From: Candidatus Aenigmatarchaeota archaeon
Lineage (GTDB): Archaea; Aenigmatarchaeota; Aenigmatarchaeia; GW2011-AR5
DNA: 64,000 bases
NCBI GenBank assembly: GCA_016187335.1
Contig: JACPJW010000002.1
Coordinates: forward strand, 1 to 64,000
Direction of reading: 5' to 3'
Shown here: piece by piece, positions 1-64,000 of the stretch
How the letters are laid out: each line of letters begins with the position of its first letter
Numbering within the stretch: position 1 is the stretch's first letter
Position numbers and translations under genes: made by a program
Notes under the pieces: generated by a model
Told to the model about the DNA's origin: nothing
What the model saw: only the letters and a program-made list of their open reading frames with translations
Databases searched by the model: none

Positions 1-442
1 TTATCTTTTTCTCGTCGCTGACGGAATAGAAGCGGAACCGCCCCTTCCTTTTCTGCACGACCATCTTTTTTTCAAGAAGCATTTTCAGGTACCACGAAAG
101 GTTTGAAGGGCTTACGCCAAGCTCGTCGGAGATTTTCCTGGCGTTTGATTTTCTGTTTTCCATGAGGTGAATAAGTATTTTTCTTATCCTTTCCTGCCTC
201 AACAAGCTGAGCAGTTCCTTGTCTTCCCCGCTGTACGCAACGTTCGCGGGATAGTATCTCAGGAACCTTCCTGATTTTTCGGTTCTCACAAGCCCGTGCC
301 TGTGCAGGAAGTGGAGGTGGTAGTCGACGCTGCCCGTAGCCATGCCGGTTCTTCTCTGGATTTCCCGGAAATGAATGCCCGGCGACCCTGATATGCACTC
401 ATAGATTTTTCTCCTTGACTCCAGATCCAGCAGCTCTTGCAT
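1..442 (-). CDS. Double winged helix-turn-helix transcriptional regulator, truncated by the window edge
   Basis: Not in the ORF track because its stop lies outside the window. Manual translation from ATG 442: MQELLDLESRRKIYECISGSPGIHFREIQRRTGMATGSVDYHL...RKILIHLMENRKSNARKISDELGVSPSNLSWYLKML. Two wHTH motifs. Confidence 0.85.
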   Translation of the reverse strand, partial: MQELLDLESRRKIYECISGSPGIHFREIQRRTGMATGSVDYHLHFLHRHGLVRTEKSGRFLRYYPANVAYSGEDKELLSLLRQERIRKILIHLMENRKSNARKISDELGVSPSNLSWYLKMLLEKKMVVQKRKGRFRFYSVSDEKKI

Positions 443-452
443 AGAAACAAAA

Positions 453-863
453 TCACCTTGCCTTGTACATCAGGAAGATGAATGACAGCAGTATCAGGAC
501 ATCAAAGGTGTGGACGGCGTGGAAGATGTATATGTTCTCTCCCGGGAAGAAGTTGTCCATCAGGAACAGGAACTGCCTCAGTGTGAAAAAGAAAAACGCC
601 AGGGAAAGCACGAAAAGCCTCATGTCCCTTTTCCTGCTGAAGGCGCTGACAGAAACCGCAAGAAGCGCCAGGGAAGCCAGAGCCGAAAGAAGTATGAGCG
701 CGTCCAGCGGCGCCAGCACACGGTCCTTGCCTTCCAGGGTGAATTTAAGCCCCTGGTAGCCGAAATTCTGCAGGATAACAAAGTAAAAGAGCGCCGCCAC
801 GATAACAGCGGCGTAGACAACAGCTATCGTTTTTATGGAAAATCCTGTTTCTTTCCTGTCCAT
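453..863 (-). CDS. Small multi-pass membrane protein
   Basis: 136 aa with about four hydrophobic segments; directly upstream of and co-oriented with the wHTH gene. Confidence 0.7.
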   Translation of the reverse strand: MDRKETGFSIKTIAVVYAAVIVAALFYFVILQNFGYQGLKFTLEGKDRVLAPLDALILLSALASLALLAVSVSAFSRKRDMRLFVLSLAFFFFTLRQFLFLMDNFFPGENIYIFHAVHTFDVLILLSFIFLMYKAR

Positions 864-897
864 TGAACCACTTATAATAGTTATTATTTGGTTCGCA

Positions 898-1008
898 TTA
901 AAAGCTGTTTATAACCATCCTGTTTGTTTTGAAGCAGAACGGGCAGTAATCAATCCTCGAGTCGAACTTCTCGCCGCAGAACCCGCACATGCAATACTTC
1001 ATAATCAT
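898..1008 (-). CDS. Zn-ribbon microprotein (36 aa)
   Basis: Manual translation MIMKYCMCGFCGEKFDSRIDYCPFCFKTNRMVINSF; two CxxC motifs; starts 3 nt after the upstream stop. Confidence 0.5.
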   Translation of the reverse strand: MIMKYCMCGFCGEKFDSRIDYCPFCFKTNRMVINSF

Positions 1009-1011
1009 CAC

Positions 1012-1146
1012 TTATTCAAATTCAGCCACCATGCGGCAGGACATGCATGCCAACTCCCTTTCATCAACGTAGATTTTTGATGAAGAGCACTTCGGGCATT
1101 CTGTCACAAGAACCATGTATTCTGCCGGAATTTTCATCTGCATCAT
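1012..1146 (-). CDS. Zn-ribbon microprotein (44 aa)
   Basis: Manual translation MMQMKIPAEYMVLVTECPKCSSSKIYVDERELACMSCRMVAEFE; two CxxC motifs; GAGGTG SD-like sequence upstream. Confidence 0.55.
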   Translation of the reverse strand: MMQMKIPAEYMVLVTECPKCSSSKIYVDERELACMSCRMVAEFE

Positions 1147-1443
1147 CTCCACACCTCTTTTTCAGAAAATAGTAAAATAAAAAACAAAATAGAAAGTCAA
1201 AGTCAACTCATCGCCTATTTACTTTTCATGCTTTCTTTTCCTTGCCATCTGCTCACCCCGTTCAACCACTTCAGCCTGTTCAGGAAGGTGCTGCCTGCAG
1301 AACGCTGCTCCTACGTCGCCGTGGTGTTCAAGAAATGTTGTCTCCGTTCCATGGTTTCCTTTATAAATATCGCTTTTGGTTCAAGAATTGAAGATTAGTG
1401 CAAGGATTGAAATGAAGAAAATGGATTTAATGCCGTCAAACCA

Positions 1444-1887
1444 ATGAAATGCATGGTAAAGCACCATATAGATACTTCAGTATTTCTTGAACCTCAGACT
1501 ACAGAAGATGGCAGATACTGCAGGAAATATATCCAGAAAGTCGGCAGAAATTATGAAGGTGTTGTAAGTTTCCCCGTTTTGAGCGAGATATTTGCTTCCG
1601 TTCTTAAACTTGATGATTACAAAGAGCTTCATGATACATTTGACACGTTCGTTCATACTTTCAGGATAAGAAAAATCGGCTTTTATTCTCCTAGAGATAT
1701 TGAAGACATCATGAAAAGGGTAAAGGAACTTGACAAAAGAATATACCCTATCGATAGAGAAATAGTTGCTTGTTCTTTGGAAGATAAAGCAGACGCTTTG
1801 GTAACAATGAATAAGAAGCTCGTTGGAAATAAAAGAATTGAAGAAACATTCAGAGTAAGGATAGTACACCCTAAAGCTTTATTCTAG
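1444..1887 (+). CDS. PIN-domain (VapC-like) ribonuclease
   Basis: IDTSVF, VLSEI, DREIVACS and ALVTMNKKL match PIN-fold motifs; the last conserved Asp is N here. Confidence 0.8.
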   Translation: MKCMVKHHIDTSVFLEPQTTEDGRYCRKYIQKVGRNYEGVVSFPVLSEIFASVLKLDDYKELHDTFDTFVHTFRIRKIGFYSPRDIEDIMKRVKELDKRIYPIDREIVACSLEDKADALVTMNKKLVGNKRIEETFRVRIVHPKALF

Positions 1888-1990
1888 ATTTTTTATGCAG
1901 TGATGCATGTATCTTCTTAAGTTTGTGAAAAACCTTCCTCTTCTCAAGCTTTCTGTAAAGCCTTTCCAGCTTCTTTTCTTCTTCGCTCAT
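1871..1990 (-). CDS. Possible small basic protein (39 aa)
   Basis: MSEEEKKLERLYRKLEKRKVFHKLKKIHASLHKKSRIKL with AGGTG SD-like sequence upstream; no family recognised. Confidence 0.3.
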   Translation of the reverse strand: MSEEEKKLERLYRKLEKRKVFHKLKKIHASLHKKSRIKL

Positions 1991-2069
1991 TGTTAGCACC
2001 TATAAAACATATTTGCGGCATCATATTTATATATTCGCACGGTTGGGTAAGTGATAAAGAGGTGAAACT

Positions 2070-2177
2070 ATGGTTGCAAGGCAAAAAGATGAAATAGACG
2101 CGGACGAATTTAGGCGAAAAGTGAGAATCCTGATTGAAAGAGAAAAAGAATTCCTTGAACATGTTGGCAGACTATAA
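2070..2177 (+). CDS. Small antitoxin-like protein (35 aa)
   Basis: GAGGTGA SD, then MVARQKDEIDADEFRRKVRILIEREKEFLEHVGRL. The antitoxin call is an inference from size, helical character and the neighbouring PIN gene. Confidence 0.45.
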   Translation: MVARQKDEIDADEFRRKVRILIEREKEFLEHVGRL

Positions 2178-2335
2178 GACTTGTTGCATTCCATTACTCG
2201 TTTGTTCGGTTTCTGAATTCCCGGCGGTTCATGGTTCAAATCTAATCACGTTACTTATAGTTGCATTATTTTCAGTTCCATCAGCAGCTAATTTCAAAAA
2301 AATGAAAGAACACGATTCAAAGACTCAGAAATAAC

Positions 2336-2518
2336 TTACCCTCTTATTTTATAATAAGCTAAAATTAGCACAATTACGAATCCCACAACAAAAGCAACTA
2401 CAGGACCGTTGCTTCCTAAAAACGATTTAGAAAGTGGTTCCATCGAAAGCCATGCAAAAGCCAAAAAAGCTATAATTAGTACAGCCCATATTACTGCTTT
2501 GTAAATCTGTCCTTTCAT
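2336..2518 (-). CDS. Small two-TM membrane protein
   Basis: 60 aa, two hydrophobic helices, basic C-terminus. Confidence 0.6.
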   Translation of the reverse strand: MKGQIYKAVIWAVLIIAFLAFAWLSMEPLSKSFLGSNGPVVAFVVGFVIVLILAYYKIRG

Positions 2519-2667
2519 AACTTAATTTCTATATTTCTAATTACTTAAACTAATCGTTTAACGCAGCTTTGCATTTTAACTAAGGGTTGAATTTAAAATC
2601 GGAAATAGTAAATCCTAAGAATAGTAGATTAATAGATTAAATGTCTTCTCGAGATACCTAAGCTGAG

Positions 2668-5487
2668 CTACTTGATTCTTTTTATGTATTCTAATTCTTT
2701 GATTTCTTTGGAGAAATCTTTATCTTCATGAGATTTTAGCTTTTCTTGAGATAACAATTCAATCACTTCATCACAAGTTTCATTTATACTCAAAATAAGC
2801 CTTTCTTTATTTAGCTTAACATAATTTTGTTTCAGCGTTTTCAAAAATTCTATCATTTCACTTAAGATGTACTTTATGTAATCTTCTATATGTTTGGTTT
2901 GAGCTATTGGAAAGTTAGCCCTTTTAAGTACAATCAAATTTCTTACTATTTTGTAAATAGAATTATATTCTAGAGATAGCCCAAAAATTGCTCCATTTAG
3001 CAAAAGCTCATTTTTCACAATTCTGTTTGAAATTAGGACAGCTTTCGACAAATCTTCTATATCAGTTGATACGGAGTGTTTATCTACAAGGTTTTTTACT
3101 TCTTCGTTTATTACTAAAAGTATTTTTGCAACGCCACGATGGGATACGTACCAGCTTTGTTTTTTAACTAATATTTCTAGAATCTTAGAAACTGAAAATG
3201 TAGTTTTTTTAGTTTTTATTGCAGCTTGCTTTCCTATTTCTGCGATAGAATTTATTGACTCCACAGTTGAATCAGACAAATCTTCATCACAAGCTAAACC
3301 TATCAAAGCTAAATACCAAATAGAAGATTGCGTCGTATTATCAACAAAAATAGGACTTATGTTTTTAATTTCTAAAGTTTCTATACCTATCTTTTCAACA
3401 GTTTTTATTATATAATTTGTAATACGCTTATTTTTCTTTGAAATACTTATTTTAGATAAATATTCTAATTCTTCAAAAATTTCTGTAAGAAATTTATCTT
3501 CAGCTTGTGCTAAATCTTTTCTTTGTTGGGTATAAAATTGAGTTATTTCGAAAAGTGTGTTTAAACTTAGTTTTGTTAAACTTGAATTATTATTTTCAAC
3601 AGCTTTATTTAGTATATCAGAAATTTCCAGTAAAGCGTACATATCGTGTAGTCTTTCCGATACTTCTTTATGAAATATAAATTCTCTATAAATCTCTGGA
3701 GGGATTAATTTCTGAAGTAAATTATTTTTTTGTATTTTTGAAGCATCTTTAAATTTCTTAATAATTTTTAAATCGCCTTCTTTAATTATTTTAAGTGCTT
3801 TGTTGTAAGACATAAAGTTCGTTATTTCCATAAAAGCAAAGATAATTGAGATCACTAATTCTGAAGATAAAATGTAAATAAATGTTGAGAAGTCTAGGAT
3901 TCCTGTAATAACCGAGTAAAAAACTATTATATTCGTTACGATAAAGAAAATAAAAATTAGTATTAAATACTTCCTAACTTCTTTCATTACCCTAAAAGAA
4001 AATTTATCAGCGATTTCTTGCAAACTATTCATTGATAAAGTAGCAAAAAGAGCCAGTATTGTAATAACAAGTGTAAGGATTAGACCAACGTTGGAAATTT
4101 TCTGAGTTTCTTTAGTATCTACTTGAGACTGTATATCAATTAAAGAATCTCTAAGATTGTTATTGAAAATATCTTGTCGATTTTCTAAACGTGCTAAATT
4201 TGATCTTAGTTTATCCATTTCCAGTTTTAGATCATTGATATATGAATTAGAAATATCTTGGTAATAAATACCAAAATATATGTTTTCTACAGATTCCTTT
4301 AAGGTTATAGTTCTTTCATAAAAATTTTCAAATTCTACTAAACGTTCATTGTAATCTTCAATACTTGCATTAAAATCAGTTATCTTTTCTATCCTTTTTC
4401 TCTTATCTTCTAAATTATCAGCTGACCTGAAAATATTTATTACTTCAGTGTTCTTTTTATTTAATTCGTCTATTTTTTCTTCTATTACTTTGTTGAGCTT
4501 CTCAGTTTTCTGGGTAGCTAAGTAGACCTCATCAAGTGCTCTGAGATAAGCATAATGACCGTTGTAAGAATCGACAAAAATTACTTGTCCGCTTCCAAAA
4601 CCATCAAAAAATCTACTTTCAGATAAAACTATCTGAAACCCTAACCTTTTTGTTTGTTTTTTACCTTCGACAAATTCTATATTTGATTTATCGAGAAATA
4701 CGAAATTGTTTCCATCTTTAAAGGTGATTTGACTTTTTGAATCTTTGAATCTCCAAAACGCATGAGTTGGTTTTATGGAATTATATATCTTGCTTTTAGA
4801 ACAATCAGCATATATATCGCCTTTTGCATAACTGCAACCCATTTTGTCAAAATAAGTATTTGAATAATAAACATCTGTTAATTGAAAAAGTTGTGGTTCT
4901 CCATAATAGTTCATTTCGCAGAAACCATAAGGAGCAATTTCAGAATCTCTTAAAAAAGTTCTAAATGCAAGTTCAATTCGACTTATTATTGCTTGAAAAA
5001 TTTCCATTGATTTATGGTATTCATTACCAATATTTTCGTAACTTTCGGAAGTAAAAATATTGAATCCTTTTTTATCTAAAGTTAAAGACCACCAATAACC
5101 ATCTGTTTGAAAGATGTATACATTATTTTGCTCATCAACTATCTCAAGACTTAAACTATCATAAAAATAAAACCTATCTATGGGGTATTTCTTTATGTAA
5201 AATTTTCTTTTATCGCCGTATTCTTTAGTTAATCCTTCATCTAGTATATCGTAAAATAATTTTGCAGTACTTTCGTTAAAATATATAGGCTCTAAGAGAT
5301 CCTCATCTTTATAGAAAGTACTATTGTAACATTTGGATCTGTCAATTACAGTAAATGTAAGTCCATAACTTTCTTTAGAAACATTTTGATCATTGATTAA
5401 GATTTCTGCATGTGATATATGAGCAAAAATCAAAATAAAGAAAACACTAAAAAAGATATAAAATTCTAGTTTGCTTAAAATACCCAT
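2668..5487 (-). CDS. Large AT-rich hypothetical membrane protein
   Basis: 939 aa open frame: N-terminal signal/TM, coiled coil, about three TMs, helical C-terminal domain; visibly more AT-rich than the r-protein operon. Confidence 0.85.
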   Translation of the reverse strand: MGILSKLEFYIFFSVFFILIFAHISHAEILINDQNVSKESYGLTFTVIDRSKCYNSTFYKDEDLLEPIYFNESTAKLFYDILDEGLTKEYGDKRKFYIKKYPIDRFYFYDSLSLEIVDEQNNVYIFQTDGYWWSLTLDKKGFNIFTSESYENIGNEYHKSMEIFQAIISRIELAFRTFLRDSEIAPYGFCEMNYYGEPQLFQLTDVYYSNTYFDKMGCSYAKGDIYADCSKSKIYNSIKPTHAFWRFKDSKSQITFKDGNNFVFLDKSNIEFVEGKKQTKRLGFQIVLSESRFFDGFGSGQVIFVDSYNGHYAYLRALDEVYLATQKTEKLNKVIEEKIDELNKKNTEVINIFRSADNLEDKRKRIEKITDFNASIEDYNERLVEFENFYERTITLKESVENIYFGIYYQDISNSYINDLKLEMDKLRSNLARLENRQDIFNNNLRDSLIDIQSQVDTKETQKISNVGLILTLVITILALFATLSMNSLQEIADKFSFRVMKEVRKYLILIFIFFIVTNIIVFYSVITGILDFSTFIYILSSELVISIIFAFMEITNFMSYNKALKIIKEGDLKIIKKFKDASKIQKNNLLQKLIPPEIYREFIFHKEVSERLHDMYALLEISDILNKAVENNNSSLTKLSLNTLFEITQFYTQQRKDLAQAEDKFLTEIFEELEYLSKISISKKNKRITNYIIKTVEKIGIETLEIKNISPIFVDNTTQSSIWYLALIGLACDEDLSDSTVESINSIAEIGKQAAIKTKKTTFSVSKILEILVKKQSWYVSHRGVAKILLVINEEVKNLVDKHSVSTDIEDLSKAVLISNRIVKNELLLNGAIFGLSLEYNSIYKIVRNLIVLKRANFPIAQTKHIEDYIKYILSEMIEFLKTLKQNYVKLNKERLILSINETCDEVIELLSQEKLKSHEDKDFSKEIKELEYIKRIK

Positions 5488-5622
5488 GTTTATACTAAAA
5501 CAAATAGATTTTAAATTCTGATTTTCAGCGAGGTTTCTATAAAAATTTTCAAAGTTTCTGAAATAACTGATTAAACTCCTTCTATTTCTTTCGAATAGGC
5601 TCCAGTGGGCGTATTATTTTTC

Positions 5623-7143
5623 TCACTTGAAAAACTTCCTCACGGCGGGGTTCATTTCCTCGACGTAGCGGACGCTGATCTGCTCGTAGAAGTTGTAGAC
5701 GATGCTGACGGTAAGGAGGATTCCCGTGCCCGTCCCGAGGGCGTTGGTGAAGTCGGCGACAGCGGCAATCAGGCCTATGATTAATCCGCTGAGTATCGCA
5801 AGTATCGGGATGTAGCGGTTGAGGACCTGCTCGACGATGCGCGGGTCCCTGCGGAAGCCCGGCACCTGCATGCCCAGCCCTTCTATCTGCTCCGCAACGT
5901 TCTTAGAATCCATGCCGCTCGTGGCGACCCAGAATACTGAGAAGATGACGGCGCCTACGACCATGATCAGCAAATATATCATGGAGCGCAGGAATTCGCC
6001 GCCTACAGGCAATCCAACGGTGAAGTGCGTGACGATTATGGCTGATACCAGCCCGGCGGCAGCGGATATTGCAAGGATTTTCATGCTGTTCTGCGACCTG
6101 AAGTGGAACGCCAGCATTGACAGGATGAACGTGACGGCAAGCAGCGTGAGGAAGAATATGTTTATTGAAAGGTCAGCGGAAGGCCGCAGGAACTGGACAA
6201 AGCCCGACGTGGGGTTTCCCTGCTGGTCGAAACAGCCCAGCGGCCCGCAGCGCCCGCCGAATTCGCCGGGCTGCGCCATGAGCGAGCCGACAAGCTGTAT
6301 GTTGGCGATAAGCGCTGCTATGAGTATCACCGGGATGTTGCTTGTGTATATCAGGTTGAGCGGCCATCTCCTTCCGAACCCGCGGATGGAGCCAAAGGCC
6401 AAGGGGATTTCCACTTTGACCGCCTGTATGTAAACGACAACCGCAAATACGATTATCGTCGCGATGATGGGCAGGATGGCAATCGTGGCCTGGAAAAGCT
6501 CGCCCTGCGAAAGGAAGACAAGAAACTGGGGTATCAGCCCCGTGGGAACAGTCTCGCCCGGCAGCGTCAGCGGATTGAACGCCCTGACGAAAATCTGTTT
6601 GGTGACCCCGGCTGCTATGAACAATGAAATGCCTGAGCCTATGCCCCATTTAGAAACCACTTCATCCATGAACATTACGATTATTGCGCCGAAAGCCAGC
6701 TGCAGTATGAGCAGAAGGAATATTGAAAAGTCCGGCGTGGCAGGCTTTATCGCGCCGAAAGCAACGTAGGCGTAAGCCTCGAAAAAGCAGAAGAATATTG
6801 CCAGAAGCTTCTGCGCCCCCTGGAACTTCTTCTTGCCCTCTGTTGTCTTCAGGTCCCACTGGATAATCTGCGCCCCCACGAGGAGCTGCAATATTATGGA
6901 TGCGGTGACTATGGGCCCGATGCCGAGGGTCATCAAAGTGCCTATTGACGCGCCCAGGATCAGCTCAAAGAACTGCAGCCTTGCGACTTCCTGCTTCTCG
7001 ACGCCGTAAAGCGTCACCTGCCCGAGAAAAAGGAAAATAAGGAGTATTATGACAGTCCACTTGAGCCTTGATTTGAAGCTCAAATGCGCCTTAGGCTCCT
7101 GCACGCCCGGCAGCTTTGAGGATATGCTTTCTATCAGCGACAT
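5623..7143 (-). CDS. secY: Preprotein translocase subunit SecY
   Basis: GTLMTLGIGPIVTASIILQLL, KWGIGSGISLFI, YTSNIPVIL, GTGILLTV; follows L15. Start placed at ATG 7143 (MSLIES). Confidence 0.97.
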   Translation of the reverse strand: MSLIESISSKLPGVQEPKAHLSFKSRLKWTVIILLIFLFLGQVTLYGVEKQEVARLQFFELILGASIGTLMTLGIGPIVTASIILQLLVGAQIIQWDLKTTEGKKKFQGAQKLLAIFFCFFEAYAYVAFGAIKPATPDFSIFLLLILQLAFGAIIVMFMDEVVSKWGIGSGISLFIAAGVTKQIFVRAFNPLTLPGETVPTGLIPQFLVFLSQGELFQATIAILPIIATIIVFAVVVYIQAVKVEIPLAFGSIRGFGRRWPLNLIYTSNIPVILIAALIANIQLVGSLMAQPGEFGGRCGPLGCFDQQGNPTSGFVQFLRPSADLSINIFFLTLLAVTFILSMLAFHFRSQNSMKILAISAAAGLVSAIIVTHFTVGLPVGGEFLRSMIYLLIMVVGAVIFSVFWVATSGMDSKNVAEQIEGLGMQVPGFRRDPRIVEQVLNRYIPILAILSGLIIGLIAAVADFTNALGTGTGILLTVSIVYNFYEQISVRYVEEMNPAVRKFFK

Positions 7144-7231
7144 TTTTCTGACCACTTTTCCAGTCATCAAGTTGGAGGCAGATGTTATAGTGAAACCAGA
7201 AAAGAATCTGGACATGATTTCTGGTTTCACA

Positions 7232-7323
7232 TACATGGAGAACCGAAGGTTCTCCTGTACAGGTGAAGCGAAGCTTCACCATGTATAGTTCCCAAGGAAA
7301 CTAATACCTGAATGTTTCCTTGG
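7232..7323. repeat. Cluster of three perfect hairpins in the secY 5' region
   Basis: GGAGAACC-GAA-GGTTCTCC (7237-7255), GGTGAAGC-GAA-GCTTCACC (7262-7280), CCAAGGAAAC...GTTTCCTTGG (7292-7323). Confidence 0.8.
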
Positions 7324-7383
7324 AGACAGCAATTTTATTCCACACATTTCCCTTTTTCCGTGCACGCTTTGATTCTTTTCAAA

Positions 7384-7854
7384 TCATTCTTTGGCTTGAT
7401 TTTTCTTTCCGCTTTGCCCGCGCTTTTCGCTTTTCTTTTTAGCTTTCTCCTTGCTTACTTCCTCGCCTTCGACGGAACCGCCTGCCTGCCGTATTTTCTC
7501 GCCTGCTTTCTTTGTGTATTTTTCAACAATAACCTTCAGGGGTCTTGATACCGAGCCTTTGGAAAGAAGCTTTTGATATCCGAGCTCGTTCAGGTCTATT
7601 TCATTCTTCGCTGCGATTCTTTCCAAATCACCAAGGTTTATTGCGCTTATTTTCTTTTTGTTCGGCACGGCAAAGCCCTTGTAGCCGTACCGGTCCGGGT
7701 CCTTTGACGTGACGTAAGAAAACTTGTGCTTGTGGAATCCCGAGAAGCCGCGCCCGCCACGCGAGCCTCCGCCGCGGTTCTTCTTCTTCGCGCCGAACCC
7801 GTGCCAGCGCTTCCCCCGCATCTTCCGGACTTTCTTTTCAAAGCGGACTGTCAT
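7384..7854 (-). CDS. rpl15: 50S ribosomal protein L15 (uL15)
   Basis: KMRGKRWHGFGAKKKNRGGGSRGGRG, KLLSKG; operon position. Confidence 0.95.
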   Translation of the reverse strand: MTVRFEKKVRKMRGKRWHGFGAKKKNRGGGSRGGRGFSGFHKHKFSYVTSKDPDRYGYKGFAVPNKKKISAINLGDLERIAAKNEIDLNELGYQKLLSKGSVSRPLKVIVEKYTKKAGEKIRQAGGSVEGEEVSKEKAKKKSEKRGQSGKKNQAKE

Positions 7855-7904
7855 AATCATCAACGGAATTGTATTTTCTTCGTGAGCTCTGAGAAGCTCT
7901 GTCC

Positions 7905-7984
7905 TTTCCTTGAAGACCAAAGGTCTTCGAGGTCTCGGATACCTTTGGTATCCGAAGATGATGAAACTTTTTGGAAAAGTTTCA
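7905..7984. repeat. 80-nt composite three-hairpin element, copy 1 (includes family A palindrome 7962-7984)
   Basis: Aligns without gaps to 15856-15935 with compensatory stem changes; overlaps the L30 stop TGA. Confidence 0.9.
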
Positions 7985-8302
7985 CATCATCCTCTCGATC
8001 AATTTTTCTATCTCTTTTCCGCGGTAGCCGAGGTCGCCCTTGGGCCACCTGTGCTTCACCGACCTGAAGCCCTTTGCCGGCGGCTTGAGATGTGGCTTTT
8101 CCTTGAGCCTTTTTGCCATCTCATCGCCTACTTCGCCCCACGCAACGAAGTTGTCTATTTTCTTGATCATGCCCTTTATCGACTCGGTTTCCGGCAGCAC
8201 CGCAGCGCTGTGCTTCCTTTTCAGTCCGAGCATTTTCATCGTGTCCTCTAAGTCGCTGCGGACGCCCACCGTCCCTCTTATGCGGACAACTGCGTATGTC
8301 AT
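7982..8302 (-). CDS. rpl30: 50S ribosomal protein L30 (uL30), short form
   Basis: YAVVRIRGTVG...MLGLKRKH...WGE...GDLGYRG; lies between S5 and L15. Confidence 0.93.
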   Translation of the reverse strand: MTYAVVRIRGTVGVRSDLEDTMKMLGLKRKHSAAVLPETESIKGMIKKIDNFVAWGEVGDEMAKRLKEKPHLKPPAKGFRSVKHRWPKGDLGYRGKEIEKLIERMM

Positions 8303-8387
8303 ATTTTTCACTTTATCGTGGCGGAAGCAAAAGTTCATTTTCCTTTGTCATTAAACTGCAGGCATTTTCTCCCGTTTTCATATCATT

Positions 8388-9149
8388 TCATTCAGCTTCT
8401 GACGCTTCTTTAGTTCCAGCTTCGGCTGCTTCTTTCGTTCCGTTTTTGCCTGTTTCTGATTCATTTTCTTCTTCCTGCTCCTTTTCCCCGGCGGCATGAA
8501 CCTTCATTGCGTTCAGCTTCTTGAAGGCGCTGAGTATCGCAAGCACGTAATTTATGCGCGCCCTTGTGTTGCCGTAGGATTTGGACCATATGTCGCGTAT
8601 GCCCGCGAGCTGCAGTACTTTTTTTCCTTCGTCGGCAGCAGCAAGCCCGAGGCCGCGCGGGGCGGGTTTAAGAACAACTGTGACCGAGCCGGACTTGCCT
8701 CTGGCTTCCGCAGGTATTGAGTGGCTGGTGCCGCATGCGCATTCCCACGAGCCGCATCCCCTTTTTACCGGAATCACGTTCAGCTTCGCTTCGTGCGTCG
8801 CTTTCTCTATGGCGTCCCTGTGCTCAAGAGCCTGCGCTTTTCCGACGCCGATATATCCGTCGCCGTTGCCTATGACGACCATGGCGCTTATCCTGAATCT
8901 GCGGCCGGACCTGTGCATCCTTGCCGTCCTGCGCGTGGGCGTCCTCTTTATGCCGCCGCCTTTTCCGGGAGATCCCCCGATGAGTATGACTTCGCTCTGC
9001 ATGTTCGGAAGCAGCCTGTCAACTATCTCCGACTCCTTGATTTTCTTTCCGCTGGAGAATATCATGTCTATTGACGCGACGCTTCCTTCCATGACTCTTT
9101 TGCCCAGTTCCGTCTTTGGTTTCCAGTTTTCCATTGCCATTTTTATCAT
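8388..9149 (-). CDS. rps5: 30S ribosomal protein S5 (uS5)
   Basis: WKPKTELGKRV, RGCGSWECACG, PAPRGLGL. Confidence 0.97.
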   Translation of the reverse strand: MIKMAMENWKPKTELGKRVMEGSVASIDMIFSSGKKIKESEIVDRLLPNMQSEVILIGGSPGKGGGIKRTPTRRTARMHRSGRRFRISAMVVIGNGDGYIGVGKAQALEHRDAIEKATHEAKLNVIPVKRGCGSWECACGTSHSIPAEARGKSGSVTVVLKPAPRGLGLAAADEGKKVLQLAGIRDIWSKSYGNTRARINYVLAILSAFKKLNAMKVHAAGEKEQEEENESETGKNGTKEAAEAGTKEASEAE

Positions 9150-9233
9150 CCATTACGGGAAGCAAAAGTTCAGATTTTTATAAGTTAAACCTAAGCTTCC
9201 ATTCTTTCCTTAGCAATTCTTTTTTATCACAGT

Positions 9234-9365
9234 CTACTTCTTCAATATTATTCTTATCCTTGACCTTATTGCATTCTTTATTTCCTTCCTCTTTTCGTTC
9301 CTTTTTCTGAGGAAAACCCTGACGCCGCTTTTCACGTATCCCAGGACTGCAAACCTGCGTGCCAT
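9234..9365 (-). CDS. Small highly basic ORF (43 aa) coupled to L18
   Basis: MARRFAVLGYVKSGVRVFLRKRNEKRKEIKNAIRSRIRIILKK; its ATG overlaps the L18 stop (TAATG). Confidence 0.5.
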   Translation of the reverse strand: MARRFAVLGYVKSGVRVFLRKRNEKRKEIKNAIRSRIRIILKK

Positions 9366-9925
9366 TATAATTCCCCGATCCTTTTCTTTACTTCTTCAAA
9401 ATGCTGCGTGATGTTTTCCGGCTGCAGGCCGCTCTTCAGGCAGGCGGAAAACTGCTTCCTGTATTTCTCCTGATCGGTGGATTTCAGGTGCTGCGCGTAG
9501 TCGGCAATATGCTTGCCTTTAAGCCGCTCCCCGGGTATTTCCGCATCCACGGGGATGTCGATGCCAGCGTCCCTTACGCCAAGGGCTGCGGCAAAAAGCG
9601 ACTGGGATTTCTTTGACTGCAGTCCCAGGTCAGCAATCCCGCTGTCAAAGCCTTCCTTCGCCGCGGTTTTCCCGAAAAGCATTCCCGTGAGATAAGCTGC
9701 CGGCATGGACCCGGTGTGCCCTTTCCAACCGTGCTCTCTCAGGTGTTTTGAAGTGATTTCAACAAATGTCTGGTCGCCTTTTTCCGCGTACTTGACAAGC
9801 TGTATTGAAAAGCCGTTGCTGGACCTTCTGACGACTATCCTGTTCTTCCTCCCGAGCAGCATCAGAAGCCGCTTGCGGTAGTTCGTTTTCTGTTCCGCCC
9901 TTCTCCGGAATTTCATCTGGAACAT
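9365..9925 (-). CDS. rpl18: 50S ribosomal protein L18 (uL18)
   Basis: FRRRAEQKTNYRKRL, AAYLTG, GKHIADYA. Confidence 0.96.
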   Translation of the reverse strand: MFQMKFRRRAEQKTNYRKRLLMLLGRKNRIVVRRSSNGFSIQLVKYAEKGDQTFVEITSKHLREHGWKGHTGSMPAAYLTGMLFGKTAAKEGFDSGIADLGLQSKKSQSLFAAALGVRDAGIDIPVDAEIPGERLKGKHIADYAQHLKSTDQEKYRKQFSACLKSGLQPENITQHFEEVKKRIGEL

Positions 9926-10066
9926 TTTATAACCCCTCTGTCAAAATGGAATGGATTGTCAAGTTAAACGCTTGATCTCTCCACCTTCCTTTTCCCCGTT
10001 TTTGTTTTTACTTCCCACTTTATTTTTTTCAACCGATTCTTACTTTCCTTTCTGATAAATTTCCAC

Positions 10067-10531
10067 TCACTCCTTTCTTTCCTTTTCTTCCTTCAGCAGG
10101 TTGTTCCTTTCCATGTAATTCGTCAGGTGAGCCCTGCTGCGGAAAAACCCGCTCTTGCTTTTGAGATACAGCAGGCGGTACGTCCTTTTTTCAAGCCTCT
10201 GCGCTGCACGCATTTCCCTGAGCACGGACCTCAGCGTGCGTATCCGCTTTATCCAGAATTTTTTCTGGTTTGACACCGCCCCCTTTCTTGAGCCGTGCCC
10301 TTTCCTCCTTCCCTTTTTCTTCTGGAGGGCGATTTTCTTCTTCCTTGAAGCGCTGACGCCCTGTTCCTGCTCCTTCCTTATCACGCCTTCCTTGACAAGC
10401 CTCCGTATGTCAGCGGCAGTTATGGCTTCGTCTATGTCATTGACCCTTTCAGGGTCAAGCCAGACGCGCGATACGCCGCACTTCATCACGCGCGCCGCGA
10501 TTTTTTTCTGCGTCTCCAGCGACATTATCAT
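10067..10531 (-). CDS. rpl19e: 50S ribosomal protein L19e
   Basis: LETQKKIAARVMKCGVSRVW, KGRRKGHGSRKG, WIKRIR. Confidence 0.97.
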   Translation of the reverse strand: MIMSLETQKKIAARVMKCGVSRVWLDPERVNDIDEAITAADIRRLVKEGVIRKEQEQGVSASRKKKIALQKKKGRRKGHGSRKGAVSNQKKFWIKRIRTLRSVLREMRAAQRLEKRTYRLLYLKSKSGFFRSRAHLTNYMERNNLLKEEKERKE

Positions 10532-10572
10532 TCACCAGCATTCCATTGACGATTCAAATTTCATAACGTTCC

Positions 10573-10601
10573 TTTTGATGAAACTTTTTTGAAAAGTTTC
10601 A
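10573..10601. repeat. Family A palindromic element
   Basis: TTTTGA-TGAAACTTTT-TTG-AAAAGTTTCA; supplies the TGA stop of the Zn-ribbon ORF. Confidence 0.9.
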
Positions 10602-10763
10602 GTTCCAGAACTTCGCCTCGTCGTCCTTGGGCTCGGCAAGCCTTGAGATTGCAAAATCATTGAAAGCTATTTCGCATCTTTTGCAGTGGTATGTCTCCTT
10701 TGAAAGCTTTTTTCCGCCGTCCCCGCAAATGGGGCATTTTCCAGGCCCGAATGCAATGAACAT
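10599..10763 (-). CDS. Zn-ribbon microprotein (54 aa) between L32e and L19e
   Basis: Manual translation MFIAFGPGKCPICGDGGKKLSKETYHCKRCEIAFNDFAISRLAEPKDDEAKFWN; two CxxC motifs; starts 5 nt after the L32e stop. Confidence 0.7.
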   Translation of the reverse strand: MFIAFGPGKCPICGDGGKKLSKETYHCKRCEIAFNDFAISRLAEPKDDEAKFWN

Positions 10764-10768
10764 GTTTG

Positions 10769-11269
10769 TCAGCTCTTTGTCAAGTCGGAATGCTTTCTTT
10801 CGTTCTGTTTATCCCTATTGGTCTCTTCTTTGCTCTCCGTTTTTGCTTCTTCCTCTTTCTTTTCCGCTTTTGCTTTTTCCTTATTTGTAAATTTTTTCTC
10901 TTTTTTCTTCAAAATTTCTTCATGCCTTCTCTTCGCGGCATCAGCGCTTTTCATGTTCAGCAGCCTTATGTTCCGCTGCTGCGCGATTACGGCTATCTCC
11001 GCGGCTTTCCTTTTTCCGAGGGATGACGAGATTATTACCGCCCCGTCCTTCACCGAATTCATGTCCCCAACGGATTTCACAACTGTCGCCTTTATAAATC
11101 CTCTTTCAAGCCCGCGGAATTTTCTTGGAGACCTGCGGCCGATGCTGGGCATTTTCCCCGCGCCTTTCTTTGATTTTCTCAGCTTGCTCTGCTTGCCTCT
11201 GGGTTTCTGCCATCTCGTCCCCAGCTTCTTGTAGCGGAAATAATCCTGCGGCTTGAAGTCTTTGCTCAT
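10769..11269 (-). CDS. rpl32e: 50S ribosomal protein L32e with charged C-terminal extension
   Basis: FKPQDYFRYKKLGTRWQKPRGKQSKLR; ATG overlaps the L6 stop. Confidence 0.93.
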   Translation of the reverse strand: MSKDFKPQDYFRYKKLGTRWQKPRGKQSKLRKSKKGAGKMPSIGRRSPRKFRGLERGFIKATVVKSVGDMNSVKDGAVIISSSLGKRKAAEIAVIAQQRNIRLLNMKSADAAKRRHEEILKKKEKKFTNKEKAKAEKKEEEAKTESKEETNRDKQNERKHSDLTKS

Positions 11270-11808
11270 TCGGAAACACCTCGCGATGCCAGGTACACGC
11301 CGTCCTGGAAAATCCTGCGGTCCCGTTTGCTTATTTTGCACGCGTGCTCAATATTGGCCGCTGTCTGGCCGAGCTCTTCTTTGTCGGTTCCGTTGATCAC
11401 GATCTCGTCCTTGTCCAGCTTCACTTCCGCTTTGCCTACGATTTTCGCCGTGCGCGCGCCCTTCTCGCCCAAAAAGTTGCGGATCTGGACTTCGCCGTCT
11501 TTCACCGTGATGTTGATGGGAAAGTGCGTGTAAAATATCTTCATCCTGTATGCGTAACCCGAAGAGACGCCGAGGAACATGTTCTTTAAGTGCGCCTCTA
11601 TGGTGCCGACCATGGCGCGGTGCTTCTTGGTGTCCTTGCTGCTTCTGACGGCAATCTCCCGGCCCTGTTTCTCTATCACGAGCGTTCGCACGAAGCGCGG
11701 GTCGCTGAAGCTCCTTTCAAGGGAGCCCTTGCTTCCTTTCACTACAACCTTCTTTCCTTCAACGCTCACGTCAACGTGCTCCGGAACTTCTATTTTCTTT
11801 TCAATCAT
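11266..11808 (-). CDS. rpl6: 50S ribosomal protein L6 (uL6)
   Basis: YTHFPI, NFLGEK, RDRRIFQDGVY. Confidence 0.97.
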   Translation of the reverse strand: MIEKKIEVPEHVDVSVEGKKVVVKGSKGSLERSFSDPRFVRTLVIEKQGREIAVRSSKDTKKHRAMVGTIEAHLKNMFLGVSSGYAYRMKIFYTHFPINITVKDGEVQIRNFLGEKGARTAKIVGKAEVKLDKDEIVINGTDKEELGQTAANIEHACKISKRDRRIFQDGVYLASRGVSE

Positions 11809-11817
11809 GAAAATCCC

Positions 11818-12204
11818 TCAATAGATATAACCGACGATGCGGCCTCCAAGCCCTTTTTTCTGGGCTTCTTTCTGGCTCATCACTCCCCTGGGGGTTGAAA
11901 CGATGAGCATGCCGAAATCCTTTGCCGGCAAAAAGCGGGTTTCCCATTTTTCGTATTCGTTCTTCTTCACGGCAAACCTCGGGCGCACGGCGCGCGACTT
12001 GTTTATTTTTCCGGCGAGGCTCACGCTGAACGTGCCTGATTTTCCGTCGTCTATGAATTCAAAGCCGCCTATGTAGCCCGCTTTTTGCATGACCAGGAGC
12101 ACGTTCTTCACTGTGTCCGACGCAGGGACTACGCAGCTCTTCTTCCCGCTTTTCTCGGCGTTGTCCACCGAATACAGCACATCAACCAGAATGTCGTGTC
12201 TCAT
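11818..12204 (-). CDS. rps8: 30S ribosomal protein S8 (uS8)
   Basis: GKINKSRAVRPRF, RFLPAKDFG, VSTPRGVMS. Confidence 0.97.
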   Translation of the reverse strand: MRHDILVDVLYSVDNAEKSGKKSCVVPASDTVKNVLLVMQKAGYIGGFEFIDDGKSGTFSVSLAGKINKSRAVRPRFAVKKNEYEKWETRFLPAKDFGMLIVSTPRGVMSQKEAQKKGLGGRIVGYIY

Positions 12205-12223
12205 TTCTCATCACTCATATAAT

Positions 12224-12670
12224 TTAATTGAAAAGCATCTCATCCATCTGCTTGCAATCATGCATGTCTAATATTTTAGAAACACCGACAAGTTCAAGGT
12301 TTGGAAGACTAATGTCATTCAATTCTCTTGCATCCGTTACCTCCATGAATTCCGCCAGCATTCTTTCTGAAATTTCCGGGCTAAAGGAATGTGCGGATAT
12401 CACTTGCTTCGGTTGTGGTTTCCTGACAAACTTACCTAGCATGTAAAGAGCAATTTTTTCTTCTGTGAAATAAGTAAAAGAAAGTATCGAAAAAGGTTTA
12501 CCGCCGCCATCTACTATCCTTGCTCGTGGTTCAATCTGAATTCTACTGATGTAGTTGCCTATTTTCGAAGGGTCTGATATGACAACAGATTTGCCTTTTA
12601 CGTAAATCATTTTTTCTTGTAGTAAGTCTTCTTTACTTACCTTTACCGGAAAGCTAAATTCGTATTCCAT
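12224..12670 (-). CDS. Hypothetical protein inserted between S14 and S8
   Basis: 148 aa, more AT-rich than its neighbours, fills the gap with an SD-like GGTGAG; no family recognised. Confidence 0.75.
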   Translation of the reverse strand: MEYEFSFPVKVSKEDLLQEKMIYVKGKSVVISDPSKIGNYISRIQIEPRARIVDGGGKPFSILSFTYFTEEKIALYMLGKFVRKPQPKQVISAHSFSPEISERMLAEFMEVTDARELNDISLPNLELVGVSKILDMHDCKQMDEMLFN

Positions 12671-12676
12671 TGTTTC

Positions 12677-12835
12677 TCACCTGTATTTCCTGAAGCCTAT
12701 CTCCGCTGCGACCTCGCGGAAGCACCGGCGGCAGTACATAAGCCCGTATTTCCTTATCACTCCGCGGAACACGCCGCATCTGACGCACTTGTGCGCGCCC
12801 TTGCCGATTTTTCTTTTCACTTTCTTGTTCCTCAT
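12677..12835 (-). CDS. rps14: 30S ribosomal protein S14 type Z (uS14)
   Basis: CVRCG...[15 protein letters not shown]...GFRKY. Confidence 0.96.
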
Positions 12836-12849
12836 AATTTCCGCCTTGA

Positions 12850-13365
12850 TTATTCCTCTATTGTTACGCCGAAATTCTCTTTCATGAATTCCACGGCTTC
12901 CTCTTTTTTTATAACGTGGTTCTTTCCTATCCTTGACGCGATCTTCCTTTTCTTCACGCGGTATCCGGGCCTTTCCAGGGTGACGCAAACGTCAAATCCC
13001 AGCACGCCTATTTTCGGGTCGTAGTCCATCTGTGGAACGTCTATGTACTCCTTGACCCCAAAGGACACGTTGCCTGTCTGGTCAAAACTGCCTTTCATGA
13101 GCCTGTTCTCCTTGGCCTCAAGCATCCGGCGCAGGAATTCCTCCCTGCCTTTCCGTATCGTGACCTTGCATCCGATGGGCCTGTTTTTCGCGACGCCGAA
13201 AGTGGAGCGCTTGTGCGTCTTTGTTATGACCGCCGTTGTCCCTGTTACCCTTTCAAGTATTGTTTTCGCCGTTTCCGTGCTTGTTTTTGTTCCGCACCCT
13301 ATGTTCAGCGTCACTTTCTCCAGCCTTATCCTTCTCATCTTGTTCTCCATTTCCAACACCGTCAT
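12850..13365 (-). CDS. rpl5: 50S ribosomal protein L5 (uL5)
   Basis: [38 protein letters not shown]. Confidence 0.97.
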
Positions 13366-13404
13366 CGGTTTCGTTCACACAAGCTTTTTTGAAACACAAT
13401 TTTT

Positions 13405-14106
13405 TCATTGGAGTTTCAGGTTTGCTAATGATATCAGCGGCTTGTCTTTGCCCACGACAAAGACGTAATCCTTCGGCACGGGAACATCCTTGCCGTCCAC
13501 GCTCACAACCACGATGTTCGGATGCGAGCTTTTCGTTATTATTATCTTTTTTATCGTAACGAAAGCGCCCGTGTTTTTGCCGTGCGCAATGAGGGCAACG
13601 GAGTCTTTCTCGAATCTGACGACGCTCTTTATTTTGTTCTCCATATCCATGGCTATGACATCGCCTGTTTTGTAATCGTCCTTTTCCACGGCAATGTTGC
13701 TGCCGTCGTGGAGGTTGAGCTGTATTTTCCTGTTCTTGAGATGAACCTTGTTCTCCACCCTCAGCAGCCTGAAAGCTTCCTTCCTGTCTATGCTCACCAG
13801 ATGCAGGCCCTTTCTGCCGGCAAGTATCCTGTAAACGTCGTCGCCTATCTCGATTATGTCCATGAATCCCACAGGAAACCCGTGGTCTTTCCTTGCCCTG
13901 CCGTTCACCTTCACGACGCCCTTGTTGAGGATAGCTCTGGCTTCCTTCAGCGTTTCCGCGTGCTTCAAAACATCTCTAAGCACCATTCCGAGCGGCATCG
14001 AAGTCTTCAGCGAATGCGGCCCGGGCTTCGGCATTATCACGTATTTCTTCGTCTTCGTTTCTATCGGCCAGAAACTCGGCGCTGCGAGGCGTTTCAGTTT
14101 GCTCAT
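13405..14106 (-). CDS. rps4e: 30S ribosomal protein S4e
   Basis: LKRLAAPSFW, PKPGPHS, QLNLHDG, DYVFVVG. Confidence 0.97.
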   Translation of the reverse strand: MSKLKRLAAPSFWPIETKTKKYVIMPKPGPHSLKTSMPLGMVLRDVLKHAETLKEARAILNKGVVKVNGRARKDHGFPVGFMDIIEIGDDVYRILAGRKGLHLVSIDRKEAFRLLRVENKVHLKNRKIQLNLHDGSNIAVEKDDYKTGDVIAMDMENKIKSVVRFEKDSVALIAHGKNTGAFVTIKKIIITKSSHPNIVVVSVDGKDVPVPKDYVFVVGKDKPLISLANLKLQ

Positions 14107-14162
14107 GGTTTACCACCTTTTGCCAAAGCGGAAGGATGCGTTCCGTTCTTTTTTCTCTCCAT

Positions 14163-14642
14163 TTATTTTTTCTCCTCTTTCGTTTTCTGTTCTTTGCTTT
14201 GCTCTGGTTTCATTTCCTCCGTCGTTTTGGTCGTCAAGCCTTTCTGTTTCTTCCTTTCCAGTATTTTCTTCCTTTCGCTGTCATCCAGATTCAGCTTGGT
14301 TATCACGACATTGCTCGGGTCTATGGGAGCCTGAACTTCCTGCCCCGAGACCTTTTTTCTTTTTGCGTTTTCCATGTACACCTTCATCTCCTTCATGTCA
14401 ACGCGCGACACCTTGCCTTTTGATCCTTTGTGGGAACCTGTGATAACAACAACTTCATCGTCTTTCCTGACAGGCAGCGATCTTTTTCCGTATTCCTTGC
14501 GCAGCTCCCTGCTCAGGTGCGCCGCCAGCATCCTGTGCCTCAGGTGCAGGGGAGCGTTGTACCTGTACTTTCTCTGCTTCCTGGGCTGCGAACTGCTCAC
14601 CCACTGCTTTGAAAACATTTTTTTCATTTCAAACACCGTCAA
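14163..14642 (-). CDS. rpl24: 50S ribosomal protein L24 (uL24)
   Basis: SSQPRKQRKYRYNAPLH, LPVRKDDEV, PIDPSNVVI. Confidence 0.97.
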   Translation of the reverse strand: MTVFEMKKMFSKQWVSSSQPRKQRKYRYNAPLHLRHRMLAAHLSRELRKEYGKRSLPVRKDDEVVVITGSHKGSKGKVSRVDMKEMKVYMENAKRKKVSGQEVQAPIDPSNVVITKLNLDDSERKKILERKKQKGLTTKTTEEMKPEQSKEQKTKEEKK

Positions 14643-14643
14643 A

Positions 14644-15045
14644 TCACAAAACTATGCTTGATATCTTGCCTATCGGGGAAAACCGCTCGACGGCTTCCTT
14701 GGCAACCACTGTGCGCACCTCTGTTCCCTGCGGCTCGAACGTCTTGGGATTCACGAGAATGGCTGCGTTGTCCATGAACTTTACGCGCGTTCCGTCGGCG
14801 CGCCTGTATTCCTTTTTCTGCCTCACTATGACGGCGTAAACGACAGTGCCGCGGACCTTCTCTTTTCCTTTCTTGACGCTGCATATGACGACGTCGCCTA
14901 TTCCGGCCTTCGGCAGCCTTCGCAGCCTCCCCTTGTATCCTTTTACCGATATCAGCTCCAGTTCCTTCGCTCCTGTGTTGTCTGCGCAGTTCAGCCGCGA
15001 CTTGAGCTGTATCGGCTTCGTCATTTTCGCTGTGAGTCCTTTCAT
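14644..15045 (-). CDS. rpl14: 50S ribosomal protein L14 (uL14)
   Basis: CADNTGAKEL, RRLPKAGIGD, RRADG...FMDNAA. Confidence 0.97.
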   Translation of the reverse strand: MKGLTAKMTKPIQLKSRLNCADNTGAKELELISVKGYKGRLRRLPKAGIGDVVICSVKKGKEKVRGTVVYAVIVRQKKEYRRADGTRVKFMDNAAILVNPKTFEPQGTEVRTVVAKEAVERFSPIGKISSIVL

Positions 15046-15064
15046 ATCAGCATCACACCATATA

Positions 15065-15127
15065 TTTTTGATAGAACTTTTTGTTAAAAAGTTCTTTTTG
15101 ATAGAACTTTTTGTTAAAAAGTTCTAT
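15065..15127. repeat. Family A element, exact 30-nt tandem duplication
   Basis: (TTTTTGATAGAACTTTTTGTTAAAAAGTTC)x2 followed by TAT; overlaps the S17 stop TAG. Confidence 0.95.
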
Positions 15128-15471
15128 GCAGTAACTTTTTCCACGACGACGAACCGCTTCGCTTTTGAAAGCGGCCGGCACTCGGCTATGGTAACGGTGT
15201 CGCCCTCCTTTGCGGCGATGCACTGCGGGTTATGGGCCGCTATGCGCGTGTTTTTCCTCTGGTACCTTTCGTACTTGGGAACGTATGTGTAGTAATTCCA
15301 CTCGACGATAGCGGTATTCAGCGCCTTTGAAGAGACGACTTTTCCGCTGAAAACCCGGCCGCGCACCTTCAGGTGGCCGTGCCACGGGCATTTCTCGCTG
15401 CCGCATGCTTCCTTCGGCGCTTCGGCAGCTATGCCGATGTTTTTCACTGCAGTTTTCTTTTTTCGTGCCAT
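15124..15471 (-). CDS. rps17: 30S ribosomal protein S17 (uS17)
   Basis: CPWHGHLKVRGR, PKYERY, ECRPLSK. Confidence 0.97.
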   Translation of the reverse strand: MARKKKTAVKNIGIAAEAPKEACGSEKCPWHGHLKVRGRVFSGKVVSSKALNTAIVEWNYYTYVPKYERYQRKNTRIAAHNPQCIAAKEGDTVTIAECRPLSKAKRFVVVEKVTA

Positions 15472-15487
15472 TTTTCACACCGTAATA

Positions 15488-15531
15488 TTTTTCTTTCCAT
15501 GCATGCTTTCTTTTCCAAAAAGAAAGGATGC
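15488..15531. repeat. Family B palindromic element (intergenic counterpart of the tRNA-Ile D-loop intron core)
   Basis: 44 nt matching 26120-26161 with four substitutions and one 2-nt indel; on the minus strand it begins at the G of the rnp1 stop TAG. Confidence 0.9.
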
Positions 15532-15821
15532 TACCATTTCCTGAATTTCTTTTTTATCCTGTCTTCGGGCCTCGCAACAAGATGGCTGCCCTCGACGTCA
15601 ACCTTCTGGTTTCCAACATCAATCCTGAAAACGCTCCCGGATTTCACGATCCGCTTTGTTTCATTTTCCTTCTTTAAGACAAGCGTCTTCATCGTTTCGT
15701 CAACAATCCTTCCTTTTATGCCCGTGTTTTGCGGGTTTCTTGCCCTGACAACTTCGCATTCAAGCCCGATCAGCTCGTGACGCAGGATGTTCTTCGCATT
15801 CCGCATGGGCATCAACTTCAA
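15531..15821 (-). CDS. rnp1: Ribonuclease P protein component 1 (Rpp29)
   Basis: NILRHELIGL, GIKGRIVDET, RPEDRIKK; usual operon position. Confidence 0.95.
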   Translation of the reverse strand: MKLMPMRNAKNILRHELIGLECEVVRARNPQNTGIKGRIVDETMKTLVLKKENETKRIVKSGSVFRIDVGNQKVDVEGSHLVARPEDRIKKKFRKW

Positions 15822-15855
15822 TCTGCATCAACGCTTTAGTTTTCATTGACGGTCG

Positions 15856-15935
15856 TTTCCTTGAAGAGCAAAGCTCTTCGAGGTCCCGAAAAACTTCGTT
15901 TTTCGAGGATGATGAAACTTTTTTGAAAAGTTTCA
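15856..15935. repeat. 80-nt composite three-hairpin element, copy 2
   Basis: Gap-free paralogue of 7905-7984; overlaps the SUI1 stop TGA. Confidence 0.9.
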
Positions 15936-16235
15936 ACGCACTTCTATTATGTCGGCCGGAAACCCCTCTTTTATGAGTATCTCCTTCACGCGCTTCCTGT
16001 GGTCGCCCTGCAGCTCTATTTCATCGTTCTTGTATGTCCCGCCGCACGCTAGCTTCGACTTTAATTTTTTCAGCAGCCCCCTGATGTTGATCTTGCTTGA
16101 ATCTATTCCCTTTACCACCGTCATGTTCTTTCCAAAGCTCTTTTGCACCACGAAAACGCTTATTTTCTGCGCTTCTTTCGCTATCGTTTCGCATATGCAA
16201 AGCTCCTTTGGCAGGCCGCATTTCGGGCAAATCAC
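15933..16235 (-). CDS. Translation initiation factor SUI1 (aIF1)
   Basis: [33 protein letters not shown]. Confidence 0.96.
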
Positions 16236-16465
16236 GATTCTTTCGCACCTCTTGGTTTTTGTTTCTTTCCTTCTAGCTGAACTTTCTGCAGGGTCTGCAT
16301 CCTGGCTATGGTTCTTCGCAGGCCTTTTATTCTGCCGGGATTTTTCACGGTTCCTATCTCGCTCGCTGCTTTCTCCTTGGACAGCTCAAGCTTCAGCTCG
16401 CGTTGCTTTTCAGAAAGCTCTTTTTCGTTCATTTCCCGGATTTTTTTCATTTTAAGTATTGCCAT
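16232..16465 (-). CDS. rpl29: 50S ribosomal protein L29 (uL29)
   Basis: [12 protein letters not shown]...[17 protein letters not shown]. Confidence 0.95.
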
Positions 16466-16480
16466 GCTCAGCACCACTCC

Positions 16481-16510
16481 AAACTTTTTAACAAAAAGTT
16501 TGATCAAAAA
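16481..16510. repeat. Family A element, reverse orientation
   Basis: AAACTTTTT-AAC-AAAAAGTTT-GATCAAAAA. Confidence 0.9.
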
Positions 16511-16516
16511 TTTTTC

Positions 16517-17203
16517 TTATTGCCTCGCCGCCTCCGCAACCGGGCTTTCTGCTGCTGCAACTTCCGGTTTTTCTTTCGCTTTTTCCTCCGCAGCTTCCTT
16601 GCTCTCGATTATTTTCTTTGCCCTCTGCATTATGTCAGCGTGCCTTATCATTATCTTGACAGTCACGCCTATGTTGCCGAGCCTCGGGTTAGCGACGGCA
16701 AAGCCTTTTATGACGTCTTTCAGTGCCGGGTCGCCGGCTTTTTTCAGGTATCCTGCCGTGAAGCGCTCCTTTCTTGACCGCTGGCCTGACATCTTCCCGG
16801 AGAATACAATTTCGCAGCCGACAGCGCCCGCTTCCATTATCTTCTCCACGTAGAAATTCCCGAGGCGCTTGTAGTTGACGCCCGTTTCCAGCGCGTTCGC
16901 GATATTCTGCGCGACGATGTGGGGGTCGGCGTCGGGGTTGTCAATCTTCTGCACGTCTATCTGCGGGTTTTCAATGCTGAATTTCTGCCTCAGCTGCTCC
17001 GTCGTTTCCCTTATGCGCTCGCCGCCGGCGCCTATGACAAGACCTGGCGTCGTCGTGTATATGATTATTCTCGTGACTATCGGCGTGTGCTGGACCTCGA
17101 TCTTGCCGCACTTCGCCTGCTTGAACTGGCCCCTGATGAACTCTTCCAGCCCGACGTTCTCTTTTGCTTTCTGTATGAATATGCGCTCTTTCATCAACAT
17201 CAC
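16517..17203 (-). CDS. rps3: 30S ribosomal protein S3 (uS3)
   Basis: TTTPGLVIGAGG, AVGCEIVFSGK, GYLKKAG. Confidence 0.97.
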   Translation of the reverse strand: MMLMKERIFIQKAKENVGLEEFIRGQFKQAKCGKIEVQHTPIVTRIIIYTTTPGLVIGAGGERIRETTEQLRQKFSIENPQIDVQKIDNPDADPHIVAQNIANALETGVNYKRLGNFYVEKIMEAGAVGCEIVFSGKMSGQRSRKERFTAGYLKKAGDPALKDVIKGFAVANPRLGNIGVTVKIMIRHADIMQRAKKIIESKEAAEEKAKEKPEVAAAESPVAEAARQ

Positions 17204-17863
17204 TCAATTCGTCCGCTTTTTTGCTTTCGCTTCGTCCGCCCTTCCTTCTATCTCCCTTTCCTTGTCCTTCATTTCCTTTATTTCCTCGTCAATGCCCTTT
17301 CTTTCGGCGGCGGCAAAATCCTTCTTTATTTTCTTCTCGGCTTCACTTTCCTCTGCCGATTTTTCTTCATGAGCAGCCGCAGCGGAGATTTCCTTCTCCT
17401 TTTCTTTCATTTTCTGGACTTCTTTTTTCACGGCTTCCGTAACGGCCTTCTTCATTTTTTCCTTTGTTTTTTCTTCATTCACCTTGCCCCTCTCTACCAG
17501 AAAAATTTCAAGGTGCGTGGCTTTCAGATGCGAGCCGAAGCCTGATTTCCGGCGGCGCCTTCTCATGGCCGTGCCCTGGTGAGCGGCTGCCTGAACAAAA
17601 AGCCTTTCGCTGTCCAGGCCGAGGTTCCCCGCGTTTTTTTCGCACGAATTCAGCAGCTCCAGGATGCCGTCAACAGTCTTGGAGTAATATTTTCCTTTCA
17701 GGCTTCTTCGCCCGCTTTTGATGTCGGTAAGGAGCCTTCTGGCCCTTGTAAGCGGCTTGTTCCTTATCGCAGCGCACAGCACGACAGCGGACTTCCTTGA
17801 TATCCTCATGTTCCTTCCATGCGCTTTCGCGTGCGGCTGCTTCGGCAAAAAAGTGTACGGCAT
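17204..17863 (-). CDS. rpl22: 50S ribosomal protein L22 (uL22) with long charged C-terminal extension
   Basis: RISRKSAVVLCAAIR, LLNSCEKNA, THLEIFL. Confidence 0.94.
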   Translation of the reverse strand: MPYTFLPKQPHAKAHGRNMRISRKSAVVLCAAIRNKPLTRARRLLTDIKSGRRSLKGKYYSKTVDGILELLNSCEKNAGNLGLDSERLFVQAAAHQGTAMRRRRRKSGFGSHLKATHLEIFLVERGKVNEEKTKEKMKKAVTEAVKKEVQKMKEKEKEISAAAAHEEKSAEESEAEKKIKKDFAAAERKGIDEEIKEMKDKEREIEGRADEAKAKKRTN

Positions 17864-17954
17864 GTTCTACATCACCTGTCAAAGCGGAAGTGAAATGTCC
17901 GGCTGCCATAACCTGCACCAGAGTTCTTTTCCGATTCCGACATTCCATTCCACC

Positions 17955-18010
17955 TTTTTGATTAAACTTTTTTTTAAAAATTTTTTGATTAAACTTTTCT
18001 GAAAAGTTTA
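17955..18010. repeat. Family A element, imperfect tandem pair
   Basis: TTTTTGATTAAACTTTTTTTTAAAAATT followed by TTTTGATTAAACTTTTCTGAAAAGTTTA; overlaps the S19 stop TAA. Confidence 0.88.
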
Positions 18011-18397
18011 TTTCAGCGGCACGAACTTGCTTGAGCGCGTCGCCCCGAGACCGGGCGCGCTGTGCTGCACGCGCTTTCTCGTCAGCGCGAATTCTCCCAG
18101 GTAATGGCCGACCATTTGCTCTGTAATGCTGACAGTAACGAACTCGTTGCCCTTGTGGACGCCGAGCTTCGCCCCCACCATTTCCGGAAGTATCACCATG
18201 TCGCGCGCGTGCGTCCTTATCAGCTTGTCCTTCCCGCGGAAGCGCCGGATTTTTTCCAGCAGCATCTTCTGCTTCCTGCTGAGCCCGCGCTTTAGTGAGC
18301 GCCTGTGGCGCGCCGGCAGCAGTTTGGCGAATTCTTCGAGCGGCATGTTCTCCAGCTGCTCCAGTTCCAGTCCGTGGTACGTGAATTTTTTGGCCAT
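18008..18397 (-). CDS. rps19: 30S ribosomal protein S19 (uS19)
   Basis: [40 protein letters not shown]. Confidence 0.97.
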
Positions 18398-18686
18398 GTT
18401 AAGCACCCAGATCTTTTTCATAAGTCTCCAAGTCTTTTTCAGCAGTTTCAAGCACGCCAGGTAATGAGTCTCCTCTTGTTAGGACGTAAACTCTACCTTC
18501 TTTGACATAAAACAATGCCGGTATCCCATCTCTGCTTGCGATAAATGATGACAATCCAGACTCGTCCTGATGGGCCCTTGCAAGCGCATAAAATTCCTCC
18601 GTTGAAAATCTTGTAAGGAATGCTCCAAATCTTCTTCTTAGTTCTATCATCGTGCCTTCCTCTTTTTTTTGGCCATGTTAAGCACC
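18386..18686. repeat. 22-bp direct repeat (18386-18407 and 18665-18686) duplicating the S19 RBS and start
   Basis: TTTTTTGGCCATGTTAAGCACC present twice, flanking the 83-aa ORF. Confidence 0.9.
18399..18650 (-). CDS. Hypothetical protein inserted between L2 and S19
   Basis: 83 aa; ends GGT GCT TAA inside the repeat. Confidence 0.7.
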
Positions 18687-18971
18687 AATTTTTTGTTTAG
18701 ATTTACTGTTCCTGAAACACCCTATTGCATAATTTATTTCATCTTCGCTTGGAATACGCGGATTATAGCCCAGTTTGTCTGTAGCTTCTGCGTCCATAAC
18801 GACTTGGCCGTCTTCCAGTCGGAAGTTTACCCTCATAACCGCAATTTCTTCTCCTTTTTTGATTTCGTATGCAGTGCAAATGCCCAGTTCAGGTATATGT
18901 CCTACTATATCCAAAAATTCCTGTTCTGCCATACCAGTCTGATACCCTTTCAATGGATAAGACATTCCCAT
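18678..18971 (-). CDS. Hypothetical protein inserted between L2 and S19
   Basis: 97 aa from an ATG overlapping the L2 stop (TGATG); ends GGT GCT TAA inside the repeat. Confidence 0.7.
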   Translation of the reverse strand: MGMSYPLKGYQTGMAEQEFLDIVGHIPELGICTAYEIKKGEEIAVMRVNFRLEDGQVVMDAEATDKLGYNPRIPSEDEINYAIGCFRNSKSKQKIGA

Positions 18972-19675
18972 CAAGCCTTCCTCTTCTTCTTGCCCATGCG
19001 CCTTGGGGAAATTGAGCCTACTTTCTTTCCCGGCGGCATGTGCCTTGAAACGCTCTTGACTTTTCCCGGCCTCGTCTGGCCGCCGAACGGATGGTTGACG
19101 GCATTCTTTGCCACTCCCCTTGTCCTCGGCCATAATCTGTTCAGCGTCCGCATTGCGTAAAACTTCGTTCCGGCTTTCATGAACGGCTTCTCAATCCGCC
19201 CGGACGAAGCGGCGCTTCCCATGGTTGCCCTGCAGTCTGCAGAAAGCGTCTTCTTTTCCTTTGACGGAAGCAGAATAATGGCTTTATTCTCTTCCCTGGA
19301 AATCATCATCGCGAATGTGCCTGAAGACCTGCATATTCTTCCGCCGTCTCCGGGGATCAGCTCAATATTGTAAACCTTGCTTCCTTCCGGTATTTTCTTG
19401 AGGGGCAGTATGTTCCCTTCCCTTGCCTCTTCAAAGCTGACGGGCTGCCCGACAAACATTCCCTCGTGCGCTATCTGCAGAAACTTCTGGCCGCTGAAAT
19501 CTATGACAGCCACGGGCGTCGTCTTTCCCGGCGCGTCAATGATATCTTTAACAACGCCGAACCGCGCTTCTTTCGGCAAATATTGGTAACTGACCTTGCC
19601 GATAAAGCGGTGGCCGGGCGACCTGTACCTCGGGCTGCCTTTGCCGCGCCTCTGCTGAATCAGATTTTTGCCCAT
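18971..19675 (-). CDS. rpl2: 50S ribosomal protein L2 (uL2)
   Basis: MGKNLIQQRRGKGSP, PGDGGRICRSSG, WPRTRGVAKNAVNHPFGG. Confidence 0.98.
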   Translation of the reverse strand: MGKNLIQQRRGKGSPRYRSPGHRFIGKVSYQYLPKEARFGVVKDIIDAPGKTTPVAVIDFSGQKFLQIAHEGMFVGQPVSFEEAREGNILPLKKIPEGSKVYNIELIPGDGGRICRSSGTFAMMISREENKAIILLPSKEKKTLSADCRATMGSAASSGRIEKPFMKAGTKFYAMRTLNRLWPRTRGVAKNAVNHPFGGQTRPGKVKSVSRHMPPGKKVGSISPRRMGKKKRKA

Positions 19676-19677
19676 GA

Positions 19678-19896
19678 TTATTCACTTTCCTTTAATTCAA
19701 AATAAATTTCTCTCCCTCTGGACAGAACAACGTACTCATCAACCATCTGTGCGTGTGAGTTGTTACAGCCTCTATATTGGACCATCAGATCATTTCCATG
19801 CAGTTGAAGTATCAGTCCCGATACCATTCTCTGAATATCTCTGAACATTTCCGTTTCCTCTGCAGGAACTATCCAGCATCTTTCTACCAAGCTCAT
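19678..19896 (-). CDS. Hypothetical protein inserted between L23 and L2
   Basis: 72 aa, fills the gap exactly, GAGG SD. Confidence 0.65.
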   Translation of the reverse strand: MSLVERCWIVPAEETEMFRDIQRMVSGLILQLHGNDLMVQYRGCNNSHAQMVDEYVVLSRGREIYFELKESE

Positions 19897-19905
19897 TTTC
19901 CCGCC

Positions 19906-20349
19906 TCAGATTATTCCCAGCCTTATCGCTATCTCGCCGGCTTCCCCTTCCTTCGCGAATTTCACGAAAGCCTTTTTTCTTCCTTCCTGGTCTATCGTCG
20001 TCGTCACGCCGTTCACCTTCGTATTGAAAACATCCTCGGCCGCTTTTTTTATCTCGTTTTTTGCCGAACCCCTGTCAACTATGAACACCAGCTTGTTCTG
20101 CGTTTCAATGAGCTGGACGGCCTTCTCGGTCATGAGGACGAACTTCAGTGTGTCAAGGGAATCCTTCGCTGAAACATCTTTCACGGCCGGAACTTCTTTC
20201 GAACCCTCTGCTTTTTCCGTTTTGTTTCCTGCCCCGCCTTTCAAGAACGGGACGTACTTTCTGATTCTGCTTTCTTTCTTGGCCATGCCTGCCTTTTCCG
20301 TTTTGCTCTCTGCGCCAGCCTTTGATTCTGCTTTTGTTTTTTCTGCCAC
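19906..20349 (-). CDS. rpl23: 50S ribosomal protein L23 (uL23) with N-terminal extension
   Basis: LMTEKAVQLIETQNKLVFIVD, KKAFVKF, IAIRLGII. Confidence 0.95.
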   Translation of the reverse strand: MAEKTKAESKAGAESKTEKAGMAKKESRIRKYVPFLKGGAGNKTEKAEGSKEVPAVKDVSAKDSLDTLKFVLMTEKAVQLIETQNKLVFIVDRGSAKNEIKKAAEDVFNTKVNGVTTTIDQEGRKKAFVKFAKEGEAGEIAIRLGII

Positions 20350-20355
20350 GATTGT

Positions 20356-21168
20356 TCACCGTTCTTTTCCTTTTGATAAAACTTTTTTTGAAAAGTTGTC
20401 GAGTGCCGATTTTGTCATCACGACAAGGCGCCCTGCGTTTGCGCCCGGAGCGAGGTGCTCGGCATTTAATTCGTCAGCACTGACGGCGTCGACGCCCGGT
20501 ATGTTTGCAGCGGCTTTGAGCAGCGCGCATTTTTTCGCGGCAATGAGCAGCGGGCCTTTCTTCCTTTTGTATTTCCTGCCCCGCATCTTCCCCCGTCCTG
20601 CCCTCACCTTTTTCTCGGCGCAGCGCTCCAGTTCTTTTTCCAGGCCGAGCGAAGCCAGGATTTTTCTCGCTTCCTTTGCCTTGCTTACGTTCTCGAAGTC
20701 ATCGACAATAACCAAAGGGACATCGCCGGCATATTCGTGTCCTCTTGCCGCGACAAGATCTTTCATCGCTGCTGCCGACAGCGCGGAATGCAGCGCAAGC
20801 AGCTTTTCTTTCTTATTCACATCCTGGGCCCAGTTCTTCTCCGCTTTTGGCGGGTGAGCCCTTCTTCCCTTGACCGCCTGCGGAGAGAAGCGCCCGCGGA
20901 ACGCCATGTACCCCGCGCCCTTTCCGTGTATGCGCGGCAATCTTGACATCTCCTTGTTCATCATCGCGAACCTGTATTTCCTGCGGCCGTGGTAGTGCGC
21001 GCTTGTTCTTTTTCCCGCCAGCGGGTCGGTGCCGTACCTTTGCCTTTTTTTCGACTGCAATGACAGCACGACGCGCTTTATGACGTCCGGGCGGTATGCA
21101 GTTGCGAATACCTGCGGCAACTCTATTTCACCGACAGCTTTTCCGGACAAATCGTATAGTTTAGGCAT
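20356..21168 (-). CDS. rpl4: 50S ribosomal protein L4 (uL4)
   Basis: YRPDVIKR, PQAVKGRRAHPPKAEK, LAPGANAGRL. Confidence 0.97.
   Translation of the reverse strand: MPKLYDLSGKAVGEIELPQVFATAYRPDVIKRVVLSLQSKKRQRYGTDPLAGKRTSAHYHGRRKYRFAMMNKEMSRLPRIHGKGAGYMAFRGRFSPQAVKGRRAHPPKAEKNWAQDVNKKEKLLALHSALSAAAMKDLVAARGHEYAGDVPLVIVDDFENVSKAKEARKILASLGLEKELERCAEKKVRAGRGKMRGRKYKRKKGPLLIAAKKCALLKAAANIPGVDAVSADELNAEHLAPGANAGRLVVMTKSALDNFSKKVLSKGKER
20371..20398. repeat. Family A element inside the L4 C-terminal coding sequence
   Basis: TTTTGATAAAACTTTTTTTGAAAAGTTG, translated on the minus strand as NFSKKVLSK. Confidence 0.8.
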
Positions 21169-21394
21169 GATTATCACTTCTCGGTCCAAAAGCGTACAAA
21201 CCTATCACGATGTCTTCATCATGAAGTGGCATGTATACTTTCAGGGAACGTCTGCCGCCTTCGCAAGTATCCTTCACTTCAAAAGGTTCCGGATGTTTCT
21301 GTTTCCACGCATTATCCATATAAGCTCTTATTTCCCGAATTACCGCGCCGGCATTCTGCTCATCCAAAGGTATCGTGATTGTTATTTGACCCAT
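21161..21394 (-). CDS. Hypothetical protein inserted between L3 and L4
   Basis: 77 aa; its stop overlaps the L4 start; GAGGG SD. Confidence 0.65.
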   Translation of the reverse strand: MGQITITIPLDEQNAGAVIREIRAYMDNAWKQKHPEPFEVKDTCEGGRRSLKVYMPLHDEDIVIGLYAFGPRSDNHA

Positions 21395-21413
21395 TTTCTC
21401 GCCCTCGTTATTC

Positions 21414-22376
21414 TTACTTCCCCTGCTTGCTTTCTGTTGATATGTATTTTATTTCTGCCGGGATGAACCGCTGCTCGCGCACTGCCTTGCGCAGCCTGAC
21501 AAGCCTTTTGCGCGATCCCGGGACAGAGCCCTCTATTAATATAAACGTCCCGGGGACAACGCCGTAGCCTAAAAGCCCTCCCGTTGCGTTTGCCTTGCCG
21601 GCGTCGCCGTCTATCATCAGAACCCTTTTGTTCAGCTCCGTTCTTGTGAAAAGCCCGTACTGGCCTGCGGCGGGCACTCTCCAGTCAACATGCCTCGGGA
21701 CTGTCGAGCCGATGCTTCCAACGTGGCGGTGCATCTGCTTGTCCTTTCTTGTCTGTATCCTTATGCCAAATCGCTTCACAGGCCCCATGTAGCCGTGGCC
21801 TTTTGTCACGGCTGAGACGTCCACGAATTCCCCGCTTTTCATGACATCGGCAGCGCTGAGCTCTTTGCCCAAAAGCGATTCGCAGTATTCCTTTTTCTTC
21901 GAAAAATCGCCGCCGACAGCTATCTCAAATATCTCCGGCTTTTTTTTCCGCATGCCGGATTTTCCCGGCTGCGTTGCAACAAGCAGGCGGACGTCATCGC
22001 CTTCTTTCAATTCATCTGAAGACGACTGCCTTGATTTCTTTTCTATATTCAGCTCTTTCGGTATCTTGTCGGTGATTTTCTGCGAAGCGGTTATCAGGCC
22101 GGAAGAAGATTTTTTATAAAGCCTGTAACCGAGAACAAAAAGAGAAGGAGCGTCGAGGATGGTTGCGGGAACGCTGATGGTCTTTCCGTATGTGGGTGAG
22201 CGGTTATTATTGTCAATGAGCTGGACGTGCGTCATTCCAGCCTTGTAGCCGGCGAAGCCCAGCGGCTTTACATCCTTCGCATGCGGCCAGTGGGAAATCC
22301 TTGTGTAGATTCTCCTGGCTCTTTTCCTGGGCCAGTACTGCAGCGACCCCCTTCTCGGCCTTCTTCTCGTCGGCAT
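21414..22376 (-). CDS. rpl3: 50S ribosomal protein L3 (uL3)
   Basis: RPRRGSLQYWPRKRA, GFAGYKAGMTH, VTKGHGYMGPVKRFG, GSVPGSRKRL. Confidence 0.98.
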   Translation of the reverse strand: MPTRRRPRRGSLQYWPRKRARRIYTRISHWPHAKDVKPLGFAGYKAGMTHVQLIDNNNRSPTYGKTISVPATILDAPSLFVLGYRLYKKSSSGLITASQKITDKIPKELNIEKKSRQSSSDELKEGDDVRLLVATQPGKSGMRKKKPEIFEIAVGGDFSKKKEYCESLLGKELSAADVMKSGEFVDVSAVTKGHGYMGPVKRFGIRIQTRKDKQMHRHVGSIGSTVPRHVDWRVPAAGQYGLFTRTELNKRVLMIDGDAGKANATGGLLGYGVVPGTFILIEGSVPGSRKRLVRLRKAVREQRFIPAEIKYISTESKQGK

Positions 22377-22704
22377 GATTCACCACTTTTGCGCTTGATA
22401 GTCTCTCCGCTAATTTCCGAAATGCAAAGTTAACCCGCAAGGATTTCTGACCCCTGCAAGAACCGCTCGGAGAATTCTGATTCCCCGCGAATCGTAAGAG
22501 CAAGAATTAGTTAAAGAAAAAAGTATTTAAAGTGGAGAAACTCGGAAGCCAATTCAGATTCGAATGTGCGGAAACGGCGGCAATGCAGGCGTCATGCCCC
22601 TCATTAGCATAAGGCTTGGCGTGGGCAGAACGCAATCGTATGAAACTGGAGCAAAGTGAAGCAGCTCGGGCAGTTTCCAATGAATATCATTTCACAGCCT
22701 CGTT

Positions 22705-23037
22705 TTAGTGCAGTATGCCATCAAAACTTCCGAACTGTGCGGTGTAAGCAATGAAATCTGGGATAAGTCTCTTGACATCGTCTTCTCGTCCTTCTGCTAC
22801 AAGCCAGTATCCATTTTTACCGTCTGGGCGCATGCCGGATTTCACGCAAAATAAAGACGGGTTTGCTTTGGTGTATCTGTTGGCAGCTATTTCCAGATCC
22901 ACACTATCTCCTTTCCATGAAAAAGGAACTCCGGTAGAAAAACCTTTTCTGTTTTGGGAAATCCGTCTGGGGTCATAAGTCAAACGTATTATTGGAGAAT
23001 AAGAAGTTCCCACATCTTCTTTGTCTATAAGAACCAT
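22705..23037 (-). CDS. Hypothetical protein
   Basis: 110 aa open frame co-oriented with its neighbours; no motif recognised. Confidence 0.6.
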   Translation of the reverse strand: MVLIDKEDVGTSYSPIIRLTYDPRRISQNRKGFSTGVPFSWKGDSVDLEIAANRYTKANPSLFCVKSGMRPDGKNGYWLVAEGREDDVKRLIPDFIAYTAQFGSFDGILH

Positions 23038-23054
23038 TTGGATCCGTTCCTTTA

Positions 23055-25196
23055 TTACCCGTACATGACCTTCAGAAAGGCCTTGTCGCGCACGGCGGAA
23101 TTTTCCTGGGCAGTGAAGCGCAGCGTGTTGAATTCCTGGAGCATGTTCCTGCTTATCTCGCCCTCGACAGGGATGTCGTTGAGCGTGGCCTTTGCGCCCG
23201 CAGGTATTTCAGCCTGTCCGCCGCTTACCCCGCTTAGCGCAGGCAGCGCGAAGCTGAACTCGTTGCTCTGCTCAGTTCTTTCCTTGTATACAACCGTGAC
23301 GCGGACGTCGTAGAAGTTTGACTCCCAGAAGCGCAGTATTCCCGGCGGTTCAGCCCTGACTTTTATTTCTCCTTCAAAATCCTCGCCCACGGGGATGACG
23401 TATGTCCCCCTGTCGGCTTCGCTCCTGAAAACCTCGTCGCTGTCCAGTGAAATCACTAAATCGTTCTTGTTGTTGGTATCCCTTACCTCTAACATAATTT
23501 TTTCCACGCGGGATTTCGGGACATTTATTTTCAGCTCGCTGCCGAGAAATAAACCGGCGGAAACCCTTTTCCTTGCCGATATGTTTTTTTCCTCTATGAC
23601 ATTCTTGACGTCGACGTTGAACTCAAACGTTTTTTCCGCGCCGTCGCCGCCGTTGAGCAGTATAGAAACCGTGTCCGGGGAAAGGTCTATGAGGCCTTCC
23701 TGGTTCTTCGCGTTCAGCGTTGCTATGAATGTTTCCTTCTTGTCCGAGCGGTAAACGTGCTTCACTGTATGGAAAATCTCGCTCAGCGGAAGAGCCTGCG
23801 AAGCGCCGTCGCCGAAATCAAGGCTGCACTGGGTAAGGTGTTTTGACAGATCAGTGCAGTGAGCGGTGAACGTGACTTCCAGAGGCGACGCGCCGCTTTG
23901 CGGAGTTGCGGAAAGAACAGTGTGCGGAGCCCTGCCGACATCGGTTTCTGCGGTTACCTGGATAGTTGTGGGCGTCGGGTCTGTCAGGCCGTCGCTGTTC
24001 GTCGCCCTCAGCTTTGCCTTGAACTGCTGGTCGTCAAGCCTTGTGTTCACGTAAACATGCCTGACTTCCTGCACCTTCTTCGTGTTGAGCAGGGTTTCTT
24101 CATTTCCGTCGCCGAATTCCAGCACGCAAGAAGCAATATCAACAAGCGCGTCGTCGCATTTCGCGACAAAATTGACTTCCAGAGGCGACCTTCCTCTTTT
24201 CGGGAAGGCATCTAAATCTGTCTGAGGGCTTTTATCCAGGCCGGGCGTTACCGTTATCAGCCTTGTCGCGGGAGTGCTGTCCGAAGCCCCTTTGTCGTCT
24301 CTTGCCTTCAGGACAACGGCGCGGATTACGTTGAACTTCGCGGTATTCACATAAGTGTGCATTACGGACTGCGGCGAAGGAACGTTCTTCAATACAGCCG
24401 TTTCCCCGTCGCCGAATTCCAGCTCGCAGCTTGTGACGGAACCATCAGCATCGCTGCATTTCACGATGAAAGTTGTCTGCAGCGGCGATGTCCCCGAAAC
24501 CGGCAAAGCTGTCAGCTCTGTCTGCGGCTCAATATTGACCGAGGAAACGCCGATAGCAGCTATCGCCGGCGTCTGGTCCTGGGCGCCCATGTCGTCCACG
24601 GCGGACAGGGTTGCTATGTAATTTCCTTCTTTCAGGTAAGTATGCTGGACTGTCTGCGGTATCTGTATTTTAGAAAGTATTTGCGTCTTGCCGTCGCCGA
24701 AACTGAGGATACAGCTGGCGATCAGCCCGTCAGGGTCCTGGCACAGCGCTGTGAAAACAGCCGTGAGCGGCGCAATGCCGGATATAGGCGTTGAAGCCAG
24801 AGTAGTCTCGGGCAGCTTGTTCGGTGCCGGAGCAGGAGGCGTGCCTGTGAAGACTATCGTTCCTGTCGTGGTGAATGTTCCCCGCAGGATCCCTGTAAAT
24901 GTTCCGCTGCCCGTGAATGTACCGGAACCCGCGCATGTTCCCGTGCCCGTTATGACTACTGAACCGGGCGTTATCGTTGCCGTAAATGTTCCGCTGCCCG
25001 AAGTCGTGCATGTGCCGGTAATGCTGAACGTTCCCGTGCCGCTGAACACCACCGTGCCTGTGAATGTTCCCGTTGTTGTCACAGGCGGAAAATCAGCCGG
25101 GCTGAATGTCGTGACGCCGATCCTGACGGCAGCGGCTTCGGCAGCTGTGGCCAGAAGAACCAGAATAACGGAAGCCGCGATTATTATTTCAGCCAT
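23055..25196 (-). CDS. Secreted/surface protein with four PKD-like Ig repeats and a Thr/Gly-rich N-terminal region
   Basis: Signal peptide MAEIIIAASVILVLLATAAEA; repeats of the form 'P.SG..PL.V.F...C.D.DG.I.SC.L.FGDG....V.HTY'. Confidence 0.88.
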   Translation of the reverse strand: MAEIIIAASVILVLLATAAEAAAVRIGVTTFSPADFPPVTTTGTFTGTVVFSGTGTFSITGTCTTSGSGTFTATITPGSVVITGTGTCAGSGTFTGSGTFTGILRGTFTTTGTIVFTGTPPAPAPNKLPETTLASTPISGIAPLTAVFTALCQDPDGLIASCILSFGDGKTQILSKIQIPQTVQHTYLKEGNYIATLSAVDDMGAQDQTPAIAAIGVSSVNIEPQTELTALPVSGTSPLQTTFIVKCSDADGSVTSCELEFGDGETAVLKNVPSPQSVMHTYVNTAKFNVIRAVVLKARDDKGASDSTPATRLITVTPGLDKSPQTDLDAFPKRGRSPLEVNFVAKCDDALVDIASCVLEFGDGNEETLLNTKKVQEVRHVYVNTRLDDQQFKAKLRATNSDGLTDPTPTTIQVTAETDVGRAPHTVLSATPQSGASPLEVTFTAHCTDLSKHLTQCSLDFGDGASQALPLSEIFHTVKHVYRSDKKETFIATLNAKNQEGLIDLSPDTVSILLNGGDGAEKTFEFNVDVKNVIEEKNISARKRVSAGLFLGSELKINVPKSRVEKIMLEVRDTNNKNDLVISLDSDEVFRSEADRGTYVIPVGEDFEGEIKVRAEPPGILRFWESNFYDVRVTVVYKERTEQSNEFSFALPALSGVSGGQAEIPAGAKATLNDIPVEGEISRNMLQEFNTLRFTAQENSAVRDKAFLKVMYG

Positions 25197-25238
25197 GTTC
25201 TTTGAAGAAAGAAGCCTTGACCTGGCTCTTGATTTTCC

Positions 25239-25266
25239 TTTTGATCGAACTTTTTGGAAATGTTCA
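25239..25266. repeat. Family A element, one mismatch
   Basis: TTTTGATCGAACTTTTTGGAAATGTTCA. Confidence 0.75.
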
Positions 25267-25361
25267 TTTGTCATTTTCAAGTAAATACACCCCGACAAGA
25301 TAATAGACAAGGCGAAAGGATAAAAAGTCAACGCCGTAATGCGCCCGCCATGCGGGCGTGA

Positions 25362-25808
25362 TTACGAGCCGCGAAGTTCGTCAAGGTATTTTCTAAGCTC
25401 TCCGGTAAGATGTTCTCTCCAGATTACCTTTACGGTTTCTGGAAGTTCCGGCTCAGTGTGTTCATTAGAAATCACGGCATAATTAAAACGGTCGCCGCAA
25501 TACGCTGTCTTCAGAATCCGGTCAAGAGAAAGAGGAGCTGACGGATCCCTGTACTGGTCACTCGGTTGATTTGTCCTCGGGAAACTTCTGTCGGAGATAT
25601 ATAGGCTAAATCTCCGCTGTTGGATTTCACCTAGAGCAGCTTCGTAACTGCCGGCTTCCTGGGAAGCATAGTTGCGGTTATTTAGAACAGCCCTGACAAT
25701 TCTTAACTCGTCACCTTGAAGCCCTACAAGGAGTGCCGACCTTCTTCCAGACGCCGGTGCGTGTATCGCCGGTTTTTGCTCACGCTCCAAGATCATCGAC
25801 ATTGTCAT
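25362..25808 (-). CDS. Stand-alone receiver (CheY-like) domain protein, degenerate
   Basis: ALLVG...VRAVLNNRNYASQEAGSYEAALGEIQQRRFSLYISDRSFP follows the receiver beta1-to-beta3 pattern. Confidence 0.55.
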   Translation of the reverse strand: MTMSMILEREQKPAIHAPASGRRSALLVGLQGDELRIVRAVLNNRNYASQEAGSYEAALGEIQQRRFSLYISDRSFPRTNQPSDQYRDPSAPLSLDRILKTAYCGDRFNYAVISNEHTEPELPETVKVIWREHLTGELRKYLDELRGS

Positions 25809-25901
25809 TGGAACGCATTAAACAGAAAACCTATTTAAAATTAGACTGGATTTTATTTCGTGATTGCAGCGTGATTAGTTCTTTTCCGCCAGCGCTTTTT
25901 C

Positions 25902-25931
25902 TTTTTGATCAAACTTTTTCCTAAAAAGTTT
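25902..25931. repeat. Family A element just downstream of tRNA-Ile
   Basis: TTTTTGATCAAACTTTTT-CCT-AAAAAGTTT. Confidence 0.9.
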
Positions 25932-25943
25932 GAAAGGGCTGGA

Positions 25944-26181
25944 TGGGACGGACCCGATTTTCATGAACTTTCCCTTTTGATTGGACTTTTTGGAAAAGTT
26001 CAATTTGAACGGGCGACCTTCCGATTATCAGTCGGATGCTCTAGTTGCCCCGCCCTTTCCTTGTTTTCTTTCCGTGCATTCTTTTTCTTTCCGTGCATTC
26101 TTTTTCTTTCCGTGCATTCTTTTTCTTTCCGTGCACGCTTTCTTTTCTAAAGAAAGGGTGCCCAGGCTAAGCTACCGTCCC
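25944..26181 (-). tRNA. tRNA-Ile: tRNA-Ile(GAT) with two non-canonical introns: D-loop 19/20 (26045-26161) and T-loop 59/60 (25958-26003)
   Basis: Acceptor GGGACGG/CCGTCCC, anticodon arm TCCGA-CTGATAA-TCGGA, T-arm GCCCG-TTCAAAT-CGGGT. The T-loop intron has a perfect BHB (TTCA/TGAA, AAT bulges); the D-loop intron has a near-BHB. Confidence 0.92.
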
Positions 26182-26289
26182 GCAAGCTTATCTTTCATTC
26201 ACGGGATTTTTAAATAAATAGTATTTTCTCCTAGGGATGAGTAGAAGATGAAAACCTCAGAGAAGTTCGAAGGGCTTTAATTTTCCTTC

Positions 26290-27141
26290 TTACGAAAAGA
26301 ACTCGCTCTTCACTTTCTCGTAGATGTTCTCCTTGTCAAAGTAAACTATCTTCAGCGGCTCGCCCTTTTCCACGATGAAGGGCGTGTTCGGCTTTATGAA
26401 GTCGCCGCCGTGGCCGTCAATAATGAGCGAGCACTCCCCGTTCTTCACGACAACCTCCACTTTTTTGATTGCCGGGACTACAAAGGACTTTATATTGGAA
26501 TAGAAAGGGTAAAGCGGGATTATGCTTATGACGCCCAGATCGCTGTCGACTATGGGCCCTCCGGCAGAGGCGTTGTAAGCTGTGGATCCCGAAGGCGTCG
26601 AGAACATAAGGCCGTCGCCGATGAACGACATCGGGACGCCGTCTATGCGGAACTCGATATTAAGGATTTTCGAGGGCCTTTTCCTTGCGAAGACGATTTC
26701 ATTCAGCGCGTAAGGATATTCTTTGTGGAAAATCTTGTCTATGAGGCCTAGGCTGCCCTTGGCGCACTTCAGCCTTATCCTCTCGGCTATCTTGTAGTCC
26801 TTCTTGAAAATTCGCCTGATGTTTTTCATCAGTTCCTTGTACGTGATGGTGCACAGGAACCCGTGGCCTTCTATCTTCACGGGCAGAACGGGCACGGATT
26901 TTTCCAGCTGCTGTGCCGTCCACAGGAGCGTCCCGTCGCCGCCTACGGTTATAATCATGTCGCCGTCGAACTTCTTCACCGACGTGCCCTTCTTGCCCTC
27001 GCGCAGCGCCGTCGAGCGGTCAAAGTATATCTCGTCCGTGTACGCCTTCAGCTGGCCTTCAAGCTTTTTTGCCAGCTTTATGCCCAGCTTGTTCTGCTTG
27101 GCGATTATCAGGATCTTGGTTTTCTTCTTCGCTTTAGCCAT
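26290..27141 (-). CDS. nadK: NAD kinase
   Basis: TVGGDGTLL, ALNE, GDGLMFSTPSGSTAYNASAGGP. Confidence 0.95.
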   Translation of the reverse strand: MAKAKKKTKILIIAKQNKLGIKLAKKLEGQLKAYTDEIYFDRSTALREGKKGTSVKKFDGDMIITVGGDGTLLWTAQQLEKSVPVLPVKIEGHGFLCTITYKELMKNIRRIFKKDYKIAERIRLKCAKGSLGLIDKIFHKEYPYALNEIVFARKRPSKILNIEFRIDGVPMSFIGDGLMFSTPSGSTAYNASAGGPIVDSDLGVISIIPLYPFYSNIKSFVVPAIKKVEVVVKNGECSLIIDGHGGDFIKPNTPFIVEKGEPLKIVYFDKENIYEKVKSEFFS

Positions 27142-27192
27142 AAATTATGAATGAAAACGAATGGATTTAAACCATATCCGGCAATTATTCTC

Positions 27193-27741
27193 ATGCCAGT
27201 AATCGTCATTTCAGGGCAGCCCGGATGCGGCTCGTCTACAACAGCGAAGCTGCTTGCAAAGAAACTGCGCCTGAAACACTTCTCAGTGGGCGACTACAAC
27301 AAAAGTCATGTTAGGAAAGGTAGAGAAACTGAAAAGAGCATAGTAATGTGGAAGACAAGAAAGGGCGCGAGCAAAAAGTTCCATATTGATAGTGACGCCT
27401 TGGCAAAGGAATACGCAAAGAAAGGCAATATCGTCATTGACGGAAAATTGCAGATAAAGCTTGCGAAAGGCTTCTATGATTTTTCCGTCTGGCTCAAGGC
27501 ACCGAAGAAAGTAAGGGCGGAAAGGTACGCAAGGCGGGACAAGATAACGCTGAAGGAAGCTGAAAAGAAACTGAGGGAAAAAGAGAAATTGGAGAGGAAA
27601 AACTGGCTGCGCATATACGGTTTTAACTACTTCAGCCAGCAGGAAGAAGCCGACCTGGTTCTTGACACAGCTGACAAAAAGCCTGAAAAGGTTGTGGAGA
27701 TTATCATCAGAAAGCTAAGGGCTCGTGGTCTAGTGGAATGA
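27193..27741 (+). CDS. cmk: Cytidylate kinase (archaeal type)
   Basis: IVISGQPGCGSST, IVIDGKL, WLKAPKKVRAER, ADLVLDT. Confidence 0.88.
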   Translation: MPVIVISGQPGCGSSTTAKLLAKKLRLKHFSVGDYNKSHVRKGRETEKSIVMWKTRKGASKKFHIDSDALAKEYAKKGNIVIDGKLQIKLAKGFYDFSVWLKAPKKVRAERYARRDKITLKEAEKKLREKEKLERKNWLRIYGFNYFSQQEEADLVLDTADKKPEKVVEIIIRKLRARGLVE

Positions 27742-27790
27742 CGCGGCGTTCGCAACGCCGAGGCCAGGGGTTCGAATCCCCTCGAGTCCA
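27719..27790 (+). tRNA. tRNA-Ala: tRNA-Ala(CGC), intronless
   Basis: GGGCTCG/CGAGTCC with G3:U70, CGGCG-TTCGCAA-CGCCG, AGGGG-TTCGAAT-CCCCT. Confidence 0.95.
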
Positions 27791-27815
27791 TGGAATTTGA
27801 ATTTCTAAAAATAAG

Positions 27816-28463
27816 TTATACAATTTTCTCTTCCGCTTTCTTTGCCATTTCTTTTAGAAGTTCATAATCTAGAGTTCCTCCAGACATTACTAACATTTCA
27901 TAGACATTAAGTTTGCGGAATTCTATGTAATAATGAGTTCCTTTACAATCTTCTATTGGTAAAGATGAAATGTTACATACAATACGGTAAGCAAAACTTT
28001 CATCACCAATGCCTGGGTCTGATAGATCGTCTATTTGTATATAGCCATTATCTGATGAAGTTAAATTATATTTTCTTGTAAGCTCAGAAAACTTCTTCCA
28101 AGAACCGTAAAATGAATCGTCACTTTTGTTTAGTGTTTTTGTAATATTCTCAAGAGGATAAAATGATATAAGTTGTTGAATTGCTGTTGTGTCTATTAAA
28201 CTTCCTATCCTGTAATAAGTTACTCTATAACCTTTTTTCCAACCCAATCCTAAGGATTCATTGTTTAATTCAGATTTTACTCTTTCAGTTCTTTCTTTCA
28301 AAGTCCAATTTGTTGTTATTATCGGAAAATCTGATAATTGTAGTGCTAGTTCTGAAGACTCTTTGGTCGTAATTTTTTGTGCAGATTCTTGTCGTTGCTG
28401 ATTGGAAGTACATCCAGAAATAAAAATTATTGCTAAAATACAAAATATCAGTATTTTTTTCAT
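27816..28463 (-). CDS. AT-rich putative lipoprotein
   Basis: MKKILIFCILAIIFISGC lipobox-like signal; 215 aa; lies between two tRNA-Ala genes. Confidence 0.8.
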   Translation of the reverse strand: MKKILIFCILAIIFISGCTSNQQRQESAQKITTKESSELALQLSDFPIITTNWTLKERTERVKSELNNESLGLGWKKGYRVTYYRIGSLIDTTAIQQLISFYPLENITKTLNKSDDSFYGSWKKFSELTRKYNLTSSDNGYIQIDDLSDPGIGDESFAYRIVCNISSLPIEDCKGTHYYIEFRKLNVYEMLVMSGGTLDYELLKEMAKKAEEKIV

Positions 28464-28536
28464 TCTAATCTATAATTTTATGAATTTGTATTTAAATAAG
28501 GGATTAAGAATGAGAAACATAAATATTTGATTTGCT

Positions 28537-28681
28537 GGGCTGGTAGATCAACGGAAGATCGCTTGCATGGCAAGAGGAGAAACTGTAATATCCTGAAAAG
28601 GAAATGAGGGTAGAGGGAGAGAAACGTCAGTTTCTTCTCCCCTTGTGCAAGAGGCTTCGGGTTCAAATCCCGACCAGTCCA
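28537..28681 (+). tRNA. tRNA-Ala: tRNA-Ala(GGC) with canonical 37/38 intron (28573-28645)
   Basis: GGGCTGG/CCAGTCC with G3:U70; CTTGC-AT-GGC-A[intron]T-GCAAG; intron stem GAGGAGAAACTG/CAGTTTCTTCTC. Confidence 0.92.
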
Positions 28682-28683
28682 CT

Positions 28684-29298
28684 ATGAAATCCTACGACAA
28701 ATTGCAAAAACATCTCGTTATAGAGACCGAAAATGTACATAAGAAAGGTGTAAGGCACACTGGACTTTCCGGATATGTCTGCGAAAAGTTACTAATGGAA
28801 GATCTAAGAAAGGAGTTCCGTAATGTCAAGTTTGACAGAGGAATAGTAACGTTTTCGGATAAGGAAGGTCATACTTTAAGAAAAGACATGTTGACCAATC
28901 AGATAGATATAATTGGTTATCGAAAACATAAATTCAAAAAATACGACATCGTCGTTGTTCCGAATGATAAGGTTTTGTTATGCATTGAAGTAAAGAAGTG
29001 GTCTTATTATTCAGAAAAGAAACTTCGTGAAATCAAAAATAAGCTCGATAAACTCAAGAAGCGAGTTCATAGACCCATATTCTATGTCGCTTTCAGATAT
29101 CATGGAAGCTATGGCAAAAGGATAGAAAACCTGAAAAGACTAAGAAAATTTCTAAGTCCGCACAAAGTCTACGCCTTCTCAAGCGCTACGCAAAGAAACA
29201 AATACCCTGAAGAAGATAAGAACTTTAAAACTTACTATCCTCCAAGAGAAATTGAAAGATTTTTTGCAGATATTAGAGAATTAGTGGCGAGACAATGA
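28684..29298 (+). CDS. PD-(D/E)XK-fold nuclease, putative restriction endonuclease
   Basis: GYVCEKLL...NQIDIIG...CIEVKK; its stop overlaps the methyltransferase start. Confidence 0.7.
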   Translation: MKSYDKLQKHLVIETENVHKKGVRHTGLSGYVCEKLLMEDLRKEFRNVKFDRGIVTFSDKEGHTLRKDMLTNQIDIIGYRKHKFKKYDIVVVPNDKVLLCIEVKKWSYYSEKKLREIKNKLDKLKKRVHRPIFYVAFRYHGSYGKRIENLKRLRKFLSPHKVYAFSSATQRNKYPEEDKNFKTYYPPREIERFFADIRELVARQ

Positions 29299-30485
29299 AA
29301 TCTATGTCCATTATCGAAGAATCCCAGAAATACGCTGCATTGCTTGAACACAAACCCGAACTCGGTCCAGCCGCAACCTTCGTCCCGAACAAGGCGGAGC
29401 CCGTATACAACTGGCTCTACTACAAGGAAGGGTTTTCAAAGGAGCTTGTCAACTGGCTGCTGGATTATTTCAGCGCACAGCAAACCAGTGAGAATGAAAC
29501 TCAAAATCAAACAACGCCGAAGGCGTTAGACAGTTCTGAGTTTCAGTTGGTCTTAGACCCGTTCTGCGGCGTCGGCACGACCCTGCTGGCGTGCAAGCAA
29601 AAAGGAATAAATTCTATAGGCTACGACGTCCAGCCCGCAGCGGTTTTCGCTTCCATGGTCAAGACGAAAAATTATGATTTGGATGAGTTGAAGGAACAGG
29701 CAAGATTGCTGTTAAAGAAAAAGTTCATCCGCCTTGACAAAAAATTCCCGCCTCTTTTTTACAGGGCATTTTCTAAGTATGCTTTAGAAGACATTGCTTT
29801 CTTTGACAGCGAGATAAGGGAAATGGGAAACAACAACGACTTTTTCCTGCTGGCGCTCATCAACGCCGCGATCAAGTGCAGCTACGTGTGGAAGGACGGC
29901 GCTGTCATAAAAATCAGAAAGGCGCCCAAGCCGCCGCTGCGCGTGATGCTGAGAAAAACAATCTACAGGATGATAAAAGACCTGGAGGCTTCGCCTCAAA
30001 CGGGCGCGCACTGCGTCGCCGAGATGAAGGATGCAAGGCAGCTTGATCTGGAGCCGGGAATTATCGACGCAGTGATAACCTCGCCGCCCTATCTGAACAA
30101 CATTGATTACACAAAGGTATACGAAATAGAGAATTATTTCCTTGGTTATCCAAAGCCGCCGCTGCGCTCTTTCATCGGCTTTTCTGACGTTGAGGAGTTC
30201 AGCGAGCTTCCTGCGTCTGCTAGGGCGTATTTTACCGACATGAAAAAAGTCCTTTACGAGCTTTACAGAGTAAGCAAATCCAGCGCGAAGCTTGCCGTGG
30301 TTGTCGGCAACGGCTACGTTGACGGCGTTATCGTGGATAGCGACCTGCTCCTCGCAAAAATGGCCGAAGGCATGGGCTTTAATGTCGAGAAGATTTTCGT
30401 CGTAAACGAGCGCTTTGCCCTGGAAGAGCGCACGAAAAAGAAAGGAGTGCTCAGGGAAAGCATCATTGTGATGGAAAAGATTTAG
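29295..30485 (+). CDS. Site-specific amino-DNA methyltransferase (N4-C/N6-A)
   Basis: Motif I VLDPFCGVGTT and motif IV VITSPPY; YNWLYYKEGFS. Confidence 0.9.
   Translation: MKSMSIIEESQKYAALLEHKPELGPAATFVPNKAEPVYNWLYYKEGFSKELVNWLLDYFSAQQTSENETQNQTTPKALDSSEFQLVLDPFCGVGTTLLACKQKGINSIGYDVQPAAVFASMVKTKNYDLDELKEQARLLLKKKFIRLDKKFPPLFYRAFSKYALEDIAFFDSEIREMGNNNDFFLLALINAAIKCSYVWKDGAVIKIRKAPKPPLRVMLRKTIYRMIKDLEASPQTGAHCVAEMKDARQLDLEPGIIDAVITSPPYLNNIDYTKVYEIENYFLGYPKPPLRSFIGFSDVEEFSELPASARAYFTDMKKVLYELYRVSKSSAKLAVVVGNGYVDGVIVDSDLLLAKMAEGMGFNVEKIFVVNERFALEERTKKKGVLRESIIVMEKI
29495..29545. repeat. 51-nt palindromic segment, in frame inside the methyltransferase
   Basis: TGAAACTCA...AACGCC-GAA-GGCGTT...TGAGTTTCA. 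Confidence 0.6.
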
Positions 30486-30691
30486 TAACATTCTTAAAAT
30501 AGAATGAGGGTACAAGCAGTTTGACAAAAAATATAAAGTAAAATGGTTTGTCAAGCTGCTTGAGGGAGAAAAGCTTTTCTCCTCTTATGGAAAAGATTTA
30601 AGGTTGAAATAGTTAGTAAGGTCGAAAGGGAGCAGAGCGGACTTCCAATAAATTGCTCTAGCCGTTCTTTCCGCCTTGATAGAGTGATTCA

Positions 30692-31483
30692 ATGGTTAAA
30701 AACCGATTAGTCTTCCTTGGCACCGCCGGCGGGCGCCACATGGTCTTCTCGCAGGAAAGGAAAAGCGGCGGATTGTTATTGGAACTGGACGGAAAAAGGA
30801 TTGCTGTCGATCCGGGACCGGGAGCCTTGGTTCATATGCAGCGGCTGAAACTGCATCCGGAAAAAACAGACGCCGTCATGCTTTCGCACATCCACATAGA
30901 CCATTCTTCTGACGTAAACATACTGCTGGACGGCATCGAGAAACCGGTGCTCGTTGCCGAGGAGCACTGCGTCCGCAAGAAGAGCGACTACTACGAACAT
31001 CCCCGCGTTTCGAAATATCACCAGGATAAATCAAAGGTGTTCGCTGTCAGTGCTGACCAGTCCGTTGATCTTGACGGGTTGAAGATAGAAACCGCAAAAA
31101 CGAACCACACGTGTCCGTGCGTCGGCTTTGTGATTTCCGGAACAAAGAAAATCGGCTATGCTTCCGACGGCATTTATTTCAAGGGCCAGGAAAAGTATTT
31201 TGAGGGGTGCGACCTGCTGATACTGAATGTTCATATACCAAAAGGCTTTGAGACAGCGGACAAGTACATGAGCGTTGACGACGCTATCCTGTTTTTGCGC
31301 GCGATGAAAAGGAAGCCGCAGCTCACGGTGGTTACGCATATATCGTCCCTGATGCTGCGCGCAAACCTGTGGCGCCAGATAAAGATTATCAGCGAGAGCA
31401 CAGGCTGCAATGTCATCTTCGCCGAGGACTTCATGGAACTGGACCTGGGCAATCTGAGCGCGGCGCCGAGGATTCTAAAGTGA
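30692..31483 (+). CDS. MBL-fold metallo-hydrolase
   Basis: FLGTAGGR, VDPGPG, LSHIHIDHSSD, YASDG, THI. Confidence 0.9.
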   Translation: MVKNRLVFLGTAGGRHMVFSQERKSGGLLLELDGKRIAVDPGPGALVHMQRLKLHPEKTDAVMLSHIHIDHSSDVNILLDGIEKPVLVAEEHCVRKKSDYYEHPRVSKYHQDKSKVFAVSADQSVDLDGLKIETAKTNHTCPCVGFVISGTKKIGYASDGIYFKGQEKYFEGCDLLILNVHIPKGFETADKYMSVDDAILFLRAMKRKPQLTVVTHISSLMLRANLWRQIKIISESTGCNVIFAEDFMELDLGNLSAAPRILK

Positions 31484-31570
31484 ATGGAACCGAAACCTCT
31501 GATTCTTCCTTAGAAATTAAAGCTTTCTTTTCCACCTTATTATTTTAATCGCTACGCACAAGTTGATACC

Positions 31571-33970
31571 ATGCTTAAAGAAAAGAACTGGAGCAAGGAG
31601 CTGGAACTGGACATTGTCAAGAAGTGGAAGGAAGACGGTGATTACGCCTTCGCTGACAATGGAAAGCAGTTGTACAGCATAGACACTCCGCCGCCTTACG
31701 TCAACACGCCTGTGCATATCGGTCATGCGACGACGTACACGCTGATGGACATGTTCGCGCGGTTCCGCAGGATGACCGGCTTCAACGTTCTGTTCCCTCT
31801 CGGCCTTGACAGGAACGGGCTGCCCATAGAACTGGCGGCGGAGAAGCGCTTTGGTGTGACGCTTACTGACGTCAGGCGTGAAGAATTTCTCAAGATGTGC
31901 AGGCAGGTCCTGGAGGAATCAAGCGAGGCAAGCATAGATTCCTTCCTGCGGCTTGGCATTTCATTCAACAGCTGGTCCGTAGGGCCGAAGGCCGGCGACG
32001 CCTACTACACGGATTCGCCGGAATACCGCGCCCTGACGCAGTCAACATTCATTGATTTGTGGCACAAGGGGCTCATCTACGAGGACAAGCGCCTGAACAA
32101 CTACTGCCCCGGATGCAAAACGACATTAGCTGACGACGAGGTTGACCACAAGGAAGTTCCTACATCGCTGAATCACATCGTGCTGAAAATCAAGGAAACA
32201 GGCAAAGAAATTGTTATTGCAACAACGCGCCCCGAGCTTTTGTGTACGGCTGCTATTGTCATTTTCAACCCTGAAGACAGCAGGCACCAGCACCTAAGCA
32301 ACAAAACGGCAGTCATACCTTTCTACAATATTGAGGTTCCTGTGAAATCCCATCCATTCGCCGACCCTGCTTTTGGAACAGGGCTTGTATTCATGTCGCG
32401 CTCCGCGGGAGACCAGGACGCAATACGCTTTCTGCGAGAAGAGGGCATTGAGCCGCTCTCTGCCATCAATACAGAAGGCAGGATGGACGGCGTGTCAGGA
32501 TTCCTAAAGGGCATGAAGTCTGACGAAGCGAGGAAGGAAATGATAAGACGCCTTAAGGAAGAAGGCTTGCTGGTGAAGCAGGAGCAGATAATGCACAATG
32601 TTCCCATTTGCGAGCGCAGCAAGCATGTTATTGAGTACATCACGATGCCTGAGTTTTACCTGAAGCAGACCGAGTACAAGGATGAAATCCGTAGGATTGC
32701 CTACGAGATAAATTTCTTCTCGCCCAAATCCCGCCAAATCTTGCTGGACTGGATTGACTCCGTAAGCATTGACTGGGCAATATCGCGGCGCAGGTATTAC
32801 GCGACGGAAATCCCGCTGTGGTATTGCAAAAAATGTAATGAGACAATTGTCCCGCCGAAAGGAAAATACTACCAGCCCTGGCGCGAGCCGCCGCCGGACA
32901 GCATGACGCCCGAAGGGCGTCGAGTTCCTTTCAAGTGTCCTTCGTGCGGCTCTGCTGAATTCCGTGGCGAGGAGCGGGTTCTGGACACATGGTTTGATTC
33001 CTCGATATCGCCTTTATACGTCCTGCACTATCCGGAAGAATTTTTCCACAAGCATCCCGTTTGCACGCTGAGGCCGCAGGGGAAGGAAATAATACGCAAC
33101 TGGCTTTACTATACATTGCTCAGGTGCTTCCACGCAACGGGCCGAAGCATCTTCAGGGACGTCTGGATTCATTATCACGTCGTTGACGAATCAGGAAAGA
33201 AGATGAGCAAGTCCGTGGGAAATATCATAGACCCCCACGAAATCCTTGAAAGATACAGCGCCGAGCCCTTCAGGTTCTGGGCAGCCATTGAAGGCAACAT
33301 AACGTCTGATGACTTCAGGTGCTCTTTCGAGCGCATAGAAGGCGCAGGCAAGACAATAACGAAATTATGGAACGTCGCGCGCTTTGTTTCGTTGTTTGAG
33401 CGCCCCGCTGAAAAGCCGGAACTCGCTGAAACGGACAGGTGGATAATGCAGGAAATGAACGAGCTTATAGGTTTTTCACGGAGCTCTTACGAAAACTATG
33501 ATTTCCACAATCCGGCAGCAAGAATAAAGCATTTCATCTGGGAAACTTTCGCTTCGCATTACATAGAGCTGGTAAAGAGCCGCGCGTACAACAGCGCCGG
33601 CGTCTTCACGAAAGAGCAGCAACAATCAGCATTGTACACGCTGCATTACTGCCTCGACACCCTGCTGAAGCTCCTCGCGCCTGTGATTCCGATGATAACG
33701 TACAGGATATACATGGACCTTCGCGGAAAAAATATACACAAGGAGAATTTCCCTGAAACTGATGAGGAATACAAAATTCCTTTCAGCACAGCGGAACTGG
33801 AGCAATTAAACAGCGCTATATGGAAAGCAAAAAAAGATGCTTCGCTGTCGCTGAAGGCGCCCGTGAAGCTGCTGGCATTAGACGAAAAATTCCGCGTCAT
33901 CGAGCATGACCTGAAAGCCGCGCACAGCGTGCAGAAGATAGAATACGGCAAGTTCGCTGTCGAGCTTTGA
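31571..33970 (+). CDS. valS: Valine-tRNA ligase
   Basis: DTPPPY..HIGH, IATTRPELL, DWAISRRRYY, LRPQG.EII, KMSKS. Confidence 0.96.
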   Translation: MLKEKNWSKELELDIVKKWKEDGDYAFADNGKQLYSIDTPPPYVNTPVHIGHATTYTLMDMFARFRRMTGFNVLFPLGLDRNGLPIELAAEKRFGVTLTDVRREEFLKMCRQVLEESSEASIDSFLRLGISFNSWSVGPKAGDAYYTDSPEYRALTQSTFIDLWHKGLIYEDKRLNNYCPGCKTTLADDEVDHKEVPTSLNHIVLKIKETGKEIVIATTRPELLCTAAIVIFNPEDSRHQHLSNKTAVIPFYNIEVPVKSHPFADPAFGTGLVFMSRSAGDQDAIRFLREEGIEPLSAINTEGRMDGVSGFLKGMKSDEARKEMIRRLKEEGLLVKQEQIMHNVPICERSKHVIEYITMPEFYLKQTEYKDEIRRIAYEINFFSPKSRQILLDWIDSVSIDWAISRRRYYATEIPLWYCKKCNETIVPPKGKYYQPWREPPPDSMTPEGRRVPFKCPSCGSAEFRGEERVLDTWFDSSISPLYVLHYPEEFFHKHPVCTLRPQGKEIIRNWLYYTLLRCFHATGRSIFRDVWIHYHVVDESGKKMSKSVGNIIDPHEILERYSAEPFRFWAAIEGNITSDDFRCSFERIEGAGKTITKLWNVARFVSLFERPAEKPELAETDRWIMQEMNELIGFSRSSYENYDFHNPAARIKHFIWETFASHYIELVKSRAYNSAGVFTKEQQQSALYTLHYCLDTLLKLLAPVIPMITYRIYMDLRGKNIHKENFPETDEEYKIPFSTAELEQLNSAIWKAKKDASLSLKAPVKLLALDEKFRVIEHDLKAAHSVQKIEYGKFAVEL

Positions 33971-34088
33971 CTTCTTTGAAGGTATTTATTATGACCTTTA
34001 TAATTAATCAAATAATCAGATTGGGAGGGAAAGTTAGAGTTCTGGTTTCTTGAAACGACCTTTCTCTTCAACCTTGATGGTGATTATC

Positions 34089-35300
34089 ATGTCAGCCGCA
34101 GAAGAAGAAAAGATGGCGAAGATGAAGCTGAAGCTGAAAAAGCTGGTGAGAGAGCTCGCGAGAATAAGGGGCAGGCACACCGAGCTTGTCAGCGTTTACG
34201 TTCCTGCCGGCTACAACATCAACGAGATCATGAGCCAGCTTCGCAGCGAGCAGTCCACGGCAGAAAACATCAAGTCCAAGCCCGTCCGGAAGAACGTGAC
34301 AACTGCTTTGGAAAAAATCATGCGCCACCTGCAGCTGTACAAATCCACGCCTGCGAGCGGCCTTGCGCTCTTCTGCGGCAACGTCTCGGACCAGGAAGGC
34401 AAGGAAAACATGGAGATGTGGGCGATAGAGCCGCCGGAGCCCGTGAAGGTGAAGATGTACTGGTGCGACCAGAAATTTGTTACCGAACCTTTGGAGGACA
34501 TGATTGCCGAGAAGGAAATTTATGGTATCATCAATTTAGACAGGAGCGAGGCTGACATAGCATTGCTTGTCGGGAAGAAAATTGAGCCCTTGGTGCATTT
34601 TGAATCCATCGTGCCCGGAAAAACGCGCGCTGGGGGGCAATCCTCAGCCAGGTTCAGCAGGGTCCGGGAGGGCCTGCTCAACGACTGGCTGAAGCAGGTC
34701 GCCGAAGCCGCAAACAAGATATTCATGGAGAAGAAAGAAGTCATCGGCGTTATCGTTTCGGGTCCGGGGCCCGTGAAGGACATGTTCCTGAAGGAGGATT
34801 ATCTTTTCGCTGACGTCAAGAACAGGGTCATCGGCACCGTGGACACTTCCTACACAGGCGAGTTCGGCGTCGATGAAACGATACAGCGGGGAGCGGAAAT
34901 ATTCAAGGAAGCTGCGGTGATGAAGGAAAAGAAAATCCTGGAGCGTTTTTTCACGGAACTCCAGAAGCCTTACGGTCTGGCGGTTTACGGCTTTGAGCAG
35001 GTGAGGGGTGCAATAGAAGCAGGCGCAGTTGACTACGTCATCCTGAGCGAATCTCTGGAAGCAAGGGTTTTTGATTTCACGGACGAAACCGGCGCGCAGA
35101 AAACGCTGGTTTATGTTATAGGCAAGGAAGTCCCGCCCGGCTTTTCCATGGGCAGTTCCAAGGATATAGTGGAATACTTCGAGGACAAGGCAATCAGCTA
35201 CGGCTCGCGCGTTGAACTGGTGTCCAGGGATACAAGGGAAGGCGAGCAGTTCCTGCAGCTGGGCGGAATAGGCGCTATTTTAAGGTACAGGGTGTCGTGA
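34089..35300 (+). CDS. prf1: Peptide chain release factor aRF1
   Basis: GRHTELVSVY, NIKS, GGQS, GGIGAILRY. Confidence 0.97.
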   Translation: MSAAEEEKMAKMKLKLKKLVRELARIRGRHTELVSVYVPAGYNINEIMSQLRSEQSTAENIKSKPVRKNVTTALEKIMRHLQLYKSTPASGLALFCGNVSDQEGKENMEMWAIEPPEPVKVKMYWCDQKFVTEPLEDMIAEKEIYGIINLDRSEADIALLVGKKIEPLVHFESIVPGKTRAGGQSSARFSRVREGLLNDWLKQVAEAANKIFMEKKEVIGVIVSGPGPVKDMFLKEDYLFADVKNRVIGTVDTSYTGEFGVDETIQRGAEIFKEAAVMKEKKILERFFTELQKPYGLAVYGFEQVRGAIEAGAVDYVILSESLEARVFDFTDETGAQKTLVYVIGKEVPPGFSMGSSKDIVEYFEDKAISYGSRVELVSRDTREGEQFLQLGGIGAILRYRVS

Positions 35301-36007
35301 TGAAAGAAAAGGTTGACTGGTCTTATTTCCTGAAATACGCTGATATTGTGACGCCTTCCAGAAACGAACAGCTTGACACAATTGTTTCTCTTATACCTGC
35401 CAAAACCGGCGAGAAATTCACTGTTGTTGACCTGGGCTGCGGCGGCGGGCTTTTGTCAGAAAAAATACTGAAAAAATTCCCGAAATCCAAAGTCATTGCT
35501 GCGGACGTATCCGGCCTTATGCTGAAGAATGCAAGGAAAAACTTGGCTCCGTTCGGAAAAAGGGCGGAAACAAGGAAGCTCGATTTGCACGACAAAAATC
35601 TGCTTTATCACTTGCCCAAAGCAAGGTGCTTCGTTTCTTCTCTTGCTATACATCATCTTGATGCCGGAGAAAAGAAGCGGCTGTTTAAAGAGCTTTTCAA
35701 AAAACTGGACGGCAAAGGCGCAGTCCTGATAATAGATTTGGTTGAGCCGCCTTCTGGCTTGGTAAGGAAATATTTCGGCGAATCGTGGGATGAGATAGCA
35801 AAAAAACAGCTGAAAGAATCCGGAACGCGCATCTCTTTCAGGAAACTGAAATCCATCGAATGGAACCATTACTTTTATCCTGATGATTACGACAAGCCCT
35901 CGCGGCTCTTCGACCAACTGAGATGGCTTGAGGAAGCAGGCTTCAGGGAAGTTGACTGTTTCTGGATGAGGGCGGGGCATGCAGTGTTTGGCGGGTTTAA
36001 ACAGTAA
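35297..36007 (+). CDS. Class I SAM-dependent methyltransferase
   Basis: VVDLGCGGG, AADVS, SSLAIHHL. Confidence 0.9.
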   Translation: MMKEKVDWSYFLKYADIVTPSRNEQLDTIVSLIPAKTGEKFTVVDLGCGGGLLSEKILKKFPKSKVIAADVSGLMLKNARKNLAPFGKRAETRKLDLHDKNLLYHLPKARCFVSSLAIHHLDAGEKKRLFKELFKKLDGKGAVLIIDLVEPPSGLVRKYFGESWDEIAKKQLKESGTRISFRKLKSIEWNHYFYPDDYDKPSRLFDQLRWLEEAGFREVDCFWMRAGHAVFGGFKQ

Positions 36008-36120
36008 GTTTCGTGATATCATGCCAGAAGAAACGTTCCTGTCGCGTCACGCAAAGAAAAAAGGAAAGGGGCGCGAATGGGAGAAGGAGAAGTACAGGTA
36101 ATAAGAATTATTGATAAAAC

Positions 36121-36342
36121 CTAAGCCACTTCGAATTTCGCTTCTATAGGCACTCTGAAGCCCTTTTCGATTTCAGATCTTTTTTGGAAATTGAGTATTG
36201 TAAAGCCTATTATTTTGCCTCTCTTATCTTTCCTCACTACTATATCCTTGCCTATTTCCTCAGAAACCGCTTTTTTCGGCTTGCCTATAGAAATGTCCAA
36301 GACATCTCCATCTTCATCATAAAAAAACGTCATTTTTTCCAT
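36121..36342 (-). CDS. DUF2283-family protein
   Basis: YDEDGDVLDI...EEIGKDIVVRKD..GKIIGFTILN. Confidence 0.85.
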   Translation of the reverse strand: MEKMTFFYDEDGDVLDISIGKPKKAVSEEIGKDIVVRKDKRGKIIGFTILNFQKRSEIEKGFRVPIEAKFEVA

Positions 36343-36363
36343 ATTATTTCGCCTTTAACGAAT

Positions 36364-36585
36364 TTATTTTCGGTAGATTCTCATAAATTCTTCTCTTGAA
36401 ATCCCGCAATCGTCAAGGATAGACTTCAGCGTTCCAATGTCCAATTCTCTGTGAAGCGGAATAGTAACGAAAGCTTTGTCATTTGTTATTGTTATATGGT
36501 CGCCACGCTGCCTTATGGGGCGGAAACCAAAACGTTTGTAGAGGATTTTCAGCAGTTCTTTTCCAGAAATAATTGGAAGCTTCAT
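36364..36585 (-). CDS. hicA: HicA-family toxin
   Basis: ISGKELLKIL..GF...RQRGDH...TIPLHRELDIGTLKSIL. Confidence 0.9.
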   Translation of the reverse strand: MKLPIISGKELLKILYKRFGFRPIRQRGDHITITNDKAFVTIPLHRELDIGTLKSILDDCGISREEFMRIYRK

Positions 36586-36589
36586 AGAA

Positions 36590-36796
36590 TCAGGCTTGGA
36601 TTATTTTGCCCCTTTCAATGTGCACTTTTCCGTGCTCTATCATGTATTCAACCATGGATTCCAGGTGCAAGTCAATAGCTTCCTTTAAATTTTCCTTTGC
36701 CTCTTCCAAAGTCTTTCCTTGGGTTGTAACGCCTAACTCAGGGCATCTTGCTATGAAATATTTCCTTCCTTTCTTTATATTTACTGAAAGTTGCAT
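36590..36796 (-). CDS. hicB: HicB-family antitoxin
   Basis: FIARCPELGVTTQGKTLEEAKENLKEAIDLHLE. Confidence 0.9.
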   Translation of the reverse strand: MQLSVNIKKGRKYFIARCPELGVTTQGKTLEEAKENLKEAIDLHLESMVEYMIEHGKVHIERGKIIQA

Positions 36797-36831
36797 ACTA
36801 ATTATTTCTCAAACGAATATTAAAACCTTTT

Positions 36832-37614
36832 TTATATCTCCAGCCCGAACACCTTCGCCGCGTTCGCTTCTGTCGCCTGCAAAATATGCTCCGGCTTCAT
36901 CTCCTTGATTTCCGCAATAATTTTCGCGCTCTCGATTATATTCCACGGATAATTCTTGCCCTCGCGCTCAAACGGATGCAGCCACGGCGAATCCGTTTCC
37001 AGAAGCAGTTTATCCAGCGGCGTTTTCGCCGCAAGCCGCTTGTGCTTGCTGCTGCGTCCGATTATTGTCGATATGGAAATGTAGTAGCCCTGCTCTACAG
37101 CATGTAGCAACTCCTCGTCGCTGCCGGAGAATGAATGCATGGCAACGCCGCGCGCGTTGTTGTCCGTGAGCAGCTTCAGGGCATCGCTGAACGCCGTTTT
37201 CTTTTCCTCGCTGTTGCGCGCATGTATCTGCAGAGGCTTTTTTAACTGGTTGGATAGTTCAATGAACTGCACGAAAGCTTCCTCGGCGCGCTTCCGCTTT
37301 TCCTGCTCCTTCACCCAGAAATAATCAATGCCCACTTCGCCGATGCTCACCAGATGCTTCTTGTTGTCCTTGATGAACTGGAGCACCTCATCCATTTCCT
37401 TTTCAGAAGCTGACGCAGCTCCTTCGGGATGTAGTCCTGCTGAGGAGAAAACGAATTTCGGGTATTTTTTGCTAAGGTCAAGGGATTGCACAGCTTCCTT
37501 GATGTCCGTTGCTATGTTTATGAGTGCTTTCAGCTTGTGCATTGACTCCTTGATGACTTCATCAGGATTGCCCATCAGGATAACATGGCAATGGATGTCG
37601 ATGCCGTGATTCAT
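36832..37614 (-). CDS. tatD: TatD-family deoxyribonuclease
   Basis: DIHCH, GLHP, IGEVGID, IHAR, HSF, LLETDSP. Confidence 0.95.
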   Translation of the reverse strand: MNHGIDIHCHVILMGNPDEVIKESMHKLKALINIATDIKEAVQSLDLSKKYPKFVFSSAGLHPEGAASASEKEMDEVLQFIKDNKKHLVSIGEVGIDYFWVKEQEKRKRAEEAFVQFIELSNQLKKPLQIHARNSEEKKTAFSDALKLLTDNNARGVAMHSFSGSDEELLHAVEQGYYISISTIIGRSSKHKRLAAKTPLDKLLLETDSPWLHPFEREGKNYPWNIIESAKIIAEIKEMKPEHILQATEANAAKVFGLEI

Positions 37615-37645
37615 GCAAGAACATTAATGCCTTCCGTTTTAATTC

Positions 37646-38278
37646 TTATTCATACCCGTGCTTGCCTTTGAGCGGCACGAAGGCGTAATAGCCAAGAAAA
37701 GTTTTCTTAATTTCTTTGTTCTTTTCAACCAAGAACATCTCGTCGCCGACGGGTATGACGAGCTTGCCGCCCTTTTTTAATTGGTCTATTAATGGTTCGG
37801 GTATGTTCGGTGCCGCCGCTGTAACAATGATGCGGTCGTAGGGTTTTTCTTTTTCGTAGCCTTGTGAGCCGTCGTGAAGAATGACGAAAACGTTTTTGTA
37901 GCCGCAGCGTTTCAGGTTCTCTTCGGCGAATTTGGCCAATCCAGGGATAAATTCCGTCGTGATGATTTTTCCTTTGTTGCCGGCAATCTCGGCGAGGATG
38001 GCTGCCTGGTATCCGCTGCCTGAGCCTACTTCCAGTATTTTCTGTCCCTTTTCGGGCTGCAGCGCCTCGGTCATTGCAGCAACAGTCAGCGGCTGCGATA
38101 TTGTCTGCCCCGCTGCTATCGGCAAAGGCTCGTTGGCGTAGGCATGGTCACGGAATTGCGGAAGAACGAACTCCTCGCGGGGAACTTTTCTGAAGGCGGC
38201 TATTATTTCTTCTGTCCTGAGAAAGCCCGTTTCGATTATTTCCCTGACCAGCTTCTCCCTTTTTTCTTTGAAAGACAT
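37646..38278 (-). CDS. pcm: Protein-L-isoaspartate O-methyltransferase
   Basis: VPREEFV, GQTISQP, LEVGSGSGYQAA, YDRIIVTAAA, FVPLKG. Confidence 0.96.
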   Translation of the reverse strand: MSFKEKREKLVREIIETGFLRTEEIIAAFRKVPREEFVLPQFRDHAYANEPLPIAAGQTISQPLTVAAMTEALQPEKGQKILEVGSGSGYQAAILAEIAGNKGKIITTEFIPGLAKFAEENLKRCGYKNVFVILHDGSQGYEKEKPYDRIIVTAAAPNIPEPLIDQLKKGGKLVIPVGDEMFLVEKNKEIKKTFLGYYAFVPLKGKHGYE

Positions 38279-38320
38279 TATTATATAGTGTCAGAAAGAG
38301 CATTTAGGTTTGCCAGATTG

Positions 38321-38986
38321 CTATTGTGAGATCCGCGCTCTTGACTTTTGCGCATATACAGGGATTTCGACGCACGCCTTCAGCCTTCTCCTGCCGAAAT
38401 CGAGCGCGTCTCTTTTGCTCTCGAAATAGACGTCCAGCCTCCTGCCCTTTATGGCGCCTCCTCGGTCCTCTGTATTCAGAACCGGCGGAACGCCTGCTCT
38501 CTGAAGCGCCTTTTTCGCGATAGGCGGTAATGCCGTGGATTCATGGCTAGAAGGATCGAAAGCTTCTATTCTTATCATTGACCCGAACGGGATTGAAGGG
38601 TCCGCCGCCGCCATCCCGAGTTTCACGGGCTTTCCTCTGTTGGCCGCCAATCCTTTGCAGTTCATCCCAAAGTCGCAGGCAGTGTAGGCCGTTACCTCGT
38701 ATTCCGAGCATATTCCAGCTGATGCCCTGTAAGGCATTTTCTGCGGCCTGAAGTACGGGACTTTGGTGCCTCTTCCGTTTTCTTTAAAGGATTCTACGCC
38801 GCCTTTGTATTGATGCCATTGAAAGAACGGTACAGGGACGTTCAGGTAATTTTCACCCGCAGCTGTGCTGGATTTTTCTGGAAGCGATGAATATTTCTTC
38901 TGCACGTCAACAATGGAAGGCTTCGCAACCAGAAGCGCAGCCGCCGCCAGCAAAGCCGCAAAAAATCTCCTGCTTCTGTACTGCAT
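38321..38986 (-). CDS. Secreted 3D-domain protein (MltA-related fold)
   Basis: N-terminal hydrophobic signal; VTAY, AADPSIPFGS, EDRGGAIKGRRLDVY. Confidence 0.88.
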   Translation of the reverse strand: MQYRSRRFFAALLAAAALLVAKPSIVDVQKKYSSLPEKSSTAAGENYLNVPVPFFQWHQYKGGVESFKENGRGTKVPYFRPQKMPYRASAGICSEYEVTAYTACDFGMNCKGLAANRGKPVKLGMAAADPSIPFGSMIRIEAFDPSSHESTALPPIAKKALQRAGVPPVLNTEDRGGAIKGRRLDVYFESKRDALDFGRRRLKACVEIPVYAQKSRARISQ

Positions 38987-39023
38987 AAAATCACGTTTAA
39001 CAGTCAAGAAATTAAGATGACTA

Positions 39024-39266
39024 TTAATCAGGAACATAGCGTCCCGCTAGAATATCCGGCATTCTTTTCCATATTTTTTCTTCTGCCTGCGCAGCATCAT
39101 TGAGCATCCTGATTGTGTCTTCGTTTCTCACGGGTCTGTAAAATGTAAAAATCCAGAATCCGTGACGCCGGTAGTATTCTCCATCCGGGTCTACGTAATA
39201 CCGCCCGAGCTCTCTCCTTCGGGGGGAAACCATCCGGAAGGAATATTGAGGATTTTTCAGGGACAT
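39024..39266 (-). CDS. Hypothetical protein
   Basis: 80 aa ORF co-oriented with the 3D gene. Confidence 0.5.
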   Translation of the reverse strand: MSLKNPQYSFRMVSPRRRELGRYYVDPDGEYYRRHGFWIFTFYRPVRNEDTIRMLNDAAQAEEKIWKRMPDILAGRYVPD

Positions 39267-39364
39267 TATGACAGTTGACGGGATAATGATATGAAATCAT
39301 AACTTCATACGTATGAATACAATATTGCAAAAGTATTAAAATATACTGTATGCTAATTATTACA

Positions 39365-39748
39365 ATGAAATCAAGGATTATCGGAAAGGAGTTTTGTGAC
39401 CTTACCAGATTTCTCCAGCTTAGCCCGGCGAAGATCAACATCTACAGGCTGCTTTTCATGAAGCCGATGACGATAACCAGCCTGGAAAGGAATACAAAGC
39501 TTTCCGAGCGCATGGTAAGGGGGCATATCAGGGACATGCTGCGCAAAGGCTTTGTCGAAAGGAATCCTGTCATAGAGAATAACCGTCTAGCCTACGTTTA
39601 CCGCGCTGTGTCGCCGCTCCGCGCGCTTGACATGATAGAGGACATTGCGAAGAACGCCGAGAAGCTGAGAAAGGAATACAGGCACCAGATTTTGAAAGGA
39701 ACAAATGAGAGCATAAATAAAAGCCGCTGGGCAATGAAGAAATTATAA
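39365..39748 (+). CDS. Winged-HTH transcriptional regulator (TrmB-like)
   Basis: LSPAKINIYRLL...LSERMVRGHIRDMLRKGFV...YVYRAVSP. Confidence 0.8.
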   Translation: MKSRIIGKEFCDLTRFLQLSPAKINIYRLLFMKPMTITSLERNTKLSERMVRGHIRDMLRKGFVERNPVIENNRLAYVYRAVSPLRALDMIEDIAKNAEKLRKEYRHQILKGTNESINKSRWAMKKL

Positions 39749-39769
39749 TCCAAAGACACCTGACTCATG

Positions 39770-40075
39770 CTATCTTTTAGCCTGGGCTGGGTTGAAATCA
39801 AATTTCACGCCTTGAATTCTGCCTAAAGTCCTCTGAACTTGGCCTATTTTTCTTTCCGGAAAGACTTTGTCATATGTTACGCCGACAGTCAAGCCTGAAT
39901 AGATTGTTCCTGAAAACTCAGCAGCCAAACTGCTGAGCAGAGTGTCAAGGTCACCCGTTCTTTGTTCCTGTTTTGGTTCTGGGATTCCGGCATAAATTAT
40001 CGTAACCCTGTTCACGCCGGCAAAATAGCCTTCCTGGAATTCAATCCCGAATGTCAGGCTTCTTATTGGTGCCAT
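39770..40075 (-). CDS. Hypothetical protein
   Basis: 101 aa ORF, no motif recognised. Confidence 0.55.
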   Translation of the reverse strand: MAPIRSLTFGIEFQEGYFAGVNRVTIIYAGIPEPKQEQRTGDLDTLLSSLAAEFSGTIYSGLTVGVTYDKVFPERKIGQVQRTLGRIQGVKFDFNPAQAKR

Positions 40076-40119
40076 AAGAGAACTTATTTCAAAGAAAAAG
40101 CTTTTATTCTTTGTCTTGA

Positions 40120-40353
40120 CTATCCCAGCTTCCTGTCTATGTCGGTCAGAATCTGCGAGACGTCCTCTACGTCGCCGCTTATGTTGGTGACAGCTTCTCC
40201 GACCTCGCTCTCGCTTTTTATCGTTGTTTTCGGCTGGGAAACGCAGCCTGACAGGAAGACCACGGAAATAAGCAGGAAAATTATCAAGACGGAAGCTATT
40301 GTTCTTTTTAGTTTATTGCTGGAAGTTCTGCTGGTTTTTTCTGACGCTGGCAT
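40120..40353 (-). CDS. Small putative lipoprotein
   Basis: Hydrophobic helix ending FLSGC, then a helical tail. Confidence 0.7.
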   Translation of the reverse strand: MPASEKTSRTSSNKLKRTIASVLIIFLLISVVFLSGCVSQPKTTIKSESEVGEAVTNISGDVEDVSQILTDIDRKLG

Positions 40354-40427
40354 TTTTTCACCACATTTTTCATCTTTATTTTACTCAAACTTAACTTTCC
40401 ATTCTATTTTTATTACTCCAAGCCGGC

Positions 40428-43400
40428 TTACGCCGGCTTTGCTTCCGCCCTTCTGCAGTCAGGGCAGAACGAGCATTCGCCGGGGTCGCATATGTTGTTG
40501 CTCAGGCAGCCGGAGCACTGCTCGCCTTGCGGCGGCTGGAATTGCTGTTGCGGTGCCGCCGTTGCTGTTCCGCCCGCTCCGCCTCCGCTTGTCCCGCCCC
40601 TGCAGTCAACCTGGCATGCAGTCGGATTGTTCCGCTCGAAGTCGTCGCAGATGCCGTCGCCGCAAAGGTTGTAGCCTTCCTGCGGCTGCTGTTGAATTGA
40701 TTGCACCTGCTGCACCGGCTGCTGGAATTGTCCTTGTGGCTGCTGGAACTGCTGCGGCTGATTGAATTCGCCGCCTTCAAATTCGCTGAACTCTTCTCTT
40801 CTTCCAAAGCCAGAGCCGCCTCCTTTGCCGCTTGCTAGCTGCTCAAGTCCCTGCTTTGCTTCTGCTGGCAGATACTGCCCTAAATATTGCAGGCATTCTT
40901 TCGCTTCTGAAGGTCCGCGGCCGCAGTAATCCTTGCATTCCTCGCCGCTGCATTTGCCCGGCACGCCTGGCGCATTTTGCCCGCCTGTTCCATACTTCTT
41001 CATCAGTTCAACCATAGGGCCCTCGCAGTAAGGGAATATATCCTTCTCAGGGTTGTTCACGCCGAGTGCGTAATTCTTTATCTTGCACGTCATGTCGTAA
41101 GGCGGCTTGACTCCGGGTATTGCTCCCGCAGGCGGACCCTCTCCTTCCGGCAGCACGGCGTACATAATGCAGGCGTCGCCTTCAAGCCCGCGCACTTCAA
41201 CCTTCGGCCCCTTGCTGCCTTCAGGATAGAATATGAGCTTCTTGCACAGCCGGAATCCCCTGTTGAAGCACTCTCCGTCAGAGCCGCACTCAGTGTCGCT
41301 GGTTGCCGCTACGGCCTCGAAGTTGTCGCCTACCTTGACAGCCTGCGACTCCTTTATGCTGTTGACGTCATCACTGGAGCTCAGCATGAGATACAAGGCA
41401 TCCTTCATCATGACGTCTTTTATATAGCGGATGTCGCCCTTGACTCCGATGAGGTCGTTCTCGCCCGGCGTTCCTTTCTGGACAATGTCCCGCAGCTTTG
41501 TTTTTATCTCGTCAACCTTGCCTTTTGCTGCCGAGAACATGTTTGAAACGCGCCTGTACCGGCCTTCGTCTGCTGATTTCGTCGATTCGTAATAATTCGC
41601 GATATCCTCTGTTTTCTTTGCCAGCCTGTCCAGTTCTATTCTCAGTTCCTCCATCTTGAATGCCATCGAAAGAAGGTCCGATGATTCGGGTATTTTCTCT
41701 ATGGACTCTACATCCGCTTCCCTTATGTCGCCCTTTACAACGCATTGCGAGAGCGACACGCATCCGCTGTTGTCCCTTCGCACAATCATTTCGCCGCCCT
41801 GCTGCCCGCATTTTTCGTAGGCTTCTTTCGGCAGGTCGCGCGAGCACTGCGACGTCTCGCCGCATTTCATCAGGGGGCATCCGCTTTCATCAAAATCTTT
41901 TATGACGGAAAGCCCCTTTTCAAGGCAGCTGCCTTCAATTCTCTGCCTCTGCTCCAGCGGTATTGGCTCGCATCCGCTTTTCGTCGGCTTTGAAGAGCAT
42001 TTGGAAATCCTGCAGCCGCCCTGGGTAGAAAACACAAGGCCGAGACCCAGCTGCTCGCAGCCTTTTCGCGTCGCCTCTACTTCCCTTTCAGTTTCGCTCC
42101 GGCACTTCTTTCCCTGCTCAAGCGGGTTCAGTTCCGGCAGAAGCTGCGGCGAAGATTCGCCGAAAGAGCAGTCAGGAAAGCTGCAGCCGTTGACATCGTT
42201 CCTTATTTGGAATCTTCCTCCTTTTGCTTCGCATGTCTGCTTTGCATCATGCGGTATTGAAAATTCAGGGCACGTGCGCCTTATGTCTTCGCACACGACC
42301 TTCACGAAGCCTGTTTCCTTCTCAACTTCCTGCCTGCATCCCTGCGGTATTCTGTCTTCTGAAACGCGGCACGGCTCGCAGAACCTGCCGCCCCTTGGGT
42401 CTGTCCTGCATGCCGCAAAAGATCCGTCAGGGCATTTTATCCTGTCCGGTTCCGCTCCGACGCAGTCCTGCCGGCAGTTTTGCGAGTTTTCTCCGCCGCT
42501 GCATACGCTGTCGCCGCAGCATGTTGCAGGACCCCTACATCCTCTCTCGTCGAACGAGCCGCTGACTGAATAGCCGCGCTCGCACACAGGCGCGGGATGG
42601 ACAGGACACTCCTGCCTTTGGCAGTCGCTCGGGCACGTTCCTGCATAAGACGGCTGTCCTAAGCAGCCTGGGTCGGCTCCCGGCCCGCATCCTCCCGTCA
42701 CATCCGCTTCTCCTTCTTCGCATATATTGTTTCCGCAGGCGGCTTTCCCTCTGCAGTCATCAGGGCACGTCACGGAACTTTCTGCTGCTTCGCATACGCC
42801 GTTGCCGCACGTGCTTGTCCTGCCCGGGCACCTGTCAACCTTGTTCCATCCGGGCGGCAGGCATGAATTAGAGAATTCCTTGCAGTTGCCTGCTGCATCC
42901 GTCGCGGGCGTTATGACGGTAACGCATGCTTCCGTCTTTCCCAAAGGCGTGCATAAATATCCGGTCACGCAGCCCTTGCTGTCGTATTCCGCTCTCGCGT
43001 AAGCGCCCGAAGAGCATTGTGGTTGCGCAGGCGGCGTTGGGCATGTTGTTGTCTGGTTTTGGGGAGGTTGCGGAGGAGGCGATGGCGGCGGCGCTGTTGT
43101 TTGGTTTTGTTGTGTCGTGGTTGTCTGCTGCTGCTCATGTCCCGTGCATGATGCATCGCAAGGTCTGCAGCCTGAACCGGCGTCGCAAGTCTGCTGGCAC
43201 TTTGCTTCAAATCCGTCGGGGCATACTTTTTTTGTTTCCCCGCAGGAAGTTGCCTGCTCATTATATTTACATTGCCCTGTGGAAGATTCGCATGTTCCCG
43301 GAGAATATGTGATATAGCTGTTGCCCCTGCACGAAGCGGCAGGCGGGCTGTTGCACGAAACGCCGGCGCACGGGTCCGGCGGCGGTGCCTGTTGCTGTCC

Positions 43401-43475
43401 CGACGTGTCATTTTGCGCGAAAACGACTGAGAGGAACAAAGAAGCAACTAACGCAATTACGAACGCCTTGCGCAT
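40428..43475 (-). CDS. Large cysteine-rich secreted protein
   Basis: Signal peptide; CGNGVCE..CPDDC repeats; six C..C..G..D..GC..C repeats; coiled coil; Q/P-rich linkers. Confidence 0.9.
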   Translation of the reverse strand: MRKAFVIALVASLFLSVVFAQNDTSGQQQAPPPDPCAGVSCNSPPAASCRGNSYITYSPGTCESSTGQCKYNEQATSCGETKKVCPDGFEAKCQQTCDAGSGCRPCDASCTGHEQQQTTTTQQNQTTAPPPSPPPQPPQNQTTTCPTPPAQPQCSSGAYARAEYDSKGCVTGYLCTPLGKTEACVTVITPATDAAGNCKEFSNSCLPPGWNKVDRCPGRTSTCGNGVCEAAESSVTCPDDCRGKAACGNNICEEGEADVTGGCGPGADPGCLGQPSYAGTCPSDCQRQECPVHPAPVCERGYSVSGSFDERGCRGPATCCGDSVCSGGENSQNCRQDCVGAEPDRIKCPDGSFAACRTDPRGGRFCEPCRVSEDRIPQGCRQEVEKETGFVKVVCEDIRRTCPEFSIPHDAKQTCEAKGGRFQIRNDVNGCSFPDCSFGESSPQLLPELNPLEQGKKCRSETEREVEATRKGCEQLGLGLVFSTQGGCRISKCSSKPTKSGCEPIPLEQRQRIEGSCLEKGLSVIKDFDESGCPLMKCGETSQCSRDLPKEAYEKCGQQGGEMIVRRDNSGCVSLSQCVVKGDIREADVESIEKIPESSDLLSMAFKMEELRIELDRLAKKTEDIANYYESTKSADEGRYRRVSNMFSAAKGKVDEIKTKLRDIVQKGTPGENDLIGVKGDIRYIKDVMMKDALYLMLSSSDDVNSIKESQAVKVGDNFEAVAATSDTECGSDGECFNRGFRLCKKLIFYPEGSKGPKVEVRGLEGDACIMYAVLPEGEGPPAGAIPGVKPPYDMTCKIKNYALGVNNPEKDIFPYCEGPMVELMKKYGTGGQNAPGVPGKCSGEECKDYCGRGPSEAKECLQYLGQYLPAEAKQGLEQLASGKGGGSGFGRREEFSEFEGGEFNQPQQFQQPQGQFQQPVQQVQSIQQQPQEGYNLCGDGICDDFERNNPTACQVDCRGGTSGGGAGGTATAAPQQQFQPPQGEQCSGCLSNNICDPGECSFCPDCRRAEAKPA

Positions 43476-43805
43476 TTTAAAACTTGGTTTTGGTTCATAT
43501 ATAAGCGTTTTATGTAGGGTAAAAAAGAATCAAGGCAAAAACGAAACAAAAAAATCCGGAACCGCTTCAATTTCCTGAAAACCGATTTTGACGAATAAGG
43601 AGCTTCTGAAAAACTCAAGGGGACGTTGCGCTTTCGCCTTCGACTCACCATCACTTAACAGGCATTAGACAAAATATTTTTATACTCGTTTTATATATTG
43701 CACGGTCGTCGGACGCAAAGTATTATCTACAAGGGCTTGAATTTTTAACAAATTAGATGGATGAACCGATTGAAACATTTTATATTTATCTAGGCTACTT
43801 TAATT

Positions 43806-44648
43806 ATGGGAATTTTCGACAGATTCAAAAAGTCTATTATTTCAAAAGAAGATGTTATAGAAAATTTTATTTATTTAAAAGAAGATCCGACCCAACAAAT
43901 ACAATATGAAATTAAAAACGGAATTATACATTTTCGAAATCTAAATGTCACCAATGTTCTAGGAGTTGATTTGCGAATTAATAAGACTTGGTATAGACTT
44001 TGCAACTGGGAGGGATTTCATATTTATGTCATGGGATTGGTTGGGGGTTGGAATGCAATAGAAGGCATGATACAGCTTAGTGATTCTTTGAAAAAAGGAA
44101 ATATACCAGATATGATAAAAAATGCTGATGAAAAAACATTAAAAGAAATTAAAAACTATAAACCACCAGAAAATTTTGTTACTATTAAAGATAAAATTGA
44201 GAAAATGAGTAAATCGGAAATAAAAAAGATAAAGAAAGTCAAGGAAATTATAGGAAGCGAGAAATTAATTCTTTCGCATACAGTAGATCAACTAAGTTTT
44301 ATAATTAATCTTATCAAGAAGGACAAAAAAATACAAACAACTAAAAATAAGCCTGTTGCTGAAATAGAAAGTTTTATCTACAAAAAACCTGTATTTTCCA
44401 TGGATACAGATGAAATGGAACTAAAATTAGTTAGATTTTTCATATTACAAGATAAAATTACCCCAGAACACGCAAAACTAATTCTACCAGTCGTCAAAGA
44501 TTTTCTTGATGGAATAATGAATCAACCAGGAGTTCTAATACCAAAAGAAACAATTGAATTGGAAATAAAATACTTCAAAAACTATATCAAAATTTTAAAA
44601 AAATCAATAAAAGATAATTCAACAATAGAACCTCTGCTCTTGAAATGA
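43806..44648 (+). CDS. AT-rich hypothetical protein
   Basis: 280 aa open frame, Lys/Ile-rich. Confidence 0.75.
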   Translation: MGIFDRFKKSIISKEDVIENFIYLKEDPTQQIQYEIKNGIIHFRNLNVTNVLGVDLRINKTWYRLCNWEGFHIYVMGLVGGWNAIEGMIQLSDSLKKGNIPDMIKNADEKTLKEIKNYKPPENFVTIKDKIEKMSKSEIKKIKKVKEIIGSEKLILSHTVDQLSFIINLIKKDKKIQTTKNKPVAEIESFIYKKPVFSMDTDEMELKLVRFFILQDKITPEHAKLILPVVKDFLDGIMNQPGVLIPKETIELEIKYFKNYIKILKKSIKDNSTIEPLLLK

Positions 44649-44652
44649 AATA

Positions 44653-44775
44653 GGGAACTTAGGTCCCCCATAACCCTCCTTGTGTGCGACTCGCTTCCAC
44701 TGCGGGTTCCTATGAAATTTGTGAAGAACCCACAGTATTCCCGCTAGGCGAATAACTACGGAATTTGCCCTCCGT
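44653..44775. ncRNA. Candidate structured element between convergent genes
   Basis: Stems GGGA/TCCC, ACTG.GGGTTC/GAACCC.CAGT and ACGGA/TCCGT; no family recognised. Confidence 0.25.
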
Positions 44776-44819
44776 CATACGCCTTAAAATCAATCTAAGT
44801 TAATGAAGGTCTCCAGAGG

Positions 44820-46982
44820 CTAAGCTCTCGCCGGCAGCTCGACCCTGCTGATTTCTTCCATGCTGTCAAGATTGTTCGCCTTCACGAATTTGTCTGATAT
44901 CGTGTAAAGCGCATTGCCTATGTACAATGACCTTCTCACCTGATGGCGCGGGTAATAATACTCGCCGTCTTTTTCCTTTTCGTCGTGCGTTACCTTTCCT
45001 TTCAGCACAAAGCCTTTCTCAAGCGTCACGTCAAATACATAGGCGCCCTGCCACGAATATTCATAAGGCTTCTCTGCCAGAAGCGCGGGGATAACAAGCA
45101 GGTTCTTTGCCCTGCTGAACAGGAACGCCTTGTGGTCTCTCAGGGCTTCGGAATCCGTCCCCCTTTCGCCTATTTCGAATTTCGCCAGCTCTTTCGGGTT
45201 TGAAACATCGCTTACGTCGAACAGCGATATTTTCAGCCCCTTGAATACAGCCCTCTTCTCATCTTCTGTTGCCCTGCCCACTCCAATGATATGGTTCTCA
45301 TCGTAAGGGTGCAGGTAATCGGACACGCCGGGAATCTTAAGCTCGCCCAGCGCTCGCGGGTTCGCGGGATCCTTCAGGTCTATCACGAAAAGCGGGTCTG
45401 TCCTGACAAAAGTCACAAGATAAGCGCGGTCGCCCATGAAGCGCGCTGAAAATATCCTTTCGCCCGGCGCAAGGTCTTCTACCCTGCCTGCAATTTTCAT
45501 GTCGCTGTCAAGGACGTAAACATTGTTCAGGGTTGAAGACCGCGGCCTTTGCGGCGGTGGCTGCGAAGGAGGTGAAGACGCTGAAGTCTCAACTGTCACC
45601 ACCGGTACCGCGGGTTTTTCTATAGCTCCAGATGCCTGCGCAATTCTTGATCCGGCATTCACATCAGCTGCTGCAATTTCGACTGAGGCACCGCCAAAGC
45701 CAGGGTTTGTCGTCGTTGCTATCCTGAAATAGCCTTTGTATTCGTCCATCGAGAACTGGTTCAGCGGCTGTCCTGGGACTTCTCCGTTGGTTTTGTATTC
45801 TATCTTCCCGCCGCTTATCGCTATTTTATGTACTACACTCTTGTCCATTTCTTTTGCAATTTCCCCCTGTATTTCCGCATATTTTTCCTCCATTCTCTTC
45901 ATGATACGCGCGGCTTCCTCGGGGTTCAGTGACTCAAGCCACTCGCGCAGCGTTTTTTCGGTTTCGGATATTTTTTGGTAGTAAGGCTTTTCCGAATTTC
46001 TTATTTCCCTTATCCTGCCGGCAGTTTCATCAGGCACCCTAGGGATTATCACATCGTCGATAAGCCGCTCAATTGCATAGGAATCTTTCACGTGTTTCTG
46101 GTAAACCATGTATATGTTGCTATCAGAAACGTAGAGCGTGCCCGAGCGTCCTAAAAGGAAAACCTTGTTTTCCTCGTTTTTTGAATCGTCTCTAACGTTA
46201 AACGAAGCTATGTTCGTGAACTGGTACGACCTGTCGGGGAAGTCAAAATAGTGGATATCGGGAAAGTCTTTTCCGCCAGATGAGAACGGCAGCACTACTT
46301 CGTCGCCGTTATAGAATGCCGGCGCTGTTATTATGGCATAAACATAATCGCCTATCATGCGCGAGCTGAAGTAGGTCCCGTTGAAATTAAGGTTTCTTTT
46401 AAGGACGGGGCTCGATTTGTCCGAAACGTCATAAACATGCAGGAACGTGGCCGCGAAATAAGGCCTGGCAATAACAGGGGATTCTTTTCTTCCGAACACG
46501 ACAAGCTTATCTCCGTTTATGTAAATTTCCTGGACGTTGCTGTCTGTAAAGTTTACGTAAGAAAGGAGCTTCGCGCTTTCCGGCGGGTAAGCATCTATAA
46601 TCGCAATGCCGTTTTCAGCGGCTGCGTAAATGTATTTCCCGTCGCTTTTTACAATATCCGCTTCGTCAACGCCGGCAACCTGGATGTTTGTCGTGGAGTA
46701 ATCATCTGAGCGCTGCGTTGTTTCCGCTTTCATTTCTGATCCGGCTGCTGCCATAACAGCTTCCGTTGAAACAAACCCGTATTCTTCTGCATTGGCCTTG
46801 AGGAAATTTTTCAGCTCTTCCGGAGATGAGAACTTCTTTAATTCTGACTGCGAAGTGCCTTGTTTTGCTACTGCGAATAAAACAACCGCTGCTGCCAAAA
46901 AAGCAATCAAAGCAAGGTAAACCAGCGACTGTGACTCTCCTTTGTGCCTATGAACTCTTCTGTTGTAATTTTCTCCGGACAT
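44820..46982 (-). CDS. Secreted beta-propeller domain protein (COG4880-like)
   Basis: YSTTNIQVAGVDEADIVKSDG, LNQFSMDE, SARFMGDRAYLVTF..TDPLFVIDL, GELKIPG.S.YLHPY. Confidence 0.92.
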   Translation of the reverse strand: MSGENYNRRVHRHKGESQSLVYLALIAFLAAAVVLFAVAKQGTSQSELKKFSSPEELKNFLKANAEEYGFVSTEAVMAAAGSEMKAETTQRSDDYSTTNIQVAGVDEADIVKSDGKYIYAAAENGIAIIDAYPPESAKLLSYVNFTDSNVQEIYINGDKLVVFGRKESPVIARPYFAATFLHVYDVSDKSSPVLKRNLNFNGTYFSSRMIGDYVYAIITAPAFYNGDEVVLPFSSGGKDFPDIHYFDFPDRSYQFTNIASFNVRDDSKNEENKVFLLGRSGTLYVSDSNIYMVYQKHVKDSYAIERLIDDVIIPRVPDETAGRIREIRNSEKPYYQKISETEKTLREWLESLNPEEAARIMKRMEEKYAEIQGEIAKEMDKSVVHKIAISGGKIEYKTNGEVPGQPLNQFSMDEYKGYFRIATTTNPGFGGASVEIAAADVNAGSRIAQASGAIEKPAVPVVTVETSASSPPSQPPPQRPRSSTLNNVYVLDSDMKIAGRVEDLAPGERIFSARFMGDRAYLVTFVRTDPLFVIDLKDPANPRALGELKIPGVSDYLHPYDENHIIGVGRATEDEKRAVFKGLKISLFDVSDVSNPKELAKFEIGERGTDSEALRDHKAFLFSRAKNLLVIPALLAEKPYEYSWQGAYVFDVTLEKGFVLKGKVTHDEKEKDGEYYYPRHQVRRSLYIGNALYTISDKFVKANNLDSMEEISRVELPARA

Positions 46983-47008
46983 GAATACATTAATGAGCTC
47001 TATTTTAT

Positions 47009-47557
47009 TTATATTGTCTGATTTGTTAGGGTCTTTGCCCTAAGATTTCTGATTGCCACATACGTTATGCCGGTTATGCCGATAAAAGTGAGAACCAGAC
47101 CTAGGATGGCATCAGGATTCATTGGTTCAGGCGCAGGAGGCTCGGCAGGCGCGGATTGCTCCGCGGGCGAGACTTTTTGCGCAGCGGTGGCCGATTCCTG
47201 CGCACCGGTAACCGCGTCCATTGCCATGAAAACGTCCTGCGATGATGTGTAAAGATACGTTCCTGCAGCGGCTATGAGGAAGAACATGGAAAACATCACA
47301 GCCCAGGAATAATTCGGCTTCAGCAAGCTTTCGCCCTTTTGTGTCAGCTTGTAGTAAACCCATTTATTCCCTTCCTGCCTGTAAACTAAACCGGATTTTT
47401 CCAAGACTCCCAGATGCTCTGCTACCGTCGTGACGTGCTTGTCAAGTATCTTCGAAAGCTCAGAAGCCGTGTAAGGCCTTCTGGCTATGTGCTTTATGAT
47501 TTCCTGCCTTGTCGATGTATTCAGAGCTTTCAGCGTTACAGAGTCCATTATTTCCAT
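47009..47557 (-). CDS. ArsR-like HTH regulator with two TM helices
   Basis: LKALNTSTRQEII...TTVAEHLGVLEKSGLV...WVYYKLT, followed by two hydrophobic segments. Confidence 0.85.
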   Translation of the reverse strand: MEIMDSVTLKALNTSTRQEIIKHIARRPYTASELSKILDKHVTTVAEHLGVLEKSGLVYRQEGNKWVYYKLTQKGESLLKPNYSWAVMFSMFFLIAAAGTYLYTSSQDVFMAMDAVTGAQESATAAQKVSPAEQSAPAEPPAPEPMNPDAILGLVLTFIGITGITYVAIRNLRAKTLTNQTI

Positions 47558-47642
47558 AATAGAAATCTTCAGGTGATAGTTATTAAATGTTACGTTTTGT
47601 TAGGGTGGTAAAAAATTTATCCTTTGCGCAACAGTTATATTC

Positions 47643-48341
47643 ATGCCCCAATTCTCTTTGGTGGTTCTGGAAAGCAGAAAGGAAGCAGCAGACACCATGG
47701 CGATAAAGTTTGAAAAGCCGCAGATAGATTACAAGCCCGGCCAGTACATGCTTTACGAGCTGCCTGTGCAGGACCCGGAAGGCCCGACGCGTTCCTTCTC
47801 GCTTGCCTCGTCGCCCACCGAAAGCTTCCTGATGCTTACAACAAAACTTACAGGAAGCGTATTCAAGAGCAAGCTGGCGCAGATGAAAAAAGGCGACACC
47901 ATAAATGCAAGCGGACCTTCAGGACGCTTTGTTCTGCAGGACTCGCCAAAACATCTTTTCATCGCCGGCGGCATCGGGATAACGCCGTTCCGCTCCATGA
48001 TAAAGTACGCTGTTGACACAGAACTGCAAGAAAAGATAACGCTGCTTTATTCAAACAAAGTTCCGGAGGAGATAGCTTTTTTCGATGAGCTTGATAAATG
48101 GCAGAATCAGAACAGATTCTTGCGCGTTGTCCACACGATAACTAAGCCCGAGGAAAGCGAGGAGCAATGGAACGGACGAGTTGGCAGGATTGATGCCGCA
48201 CTGATAAAAGAGCATCTGGACGCTGAAACTATTGTTTACGTATGCGGACCGCCGGGGATGGTTGACGCCATGGTTGCCGTGCTCAAGGACATAGGCGTGC
48301 CTGAGAAAAGAATCAAGGCCGAAAGATTTGAGGGGTACTGA
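47643..48341 (+). CDS. FAD/NAD(P)-binding oxidoreductase (FNR family)
   Basis: YKPGQY, RSFSLASSP, GPSGRF, IAGGIGITPFRSM, YVCGPPGM. Confidence 0.93.
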   Translation: MPQFSLVVLESRKEAADTMAIKFEKPQIDYKPGQYMLYELPVQDPEGPTRSFSLASSPTESFLMLTTKLTGSVFKSKLAQMKKGDTINASGPSGRFVLQDSPKHLFIAGGIGITPFRSMIKYAVDTELQEKITLLYSNKVPEEIAFFDELDKWQNQNRFLRVVHTITKPEESEEQWNGRVGRIDAALIKEHLDAETIVYVCGPPGMVDAMVAVLKDIGVPEKRIKAERFEGY

Positions 48342-48390
48342 TATAATTTTAAAAGGCTTCATGCTTCGGATATTGTAAAGTGATTATAAC

Positions 48391-48582
48391 TTGCACTGGT
48401 TAAAACCTGGTTATGAACTTAGGGAGGGAGATTGGGCAATTACTAGAGATGGTCATGTACTGGTTGTTGAAAGATTCGTCATTACCCCGAAAAGAGGAAC
48501 GGTAGAATGCACCATTTACCCGAAAAACGAACTTCCTTACTGGCCTGATGAAATCGCTGTTTATATAAGGGTACGCGGCTGA
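48391..48582 (+). CDS. Hypothetical small protein
   Basis: 63 aa ORF with a non-ATG start. Confidence 0.4.
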   Translation: MHWLKPGYELREGDWAITRDGHVLVVERFVITPKRGTVECTIYPKNELPYWPDEIAVYIRVRG

Positions 48583-48625
48583 CGAATCATTTAATAATCA
48601 ATCATTCATAATAGAATTGATAATC

Positions 48626-48844
48626 ATGTTCGGCTTCTTGGAAAAGATAAAGCGCTTGTTCAGGAAAAAGGAAGAGCCTCAGCAGCCGCAGCAACCTGTC
48701 GAGATAAAAGAAGTGAAAGAACCTCAAAAGGAGCAACAAAAACAGAGGAAAGACCCCGACCGCCCGGAAAAGAACTGCCCCCACTGCGGCGCGCCGAATG
48801 ACACCTTCGTGCATGTCTGCTGGCTCTGCAAGAAGGATATATGA
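48626..48844 (+). CDS. Small protein with C-terminal Zn finger
   Basis: CPHCGAPN...CWLC. Confidence 0.7.
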   Translation: MFGFLEKIKRLFRKKEEPQQPQQPVEIKEVKEPQKEQQKQRKDPDRPEKNCPHCGAPNDTFVHVCWLCKKDI

Positions 48845-49076
48845 CACAAATTATTTCTGCGCGGCTTTTTCCTCAACCAAGACGGCGTTTAATACCACGT
48901 TCTGCTCGGAACTGGCAGCATCTTTCTGACAAGCATTTATCATTTAACGCTTTTATTTGTAGGCGTTGATGGGTCGTTGATATGCCGTTGATATTGTATT
49001 TATTGAGAGCGGTAGAAAATATTCTGAATCTAACACACTGCGATATTTTTATAAACATTACGCTACAGCTCTTATC

Positions 49077-50132
49077 ATGGTTCTCGAGGTTATAAAAGCT
49101 GTTCCTTACGGAGATTGGATTCTTGCAGCGGCGATAGTGGCTGTTTTTGTTGTCGCATCAAAGCTATTTGTGATATTTCTTGAGCGTGTAGTGCTCCGCA
49201 TCACTTCAAAGACAAAAACGGCATTGGACGACGCGATATTGAAAGCCGTGAAGAAGCCCCTGTACATCGGGATAATTCTTGCCGGCGTTTTTCTTGCCAT
49301 CGATTCGCTAAATTATGTCGATATTTATCTGGACGCCATAAAGGCGGGGTTCACCGTCATATGGGTACTTCTCGGCGCGTACACAGCAAGCAGGGTGCTA
49401 AAAGCTTTCTTCTCTTGGTACGCTACGGAAATAGCGCAAAAAACCAAAACGAAATTAGACGAAACAATGATGCCCATAATAAGGAAGATATTGAACGTGT
49501 TCATCTACGCCATTGCCTTGATGATAATACTCAAAGGTTTCGGCGTAGAGATCACGCCATTAGTCGCAGGTCTCGGCATAGGCGGCTTGGCCATTGCGCT
49601 CGCCCTGCAGGATTCTTTGGCGAACCTGTTTTCAGGCGCGTTCATGGTCTCGGACAAGATAATAAAAGCCGGGGATTTCATAGAGCTCGAGGGCGGGATT
49701 AAGGGCTTTGTCGAAGAAATAGGCTGGAGAACCACAAAGGTAAGGACGCTCCCCAACAACCTTGTCATAATACCAAACTCAAAAATTGCAAACAGTACTA
49801 TAACAGACTACAGTGCTCCGATAGAGGAGATGTCTGTTGTAGTTCCAGTGGGGGTCGCCTACGATTCCGATTTAGGAAAGGTGGAAAAGATGACTATAGA
49901 GGTTGCAAAAGACACATTAAAAAATGTTGCGGGCGGCAAGAAGGATTTCGAGCCTTTCATACGCTACAATGCATTCGGCGATTCCAACATAAACTTTTCT
50001 GTTATACTGAGGGTGGAGAAGTTTGTCGACCAGTACCTTGTGGTGCACGAATTCATAAAGGCCCTGAAGAAGAGATACGACGAGGAGGAAATAGAGATAT
50101 CGTTCCCTGTGAGGAAGATTGTGCAAAAGTAG
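49077..50132 (+). CDS. mscS: Small-conductance mechanosensitive channel
   Basis: AGLGIGGLAIALALQD, GDFIEL, IGWRTT, IPNSKI, ISFP. Confidence 0.94.
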   Translation: MVLEVIKAVPYGDWILAAAIVAVFVVASKLFVIFLERVVLRITSKTKTALDDAILKAVKKPLYIGIILAGVFLAIDSLNYVDIYLDAIKAGFTVIWVLLGAYTASRVLKAFFSWYATEIAQKTKTKLDETMMPIIRKILNVFIYAIALMIILKGFGVEITPLVAGLGIGGLAIALALQDSLANLFSGAFMVSDKIIKAGDFIELEGGIKGFVEEIGWRTTKVRTLPNNLVIIPNSKIANSTITDYSAPIEEMSVVVPVGVAYDSDLGKVEKMTIEVAKDTLKNVAGGKKDFEPFIRYNAFGDSNINFSVILRVEKFVDQYLVVHEFIKALKKRYDEEEIEISFPVRKIVQK

Positions 50133-50217
50133 AGTTTGTTTAAGTTATTTCTCTTTTTAGTATTACGCAAAGCGTCCGCTTCAATCTCAGTCCGCAAAAC
50201 CTCGGCTTGACTTCTTT

Positions 50218-51873
50218 CTACACACTTGTGTTTTTCCTGAGCTCGAACCACATGAAGCGGTGGCCGGTCAGCGTAAAGGAGTAAGGCTCTTTCTTAATAG
50301 CTGGAAAATTGGTGTTGCCGAACATCTCAACCGGAATCATGCCGGCGTATTGGCCAAGATTTAGCTCAAAATACTGAGCGTGCCTTGACAGGTTAAAGAT
50401 GCATAAAATTCTTTCATCATCGTATTCTCTTATGAACGCCAGTATTTTTGTGTTGGAAGGCTTCAGGATTTCTATATAGCCCCTACCAAATGCTTTTTTT
50501 TGCTTGCGGATTCCGATGACATTTTTCATCCAGTTCAGAAGCGAGTAAGGAAGCCTTTTTTCGGCGTACACATTTATTGCTTCATAATGATAATTTGGGT
50601 TTGTGATAACAGGCAAATAAAGCTGTTCTGAGTCGGCGGAAGAGAACCCTGCATTCTTGTCAGGTGACCACTGCATGGGAGTTCTGACGCCATTGCGGTC
50701 TCCCAGAAAGATGTTGTCACCCATGCCAAGCTCGTCGCCGTAATAAATTAATGGACTTCCAGGCAGGGAAAACAACAAGCCATAAAGCAGCTCAATTCTA
50801 AGGCGGTCGTTGTCAGCCAGCGGCGCAAGCCTTCTTCTGATGCCGAGGTTGAACCGCATCTTTGGGTGCTTTGCGTATTCGCGCCACATTACGTCCCTTT
50901 CCTCGTCGTTAGTCATCTCTAATGTGAGTTCATCGTGGTTTCTTAGAAATATGGCCCACTGGCAGGCTTCCGGTATGCTCTTTGTCTGGTTAATGATATC
51001 CGCTACGGGCTGATAGTGCTCTTTTGCAAGAGCAATAAATATCCTTGGCATGAGCGGAAAGTTAAACAGCATATGAAATTCGTCGCCGTTGCCGAAATAA
51101 GAAATGGCTTCCGTGGGCCATTGGTTTACCTCTGCAAGAAGTATTCTACCAGGATATTCCTCATCAAGCATTTTCCGGCCTTCTCTGAAGAATAAGTGCG
51201 TTTCAGGCAGGTTTTCGCTGCTTGTGCCGTCCCTGTCAAAAATGTAAGGCACTGCATCACACCTGAACCCGTCAATTCCCGTATCAAGCCAGAAGCGCAT
51301 CACATTTTTCATCTCTTCCCTTACTTCCGGATTATCGTAGTTCAGGTCAGGCTGGTAACCATAGAATCTGTGCCAGTAATACGCCTTGGCTTCGTCGTCC
51401 CACGCCCAGTTGGACTTTTCCGTATCGCTAAAAATAATCCTTGCCGAAATGTTCTTTTTGTTGGTGTCAGACCAGATGAACCAGCTCTTTTTCTGCGACT
51501 CTGGATGGCTGCGCGCTTCTTTGAACCACGAATGCTCACTCGATACGTGATTGAAGACAAGGTCTACAATTACTTTGATCCCTCTCTTGTGAGCCTCGTG
51601 GACAAACACTCTGAAGTCTTCTATTGTGCCAAGATCGGGATGGATGCTGTAGAAGTCGGAAACGTCATAGCCGTCATCCTTGAGCGGGGATGGGTAGAAC
51701 GGGAGTAGCCATATGCAATCTACATCCAGCCACTGGAGATAGTCCAGCTTCGTAGTAAGCCCTTTGAAATCCCCTACGCCATCACCATTGCTGTCACAAA
51801 ATGTTCTTACATGCAGCTCGTAGAATACAACATCCTTGTACCAAAAGTTGTCGCTTTTGTTGCCGGCTTCCAT
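50218..51873 (-). CDS. treS: Trehalose synthase / maltose alpha-D-glucosyltransferase (GH13)
   Basis: WYKDVVFYELHV, DGFRCDAVPY, LAEVNQWP, FLRNHDELTLEM, GDRNGVRTPMQW. Confidence 0.95.
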   Translation of the reverse strand: MEAGNKSDNFWYKDVVFYELHVRTFCDSNGDGVGDFKGLTTKLDYLQWLDVDCIWLLPFYPSPLKDDGYDVSDFYSIHPDLGTIEDFRVFVHEAHKRGIKVIVDLVFNHVSSEHSWFKEARSHPESQKKSWFIWSDTNKKNISARIIFSDTEKSNWAWDDEAKAYYWHRFYGYQPDLNYDNPEVREEMKNVMRFWLDTGIDGFRCDAVPYIFDRDGTSSENLPETHLFFREGRKMLDEEYPGRILLAEVNQWPTEAISYFGNGDEFHMLFNFPLMPRIFIALAKEHYQPVADIINQTKSIPEACQWAIFLRNHDELTLEMTNDEERDVMWREYAKHPKMRFNLGIRRRLAPLADNDRLRIELLYGLLFSLPGSPLIYYGDELGMGDNIFLGDRNGVRTPMQWSPDKNAGFSSADSEQLYLPVITNPNYHYEAINVYAEKRLPYSLLNWMKNVIGIRKQKKAFGRGYIEILKPSNTKILAFIREYDDERILCIFNLSRHAQYFELNLGQYAGMIPVEMFGNTNFPAIKKEPYSFTLTGHRFMWFELRKNTSV

Positions 51874-51971
51874 GAATTACATACATCAGCTTGTTGCTTA
51901 AGAAGTTAATGCTACTGTATGAGGATAGAATTATTTATGACCTTCCACATGCGCCTACACTTCTTCTGTTT

Positions 51972-52367
51972 TTAACCCTTTTGACTATCCTTTTCCTCTA
52001 CTATCACCGCGTTGACGACGCCGTGCTGCCCGGGCCTTGAAGTTACCCTGGCTTTGCCAAGCTCCGTCTGCACGACTGCTCCCTTTGTTATGATATTGCG
52101 CCTCACGAACTGGGAATCCGCCTTGTTTTCAACAACGCTCGTTATCTTCACTTTTTGCGCCTTGCCTTTAACAACGATATTAGCAACATTGGAACTCAGC
52201 GCCATGATTTTCTCGTTGCCTCCCATGGAGCGGATTTTCCTTTTCTTGTATTCTCCTACGTGGGCAGGGACGAAATCGCGGCCGCGCTGGTACCGCTTTT
52301 TCTTTGCGTGCCTTTTCAGCAGGCCGCCTGTTTTCTTCCTGTTGCTTCTTAATTGCCATTGCGTCAT
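51972..52367 (-). CDS. rps8e: 30S ribosomal protein S8e
   Basis: QWQLRSNRKKTGG, RRNIITKGA, VTSRPGQHGVVNA. Confidence 0.97.
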   Translation of the reverse strand: MTQWQLRSNRKKTGGLLKRHAKKKRYQRGRDFVPAHVGEYKKRKIRSMGGNEKIMALSSNVANIVVKGKAQKVKITSVVENKADSQFVRRNIITKGAVVQTELGKARVTSRPGQHGVVNAVIVEEKDSQKG

Positions 52368-52391
52368 TTTGAAAACCTCTGTTTTTCGAAA

Positions 52392-52491
52392 GAAGTGTCA
52401 TTCTAATGAACACTTCATGATTAATCACTCCTGTCAAAACGGAGCGGAAAGTTGTTTCAGAAAAGATCCGGGCTTTTCTTTCCGTTTTTGA
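52392..52491. repeat. Hairpin-rich segment upstream of S8e
   Basis: GAAGTGT/ACACTTC hairpin; TCAAAACGGA...TCCGTTTTTGA enclosing GAAAAG/CTTTTC. Confidence 0.55.
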
Positions 52492-52581
52492 TATAGAGTC
52501 GTCTCCATGTCTTTCTTTCGCAAACTTATTTAAACATACTTACATCTATAAACGTATCTTTTATGGAGGTTTTAGGATTTT

Positions 52582-52809
52582 ATGGAAAGACCGATAGACG
52601 TTCTTAACAACGCGAAAGGCAAGAGGGTTCTGATAAAGCTGAAGAAAGGAACGGAAATCTCAGGCATCCTGCATGCAATGGACCTGCATCTCAACATGTG
52701 GCTTGAGGACGCCGAGCAGGTAAGCGAGGAAAAGAAAGTGAAGCTGGGGACCCTTCTGGTGCGCGGAGACAACATAATTTATGTTTCTCCGGCCGAGAAA
52801 GCGGATTAA
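52582..52809 (+). CDS. Sm-like archaeal protein (SmAP/Lsm)
   Basis: RPIDVL, GILHAMDLHLNMWLEDA, LLVRGDNI; upstream of L37e. Confidence 0.95.
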   Translation: MERPIDVLNNAKGKRVLIKLKKGTEISGILHAMDLHLNMWLEDAEQVSEEKKVKLGTLLVRGDNIIYVSPAEKAD

Positions 52810-52918
52810 GAAAAACGAAAAGACAAAGCCGTTTGATTGAAAGACGAAACCTGAGTCTTTGTTTCCGCTTTAGTGAAAGGGAAATGCACGCTCACATGCA
52901 GTTTTCAGAGTGATAAAA

Positions 52919-53164
52919 ATGAAAGGCACGCGCAGCTTCGGCAAGCACAACAAGATTGTTCACATACGATGCCGAAGGTGCGGCCGCCATTCCTTCCACG
53001 AGCGCCTCGGCAAGTGCAGCGCGTGCGGATACCCGCGGGCAAAGATAAGAAAGGAAGCATGGCGCTGGAAGCCTGTGAACCGCGCAGCCCGCCGCTTCAT
53101 TAAGCCGAAGCACCAGAAGCCGAAGACGAAATACATTGGCAGGCAGACAGCGAAGATAAGATAA
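52919..53164 (+). CDS. rpl37e: 50S ribosomal protein L37e
   Basis: KGTRSFGK...HIRCRRCGRHSF...CSACGY. Confidence 0.95.
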   Translation: MKGTRSFGKHNKIVHIRCRRCGRHSFHERLGKCSACGYPRAKIRKEAWRWKPVNRAARRFIKPKHQKPKTKYIGRQTAKIR

Positions 53165-53166
53165 AT

Positions 53167-53361
53167 ATGCCAAAACTGTCCAGGATCGACAAGCTTGTTC
53201 TGAAGGCAGGAAAGCAGAGGAAGAAAGCGGGAAGATTCTGTCCCGTCTGCAAGGGCACTGACGTTGTGCTTGACGCAAGGATGGAAATGATCTGGTATCG
53301 GTGCCGTAAATGCTCACACAGCGCCGCGTCGTTCCCGGAGAAAGCCGTTAATTTTGGTTAA
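53167..53361 (+). CDS. Small Zn-ribbon protein
   Basis: CPVC and CRKC motifs; 64 aa; starts 2 nt after L37e. Confidence 0.7.
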   Translation: MPKLSRIDKLVLKAGKQRKKAGRFCPVCKGTDVVLDARMEMIWYRCRKCSHSAASFPEKAVNFG

Positions 53362-53380
53362 ACTTTTTGGAAAAGTTTAA
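53352..53380. repeat. Family A element
   Basis: TTTTGG-TTAAACTTTT-TGG-AAAAGTTTAA; overlaps the TAA stop at 53359-53361. Confidence 0.88.
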
Positions 53381-53409
53381 TTTATAAGCCGGCGCGACAA
53401 GGGATAATC

Positions 53410-53595
53410 ATGAACCCGTCAACCCTGGAGAAATTAAGCGCCCTGTCGTTCCTGCTTATCGGCATTTCTTTGCTTTTGTTCGCCATGACGCTGGTAGGCG
53501 TAAACACGCAGTTTTTGGGGATTGCAATGGTCGTTTCGGGCATAGTTGCTGTCATAACAGGCGCGTTTTTGTGGCTTGACAGCAGGAAGCAGTAG
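53410..53595 (+). CDS. Small two-TM membrane protein
   Basis: 61 aa, two hydrophobic helices. Confidence 0.7.
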   Translation: MNPSTLEKLSALSFLLIGISLLLFAMTLVGVNTQFLGIAMVVSGIVAVITGAFLWLDSRKQ

Positions 53596-53630
53596 ACCCT
53601 TTGCAACTTTTCAGAAAAGTTGCATCAAAA
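53595..53630. repeat. Hybrid family A/B element
   Basis: GACCCTTTGCAACTTTTCAGAAAAGTTGCATCAAAA; the first 11 nt equal 53753-53763 in the tRNA-Lys intron; begins at the G of a TAG stop. Confidence 0.85.
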
Positions 53631-53735
53631 TGGAGAAAGCGTCTGCGGAAAGAAAATACATTAAAAATCATGTACGGAAACTTCGTTTTCTGGGCAAAGA
53701 ACATTTAAAAGATATTACACTGATTATTTCTGCAC

Positions 53736-53935
53736 GGGCCTGTAGCTCAGATGACCCTTTGCACCCTTTTTAGAAAAAAGCGTGCACGGAAAAGGGAGGG
53801 TCAGAGAAACCTGGTAGAGTAGCGGCCTCTTAATATGGCGAAAGCCTTTAAGGGAAAGGAGTTAACCTAAGAGGAAAACCGTAGGTTGTCTCTCTGGTAA
53901 GCCGCCTGTCGCGGGTTCGAATCCCGTCGGGCCCA
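53736..53935 (+). tRNA. tRNA-Lys: tRNA-Lys(CTT) with two introns: D-loop about 15/16 (53751-53809) and 37/38 (53833-53899)
   Basis: GGGCCTG/CGGGCCC, GCTC-AG[i]CCTGGTA-GAGT, GCGGC-CTCTTA[i]A-GCCGC, GCGGG-TTCGAAT-CCCGT. Confidence 0.85.
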
Positions 53936-53952
53936 TCCCTTTTTATCCCGCC

Positions 53953-54462
53953 ATGACAATGTTTTACATGGGGCTTGTCCGGCTAAGCGATTACCAAGAG
54001 TGGATTTCTCCGCTTCATGAAGCTGAAACCCTTCTTTATTTTGCTTTGCATAAAACCGAAATAGAGCAGACTGCAAACGCCATACTGGCTGAATACCAGA
54101 CGAACGGCTTCCACGCCGAAGCTATTCCATGCAGGCGCGTCGGTGTGAAAGGCGACGCGCAATCCTATGAATTCGCCATTTCTGTCAACGGTTTAAAGCC
54201 TGACGGTTCCGAGATTGCGAAGATTGCGGCAGGTATATGCAGGACAAAGAGAATGTCCATAAGGGAAAGGTGGGCCGCAATGAGAATGCCCTACTCTACG
54301 GTTGCTGATGAAATAGCAAGCAGGCTCACGAGCGAGGTAAGGAACGTGAACACAATTCTCTGGGAAGTGAAGCCGAACAGCAGAAAGAGTTTGCGCCAAA
54401 GGATATATAGCGCTGCCGCACAGTTTTATCATGCAGTCCGCTATACAGCATTTCCTCTTTGA
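53953..54462 (+). CDS. Stand-alone GMP synthase C-terminal-domain-like protein
   Basis: RRVGVKGDAQSYEF...WAAMRMPYSTVADEIASRLTSEVRNVNTILWEV resembles GuaA C-terminal motifs. Confidence 0.65.
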   Translation: MTMFYMGLVRLSDYQEWISPLHEAETLLYFALHKTEIEQTANAILAEYQTNGFHAEAIPCRRVGVKGDAQSYEFAISVNGLKPDGSEIAKIAAGICRTKRMSIRERWAAMRMPYSTVADEIASRLTSEVRNVNTILWEVKPNSRKSLRQRIYSAAAQFYHAVRYTAFPL

Positions 54463-55303
54463 CCTGAAGAAGGAAATAAAAAAATCAGCTGTGCGCAAGG
54501 ACATTGTTTCCGTCATCCTCATCGGCAGTGCAGCGCGCGGCGACTGGGTGCGCGGCAAGAGCGACGTGGATTTTTTGGTTGTTGCAAAGTCAGGCAAAGA
54601 AAAAAGAAAGGTCTCGTCTTTTTTCCGGAAGGCTTTGGACAAGCTCAACAAAAAGCATGACCTTCGTCTGGAGGATTCATGCACGGACGAGAAGAAATTC
54701 CACAATGCAATATTGAATGCTGTTTTGAAATTGGAATCAGGTTTTCTCTTCGGCGTTCCGTTTTACGTGATATCGCAGGAAGATTTTGATTTGGTGAAGA
54801 AAAAAATCAGCGACAGGAAGATATGGTTCATGATGACCTTTGTCGCTTCATTGTCATCGTTCCTGAAAAACATCAAAGAGACGGGAAAGGTTGTTTACGG
54901 CGCTGATTTGGTCAGGGAAATAAAAGAATCGCGCCTTTCGTTTTTTGACCATGTCAAGATATTCCTTGTTCCTTATTACATACTTGCCTTGGGCTTTCTT
55001 TCCCTTCACGACGGCAAGACAGCAATGAACCACGCTATAAAGGCGTGCCTGCTGGAAGCCGACGATGAATTGCTGTTATTGGAAAGGCACCTGGGCAGCT
55101 ACGATAAGGATGAGCATGCTTACGAAAGAATTTTCTCGCGCCTGCCGTACAACATTGAGCATCTGAAGAAATGCGTGGAGTACAGGAAGAATTTTGCAGG
55201 CATTAACCCGAAATTTTTCGGGACTTTATCATTCCTTTTCCATTCCTTTTTCTTCATTTTAACAAGCCATTTATTTTACCTGCTTAACCTTGTGAAGCGA
55301 TGA
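54431..55303 (+). CDS. Minimal nucleotidyltransferase-domain protein with helical C-terminal domain
   Basis: LIGSAARGDWVRGKSDVDFLVV; the C-terminal half may be HEPN-like (inference). Confidence 0.8.
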   Translation: MQSAIQHFLFDLKKEIKKSAVRKDIVSVILIGSAARGDWVRGKSDVDFLVVAKSGKEKRKVSSFFRKALDKLNKKHDLRLEDSCTDEKKFHNAILNAVLKLESGFLFGVPFYVISQEDFDLVKKKISDRKIWFMMTFVASLSSFLKNIKETGKVVYGADLVREIKESRLSFFDHVKIFLVPYYILALGFLSLHDGKTAMNHAIKACLLEADDELLLLERHLGSYDKDEHAYERIFSRLPYNIEHLKKCVEYRKNFAGINPKFFGTLSFLFHSFFFILTSHLFYLLNLVKR

Positions 55304-55356
55304 GAAAAGTTTATTATCTGCAATAGACAAATTAAATTGCGGTGATAGTGTTTAAA

Positions 55357-55623
55357 ATGAAAATCCCCGTGTCTGCCGAAGGAACCGAATTTGACGTTAA
55401 AGTCAGGCAAACTCATGGGCTGAGCGAGAGGGAATCCCGGGAATTGCTAAGGAATGCTTACGTAAGGGATATAGTTGAAGGATACTCACTCCGGGATCTT
55501 GTTTCCATATGCGATTACATCGACCGGTTCATGGAACATCCTAATCACATGTACCTTAGAACCAAAATTTTTGGCAGGATAAATGAAATAAGGCTCGAAC
55601 TAGGCCTTGTTTCCCTGCATTAG
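55357..55623 (+). CDS. Hypothetical protein
   Basis: About 88 aa; its stop overlaps the convergent gene. Confidence 0.55.
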   Translation: MKIPVSAEGTEFDVKVRQTHGLSERESRELLRNAYVRDIVEGYSLRDLVSICDYIDRFMEHPNHMYLRTKIFGRINEIRLELGLVSLH

Positions 55624-56024
55624 CACACGTCGCACTGCGCGTCAGGGCAGTCCGCTTTGACGCGCGCGCAGCATGATTCCTTGTTCGCGCGGCTGAATTC
55701 GTTGCCGCGGCACGCGTTGCAAAGGCCGGAACACAGGATGTCCTTCGTCTCGACGCAGCATTGCTGGTAAAGGCACGAATAGTCGCCGGCAGTGTCGCCG
55801 AAAAGCACCCTGCACGAGTCCATGAACCCTGTGAAATCGCTCCGCTGCCGCACGGACCAGTCGCACTTTTCTTTCTTGTAATCATCGCACGTGGAATAGA
55901 ATATCCTGTTCGCTTCCGTCCTGCTCAGCTGTTCGCCGGACTGCTGGGAAAAGAAAATGTAGAAGGTGGTGAGCAGGAACGCGACGAGCGCAACGGATAT
56001 TATAACCTTGAACGGAAGCTCCAT
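55620..56024 (-). CDS. Membrane-anchored cysteine-rich protein
   Basis: N-terminal TM (pilin-like MELPFKVII) and 14 Cys. Confidence 0.8.
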   Translation of the reverse strand: MELPFKVIISVALVAFLLTTFYIFFSQQSGEQLSRTEANRIFYSTCDDYKKEKCDWSVRQRSDFTGFMDSCRVLFGDTAGDYSCLYQQCCVETKDILCSGLCNACRGNEFSRANKESCCARVKADCPDAQCDVC

Positions 56025-56088
56025 ATGTTATCTATGCAAGGAAGCGGGATAAATAATTATCAAGGCTGAAGCAGCAGTTCTGTTTTTT

Positions 56089-56388
56089 CTAAGCTCCAAG
56101 AAAATATAGTTCCACTAAATGAACTTCATAATGTGCGCTCAGAGGTGTGCCATCATCTAAGTGATGGTCATCCGTAATACGATGGGTACATCCAAGATCG
56201 CAATAAGCGTTAGGGGTTGGATTCGTTCCTCGAACAGCCTTATCAAAATCTCCAGAATACCAAGGGAGCCAGCCGGTCTGCATCTTGCATTCTATTGTTC
56301 TTAATGGCGGTGACCTTCTGAACCTAATTCCATCCGAATCTATCAGAAAATTTCCATCATCTGACAACGTCAGTTGTTTTATCCTCAT
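56089..56388 (-). CDS. Hypothetical protein (99 aa)
   Basis: GAGGAG SD, then MRIKQLTLSDDG; more AT-rich insert in the surface-protein cluster. Confidence 0.6.
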   Translation of the reverse strand: MRIKQLTLSDDGNFLIDSDGIRFRRSPPLRTIECKMQTGWLPWYSGDFDKAVRGTNPTPNAYCDLGCTHRITDDHHLDDGTPLSAHYEVHLVELYFLGA

Positions 56389-56402
56389 TATAGTCTCCTC
56401 CT

Positions 56403-59400
56403 TTACCCAAAGCGATAATTCCACCAGACCTTGAGCGCTGATATGCGTTCTTTCAGGTTTTCGCGGAAATGGTACGCAAGGCCCGCTGCAAGGATGAGGA
56501 ACGCTATCAGGATTACGTTGAAAATCATCGAGCTGTCCGTGTTTTCCGTGACCTGCTGATCGTCGTCCAGCGTCCTCAGCTGCGCGGGCTGGTCGACCCT
56601 GAACGCCCTTCCGGATGAAATGGAAATGCCGTCGCGCACATCCTTGGCAACAACGTAGTATGACTGCTCGCCCGACCTTTCCGCATTGTAAACGCACGTC
56701 CCTGATATGCCTTCGAATGTCAGCGAGCACAATACGCTGCTGCACGTCTCGTCGCCGCATACAGCAGCGGATGCAATAGCATCGCCCTCGGGGTCGATTA
56801 TGTCGGCATAGAATGCTATCTGCTCCCCGATTTTCGCGAGCGGCGGGTCGTGCGCGATGTTCGCCATGTAAGGCGGCGCGTTTGTCAGGGCGCTTATAAT
56901 CGTCACGTACTCAGCAGTCCTTTTTCCGTCGCCCGCGCTTTGTATTTCCACGGTGTTCTTCTGCTCGTCCCCTTCCGCTTTCGTTCCTGGAACAACCCTC
57001 ACCCTTATTTCTTTCTGGGCGCCTGGCTCGAGCCCGGTCTGGTAGCTTTCCTGGCCGTCAATGAATATCTTCGTTCCGTTCGGGTTGAAGGCATAGCTGT
57101 CCGTCTCGGGGCCCTCGTTCCTGAGGATGCTTATGTAGTCAACAGACGCGCCCCCTTTTGAGGTGCCCAGGCTCTTCAGGGGGTCGAAAACAAAGCTGTG
57201 CTTTCCCGAGCAGTCCTTTACCCAGTCGCAGGCATCTCCGCATTTCATCACGCATCCTTCCTCGTCCGAAGGCCTTTCATCGCCCTCGTCGCACGTTGCG
57301 CCGCATTTGTCGGCGACGCATTTGTAGGCAAAATCGCTTTGTACGCACGAGCATGCGCTGCAGATGCCTGTTTCGCTCCTCTCGCCGTATTTCTTCGTCG
57401 CATCGTCGCATATGAACGGTGTCTGGCTGCATGCGTTTTCATTTGCCTCGCACTCTTCTCTTTCACCCTTCACACCGTCGCCGCATCCCTCTATCCTTGC
57501 CGTGGCTGTTTTGCTCTTGGGCTCGGCAGGAACGCAGTCGGCTGTAGGAAAAACATAGCCGCTGACGGATACCTGGCCCGCGGCTGAAGGGCATTCGAAT
57601 GCTGTTGTTTCGGCAGACTGCCTTATTTTCCTGCACTCGGCTGTTCCTAGCCTGCAGCCGACGCATTGCGCCGTCCGGCTTGTCCTGACACTGCATACGA
57701 TTCCCGAAGCTCCTTTCGCGGCCGCCACGTCCTGGACGAATATTTCCCTGCTGAATGCGTCAAAGCTGAGCAGCGCTGATTCATCATGGACCTCGCTGCT
57801 GCAGTCAGATTTCAGCGAGCCGATAACCCTGCACCTGAACTTCCAGTCGCCGCTTGCGTTTATGTCGTGGCTCAGTGAAGACGAGCTCAGGGTTCCCTGC
57901 GGTATGGAAGTGCACGAGCTTCGCTCGCGCTCTGGTCGGCCGCTGGGGCTGACAAAATCGCACTCAACGTATCCGTAATAGTTCACATTGCCGATGTTCT
58001 TCACGTCAACCCGCGCCGTGGCTTTCTTTCCGACCTCAACGTTTCCCGGCGGCTCAATCTTGTCTATGTGCAAAATCCCTAATGTTGTTTTGCAGTAGGT
58101 GCTGAAGGTATTCTCTATGAACAGCTGCGTCTGCAGCGCCCTCGCCCTTGCCAGCGTCGTGTTCTGCTTGCCCGGGAATTCTATGACGCCGTTAAGGAAG
58201 CTGGCAAAATCCGTTATGTTGTCCGCTATCAGCTCAAGCCCCTGGCTGCACGGCTGGTACTTTGCCTTTTCCGTCGTATTTGACGTTCTTCTGATTATTT
58301 CTTCCAGGGCCGAATGGGACTTTTCGTATTCCGTCCTCGCCTTCAGGAAGTCGTCCCTTATATCCAGTATTTCATTCAGGTTCACGAACGGGCATGCGTA
58401 ACTGTAATTGGCTGAAACAAGCGTCTTGCCGACGCTCTTTGCCGCCATGTAATAAACGCCTTTCGTGTCCACGCAGCGCGCGTCGCATTCAGTGCCCAGC
58501 GATGAGCCGCATACGCATGGTTTCCCGGCGCCGCAGTTATTGCTGACGAAAGCCGCCTCGCACTCCGCGGCTGTTGAACCGCGCCTGCAGACAATGAACC
58601 GGGTTGTCAATGAGTCAATATTAGCCTTGAAATTAACCCCCCAGTCCAGCTCGCTTTCACATCTGCCGCTGCATTTTATGTCCGTCAGCGGGCAGTCCAC
58701 GGCGCAGCTTCCTGATGCTCCTTCTTCGCCCACCTGGCATATGCCGTCGCCGCATAATGTTATTGTATAAGAAATGAATGACGATGTCGTCGTGTTTGAC
58801 AGCGTTGTCATCCTGACTTCTATCTGGTGTGCGCCCTCATCAGGCGTTGAGTTTGGCTGTATTTCCAGGGAAACCTGCTTGCTCTCGGAAGGTCGTGTCA
58901 CGACAGACCTGCTCGACAGCTTCGGCACCCAGCCGGAAGGCGCTTTCACATCCAGGATATAAGCCGAGGAAGGAAAAGTGCTCGGGTTGTTATCCGTTAC
59001 CGTTATCGTGAAAAATCCCCGCTGGTCAGGCGTTCCCTTGAACGACTGCGGCGTTACCGAAAGCGTCGGCGCATTGGAAGGCGTTATAATATAGATTACT
59101 GAGGCGACGCTGGCGATTTTCAGCTTGGTGTTCACGGCGGCGACCTTTATTTCATACCTGCCCGCGGCGGTTCCCTGCGGCGGCGCCACGGCAAGAGGTA
59201 TTGACTGCGAAGCCCCTGCCTTGAGCTGCACCTGGCTCACTGTCTCCGCGCTCCATCCTGTCGGCGCGGAAACGGCGAACTGCAGCAGGATGTCAACGGG
59301 CAGGGGATTTTTTACAAAAACCTCGAAGGCGGCGGGCTGCGCGTTTGGGAACTGCGCCTCGGGCGGGTTTACCTCAACCTGTATTGAAGACACGTCGAAC

Positions 59401-59861
59401 GTGACCAGGCTCAGTATGTTTTTCTGTCTGCCTGAAGCAGCGGCGCCGCACTGGCTCAGCGCATTGCAGCCGACGCACCGCGCGCCTAATGCCGCATCCT
59501 GGCAGGTGTTGCTGCACGAAGAAGACGAGCCGTCCCTGCAGATAGCGGATGTAACGCCGCACGAGCTGCAGGAAACTATGCTGGTTTCTGTGTTCCCGCT
59601 GAAATCAACGCACGTCTGCGTCTCGCATATCTCGCCACCCCTGCACGAAGTTCCTGAAAAGCAGAACTTTGCCGTCTGCTCCTGTGCAGCAGACGGGGAG
59701 GCAAATAATGAAAAGAAAACTGCAGCAATTATGATAACAATTAATCCAGTAAAGCGGAAGGATTTAGAAAAGCCGGAGGCATGAGTTCGTTTATTTATTT
59801 CAAAATCAAGCTTTCCCTTCCGTTCTGGCAAACTTTCAAAAATTTCTGGCTTCTTTTCCAC
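56403..59861 (-). CDS. Large Ig-like/Cys-rich surface protein with C-terminal TM anchor
   Basis: N-terminal TM; NEW3-like Ig repeats (APTGWS..V.L.AG.S..V.L.V.PP); CGDG.C motifs; C-terminal TM followed by basic residues. Confidence 0.9.
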   Translation of the reverse strand: MEKKPEIFESLPERKGKLDFEINKRTHASGFSKSFRFTGLIVIIIAAVFFSLFASPSAAQEQTAKFCFSGTSCRGGEICETQTCVDFSGNTETSIVSCSSCGVTSAICRDGSSSSCSNTCQDAALGARCVGCNALSQCGAAASGRQKNILSLVTFDVSSIQVEVNPPEAQFPNAQPAAFEVFVKNPLPVDILLQFAVSAPTGWSAETVSQVQLKAGASQSIPLAVAPPQGTAAGRYEIKVAAVNTKLKIASVASVIYIITPSNAPTLSVTPQSFKGTPDQRGFFTITVTDNNPSTFPSSAYILDVKAPSGWVPKLSSRSVVTRPSESKQVSLEIQPNSTPDEGAHQIEVRMTTLSNTTTSSFISYTITLCGDGICQVGEEGASGSCAVDCPLTDIKCSGRCESELDWGVNFKANIDSLTTRFIVCRRGSTAAECEAAFVSNNCGAGKPCVCGSSLGTECDARCVDTKGVYYMAAKSVGKTLVSANYSYACPFVNLNEILDIRDDFLKARTEYEKSHSALEEIIRRTSNTTEKAKYQPCSQGLELIADNITDFASFLNGVIEFPGKQNTTLARARALQTQLFIENTFSTYCKTTLGILHIDKIEPPGNVEVGKKATARVDVKNIGNVNYYGYVECDFVSPSGRPERERSSCTSIPQGTLSSSSLSHDINASGDWKFRCRVIGSLKSDCSSEVHDESALLSFDAFSREIFVQDVAAAKGASGIVCSVRTSRTAQCVGCRLGTAECRKIRQSAETTAFECPSAAGQVSVSGYVFPTADCVPAEPKSKTATARIEGCGDGVKGEREECEANENACSQTPFICDDATKKYGERSETGICSACSCVQSDFAYKCVADKCGATCDEGDERPSDEEGCVMKCGDACDWVKDCSGKHSFVFDPLKSLGTSKGGASVDYISILRNEGPETDSYAFNPNGTKIFIDGQESYQTGLEPGAQKEIRVRVVPGTKAEGDEQKNTVEIQSAGDGKRTAEYVTIISALTNAPPYMANIAHDPPLAKIGEQIAFYADIIDPEGDAIASAAVCGDETCSSVLCSLTFEGISGTCVYNAERSGEQSYYVVAKDVRDGISISSGRAFRVDQPAQLRTLDDDQQVTENTDSSMIFNVILIAFLILAAGLAYHFRENLKERISALKVWWNYRFG

Positions 59862-59866
59862 CTTGA

Positions 59867-61507
59867 TTACCTCGTTGACGTCACGTTGACTATGTCAGTC
59901 GCGACCTTGGGGTCCTCCGTTGAGACGACAATGCTGTAAGACCCGGCAGGGCTCGGCGCGGGGAAGCTGAATGAATAGAAGCCTGTCGCATCCGTTGCCG
60001 TCGTGTCGCTGCGCACGATTTTGTTTGAAGCATCCCTGACCTCTATTGTCACATCCTTGCTTTCAAAGCCGCCGCAGTTCGTTAGCCTGCATCTGTAGTG
60101 GCTGACATTCTGCTCGACAGCGTATCCGCGGCACAAAGGCGTCGCTGCTATCGCCGTGGTCCCTTCGTTCCTGCCGCATATGCTGTTGCACCCGTCGGGA
60201 ACGTAAACCTGCTGGCTGCGCTGCATGAGTTGTATCGCAACCTGCCCTATGTTCTTGCCGAACACGGATTCTAGTTTTGCCAGAACAGATGTTGTTGTAG
60301 CTGCAGCTTTACCTGCCTGTGTTGTTCCTTCCAATCCTTTCTTTACAGATTGGAAAGCGCCGAAAACAGAAACAGCCAGCAGGACAAGGCCGATAATCTG
60401 GAACCAGTTCCAGCTGCACGATGCGCCCTGCTGCATGATTACCTTGTCGCCTGTGTTGCAGGAATTGTAGACAACGCATGTCCTGAGAAAGCCCTGCTCA
60501 ACGCGGCAGTTTTTCTGGTACTGGAACCTGCATGTGTAGGAAACCCCGTTGCAGGCATCCGAGAACTTCGCGACTTCGCCGCTCACTGTCACGGACGCCC
60601 CGACAGGAACAGCTGCAGCGGATATTGTCGCGTTGATGCTCACCTTTGTCGGCAGGGAGCAGTCAACATCGTTGGCGGCAAATGTTTTCGGGTTTTTTAT
60701 CTGCTCGGGATCGTCAACAAGACCCGCTGTTCCTGGTATTGATGTCGTCCCGACGCTGTAAGTCCTTGATTGCGTTATTGTGTTTATAGCTGCCAGGGTT
60801 CCCTGGGGGTTTACGCCCACGCAATAGCATCGCTGCGCCTTGCCGTCAGGGGACAGCGGGCATTTCACGGTTGTCAGCGCCGTGGCAACAACCGTCCCGC
60901 CGGCGGTGCTTGGCGGCGTCTCGGCGCACCCTCCGCCCGTTGCGACGGTATTGCTGCCGATGTTCCTGCCGTTGCACTGCCTGGCGCATTCGTCAGAAGA
61001 AATTTCCTCGACGGTGTAGGATGTGCTGCTGATTTTCTTTACATCCCACCGGCTCTTGTCGTATTTTGCAGCCAGGCTCGCAAGCTCGCTTGCACACGCG
61101 CTTTCCGAAATGAAATGGTCGTCAGAAAATGTCGCAGGAACGTCGGCTTCTGAGATTATTCTTCGCGTCCCGGAACCGCAGTTGTATTGCTTGCAGTAAA
61201 TTTCCGCTTTCTGCCTGTCAGCGAACGCGTCGTTTATGCACAAATAATAGTTCGCGCAACTGCTGTCCTCGTAAATGCCGCCGCCGCAGGTAAAACCTTC
61301 GGCTGGTTCCTCACCTGCCGGAATGCATTGGTATTTGTTCCTGTCTTTCGGGTCAGAGCAATACTTGTGCCTCTCGGTGCTTGCCCATGCCAGCCCTGCT
61401 GATTCAGAAGAAAATCCGTTCACTGACAAAGAAAAAATATGGCTGTACGGCACGGCAATCGTGGCTATGAGCCATATGACAGCCAAGGCTATTATTTTTC
61501 TGTTCAT
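59867..61507 (-). CDS. Secreted Cys-rich protein with an internal hydrophobic/amphipathic segment
   Basis: Signal peptide; many Cys; internal WNWFQIIGLVLLAVSVFGAF; C-terminal Ig-like domain. Confidence 0.88.
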   Translation of the reverse strand: MNRKIIALAVIWLIATIAVPYSHIFSLSVNGFSSESAGLAWASTERHKYCSDPKDRNKYQCIPAGEEPAEGFTCGGGIYEDSSCANYYLCINDAFADRQKAEIYCKQYNCGSGTRRIISEADVPATFSDDHFISESACASELASLAAKYDKSRWDVKKISSTSYTVEEISSDECARQCNGRNIGSNTVATGGGCAETPPSTAGGTVVATALTTVKCPLSPDGKAQRCYCVGVNPQGTLAAINTITQSRTYSVGTTSIPGTAGLVDDPEQIKNPKTFAANDVDCSLPTKVSINATISAAAVPVGASVTVSGEVAKFSDACNGVSYTCRFQYQKNCRVEQGFLRTCVVYNSCNTGDKVIMQQGASCSWNWFQIIGLVLLAVSVFGAFQSVKKGLEGTTQAGKAAATTTSVLAKLESVFGKNIGQVAIQLMQRSQQVYVPDGCNSICGRNEGTTAIAATPLCRGYAVEQNVSHYRCRLTNCGGFESKDVTIEVRDASNKIVRSDTTATDATGFYSFSFPAPSPAGSYSIVVSTEDPKVATDIVNVTSTR

Positions 61508-61609
61508 CCGTATCTAAGAGAAATATATTTTCCGCTCAATATAAAGGTTAACATCAATCAAGAAGTAAAGCAGGGATAAATTGGCAAAAACGAAACGCCA
61601 TAAAAGCAA

Positions 61610-61705
61610 TCATTCCCATTTTTTAACGCGTCCGTCCTTAATGTCCTCGAGCCCCTTGAATATCTTAATAAGAAGCTCGCTGTCAACTTCATATATTTTT
61701 GACAT
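61610..61705 (-). CDS. Small antitoxin-like peptide (31 aa) coupled to metG
   Basis: MSKIYEVDSELLIKIFKGLEDIKDGRVKKWE; TAATG overlap and GGTGA SD. Confidence 0.45.
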   Translation of the reverse strand: MSKIYEVDSELLIKIFKGLEDIKDGRVKKWE

Positions 61706-63633
61706 TATCTCACCTTCAGCCCGTCTTTTACTTTCTTCTCAGGCGTGAGCAGCGTCCCGTCGTCGCATGCCAGAAGCATTCCTTCACTGGTTTCGCCGCG
61801 CAGCTTCGCGGGCTCTAAGTTGGCTAAAATAACTACCTGCTTTCCCATTAACTGCTTTTTATCATAAATCCCTTTCAGGCCCGCGACCAATTGCCGCACC
61901 TCGCCGCCGATGTCCACTTTCAGCAGCAGCAGTTTGTCAGCATTAGGATGGTCCTTGACGTCCACAACCGTACCTGTCCTTATGTCAAGCCGCTGGAAAT
62001 CCTCGAGTTTCACGTATTTCCCTCCTGTCAAGGCGGAACCTCTTTCCGGTTTCTCTGCCTGAACTGGAACTTCCTTTTCTTTCTTCCTTAATTCTTCTTC
62101 GTCAATTTTTTTAAAGAGCATGACAGCGGAAATTTTTGTTCCCGTCTTCAGCGCAAAGGAATCAGCGTCTTTCCATCTGCCTGGCGTTGTTCCCAGTGCA
62201 CGCAATGCTTTCGCCGATGCATCGGGTATGTAAGGAGAAAGCAGCAGCGTTATTGTCCGCAGCGCATTGAGCGACGTGTAAATGCACGAAGCCGCGTCCT
62301 TCCTGTCAGCCGCCCAGGGCTTCTTTTTCTGGAAATACTTGTTCGTTTCCGAGGCAAGATTCAGAATATCTTTCAAAGCCAAGTCTATGCGATAATTTTC
62401 CATGTGTTCTTCGGCGCTCTTCTTGGTTTTCTTCATTAGCGAAGCAATATACCTTTCGTCATTGCCCATTTTTCCTTTGGGTATCTTTCCATCAAAGTTC
62501 TGCACAGCGAAATGCGTCGCGCGGTAAAACAGGTTGCCGTAGTTAGCAATTAACTCGTTGTTGACGCGGTCAACCAAAGCCTCCTCGGAGAAGTCGCCGT
62601 CCTCGCCGAAAGGAATCTCCCTTGCAAGGAAGAACCGCAGGTAATCCGAGGAATATTTCTTTTTGATGTGCACTGGATCAATGACAGTGCCGCGGCTCTT
62701 TGACATCTTCTCGCCGCCGACGTTCACGAAGCCGTGGACAAGCACGGTCTTGGGCAGGGAAATGCCGGCAGAAAGCAGGATGGAACCCCATATCACCGTG
62801 TGGTGCCAGACGATGTCCTTGCCTATGACATGAACAGCGGGCCAGTATTTCCTGTATGCTCTAGCAGGATAGCCTATGCTTGACAAATAATTCACGAGCG
62901 CGTCCATCCATACGTACATAACATGTTTGCTGTTGTCCGGCAATGGTATGCCCCATTTGAACGTCTTGCGCGAAATGCTCAGGTCGTGCAGCGGCTCTTC
63001 TAACCGGGAAAGGATTTCGTTCCTCCTGCTTTCCGGGATGATGAACGATTTGTTCTTTTTTATGTGAGCGATAAGAGCCTTTTGATACCTGCCCATCCTG
63101 AAGAAATAGCTTTCTTCTTCTACAATTTCCAGGGGCTTTTTATGCGTAGGGCATATGCCATCAGGCGCTTCGCTGTCCGTGTAGAACGTCTCGCACTCAA
63201 CGCAGTATTTCCCCGTGTATGTTCCTTTGTAGATATCCCCGCGCTTTTTCACGGCATTGTAAACAGCCAGCACCGCTTTCTCGTGCCGCTGCTCCGTTGT
63301 CCGGATGAAGTCGTCGTATGATATGTCCAGCGCCTTGCACAGCCCGCGGAAATGCTCCTGCATCTCGTCAACAAACTGCCCCGGGCTTTTCCCTGCCTCT
63401 TCCGCTTTCCTCTGCATCTTGATGCCGTGCTCGTCCGTGCCCGTGGAGAAATGAACATCGTAGCCCTGCAGACGCTTGAAGCGCGCGATGACGTCCGTAG
63501 ATATCTTCTCGTAAGCGTGACCCAGATGCGGCTTGCTTGAGGGATAATCAATTGCCGTGGAAATGAAGAATGTTTCTTTGAATTCAGACACCTCTCTAAT
63601 ATCATCCGAAGGTAAATTTAATAAATGTTGCAT
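61705..63633 (-). CDS. metG: Methionine-tRNA ligase with C-terminal tRNA-binding domain
   Basis: TAIDYPSSKPHLGHAYE, TGTDEHG, YVWMDAL, KMSKS, HPNADKLL; the true start may be GTG near 63591. Confidence 0.97.
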   Translation of the reverse strand: MQHLLNLPSDDIREVSEFKETFFISTAIDYPSSKPHLGHAYEKISTDVIARFKRLQGYDVHFSTGTDEHGIKMQRKAEEAGKSPGQFVDEMQEHFRGLCKALDISYDDFIRTTEQRHEKAVLAVYNAVKKRGDIYKGTYTGKYCVECETFYTDSEAPDGICPTHKKPLEIVEEESYFFRMGRYQKALIAHIKKNKSFIIPESRRNEILSRLEEPLHDLSISRKTFKWGIPLPDNSKHVMYVWMDALVNYLSSIGYPARAYRKYWPAVHVIGKDIVWHHTVIWGSILLSAGISLPKTVLVHGFVNVGGEKMSKSRGTVIDPVHIKKKYSSDYLRFFLAREIPFGEDGDFSEEALVDRVNNELIANYGNLFYRATHFAVQNFDGKIPKGKMGNDERYIASLMKKTKKSAEEHMENYRIDLALKDILNLASETNKYFQKKKPWAADRKDAASCIYTSLNALRTITLLLSPYIPDASAKALRALGTTPGRWKDADSFALKTGTKISAVMLFKKIDEEELRKKEKEVPVQAEKPERGSALTGGKYVKLEDFQRLDIRTGTVVDVKDHPNADKLLLLKVDIGGEVRQLVAGLKGIYDKKQLMGKQVVILANLEPAKLRGETSEGMLLACDDGTLLTPEKKVKDGLKVR

Positions 63634-63689
63634 TATACTGCTTTGATTTTTAGGACGATGAAAAGAAATGCATGGTCAACCTAACACAA

Positions 63690-63953
63690 CTACGAGCCCT
63701 TCATTATCTTTTCTTCTATCTCCTTTTTGAACTTCCAGTTGAGGTACCACTGATAATCGTGATGGGTAGGGAATTTGACTAGAAAGCCTTTCTTTCTTAG
63801 ATCGTCTGCGATTTCCAGCACGCGCTTCCTTAGATGAGGCGGAAACCCTTTCGGAAGATTCCTTTCAGAAGTATGCCTCGTGCCCCAACAGCCCATGGTA
63901 TAAAGCTTTTTCAGCAGGATCCGTTCAATCTCTTTATCGTCTTTAATTTCCAT
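63690..63953 (-). CDS. Small winged-helix-like hypothetical protein
   Basis: WGTRHTSERNLPKGFPPHLR...LRKKGFLVKFPT. Confidence 0.7.
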   Translation of the reverse strand: MEIKDDKEIERILLKKLYTMGCWGTRHTSERNLPKGFPPHLRKRVLEIADDLRKKGFLVKFPTHHDYQWYLNWKFKKEIEEKIMKGS

Positions 63954-64000
63954 GAAATCACTATTGTATATTTTTTATACATTTAATGCTTAATTATTTA

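Follow-up and report, generated by a model that had tools for sequence, protein, structure and literature searches.

The family A repeat, a 28-30-nt hairpin with a one-sided tag that occurs in about 100-140 copies in the 1.01 Mb genome of an Aenigmatarchaeota archaeon, is best explained as a non-autonomous mobile element, a reading to which we give a probability of roughly 60%. To judge from its relatives, the repeat was copied about a dozen times, recently, into the ribosomal-protein cluster of this archaeon. As the unit also forms the core of tRNA introns in numerous archaea and recurs dispersed through the genomes of unrelated bacteria, it has the look of a tiny selfish element, and it bears on how archaeal introns arise.

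Architecture of the repeat

The unit reads NN-AAC-T4-7-loop-A4-7-GTT-N'N'-ATCAAAA, that is, TTTTGAT followed by the hairpin on the opposite strand. Within the window (the whole stretch of 64,000 nt analyzed here), all 14 copies, at 12 loci and in both orientations, were present where a sequence-only reading had placed them (Table 1), and seven exact matches to the core palindrome were counted vs none in 100 shuffles. The whole genome holds 99-142 copies, with 103 core palindromes and 99 exact occurrences of AAAGTTNNATCAAAA, vs 0 for the reversed control. The sequence-only reading had also remarked that the outer arm bases vary in matched pairs, and this pattern came out much stronger in the larger alignment: the two variable outer positions, of three to four pair types and without dependence on the type of loop, form Watson-Crick pairs in 87/91 and 90/91 copies genome-wide (expected, 36 and 25.5), and in 134/135 and 129/135 copies from other genomes. 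The free outer positions are complementary throughout the family, so the stem must pair. Arm mismatches revealed no wobble preference (G.U on the tail strand, n = 8; on the other strand, n = 9), which fits a constraint that acts on DNA or is strictly Watson-Crick.

The 3' ATCAAAA is the only conserved flank. Neither a GTAG/CGTC tag on the repeat nor a conserved target sequence around its copies was found, and the upstream flank carries <0.3 bit per position. No target-site duplication was evident either, since the longest words shared by the flanks of a copy equal those of the swapped-flank control, and tandem copies plus a few 16-nt duplications account for all long flank repeats; a DDE-type MITE was therefore rejected. 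Neighboring copies within 300 nt are direct in 36 cases vs inverted in 3, and tandem copies run head-to-tail with a period of 27-30 nt. We also discarded a CRISPR repeat, as the tandem copies have no spacers in this genome, those of Methanosarcina are separated by an identical inter-unit sequence, and Cas1 was not found. Among Rfam covariance models only tRNA reached the gathering threshold, the sub-threshold matches being chance ones to microRNA and plastid models.

Table 1. Copies of the family A repeat and associated features in the window
Feature	Position	Strand	Remarks
Composite module, further hairpins	about 7885-7955		Downstream of copy 7956-7984
Copy	7956-7984	-	Variant tail ATCATC in place of ATCAAAA; TGA 7982-7984 of L30 within left arm
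Copy	10573-10600	-	Canonical; outer stem pairs supplied by TGA 10599-10601 of a 54-aa Zn-ribbon protein
Two exact tandem copies	15066-15095, 15096-15125	-	Period 30 nt
TAG stop of S17	15124-15126		Within first left arm of the tandem pair 15066-15126
Composite hairpins	about 15835-15906		After copy 15907-15935
Copy	15907-15935	-	Variant tail ATCATC, not ATCAAAA; TGA 15933-15935 of SUI1 within left arm
Copy	16480-16509	+	Canonical; between S3 stop and L29 start; antisense to operon
Degenerate second copy	17956-17985	-	At the S19 junction
Copy	17983-18010	-	Canonical; left arm overlaps TAA 18008-18010 of S19
Copy	20371-20399	-	Inside 3' end of L4 reading frame; with the bases following, encodes the final 13 residues of L4 (NFSKKVLSKGKER)
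Copy	25239-25266	-	One arm mismatch; sense; PKD-domain protein downstream, its likely true start (MAEIII...) ~45 nt away
Copy	25903-25932	-	Canonical; immediately downstream of a tRNA gene; CCCTTTC before, GAAAGCG..CGGAAAG motif after
Bulge-helix-bulge intron, 46 nt	25958-26003	-	In T-loop of a tRNA with anticodon loop CUGAUAA; core is copy 25975-26002
Copy	25975-26002	-	One arm mismatch; core of the tRNA intron 25958-26003
Copy	53352-53379	-	Tail ACCAAAA; runs antisense to a Zn-ribbon ORF of 64 aa (53167-53361), which reads through the tail complement and whose TAA (53359-53361, in the arm) is read from the tail side
Copy	53603-53630	+	Canonical; outer pairs GC/GC; GACCCTTTGC before, GAAAGCGTCTGCGGAAAG after

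Insertion into the ribosomal-protein operon and distribution among genomes

The same 14-kb ribosomal-protein operon carries 10 copies here, two in a congener (G001) and 0-1 in four other genera. One of the two congener copies is shared and at least one occupies a junction without a copy in this archaeon, the S19/L22 junction (17956-18010) being the sole one of this operon that is also occupied in the congener. In the four other genera the operon junctions overlap (ATGA, TGATG) or measure about 20 nt or less, with an overlapping ATGA at the S17 junction (15066-15126) in three relatives, and 80 related metagenome contigs of the operon yielded a single copy in total, a variant. By this comparison, the copies in the cluster are lineage-specific insertions at junctions where the genes of relatives overlap or lie very close together, which lends direct comparative support to the role of mobile unit, one of those proposed in the sequence-only reading. 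Genome-wide counts were 99 in this archaeon, 28 in the congener (0.5 Mb assembly), 0-18 in the remaining genomes among the 371 of the phylum, and 0-2 in controls.

The unit is also found far outside this phylum. The exact 21-base pattern, with a control count of 0, occurs, among Clostridia, 26 times in Acutalibacter and 28 in an Oscillospiraceae MAG, 529 in an Aminicenantes MAG, and 44 and 100 times in two Methanosarcina genomes; across 41 Methanosarcina genomes the count spans 0-100, with zero in 22 and a control of 0. In bacteria the unit sits within a different composite repeat, and in the order containing this archaeon it resides mainly inside tRNA and rRNA introns. Under the preferred reading, the repeat belongs to a family found in Archaea and Bacteria alike.

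Position and orientation relative to genes

With genes outside the window called by a crude home-made ORF finder, 113/142 copies fall between gene calls; those in frame include the L4 copy and one in a multicopper oxidase linker. The stop-codon overlaps described earlier at six loci (L30, Zn-ribbon, S17, SUI1, S19, and 53361) were all correct, and the proposed enrichment at stop codons held genome-wide: 18/91 copies abut or overlap the stop of the upstream gene, with the first base of a same-strand stop codon 2-5 nt ahead of AAC (~4.5 starts per position vs ~0.4 farther upstream), as opposed to one case on the other strand. The left arm also adjoins tRNA 3' ends. Copies per gap are alike in co-directional, divergent, and convergent gaps (0.14-0.18). 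Co-directional gaps hold 77 sense vs 15 antisense copies (67:9 for minus-strand genes). The ribosomal-protein cluster holds 10 copies vs 2.6 expected (~4-fold excess, P = 4e-4), enrichment near tRNA T-arms reaches ~10-fold, and further copies lie in sampled regions holding SRP RNA and 5S rRNA. Selection at the RNA level could underlie the strong sense bias, and the stop-codon abutment and the excess in the ribosomal-protein cluster point to it too; together with the occupation of the S19/L22 junction in both congeners, these observations speak against a mobile element.

The sense bias, the abutment of stop codons and tRNA 3' ends, and the enrichments would fit a selected RNA signal, a stem-loop at the stop codon plus an AUCAAAA tail that acts in the mRNA by shielding the 3' end of the upstream cistron, marking a processing site, or uncoupling or lowering translation, and that was recruited for such a role to operons with high expression and to genes for stable RNAs. 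Predicted hairpins of -7 to -18 kcal/mol are in keeping with this, and there is a precedent in Escherichia coli, where REPs uncouple or lower translation when located no more than 15 nt from a stop codon (PMC12306157). We nevertheless consider such a signal unlikely to account for the repeat: orthologous junctions do without copies in the congener, the four other genera, and the 80 related contigs, density is the same in all three types of gap, the sense strand exhibits no G.U tolerance, 15-20% of the copies are antisense and some are in frame inside genes, and bacteria carry the identical unit within another composite repeat. The mRNA-signal role entertained in the sequence-only reading thus keeps some probability, but the copies are not conserved between relatives.

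Still less probable is a bidirectional transcription terminator or attenuator. Archaea use oligo-T as their intrinsic termination signal, and the T-run in one arm and A-run in the other provide it on both strands (T5 on one and T7 on the other in Methanosarcina copies), immediately downstream of stop codons and tRNA 3' ends. However, the commonest sense-strand run in this genome is just T4, ten copies lie within one operon whose essential downstream genes still need transcription, convergent gaps are not richer in copies (0.14 per gap), and relatives lack copies at the same junctions.

A promoter with a symmetric BRE/TATA, or an operator of a dimeric transcription factor, is largely refuted. 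Some start codons and one tRNA 5' end do have the palindrome centre ~24-26 nt ahead of them, and a Shine-Dalgarno sequence and ATG in the same orientation follow many of the copies. Yet the upstream words enriched in this genome are the ordinary TTTAAA, TTTATA, and CTTAAA at -30 to -40 from starts, and the element is present in just 17/428 upstream regions (genes preceded by a gap of >=70 nt). A transcript starting ~25 nt past the centre would begin at or beyond the Shine-Dalgarno, complementary variation at free positions is unexpected for a protein-binding palindrome, genes overlap at the same junctions in relatives, and copies also lie inside tRNA genes and coding frames.

The repeat as the core of tRNA introns

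In the intron at 25958-26003, the left arm pairs with a second right arm, GGGAAAGTTCA, to form the inner helix. The bulge-helix-bulge (BHB) geometry comprises an outer helix of 5 bp, a central TTCA/TGAA helix, bulges of 3 nt, and an 11-bp inner helix. Two 3-nt bulges and a 4-bp helix were found at this copy and about eight others in stable RNA genes, all of which carry a second right arm, and similar tRNA introns with the family A core exist in other genera. This intron-specific second arm (GGAAAGTT) does use U.G wobble, unlike the stem of the repeat itself. Of the strict copies, 66/91 lack both a second arm and a GGAA remnant.

That the ribosomal-protein copies are themselves BHB introns, cut from the mRNA by the tRNA splicing endonuclease, is barely credible even though the unit is the core of true introns in tRNAs: a scan of ribosomal-protein and other free copies returned 35 matches vs 35 with swapped flanks, none of them strong, with a single chance-level match among the ribosomal-protein copies; every strong case was a stable-RNA copy with a second right arm, and excision would also delete the stop codons held in copies.

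We tentatively entertain the possibility that archaeal BHB introns are seeded by the hairpin-plus-tail unit itself, acting as a cross-domain mobile element. The unit would insert at any site, whether a gene junction, a coding frame, or a stable RNA gene, but a copy in a tRNA or rRNA gene would survive only if joined by a second right arm (GGAAAGTTNN) plus a short exon complement, which would make the left arm the inner helix of a BHB and let the splicing endonuclease remove the copy. If true, this offers a concrete, testable route for the arrival of archaeal introns, the origin of which was still called open in a 2026 preprint on Asgard tRNA introns (10.64898/2026.10.13.758758).

A probable mobile hairpin element

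Under the mobile-element reading, the unit would have multiplied in this genus to about 100-140 copies per Mb, entering gene junctions; burst-like copy numbers, in-frame copies, and equal density across gap types count in its favor. Copies in the ribosomal-protein operon would have settled directly after the upstream stop or sharing its bases, mostly in sense, a placement by which each becomes an A/U-rich stem-loop of the polycistronic transcript; they would stay there, with no sign of splicing out. We infer that the paired hairpin and fixed tail are recognized by a putative trans-acting protein, probably on single-stranded DNA, by analogy with REP and IS200/IS605 ends. Effects on expression, such as lost translational coupling or a stem-loop at the stop codon, would then be side effects rather than the cause of the copies.

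As for the mobilizing enzyme, Y1_Tnp (PF01797), TnpB (PF07282), RVT_1, and Cas1 were not found in this genome (90.8% complete), whereas control genomes did give PF01797 matches. No Y1 gene adjoined a copy in five other carrier genomes, no copy was located within 1.5 kb of the Y1 loci retrieved from four carriers, and in the 41 Methanosarcina genomes the number of Y1 transposases does not track that of copies.

Comparison with known systems

Bacterial REPs are GTAG- or CGTC-tagged palindromic repeats, the CGTC superfamily being without known transposase (Di Nocera et al. 2013, PMC3733652). They share with the family A repeat a hairpin of 20-40 nt tagged on one side, tens to hundreds of mostly extragenic copies with few inside genes, termini that often supply a stop, and an uneven abundance between close relatives (PMC3733652). 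On the other hand, the tag is here TTTTGAT/ATCAAAA and the stem A/T-rich, copies are single or head-to-tail instead of inverted doublets (REPIN/BIME), and the unit is present in Archaea and Bacteria alike, in the former also as an intron core. The REP-like character suggested by the sequence-only reading thus stands for a dispersed, one-side-tagged, extragenic, stop-abutting hairpin with lineage-specific insertions, but not for membership of REP/RAYT, given that Y1/RAYT, TnpB, reverse transcriptase, Cas1, and REPIN doublets were not found.

A kinship with IS200/IS605 ends had also been suggested. The likeness lies in a short, invariant single-strand motif next to a hairpin, as in the TTTTGAT-then-hairpin of the reverse strand, and strictly Watson-Crick arms would suit recognition of single-stranded DNA. 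ISDra2, an IS200/IS605 element with the Y1/HUH transposase TnpA, inserts next to TTGAT, and the resemblance of TTTTGAT to this target may be a lead. The family A unit is, however, 28-30 nt long with no ORF between its ends; the window holds no transposase, in agreement with the sequence-only reading, and the kinship found no backing genome-wide, where tnpA and tnpB were not found and the proposed search for an HUH/Y1 transposase flanked by the motif gave 0 PF01797 matches.

Closer to the introns, PMC4090602, summarizing Fujishima et al. 2010, describes paralogous ("transposed") BHB introns in Thermoproteales tRNA genes, with related intron sequences at several positions in unrelated tRNAs, as here, which implies that intron sequence moves between genes. 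In the family A copies, the shared part is a defined 28-nt hairpin-plus-tail unit that lies mostly outside stable RNA genes. It also occurs in bacteria. To our knowledge, bacteria have no BHB splicing.

Rickettsia palindromic elements (RPEs) are short palindromic repeats of about 100-150 nt, confined to one genus, that lie in frame in protein genes or between genes and have no transposase of their own. They have been reviewed with other small bacterial mobile repeats by Delihas (PMC2229807). The family A repeat is likewise short, palindromic, in-frame or intergenic, and without its own transposase, but it is far smaller, at 28-30 nt, and spread across domains.

Family A is an oriented unit whose stem covaries

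The window covers the initial 64 kb of contig C1 in a genome of 1.01 Mb (two contigs, 47% G+C) and carries on its minus strand, at 7.3-21.3 kb, a ribosomal-protein cluster in which L4, S19, L29, SUI1, S17, and L30 are confirmed by Pfam. The sequence-only reading had proposed REP-like palindromes overlapping stop codons between 7962 and 53630. Each of the sites it named indeed holds a copy of family A, a 28-30-nt unit consisting of a hairpin (NN-AAC-T4-7-loop-A4-7-GTT-N'N') and a one-sided tail, ATCAAAA, and all six proposed overlaps with stop codons are real (the L30 stop is the one at 7982, the Zn-ribbon stop the one at 10599); copy 53352 runs antisense to the ORF that terminates within it. 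Exact matches to the core AAACTTTT-N1-5-AAAAGTTT numbered seven in the window vs. none in 100 shuffles. Extended genome-wide, as that reading had suggested, a slightly looser core gave 103 matches, the oriented half AAAGTTNNATCAAAA gave 99 vs. 0 for the pattern read backwards, and the slightly shorter half AAAGTTNNATCAAA, with one mismatch permitted, retrieved 142 copies. Copies were counted with anchored patterns, nhmmer with a short profile having proved too insensitive.

Alignment of 91 strict copies, oriented by their tails, revealed a conserved block that starts abruptly two bases ahead of AAC and runs through ATCAAAA, beyond which comes a weak purine-rich nGGAAA. The loop is asymmetric, with C or A first, and the unit therefore always has an orientation; ACCAAAA (13 copies) and ATCATC (10 copies) are less common tails. 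The matched variation of the outer arm bases noticed earlier was borne out: the two variable positions outside AAC...GTT are Watson-Crick paired in 87/91 and 90/91 copies, vs. 36 and 25.5 expected under independence. They draw on three and four types of pair, and one position farther out pairing is at chance level. Outer pair type is independent of loop type, so that the copies are not merely a few subfamilies. Copies from other genomes agree, with pairing at these positions in 134 and 129 of 135. The stem of family A must pair. Arm mismatches showed no preference for G.U on either strand (8 vs. 9), and comparing G.U with A.C mismatches as an indicator of the folded strand gave no signal in the genome's own copies or in those of other genomes. 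An intrastrand triplex (cf. Holder 2015) was discarded by eye, since the tail A-run laid alongside the stem A-run would cross the paired GTTNN segment.

Features of the window that involve particular family A copies
Feature	Position	Strand	Basis
Variant-tail copy (ATCATC)	7956-7984	minus	sequence
Variant-tail copy (ATCATC)	15907-15935	minus	sequence
46-nt bulge-helix-bulge (BHB) intron with copy 25975 as core	T-loop of tRNA at ~25930-26055, anticodon loop CUGAUAA	minus	sequence and pairing

The ATCATC-tailed copies are accompanied on their 3' side by a conserved composite of extra hairpins (7885-7955 and 15835-15906 in the window, minus strand), ordered as a 7-8-bp hairpin of variable sequence but preserved pairing, GAxCC, a conserved hairpin CGAAGANC...GNTCTTCR, and AGGAAA, with a fourth hairpin of the ...TTCTCAG... 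type at 7885-7905. About ten such composites occur in the genome, and Rfam matches none of them. Frequently, a second motif, GAAAGCG-(4 variable nucleotides, often self-complementary)-CGGAAAG, lies within a few bases 3' of family A copies (25875-25900 and 53636-53655 in the window, and many sites on the second contig, C2); it may be the other repeat family of the sequence-only reading.

Copies favor the sense strand and abut gene ends

Position and orientation were scored genome-wide on gene calls that are, outside the window, our own and crude (965 genes, 78% coverage). By this measure 113 of the 142 copies are intergenic, at similar densities per co-directional, divergent, and convergent gap (0.14, 0.18, and 0.14, respectively). 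Within co-directional gaps, 77 copies are sense vs. 15 antisense. The sense:antisense ratio is 67:9 (88% sense) beside minus-strand genes and 11:8 (58%) beside plus-strand genes, and strand totals in the genome are 107 minus and 35 plus. An absolute strand preference, perhaps linked to replication, adds to the bias set by gene orientation. The proposed enrichment at stop codons was also recovered: a same-strand stop starts 2-5 nt before AAC in 18/91 strict copies, roughly ten times the density farther upstream, vs. a single case on the opposite strand. Several copies start 2-4 nt beyond tRNA 3' ends, and intact T-arm motifs near copies are ten times commoner than near random positions (13 vs. 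1.3). The ribosomal-protein region holds 10 strict copies vs. 2.6 expected (P = 4e-4).

We infer that the sense bias arises either because the coding strand is targeted where busy genes expose it or because harmful antisense copies are purged. An RNA signal would predict exactly these traits, the sense bias, the abutment of stop codons, and the enrichment at loci of high expression, and for this reason such a role, though unlikely, keeps an appreciable share of probability; by analogy with REPs, a mobile unit could also serve as an RNA signal. One copy (C2:888710-888737) lies in frame inside a multicopper oxidase ORF (888082-889236), where it occupies the linker between two cupredoxin domains and leaves the frame open throughout.

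Copies in the ribosomal-protein operon are lineage-specific insertions

We aligned the operon with that of a congener (~72% DNA identity) and those of four other genera. It holds 10 copies here, two in the congener, and none or one in the other genera, and the junctions occupied here are overlapping genes or short spacers in relatives, as at S17/L14, which reads ATGA in three of them. The two congeners are both occupied at the S19/L22 junction only, and the congener's copy after L14 faces an empty place in this genome. Among 80 related metagenome operon contigs, one carries a variant whose stem is compensated (ACC...GGT) and whose tail is unchanged. The operon copies are thus lineage-specific insertions; family A has split tightly coupled ribosomal-protein genes in this tiny archaeon, probably recently. 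Flanks of copies showed no target-site duplications above control. In contrast to this bulk, two copies (C2:738998 and C2:79105 regions) are flanked by 16-nt direct duplications of adjoining sequence, in one case of the opening 16 nt of a tRNA gene.

A promoter role was rejected on the comparison of operon junctions and on an analysis of upstream words: the genome's upstream signal is an ordinary TTTAAA/TTTATA at -30 to -40, and of 428 genes with a gap of 70 nt or more before them just 17 carry the element upstream. Several operon junctions (18398-18970, 12205-12850, and other gaps in the window) contain small extra ORFs of 200-650 nt, which differ between this genome and every relative and so point to rapid turnover of inserted genes in a core operon.

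Family A is found in both domains, is patchy, and bursts in copy number

The exact half-site occurs at least once in 181 of 371 genomes of the phylum, numbering 99 here, 28 in the congener, and at most 18 in all others (controls, 0-2). The full pattern has 21 fixed bases, for which one or two chance matches are expected in a 596-Gb collection at uniform base composition, an estimate that A/T-rich genomes would raise somewhat; at least 119 stretches matched. Among the matches listed, carriers in the Archaea include Methanosarcina, Methanocaldococcus, Methanobrevibacter, Methanocellales, ANME-1, and several DPANN lineages, those in the Bacteria include Oscillospiraceae, Acutalibacter, Ruminococcus, Defluviitaleaceae, Aminicenantes, Cloacimonadota, and Oligoflexales, and several are cultured isolates. 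Five carriers hold 26, 28, 44, 100, and 529 copies (control, 0). Bacterial copies sit between housekeeping genes, with a covarying G+C hairpin before them and CTTT after; in an Aminicenantes genome they form a ~130-nt repeat. Methanosarcina copies are often tandem, in identical 55-110-nt units, and across 41 genomes of this genus counts were 0 in 22 and 21-100 in nine. Family A is therefore patchy, shows bursts in copy number, and spans both domains.

One Methanosarcina sp. (G375, loci L386-L388) has tandem 83-110-nt units that combine family A with a paralogous hairpin, AAGCCTTTT-aca-AAAAGGCTT, tailed by GAGCGAA. Variants with compensated stems, AGC...GCT (genome G012) and ACC...GGT (locus L057), indicate a wider class of the same build. 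A CRISPR origin was rejected, the tandem copies having no spacers and the genome no Cas1, and Rfam matched family A to no known RNA family.

A copy forms the core of a tRNA intron

The tRNA interrupted by copy 25975 is missed by both ARAGORN and the Rfam tRNA model. Its intron has the T-stem as outer helix, a TTCA/TGAA central helix, two 3-nt bulges, and an 11-bp inner helix in which the left arm pairs with a second right arm, GGGAAAGTTCA, rather than with the first. The second right arm uses U.G wobble, which the first does not. This build is shared by about nine copies genome-wide; 66 of the 91 strict copies lack both a second arm and a GGAA remnant. At other loci the unit likewise makes up the core of rRNA as well as tRNA introns. 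Five further genomes from the same family and order were sampled, and there the copies read lie mostly within tRNA genes (D-loop, anticodon loop, or T-loop) or directly behind them. Convincing BHB cases are confined to stable RNA genes; BHB introns in mRNA were rejected, as a geometry scan under loose criteria found no excess over swapped flanks. The acceptor stem of the interrupted tRNA pairs imperfectly as read, possibly owing to a second small interruption, and a leader/trailer helix, GAAAGGGC/GCCCUUUC, flanks the gene. Family A misleads gene callers, which extend reading frames through copies as well as overlooking this tRNA.

Candidates for a mobilizer

Membership among REP/RAYT or IS200/IS605 elements, a likeness raised by the sequence-only reading, was not supported: the genome has no Y1 or TnpB gene and no GTAG/CGTC tag, and neighboring copies are 36 direct vs. 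3 inverted. Genome searches likewise found no reverse transcriptase or Cas1, and a retroelement was rejected for want of the former. Across the 41 Methanosarcina genomes, copy count bears no relation to the number of Y1 genes, the Y1-richest having no copies.

Genes flanked by inverted copies yielded no fitting mobilizer. A bifunctional-nuclease-domain gene is single-copy and present in 23/24 genomes of the family irrespective of copy number, hence housekeeping; the remaining ones, which encode a ParA-like ATPase, a RibD C-terminal/DHFR-like reductase, and a metallopeptidase, are ordinary. LAGLIDADG genes were set aside as a general mobilizer, being inteins or free-standing homing endonucleases, some near BHB-intron copies. 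Their domain matches, 18 in about a dozen places (on C2, 557691-558266, 639002, 278932, 209021, and 241283, for example), are unusually many for a 1-Mb genome; several fall within ORFs 800-1400 aa in length, probably as inteins, and several in free-standing ones of 220-300 aa. Genes adjoining bacterial and other archaeal copies are all housekeeping. Viral contigs gave single, chance-level matches (one near-copy among 80 loci), a plasmid collection gave none, and Rep-Arvir origin hairpins are unrelated to family A.

The strictly Watson-Crick arms, the presence in bacteria, which lack BHB splicing, and the likeness to REPs and IS200/IS605 ends together suggest that a trans-acting protein recognizes the hairpin plus its fixed tail, probably on single-stranded DNA.

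Comparison with known systems

REPs, short palindromic repeats with a tag, have been described chiefly in bacteria, and RAYT transposases are linked to their spread. Our searches of open-licence papers, including those on archaeal and Methanosarcina repeats, found none describing the family A sequence. How tRNA introns of Asgard archaea arrive was called open in a 2026 preprint (10.64898/2026.10.13.758758). If one element both splits genes and forms intron cores, it joins two problems, namely the agent that moves REP-like repeats lacking a transposase and the way in which protein-spliced introns of archaea reach new sites; some cultivable Methanosarcina, with 30-100 copies where congeners have none, offer tractable hosts in which to test both.

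Family A resembles REPs in its size, one-sided tag, supply of stop codons, intragenic copies, and strain-to-strain variation, and CGTC REPs in having no known transposase (PMC3733652); in E. coli, translation is lowered by REPs that lie within 15 nt of a stop codon (PMC12306157). It differs from REPs in its tag, A/T-rich stem, head-to-tail arrangement, cross-domain spread, and intron role. Family A is a third kind of tag-plus-hairpin repeat, present in both domains and without a recognizable transposase.

Follow-up and report, generated by a model that had tools for sequence, protein, structure and literature searches.

Nested palindromic repeats at stop codons of a ribosomal-protein operon in an Aenigmatarchaeota genome

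Two 80-nt elements in an archaeal ribosomal-protein operon, e1 (7905-7984) and e2 (15856-15935), are composites in which a separate two-hairpin module (TH) is nested in a second element, consisting of one hairpin and a tail (A). They are probably copies of a nested non-coding palindromic repeat, with no dedicated role in regulating the ribosomal genes on either side. The repeat itself is most likely small selfish DNA, that is, nested, structure-dependent mobile repeats that are passively co-transcribed.

Elements e1 and e2

The operon lies in an Aenigmatarchaeota genome of 1.0 Mb, within a window (the whole stretch of DNA that was analyzed) of 64,000 nucleotides; the host is a small groundwater archaeon. 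The original prediction described two ungapped 80-nt look-alikes with compensatory changes, and e1 and e2 indeed align without gaps and are identical at 68 of 80 positions (85%). Ten of the 12 differences form five compensatory pairs (one in HP1, three in HP2, and one in a 3-bp extension of HP2) and the other two are loop bases; the linkers are free of differences, and every stem change is compensated. The 3-bp extension was absent from the prediction, whose stem sequences for HP1, HP2, and hairpin A were exact as written. On the + strand, the HP1 stems read GAAGACC/GGTCTTC in e1 and GAAGAGC/GCTCTTC in e2, the HP2 stems CGGATACC/GGTATCCG and CGAAAAAC/GTTTTTCG, and hairpin A is TGAAACTTTT-NNN-AAAAGTTTCA in both. 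The differences are better read as those between different members of a family than as compensatory mutation in place. Consensus patterns of 26-30 nt for either end matched only the e1 and e2 sites and one further A hairpin (10574-10601), with no matches in 100 shuffles.

The genes flanking both elements are on the - strand, and each element starts, on the mRNA strand, exactly at a TGA as predicted, that at 7984-7982 ending uL30 and that at 15935-15933 ending aIF1/SUI1 (Table 1). The likely start of uL15 gives an e1 spacer of 121 nt; the Rpp29 start gives an e2 spacer of 126 nt, compared with 0-33 nt at this junction in most relatives. Because of a further hairpin downstream of e1, that spacer holds four hairpins, not three, and the fourth is kept with compensatory changes in the orthologous spacer of G001, a genome of the same genus (uL30 roughly 60% identical, judged by eye). 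What had been described as an 80-nt three-hairpin element is real as a pair of repeat copies but is not a single unit; in e1, the inserted TH separates the ATC of the A tail from its AAAGG.

Table 1. Positions of repeat elements and neighboring genes in the operon region.
Feature	Position	Strand	Description
e1 hairpin A	7962-7984	-	TGAAACTTTT-CCA-AAAAGTTTCA; first three bases are the uL30 TGA stop
e1 TH module	7908-7959	-	ATCTT, HP2, AGACCTC, HP1, AAGG
e1 HP2	7936-7954 (core); 7933-7958 (extended stem)	-	
e1 HP1	7912-7928	-	
e1 fourth hairpin	7884-7899	-	GAGCUU-CUCA-GAGCUC; recurrent xGAxCTTCTCAGxxTCx hairpin family
Ribosomal protein uL30 gene	7982-8302	-	Cistron upstream of e1
Ribosomal protein uL15 gene	7384-7860	-	Likely start ATG 7860-7858 (MIMTVRFEKK...)
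Simple A element without TH	10579-10601	-	A 54-aa ORF ends on its first three bases (TGA); upstream of L19e
Two tandem A-variant elements	15046-15127	-	TAGAACTTTTT-AAC-AAAAAGTTCTATCAAAAAG; S17 TAG stop inside first stem
RNase P protein Rpp29 gene	15531-15806	-	Start ATG 15806-15804 (comparison with relatives)
e2 TH module	15859-15910	-	ATCCT, HP2 (core 15887-15905), GGGACCTC, HP1 (15863-15879), AAGG
e2 hairpin A	15913-15935	-	TGAAACTTTT-CAA-AAAAGTTTCA; first three bases are the aIF1/SUI1 TGA stop
aIF1/SUI1 gene	15933-16235	-	Cistron upstream of e2
A-type hairpin, opposite orientation	16480-16502	+	Tail on + strand; L29-S3 junction
A element	17986-18011	-	TAA stop codon opens stem

The paired substitutions had been taken as pointing to selection on, or templated repair of, single-stranded structure, and a constraint on hairpin structure held when more copies were aligned: in a set of 29 copies from 20 genomes, the alignment of which was fitted to the covariance model, 26 of 28 stem pairs covaried, with changes on both sides, and 95.5% of cells were paired, compared with 73% in shuffles. 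Pairing fell to 35-59% when the partner was slid out of register, and across the 20 genomes the TH linkers are invariant while the stems covary. Mispairs of the G-T and A-C types are about equally frequent (19 and 12), and relative to shuffles the spacers fold strongly on the mRNA strand (z of -5.3 for e1 and -3.9 for e2) and nearly as strongly on the other (-4.9 and -3.2). This symmetry fits palindromes at the level of DNA; the folded strand that matters may be RNA or single-stranded DNA. No Rfam 15 family reached its gathering score anywhere in the window, and none matched the elements at E <= 1 (7700-16100).

Two repeat families, their introns, and their turnover

The A element is a hairpin, xAACTTTT-NNN-AAAAGTTx', followed by the tail ATCAAAA(C/G)GG. 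The hairpin pattern has 89 matches in the genome and none in shuffles, and a looser pattern gives 96 oriented copies genome-wide (roughly 100 in 1.0 Mb). Its start mostly coincides with the stop codon of a gene in the same orientation or lies one or two bases away; of 33 cases, 20 have the hairpin beginning <=4 nt from such a stop, as do all five sense copies of the operon.

TH, with the consensus ATCTGY-HP2-GAGATCCC-HP1-RAGG (~52-56 nt), has its two hairpins in tandem, the purine-rich arm first in each. Nine full composites of A and TH are present in the genome (74-98 bits), together with about 12 further, variant TH copies, and by rough gene calls about 20 copies are sense and 2-3 antisense to the likely transcript. 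Uninterrupted A sites read ...GTTxATCAAAAGGG and ...CTGAAAAGTTTC, while the filled sites are ATC[TH]AAAAGGG in the tail (nine copies) and CTGAA[TH]AAGTTTC in the arm (seven copies, two of them forward and five reversed relative to the A tail), and filled and empty sites differ by TH only. TH opens with ATCTGY... and closes with ...RAGG, sequences that are not inverted versions of each other, and among the nine tail and seven arm copies neither terminal inverted repeats nor target duplication at the filled sites was found. On its right, TH is invariably flanked by ^AA(A)G or ^AAAC; on its left, the flank varies (ATC, GAA, AAA).

With a third arm added, the A element also supplies the interior of canonical introns of the bulge-helix-bulge (BHB) type, in tRNA genes as well as 16S rRNA genes. 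Three composites lie inside such introns in the T-loops of three tRNA genes, all at one shared position. The copies at C2:716691-716772, 236590-236671, and 411947-412028, and the 16S copy, have the full BHB (two 3-nt bulges separated by a 4-bp helix, with a further helix on either side), and ARAGORN recovered the tRNAs at C2:716772 and C2:104265 only once the BHB-bounded insert was removed.

The TH architecture is restricted to the order to which this genome belongs, where its distribution is patchy: of 61 genomes from that order, 42 matched the covariance model, with 0 to ~59 matches per genome, and a 151-genome sample of the phylum gave only one match outside the order. No viral copies were found. 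The occupancy of junctions differs between close relatives. L30-L15 is the sole junction filled in both this genome and G001, and the L30-L15 spacers of compact relatives are -6 to 17 nt. In G001, the SUI1-Rpp29 junction is empty (33 nt), the Rpp29-S17 spacer carries a reversed TH within an A element where this genome has a different hairpin, and the S17-L14 and L14-L24 junctions also differ. In a related population from another metagenome, all 82 nt of 15046-15127 are missing and the spacer 10526-10602, with its A element at 10601, is replaced by 37 unrelated bases; a short contig overhang hints at a different HP2 in e2.

Origin of the repeats and competing explanations

The mobile-repeat reading proposes two layers, with A elements as the first and TH modules, inserted into them, as the second. 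TH would enter between ATC and AAA(G/C)G of the tail, as in e1 and e2, or elsewhere inside the hairpin arm, in either orientation, and both modules would spread as DNA through a putative mechanism that reads hairpin shape and short linker sequences. Perfect but different stems would stand beside conserved linkers because only copies with intact hairpins would propagate. Operon copies would merely be co-transcribed between cistrons and would be tolerated because a position just past the stop codon is presumably harmless, any effect on the mRNA, such as protection of the 3' end, being a by-product. Several observations count against this reading: the TH copies are mostly sense, L30-L15 is filled in both genomes of the genus, and searches for Y1 and TnpB turned up no mobilizing enzyme, nor were there viral copies. 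Widely differing stems with identical linkers in one genome would also fit a long-selected functional RNA family.

More tentatively, TH could be a "parasite of a parasite" that enters A hairpins, both being moved by a putative enzyme that reads folded single-stranded sequence and forming a living source of archaeal intron gain; since anything between two bulges is cut out by the splicing endonuclease, nested repeats that land in genes for tRNA and rRNA could turn into introns. The genomes of small DPANN archaea are very compact, but this lineage carries about a hundred hairpin-repeat copies directly after stop codons and within tRNA and rRNA introns. If the repeats are mobile, long spacers within tight ribosomal operons require no regulatory explanation, and the elements become a clear case in which stems covary although no dedicated RNA function underlies them, which calls for care when covariation is used to discover RNAs. 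Intergenic repeats would then be tied to how archaeal BHB introns arise, and the mobilizing activity could be sought as a new enzyme that reads structure. This analysis contributes the nested TH module, where it inserts and how it is distributed across the order, and the stop codon as part of a stem.

A functional mRNA element is an unlikely alternative, in which the hairpins would act in the polycistronic transcript: the stop-codon stem would block 3'-to-5' decay of the upstream cistron or mark an endonucleolytic processing site and the linkers would be a putative protein-binding site. Such a role would account for the placement of A hairpins at co-oriented stops, the sense-strand bias of both TH and A, the invariant linkers beside covarying stems, and the very stable folding of the mRNA strand; however, the nearest relatives have the same junctions empty or otherwise filled, TH is antisense in the Rpp29-S17 spacer of G001, an A hairpin is antisense in this genome at 16480-16502, and identical modules sit in tRNA introns, where no mRNA role is applicable. 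G-U pairs are also no commoner than A-C mispairs, and no Rfam family matches.

We give little credence to hairpin A as a DNA signal for transcription, either an internal promoter (a BRE/TATA-like palindrome) or a bidirectional terminator punctuating the operon. Its T4/A4-rich arms do occur 5-50 nt before many start codons, some copies are in divergent or convergent spacers, and there is a mild excess of AAAGTT words in the stretch 21-40 nt before starts, but the common upstream motif of the genome is a canonical TTTAAA/TTTATA box (peak at -40 to -21) that is not in hairpin A. Moreover, the distance from hairpin to start codon is variable, TH parts the hairpin from the would-be transcription start in e1 and e2, the T runs are just 4 long, the same hairpin occurs within tRNA and 16S introns, and the same operon of most relatives is without the motif.

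It is also very improbable that the repeats are of REP/BIME or PATE type and owe their movement in trans to a RAYT-like Y1 transposase of the IS200/IS605 family that acts on hairpins in single-stranded DNA. The two subterminal hairpins of TH, its ends free of inversion or duplication, and the recurring right flank ^AA(A)G would suit such an enzyme, and 18 of 61 related genomes carry Y1 transposase genes, but in this genome (91% complete) no intact Y1/RAYT transposase scored over the cut-off, the best trace being a 16.7-bit fragment with a stop, and TnpB is absent. Among the 61 relatives, Y1 presence and TH copy number are not correlated; five TH-rich genomes are without Y1 (G004, G014, G018, G027, G033) and three Y1-bearing genomes are without TH (G016, G023, G029). 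None of 14 Y1 genes examined is flanked by a TH-like match, the two significant TH matches near Y1 genes being about 1.8-1.9 kb off, and no autonomous TnpA-bearing element sharing the TH ends was found in this genome or at the 14 Y1 loci. The hairpins that recur near several Y1 genes are of a CCACCGT type, and the IS ends of relatives look different. The comparison with BIMEs made in the original prediction is apt as an analogy, the repeats being multi-copy, modular, and intercistronic; membership of REP/BIME is rejected, given no Y1/RAYT here, no copy-number correlation, and hairpins in tandem without alternating orientation.

The slimmest chance is left to excision of e1 and e2 from the operon mRNA by the tRNA splicing endonuclease, possibly yielding circular RNAs: three near-identical composites and many A copies have textbook BHB bounds in T-loops and 16S, and the ARAGORN tRNAs appear after removal of such inserts, but e1 and e2 are without the third arm that closes the intron helix and fall outside the BHB definition, with only chance-level 3-bp candidates, and a scan of seven regions (six of them intergenic composites, namely e1, e2, and four others) gave nine minimal 3-bp candidates against 0.43 per shuffled e1 region, hairpin-rich sequence itself raising chance matches.

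Comparison with known systems

REP and BIME sequences of Enterobacteria and Pseudomonas are extragenic palindromes arranged in composite units in intercistronic and 3' regions, where they are co-transcribed and keep their structure. The A/TH repeats likewise are short, extragenic, composite, multi-copy palindromes in operon spacers, but they have no GTAG-type head and no RAYT gene, their stems vary strongly while the linkers are fixed, their hairpins are in tandem and do not alternate, their host is archaeal, and copies also occur within BHB introns. PATEs, which derive from IS200/IS605, and integron attC sites are both read as folded single-stranded DNA. As in these, structure in A/TH is conserved and sequence variable, with subterminal hairpins and no inverted terminal repeats or duplications; unlike PATEs, TH has no matching transposase or IS ends found for it, and unlike attC, the HP1 and HP2 stems are without the R''/R' box pattern.

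BOX elements of Streptococcus pneumoniae and Correia/NEMIS elements of Neisseria are small, modular, non-coding hairpin repeats that are transcribed as parts of operons and vary in presence between strains. A/TH repeats resemble these and classical MITEs in being non-coding and multi-copy with insertion polymorphism among relatives, whereas TH differs from classical MITEs in having neither terminal inverted repeats nor target-site duplication and in targeting the A hairpin, not a simple dinucleotide. Finally, transposed (paralogous) BHB introns, one family of which occupies different genes and positions, were reportedly described by Fujishima and colleagues in 2010 from tRNA genes of Thermoproteales. 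The three TH composites are similar in sharing one T-loop position across three tRNA genes and in having canonical BHB motifs, but the A/TH family is mainly intergenic, after stop codons, with e1 and e2 lacking both BHB and third arm, and the intron body here is a nest of two repeat families.

Structure and setting of the two 80-nt elements

The 80-nt elements e1 and e2 belong to a family of nested palindromic repeats, for which no description was found in the searchable literature and no family match in Rfam. Their gapless alignment, in which 68 of 80 positions are identical, bears out the original observation, as do their paired substitutions; 10 of the 12 differences form five compensatory pairs, specifically one in hairpin 1, three in hairpin 2, and a fifth where hairpin 2 is lengthened by 3 bp beyond a bulged T, whereas the other two are loop bases and none falls in a linker. 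On the - (mRNA) strand, each element starts exactly at a TGA stop, so that every observed detail was confirmed. The three hairpins read in each element were also borne out, but they do not form one unit; each element is a composite of two repeat families, an A element (hairpin A with its tail) and a separate two-hairpin module (TH). Consensus patterns for either end of e1/e2 matched only these two elements and one extra hairpin, compared with no matches in 100 shuffles.

The surrounding genes form an archaeal ribosomal-protein cluster on the - strand (uL30, uL15, uS5, uL18, L19e, L32e, uS17, Rpp29, aIF1/SUI1, and uL29). Genes were called with a home-made codon-score caller, and distances to starts are approximate (uL15 was initially called too long); placing the start of uL15 at ATG 7860, the most likely position, gives an e1 spacer of 121 nt, and with Rpp29 starting at ATG 15806, the e2 spacer is 126 nt. 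The fourth hairpin in the e1 spacer is of a recurrent small type, xGAxCTTCTCAGxxTCx, with a 6-bp stem and a TCTCAG or CTCA loop, also seen in many places on contig C2 (e.g., the 350729, 716289, and 894350 regions), downstream of many A tails, and within the anticodon-loop intron of a tRNA-Pro gene.

Coordinates of repeat elements and associated features (window positions unless prefixed C2)
Feature	Coordinates	Setting
e1	7905-7984	- strand; uL30 stop 7984-7982
e2	15856-15935	- strand; SUI1 stop 15935-15933
Fourth hairpin	7884-7899	e1 spacer
Extra end-pattern hairpin	10574-10601	
Sense A copies	7984, 10601, 15127, 15935, 18011	ribosomal operon
Tandem A pair	15046-15127	
Spacer with the A element of 10601	10526-10602	
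Antisense A-type hairpin	16480-16502	L29-S3 junction
54-aa ORF	10599-10763	- strand, between L32e and L19e
Two-hairpin unit	7237-7280	- strand, uL15-SecY spacer
Second hairpin family	15506-15526	- strand, Rpp29-S17 spacer
Full composites	C2:716691-716772, 236590-236671, 411947-412028	T-loop introns
tRNA-Pro intron	C2:104177-104240	anticodon loop
16S rRNA gene	C2:239678-242953	- strand

A elements and the nested two-hairpin module

The first layer, hairpin A with its tail, reads xAACTTTT-NNN-AAAAGTTx'-ATCA-AAA(C/G)GG; the hairpin pattern had 89 matches versus none in shuffles, and a looser pattern gave 96 oriented copies. The outer stem pair occurs in compensated variants (GAAAC/GTTTC, CAAAC/GTTTG, TAAAC/GTTTA, GCAAC/GTTGC, and TGAAC/GTTCA). 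For 33 oriented copies, a co-oriented gene ends ≤40 nt upstream; in 20 of these the stop codon lies ≤4 nt from the stem, and in 12 the stem incorporates the stop codon (TGA-AAC, TAA-AC, or TAG-AAC), the opposite arm carrying the matching TCA, TTA, or CTA. All five sense copies of the ribosomal operon follow this stop-at-stem rule, which may mean either that such sites are preferred as targets or that the insertions doing least harm have survived. The 54-aa ORF, which has two CxxC pairs and is zinc-ribbon-like, ends in a TGA that supplies bases 1–3 of an A hairpin. The A-type hairpin at the L29-S3 junction has the antisense orientation in the operon, and loose contig ends from a related population lie nearby, at 16465 and 16480.

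The second layer, TH, is about 52–56 nt long, has the form ATCTGY-HP2-GAGATCCC-HP1-RAGG, and holds hairpins 2 and 1 (HP2 and HP1). Sixteen of about 21 copies in this genome (G000) are embedded in A elements, nine of them, including e1 and e2, in the A tail, with ATC on one side and AAAAGG on the other. The other seven lie within a hairpin arm, as CTGAA[TH]AAGTTTC versus the uninterrupted CTGAAAAGTTTC, two in the same orientation as the A tail and five reversed. When filled and empty A sites were compared, the module was the sole difference and no target duplication was found; the module ends carry no inverted repeats, and, read along the strand of the module, the right flank is ^AA(A)G or ^AAAC in every case.

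Neighboring spacers hold other hairpin units. In the uL15-SecY spacer, GGTGAAGC-ttc-GCTTCACC TGTACA GGAGAACC-ttc-GGTTCTCC, flanked by ATACAT...ATGTAT, looks like a further module type similar in style to A/TH. The second hairpin family of the Rpp29-S17 spacer reads CTTTCTTTT-TGG-AAAAGAAAG, followed by CATGCATGGAAAGAAAAATATTA; relatives have similar hairpin-plus-tail units with TATA-like AAATATTATA in their tails, and such units may carry a promoter.

Covariation, distribution, and turnover

A covariance model built from nine composites and run on related genomes recovered the same architecture with different stems. The covariation expected of additional copies was also present: across 29 copies from 20 genomes, in an alignment fitted to the model and with copies that are related, standard pairs occupied 95.5% of cells versus 73.0% in shuffles (0 of 500 reached the observed value). 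Both-sided changes occurred in 26 of 28 pairs, sliding the partners by 1–3 columns left only 35–59% pairing, and the linkers ATC(T)G, GAGATCCC/GGGACCTC, and RAGGAAA were nearly invariant. Mispairs of the G-T and A-C types were about equal (19 vs. 12 of 761 cells, underpowered as an RNA-versus-DNA test) and both strands of the e1/e2 spacers fold well; thus, there is no sign of selection restricted to the RNA strand.

Within the same order, 42 of 61 genomes contained matches to the model, with counts per genome ranging from 0 to about 59, and a 151-genome phylum sample that doubles as a specificity control gave a single match outside the order. No viral contig matched an exact pattern for the HP1 region. 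The G000 genome (1.01 Mb in two contigs, 47% G+C, 91% complete) has its closest SUI1 loci in Candidatus Aenigmatarchaeota groundwater MAGs, and the window's DNA is present in groundwater metagenomes from several studies; among the public runs listed for positions 7000–16999, none is of RNA.

Junction occupancy differed even from a genome of the same genus (G001), with uL30 identity of roughly 60% as judged by eye, since indels invalidate a naive codon-position identity. Both genomes have a composite at L30-L15, although its HP2, HP1, and fourth-hairpin stems are completely different in the two; at SUI1-Rpp29, G000 has e2 and G001 a plain 33-nt spacer; at Rpp29-S17, G000 has a different hairpin type and G001 an A element with TH in the reversed, arm-interrupting arrangement; S17-L14 is occupied only in G000, and L14-L24 only in G001. 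In other relatives, the L30-L15 spacer measures -6 to 17 nt, or the junction holds stacked hairpins of quite another kind or gene insertions. In several Aenigmatarchaeota (L003, L005, L020, and L023) it spans 340–830 nt with inserted ORFs, and the junction thus seems to be a hot spot for insertions in general. At closer range, contigs of a roughly 90%-identical population from another metagenome omit the tandem A pair and replace the spacer holding the A element of 10601 by 37 unrelated bases, and one contig, through its short overhang at 15885, gives a hint that HP2 of e2 differs there; contigs of the near-identical populations X5 and X6 are short and broken around the elements, and so carry no information on e1. 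This turnover is the behavior of mobile or rapidly exchanged DNA rather than of a site-specific regulator. The best-supported mechanism, which we regard as probable, would be spread at the DNA level that depends on structure, the copies in the operon being co-transcribed passively; its main rival, a domesticated role in the mRNA, seems unlikely.

Introns and alternative origins

Several A copies lie within RNA genes, where a third arm (AAAGTTx') follows the tail. A simple scanner detected exactly one canonical bulge-helix-bulge (BHB) at each of five T-loop A copies and likewise at a 16S rRNA mini-intron, for example T-stem / TTCG:CGAA / bulges AAT and TAT / GAACTTT:AAAGTTC, and three T-loop introns contain the full three-hairpin composite. 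The tRNAs at C2:716772 and C2:104265 are detected by ARAGORN only once the BHB-bounded insert is removed. Since e1 and e2 have no third arm and, together with four other intergenic composites, yielded only minimal 3-bp BHB candidates (9 in 7 regions vs. 0.43 per shuffled e1 region, with chance matches inflated by hairpin-rich sequence), we do not think that they are excised as introns.

ARAGORN found only two or three uninterrupted tRNA genes in G000; thus, nearly all have at least one intron, many at non-canonical positions, and because most have several, brute-force removal of single hairpin-A inserts resolved only 5 loci. The 16S rRNA gene, outside the window, is a two-piece match with a gap of ~1.2 kb; its A-type mini-intron, with the canonical BHB, is 48 nt, and A-type hairpins lie directly 3' of the 16S end.

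A general promoter role for hairpin A was rejected as the main reading after k-mer profiling of upstream regions: TTTAAA/TTTATA-type words peak 21–40 nt upstream of predicted starts genome-wide, whereas hairpin A has no such box, its distance to the start codon varies from 5 to 50 nt, and in e1/e2 the TH module would stand between box and start site. The antisense-strand sequence UGAUGA...CUGA was considered as a C/D box and discarded by eye, with a spacing of 7 nt rather than 12 and an unconserved loop.

Among known systems, REP/RAYT and IS200/IS605 gave no fit in transposase, TnpB, and IS-end comparisons. Neither a Y1 transposase nor TnpB was found in the 91%-complete G000 genome; Y1 genes occur in 18 of 61 relatives but do not track TH copy number, none of 14 examined adjoins a TH-like match, and the hairpins that recur around several of these Y1 genes belong to a different type. 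Disruption of DPANN tRNA genes is already known as such (PMC5829648); new here are TH, where it inserts and how it has spread through the order, and the stop-in-stem rule.

Follow-up and report, generated by a model that had tools for sequence, protein, structure and literature searches.

A palindromic repeat with a mirror-image purine tail in tRNA introns and at stop codons of an Aenigmatarchaeota genome

Features of the loci

The window (the 64,000-nt stretch of an Aenigmatarchaeota contig analysed here) contains two intron-bearing tRNA genes, the rnp1-rps17 gene pair and several copies of a short palindromic repeat, family B, some of which enclose a second hairpin, family A. The features are as follows:

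7353-7383, minus strand: partial family B copy, 3' half only (AAAGCGTGCACGGAAAAAGGG), from blastn and nhmmer
15124-15471, minus strand: rps17 coding sequence, starting 59 nt past the rnp1 stop (ORF list, relatives)
15482-15531, minus strand: family B copy in the rnp1-rps17 spacer, GCAT C CTTTCTTTT tgg AAAAGAAAG C ATGC AT GGAAAGAAAAA TATTA (covariance model R1)
15531-15821, minus strand: rnp1 coding sequence (RNase P protein, Rpp29-like), ending ...RKW-TAG (ORF list)
25871-25941, minus strand: composite B[A] copy, 2 nt past the tRNA-Ile discriminator base (full-length R1 match)
25944-26181, minus strand: tRNA-Ile(GAT) gene, exons 26181-26162, 26044-26004 and 25957-25944 (in-silico splicing)
25958-26003, minus strand: tRNA-Ile T-loop intron, 46 nt, on a family A hairpin (splicing check; absent in G001)
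26045-26161, minus strand: tRNA-Ile D-loop intron, 117 nt (covariance model, splicing check, G001 ortholog)
53594-53663, plus strand: composite B[A] copy at the TAG stop of a predicted ORF, 53410-53595 (full-length R1 match)
53736-53935, plus strand: tRNA-Lys(CTT) gene, exons 53736-53750, 53810-53832 and 53900-53935 (in-silico splicing, orthologs)
53751-53809, plus strand: tRNA-Lys D-loop intron, 59 nt, at position 15/16 (covariance model, orthologs, splicing check)

Excision of 26045-26161 and 25958-26003 leaves a perfect 75-nt tRNA-Ile(GAT) cloverleaf (ARAGORN), and the D-loop junction of the same gene is uninterrupted (AGCCTGG|CTAGAGC) in G001, a genome of the same genus. The 5' splice site predicted in an earlier, sequence-only reading was placed correctly, the first G of the element (26161) being the first base of the intron. 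The D-loop intron contains the B core at 26114-26161 and a tandem repeat of a 19-nt unit, GAATGCACGGAAAGAAAAA, and closes with GAAAGGGCG, GGGC and AA. Its bulge-helix-bulge (BHB) motif, read by eye, is of a relaxed kind, with helix H2 GCCT/GGGC (four pairs of four, one of them G·U), the 5' bulge GG|G, helix H3 CACCCTTTC/GAAAGGGCG and an outer bulge that is not 3 nt long. The T-loop intron has a perfect hBHBh' motif (GCCCG-TTCA-AA|T-TGAAC ... GTTCA-TGAA-AA|T-CGGGT). The composite copy behind the gene has the frame CAGC C CTTT ... AAAAAG C GCTG GC GGAAAAGAA, with the family A hairpin at its apex.

Splicing of tRNA-Lys(CTT) in silico, including removal of a second intervening sequence in the anticodon loop (53833-53899), likewise gives a perfect cloverleaf, of 74 nt (ARAGORN). 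The D-loop intron has the outer helix TGACCC/GGGTCA around a B core at 53761-53804; its BHB, again read by eye, is likewise relaxed, with three of four H2 pairs and an outer bulge that is not 3 nt.

As had been noticed earlier, the first G of the element is the G of a TAG stop codon in both intergenic copies, at 15531 (rnp1) and at 53595. The rnp1 frame terminates at the same residue in relatives (tblastn against 28 genomes), and in the rnp1-rps17 spacer a Shine-Dalgarno-like GGTG follows the element. The family A flank reported for the second intergenic copy is indeed shared, within a complete B frame into whose apex a family A hairpin is nested: AGAC C CTTT (family A hairpin and ATCAAAA) AAAG C GTCT GC GGAAAGAAAA TACATTA. 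Part of this copy has an exact 38-nt twin on contig C2 (903793-903830). The completeness of the frame, and the nesting of family A within it, had been overlooked in the first reading.

Distribution and structure of the repeat

The tRNA-intron and intergenic sequences belong to one repeat family. Alignment of 15488-15531 with 26120-26161 gave the four substitutions and the single 2-nt indel that had been described, including the compensatory pair in the outer stem (GCAT/ATGC against GCAC/GTGC, read on the transcribed minus strand); one more of the four, AT vs AC in the linker, also co-varies. The tRNA-Lys intron shares the core, both arms being 2 nt shorter (CTTTTT/AAAAAG) and its tail, GGAAAAG, altered in step with them, and 53595-53605 (GACCCTTTGCA) is an exact 11-mer match to the same intron. 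The copies of the window are further linked by covariance model R1, built from nine copies including 15482-15531 and searched over the whole genome: E-values were 1.5e-11 for the tRNA-Ile D-loop intron, 1.7e-5 for that of tRNA-Lys, 3e-6 for 53594-53663 and 3e-4 for 25871-25941, and the rnp1-rps17 copy, itself one of the nine, scored 73.8 bits.

About 50 copies were found in this 1.0-Mb genome, nested and tandem ones among them. The GCAC-type core occurs in the D-loop introns of tRNA-Ile and tRNA-Lys, in three T-loop introns and in tRNA-His and tRNA-Phe. The family is present in 35 of 41 genomes of the order, with 0-48 copies per genome. An exact-pattern search yielded at least 114 sites in at least eight archaeal lineages, with a near-identical core across phyla; no copy was found by it in viral contigs. 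The matches listed (80 records) are all archaeal and come from Aenigmatarchaeota, Nanoarchaeota, Micrarchaeota, Altiarchaeota, Iainarchaeota, Woesearchaeota, Thermoplasmatota, Methanophagales and Methanosarcinales.

A copy of family B takes up about 45-55 nt of one strand and is A/T-rich (CCTTTCTTTT / AAAAGAAAGG). Its hairpin has a base stem of 4 bp, then a conserved C·C mismatch and above it a pyrimidine/purine stem of 6-12 bp. Past the hairpin come a linker of 2 nt and a purine tail whose sequence mirrors that of the purine arm; TATTA often stands next. The pairing is better than that of shuffled sequence: in 107 aligned copies 98.1% of the stem cells pair and 11 of 13 stem pairs have changed on both sides, and neither value was reached in any of 500 shuffles. 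Mismatches in the stem, read on the sense strand, are G·T in 12 cases and A·C in one, which identifies the sense strand as the folding strand.

The mirror relation of the tail to the purine arm had escaped the first reading. A perfect mirror is present in 59 of 76 copies, nearly always 3 nt past the base stem, whereas a perfect direct repeat of the arm is found in just seven. With shuffled tails the number of perfect mirrors averaged 18.8 and rose to 31 at most, the observed level being reached in none of 2000 permutations; the copies tested comprise 23 distinct arm types. In other phyla, 16 of the 20 copies that had not been selected by the search pattern have a perfect mirror.

In bacterial genomes, class II intrastrand triplex-forming sequences have been defined by a 5' pyrimidine tract, a complementary purine tract and a third purine tract antiparallel to the second and mirroring it (Holder et al. 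2015, PMC4666352). Family B has this order of tracts and bears the sequence signature of an intrastrand triplex of the fold-back kind (class II), which it may form. Holder et al. (2015, PMC4666352) report that RNA forms no purine-motif triplexes, so if the fold matters in RNA it would not be the classical triplex.

Relative to the local transcription unit every copy is in sense orientation, and the purine tracts are always on the non-template strand. The 5' edge of a copy always coincides with a 5' splice site or lies close to a stop codon (0-3 nt) or to the discriminator base of a tRNA (1-3 nt). In this genome 14 of 52 copies directly adjoin the stop of an ORF that runs in the same direction and has at least 77 codons. 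With the copies read in antisense the count is two of 52, and random positions give 2.7% (p = 7e-11); in relatives seven of 47 copies adjoin a stop in this way. Copies C2:74732 (plus strand), C2:75757 and C2:78271 (both minus) all lie within 4 kb, which shows that orientation tracks the local gene and not the replichore. In Methanosarcinales and Methanophagales the element stands between the stop codon and an oligo-T terminator, so that it would be at the mRNA 3' end.

Turnover and splicing competence

Orthologous sites are empty at rnp1-rps17, in the D-loops of tRNA-Ile and tRNA-Lys and at further stop codons, which indicates that the element has been gained or turned over at these places. 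In 17 of 28 relatives only 0-6 nt separate rnp1 from rps17, an empty site; three of 28 genomes carry the element there, G014 and G008 with different variants. The tRNA-Ile gene of G001 is without the D-loop intron and without the T-loop intron, and G001 and most relatives have no tRNA-Lys intron at position 15/16. Of four other stop-codon sites compared with four relatives, three lack the element in all of these: at the stops of RpoA'', FEN1 and an RNase Z-like gene it is found only in the present genome (G000) among the five. The TFS stop carries such an element in nine of 30 genomes, as different variants. Comparison of filled and empty rnp1-rps17 sites shows a possible duplication of GGT; no target-site duplication was consistent across the filled and empty pairs at rnp1-rps17, tRNA-Ile and the other stops.

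The proposal that a repeat creates new tRNA introns is weakened by these data. The tRNA-Ile D-loop intron also exists without B: G025 and G038 have a 16-nt intron at the same site, and G032 has a B element within that same intron frame. At least some copies thus entered pre-existing introns, and B may have been inserted into introns secondarily instead of having given rise to them.

Intron copies differ from those at stop codons by an extra closing helix that completes the BHB motif. The full score of 13 of 13, a perfect hBHBh', is attained by four T-loop B introns of contig C2. Scanning the 14 stop-codon copies, with a crude scan that misses relaxed motifs, gave best scores of 0-11, similar to those of 300 random positions, and none reached 13; the candidate cuts fall within the ORF. 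Lacking the closing helix, the stop-codon copies are not introns, and they are probably not cut. The genome has one EndA gene (PF01974, 97 bits, 202 aa). Among solved structures the M. jannaschii and N. equitans enzymes are closest to its product, which has a Lys-rich loop like that of the broad-specificity N. equitans enzyme. This EndA probably splices out the intron copies. The Y1/RAYT transposase domain PF01797 had no match in the genome, which is 91% complete, in a search that matched six of 14 control genomes; nor was TnpB or a reverse transcriptase found there.

Origin and possible role

We are inclined, with rather more confidence than doubt, to regard family B as a REP-like, non-autonomous structured repeat of archaea at large that is kept where it is harmless or spliced out. 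Host functions would insert new copies at the DNA level, each in the direction in which the surrounding unit is transcribed, and copies would survive only at sites where they are harmless. A copy that immediately follows a stop codon would remain part of the mRNA, as a 3' or intercistronic spacer, and one that directly adjoins the 3' end of a tRNA would be removed along with the trailer. Loops or existing introns of tRNA and rRNA genes would be further tolerated sites, where a closing helix complementary to the element's 5' end, together with four exon-complementary bases, would complete a bulge-helix-bulge and lead EndA to remove the copy together with the intron.

Several features sit less easily with a selfish repeat and would fit selection at the RNA level: exact abutment to the stop codon even where the spacer has room, strict sense orientation, tolerance of G·U pairs and a near-identical core across phyla. 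They lend some credit to an unlikely but substantial alternative, a functional RNA module that, within the transcript, would protect or define the 3' boundary of whatever lies upstream, be it an ORF, a tRNA or a 5' exon. It could do so as a roadblock to exonucleases or as a cut-here signal read by a conserved archaeal nuclease, and its spread would reflect recruitment for that role. The placement of the 5' edge at stop codon, discriminator base or 5' splice site, the excess of G·T over A·C, the position before the oligo-T terminator in Methanosarcinales and Methanophagales and the recurrence at the TFS stop agree with such a module. Occupancy is nevertheless low and patchy, at rnp1-rps17 and at the three stops filled in this genome only, and copy number varies over its whole range among close relatives; copies in introns and trailers would protect RNA that is discarded, and the reported absence of purine-motif triplexes from RNA (PMC4666352) also speaks against it.

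Somewhat more doubtful still is the speculation that the hairpin and mirror tail form a pan-archaeal cis-signal for a conserved host machine, for strand-specific integration at the 3' boundaries of transcribed units or for RNA cutting at the 5' edge, and a vehicle that seeds BHB introns. If true, the element would be the long-sought seed of protein-spliced (BHB) introns in tRNA, rRNA and perhaps mRNA genes, a loop insertion turning into an intron once a short closing helix arises.

We consider a role of the element in DNA, as a pause site or attenuator of transcription, very unlikely. In that case the two homopurine tracts of the non-template strand would give rise, in the wake of RNA polymerase, to an intrastrand triplex or a stable R-loop that slows or ends transcription at gene ends. 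The constant strand of the tracts and the copies at gene 3' ends accord with this, as does the 19-nt tandem expansion in the tRNA-Ile intron, which fits the instability at bacterial triplex motifs (PMC4666352); many copies, however, lie inside tRNA and rRNA genes, and one in the ribosomal-protein gene cluster at rnp1-rps17, where a block would be harmful.

Least probable is the earlier suggestion that tRNA introns spread into mRNA-coding DNA by reverse splicing, the intergenic copies being introns or former introns: the same family does occur in both places, and its first base is the tRNA-Ile 5' splice site, but the stop-codon copies have neither a closing helix nor, in the crude scan, a BHB above the random background, they lie past the coding sequence and interrupt no reading frame, and the 91%-complete genome yielded no reverse transcriptase.

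Relation to known repeats and introns

REP/BIME elements are bacterial, species-specific and mobilised by RAYT (Y1) transposases. Family B is like them in being a short extragenic palindrome of many copies, found after stop codons and between operon genes, with variable occupancy of orthologous sites. It differs by its third, mirror tract, by its presence inside RNA genes, by a core common to several phyla and by the missing RAYT/Y1 match in the present genome. Miniature inverted-repeat transposable elements (MITEs), in which terminal inverted repeats flank a body, are also short, non-coding and multi-copy, with presence or absence at orthologous sites and nested insertions; in family B, unlike MITEs, the palindrome itself is the body, strand specificity is strict, and neither a consistent target-site duplication nor, in the 91%-complete genome, a cognate transposase was found.

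The PIT elements, BoxC and TMECO are intrastrand triplex repeats of bacteria (Holder et al. 2015, PMC4666352). They share with family B the multi-copy dispersal, the class II order of pyrimidine, complementary purine and third purine tracts, the association with local genome instability and the lack of a known mobilising enzyme. TMECO is G/C-rich, bacterial and uncorrelated with gene orientation (PMC4666352), whereas family B is A/T-rich, archaeal and strictly sense-oriented, has a base stem, a C·C mismatch and a TATTA end, adjoins stop codons and tRNA ends, and sits in tRNA introns. Membership of family B in BoxC/TMECO was considered and rejected, as these are G/C-rich by description and have no sequence similarity to it.

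The finding of one repeat in tRNA introns and at stop codons, with empty sister sites, bears on how archaeal tRNA genes gain introns. Transposed BHB introns have been described in the tRNAs of Thermoproteales (Fujishima et al. 2010, as summarised in PMC4090602), where, according to that summary, intron gain is thought to occur at the DNA level. The kind of evidence described there, a highly similar intron sequence in different tRNA species and positions, is seen here for the GCAC-type B core. Compared with the Thermoproteales introns as summarised, the shared sequence of family B is a defined structured module, extends over many phyla and lies also outside tRNA genes, at stop codons and in trailers.

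Family B copies in the window and the tRNA genes that carry them

The genome under study (G000) consists of two contigs (1.01 Mb, 47% G+C, 91% complete), and the window is the first 64 kb of the first of these. Only one tRNA gene of the window was recovered by ARAGORN and Rfam. Both overlooked tRNA-Ile and tRNA-Lys, since introns at unusual positions are present in nearly all tRNA genes; most tRNA genes of such genomes escape standard tRNA finders. The two missed genes were modelled as follows:

26181-25944, minus strand, tRNA-Ile(GAT), with a D-loop intron of 117 nt (26161-26045) and a T-loop intron of 46 nt (26003-25958)
53736-53935, plus strand, tRNA-Lys(CTT), with a D-loop intron of 59 nt (53751-53809) and an anticodon-loop insert of 67 nt

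In silico splicing produced a perfect cloverleaf for each. In the same-genus genome G001 the tRNA-Ile acceptor stem is identical and the junctions AGCCTGG|CTAGAGC and GTTCAAATCGGGT are uninterrupted, which fixes the splice sites and places the 5' splice site exactly where it had been predicted. The anticodon-loop insert of tRNA-Lys (53833-53899) contains an inner bulge-helix-bulge splicing motif (BHB), with AGAG-GA|A about 23 nt before the final junction, and may represent two introns, nested or adjacent.

Family B is a hairpin of about 50 nt with a base stem, a C·C mismatch and a pyrimidine/purine stem, followed by a 2-nt linker and a purine tail, often with TATTA. On the minus (transcribed) strand, the copy in the rnp1-rps17 spacer reads TA[G CAT C CTTTCTTTT tgg AAAAGAAAG C ATGC AT GGAAAGAAAAA TATTA], and the D-loop intron of tRNA-Ile starts with G CAC C CTTTCTTT aga AAAGAAAG C GTGC AC GGAAAGAAAAA. 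As the sequence-only reading had it, four substitutions and a 2-nt indel separate the two copies, and two of the substitutions form a compensatory base-stem pair; a third, in the linker, also co-varies. The likeness it reported for tRNA-Lys held as well, the intron carrying the B core with each arm shortened by 2 nt. Unrecognised at that stage were two complete B frames with a hairpin of a second family, A, nested at the apex (25871-25941 and 53594-53663), of which the former starts 2 nt past the tRNA-Ile discriminator base.

Four tandem repeats of a 19-nt unit, GAATGCACGGAAAGAAAAA, corresponding to the base-stem 3' strand, linker and tail of family B, were observed in the tRNA-Ile D-loop intron (26059-26144). 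This fits local instability at a triplex-type motif.

Structure of family B

Among 107 model-aligned copies, 98.1% of the stem cells are paired. Eleven of the 13 pairs have changed on both sides (288 cells, against 86 ± 8 when shuffled). The signal was lost when the partner columns were slid, and is favoured somewhat by an alignment that was fitted to the model. The C·C mismatch is found in 100 of the 107 copies.

The purine tail is the mirror of the purine arm and not its complement, with matching run lengths, e.g. A2-G-A5-G in the arm and G-G-A5-G-A2 in the tail. Perfect mirror tails, nearly always positioned 3 nt past the base stem, are present in 59 of 76 strictly parsed copies (at least 25 genomes), which comprise 23 arm types; only seven of the 76 have a perfect direct-repeat tail, and permuted tails gave a mean of 18.8 and a maximum of 31 perfect mirrors. 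The rule is also kept in 16 of 20 copies from other phyla that were not selected by the search pattern. Since a mirror repeat cannot be produced by copying, the mirror tail must be under selection.

Pairing is possible between the linker plus the first tail G on one side and, on the other, the two leading bases of the base-stem 3' strand plus the mismatched C (in 104 of 120 cells, compared with 85 ± 2.5). Such pairing would explain the conservation of the mismatch, and suggests that family B may adopt two mutually exclusive states. On the sense strand, the stem contains G·T mismatches in 12 cases and an A·C mismatch in one, indicating that the folding strand is the sense strand. Judged by its sequence, the layout corresponds to a class II purine-motif intrastrand triplex in the sense of Holder et al. 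2015 (PMC4666352); according to the same study, triplexes of this kind reportedly do not form in RNA.

Distribution

A covariance model built from nine copies detected about 50 copies in the whole genome of G000, and 0-48 copies per genome across the order, with family B present in 35 of 41 genomes. In addition, an exact pattern (hairpin, C, six free bases and tail; 26 fixed bases) matched at least 114 places in 596 Gb, where about 0.001 chance matches are expected. The free bases of the pattern still give the base stem and the C·C mismatch in these matches. Among the matches listed, all 80 records are archaeal, and the lineages are Aenigmatarchaeota, Nanoarchaeota, Micrarchaeota, Altiarchaeota, Iainarchaeota, Woesearchaeota, Thermoplasmatota, Methanophagales and Methanosarcinales. 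The same pattern found no copy in viral contigs. No Rfam family for the element was found, a permissive threshold giving chance-level matches only, and literature searches by topic and by sequence string found no paper describing it.

Two arrangements outside DPANN are notable. In a Thermoplasmatota locus (L259), three tandem copies follow a 404-codon ORF. In Methanophagales and Methanosarcinales (L243, L288 and L297), copies lie between a stop codon and an oligo-T terminator; some relatives within these methanogen-related lineages are culturable.

Position and orientation

All copies lie on the sense strand of the local gene, even opposite-strand copies less than 4 kb apart. In 14 of 52 cases the element borders on the stop codon of an open frame that runs in the same direction and has 77 codons or more, with the final base of that codon at element position 0-3; the antisense reading gives 2 of 52, and random positions give 2.7% (p = 7e-11). 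The proteins upstream end at the same point as their orthologs, and family B thus neither truncates nor extends them. Most remaining copies are located in D-, T- or anticodon-loop introns, in 16S rRNA or 1-3 nt past a tRNA 3' end, and the same contexts were seen again in relatives and other phyla.

The 16S rRNA gene is interrupted by B-type elements in G000 (C2:241948-242485) and in two further loci (L069 and L113), for instance at GGATTAGA|T, a site that recurs in two relatives. These are probably rRNA introns built on the same module. A promoter role for the TATTA end was ruled out, as rps17 starts 11 nt after it and tRNA-Lys has a separate TTTAAAA promoter box. Promoter or classical-terminator roles for family A or B were rejected too, given the copies inside tRNA genes.

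Filled and empty sites

Empty orthologous sites were sought in sister genomes at rnp1-rps17, tRNA-Ile and tRNA-Lys, and were found at all three. The rnp1 gene ends in W-stop in 28 of 28 relatives, and rps17 starts 0-6 nt after it in 17 of these. The junction holds a B copy in G000, different B variants at the same point in G014 and G008, and other hairpins in G001. In the relatives (L002-L029) the rnp1 end reads TGG-TGA, where GGTGA serves as Shine-Dalgarno sequence of rps17 0-6 nt before its start. A second GGTGTGA follows the element in G000 (15472-15487), and may be an insertion remnant or a restored ribosome-binding site.

At the stops of RpoA'', FEN1 and an RNase Z-like protein, G000 is the only one of five genomes with an element. 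In 9 of the 30 genomes compared across the order (L206-L234), a triplex-type element comes directly after the stop of the gene for transcription factor S (TFS), each a different variant with its own matching mirror tail; this stop is either a hot spot or the site of an old, co-evolving copy.

The D-loop site of tRNA-Ile is empty in G001, G014, G010, G030 and G040, and holds other B variants in G007, G020 and G028. Position 15/16 of tRNA-Lys lacks an insert in G001 and in most relatives; G007, G008, G012 and G005 have other variants there. The tRNA D-loop sites are thus hot spots with fast turnover. The empty sites speak for gain and loss of copies. The proposal that the repeat creates new tRNA introns is weakened, since some copies, at the least, went into introns that were there before them: the tRNA-Ile D-loop site has a bare 16-nt intron in G025 and G038, and in G032 a B element within that intron frame.

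Predicted splicing of the intron copies

Intron copies carry an extra 3' segment complementary to the element 5' end, together with four bases complementary to the exon, and these additions are predicted to complete the BHB. A strict scan recovered the full form of the motif (hBHBh'), perfect, in four T-loop B introns on the second contig. The family A T-loop intron of tRNA-Ile in the window also has a perfect one; the D-loop intron BHBs are relaxed. The strict scan, which has a high random background and misses relaxed D-loop motifs, found no BHB above background in stop-codon copies. An exact 6-nt closing complement lies downstream of 4 of 38 non-stop and 0 of 14 stop copies, a criterion too strict for these counts to carry weight.

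The tRNA splicing endonuclease (EndA) is encoded by a single gene:

G000:C2:410505-411113 (L121:1474-2082), minus strand, EndA, 202 aa

Its Lys-rich loop QLKKGPKSAKEH can be aligned, with no gap, to the corresponding loop of the catalytic subunit in N. equitans (IPKKGKRSEREH, 3iey_A); M. jannaschii EndA (1a79) lacks such a loop. From the alignment to the N. equitans subunit we infer that the enzyme may be of broad specificity. No second subunit was detected in G000 with PF01974.

Mode of spread

No match to Y1 transposase, TnpB or reverse transcriptase was found in G000, at its 91% completeness, and inspection of filled and empty sites revealed neither a target-site duplication nor a 'TA target' consistent across copies. 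We therefore lean towards reading family B as a REP-like structured repeat, whose copies would spread at the DNA level through host functions and be retained only where harmless or removable by splicing. The main rival, a functional RNA boundary module, accords with three features of the copies, which abut exactly on 3' boundaries, lie in sense orientation and have a pan-archaeal core; we regard it as possible, if rather doubtful. Reverse splicing of tRNA introns into mRNA-coding DNA is highly improbable.

For the tRNA introns of Thermoproteales, no transposition mechanism is known (PMC4090602). Family B bears on the wider question of how tRNA genes of archaea come by their introns: one defined module of 50 nt occurs on its own behind genes, on its own behind tRNAs, and as the body of introns. 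It offers concrete substrates on which EndA cleavage and triplex formation can be assayed, and targets for population sequencing. Contigs from four groundwater DNA runs, compared with window positions 7001-27000, break at the repeats.

Family A and other repeats

Family A is a second triplex-type hairpin, in which a base stem of 4-5 bp and a T4-5/A4-5 apex are followed by [N]ATC and then an A-run; the genome has 84 strict copies. The length of the A-run equals that of the T-run in seven of the eight window copies, which lie at:

10599, minus strand
15094, minus strand
15124, minus strand
16481, plus strand
18009, minus strand
25931, minus strand
53378, minus strand
53604, plus strand

Family A fills the T-loop intron of tRNA-Ile, nests at the apex of B frames and occurs between ribosomal-protein genes, twice in tandem in the case of rps17 and rpl14. 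Relative to its flanking ORFs, the 53378 copy appears to be in antisense orientation. An 84-nt repeat (7901-7984 and 15852-15935, 85% identity), the second copy of which lies just upstream of rnp1, is made up of a pair of G+C-rich hairpins, after which comes a family A half. Hairpins like these fill the rnp1-rps17 spacer of G001 (L004).
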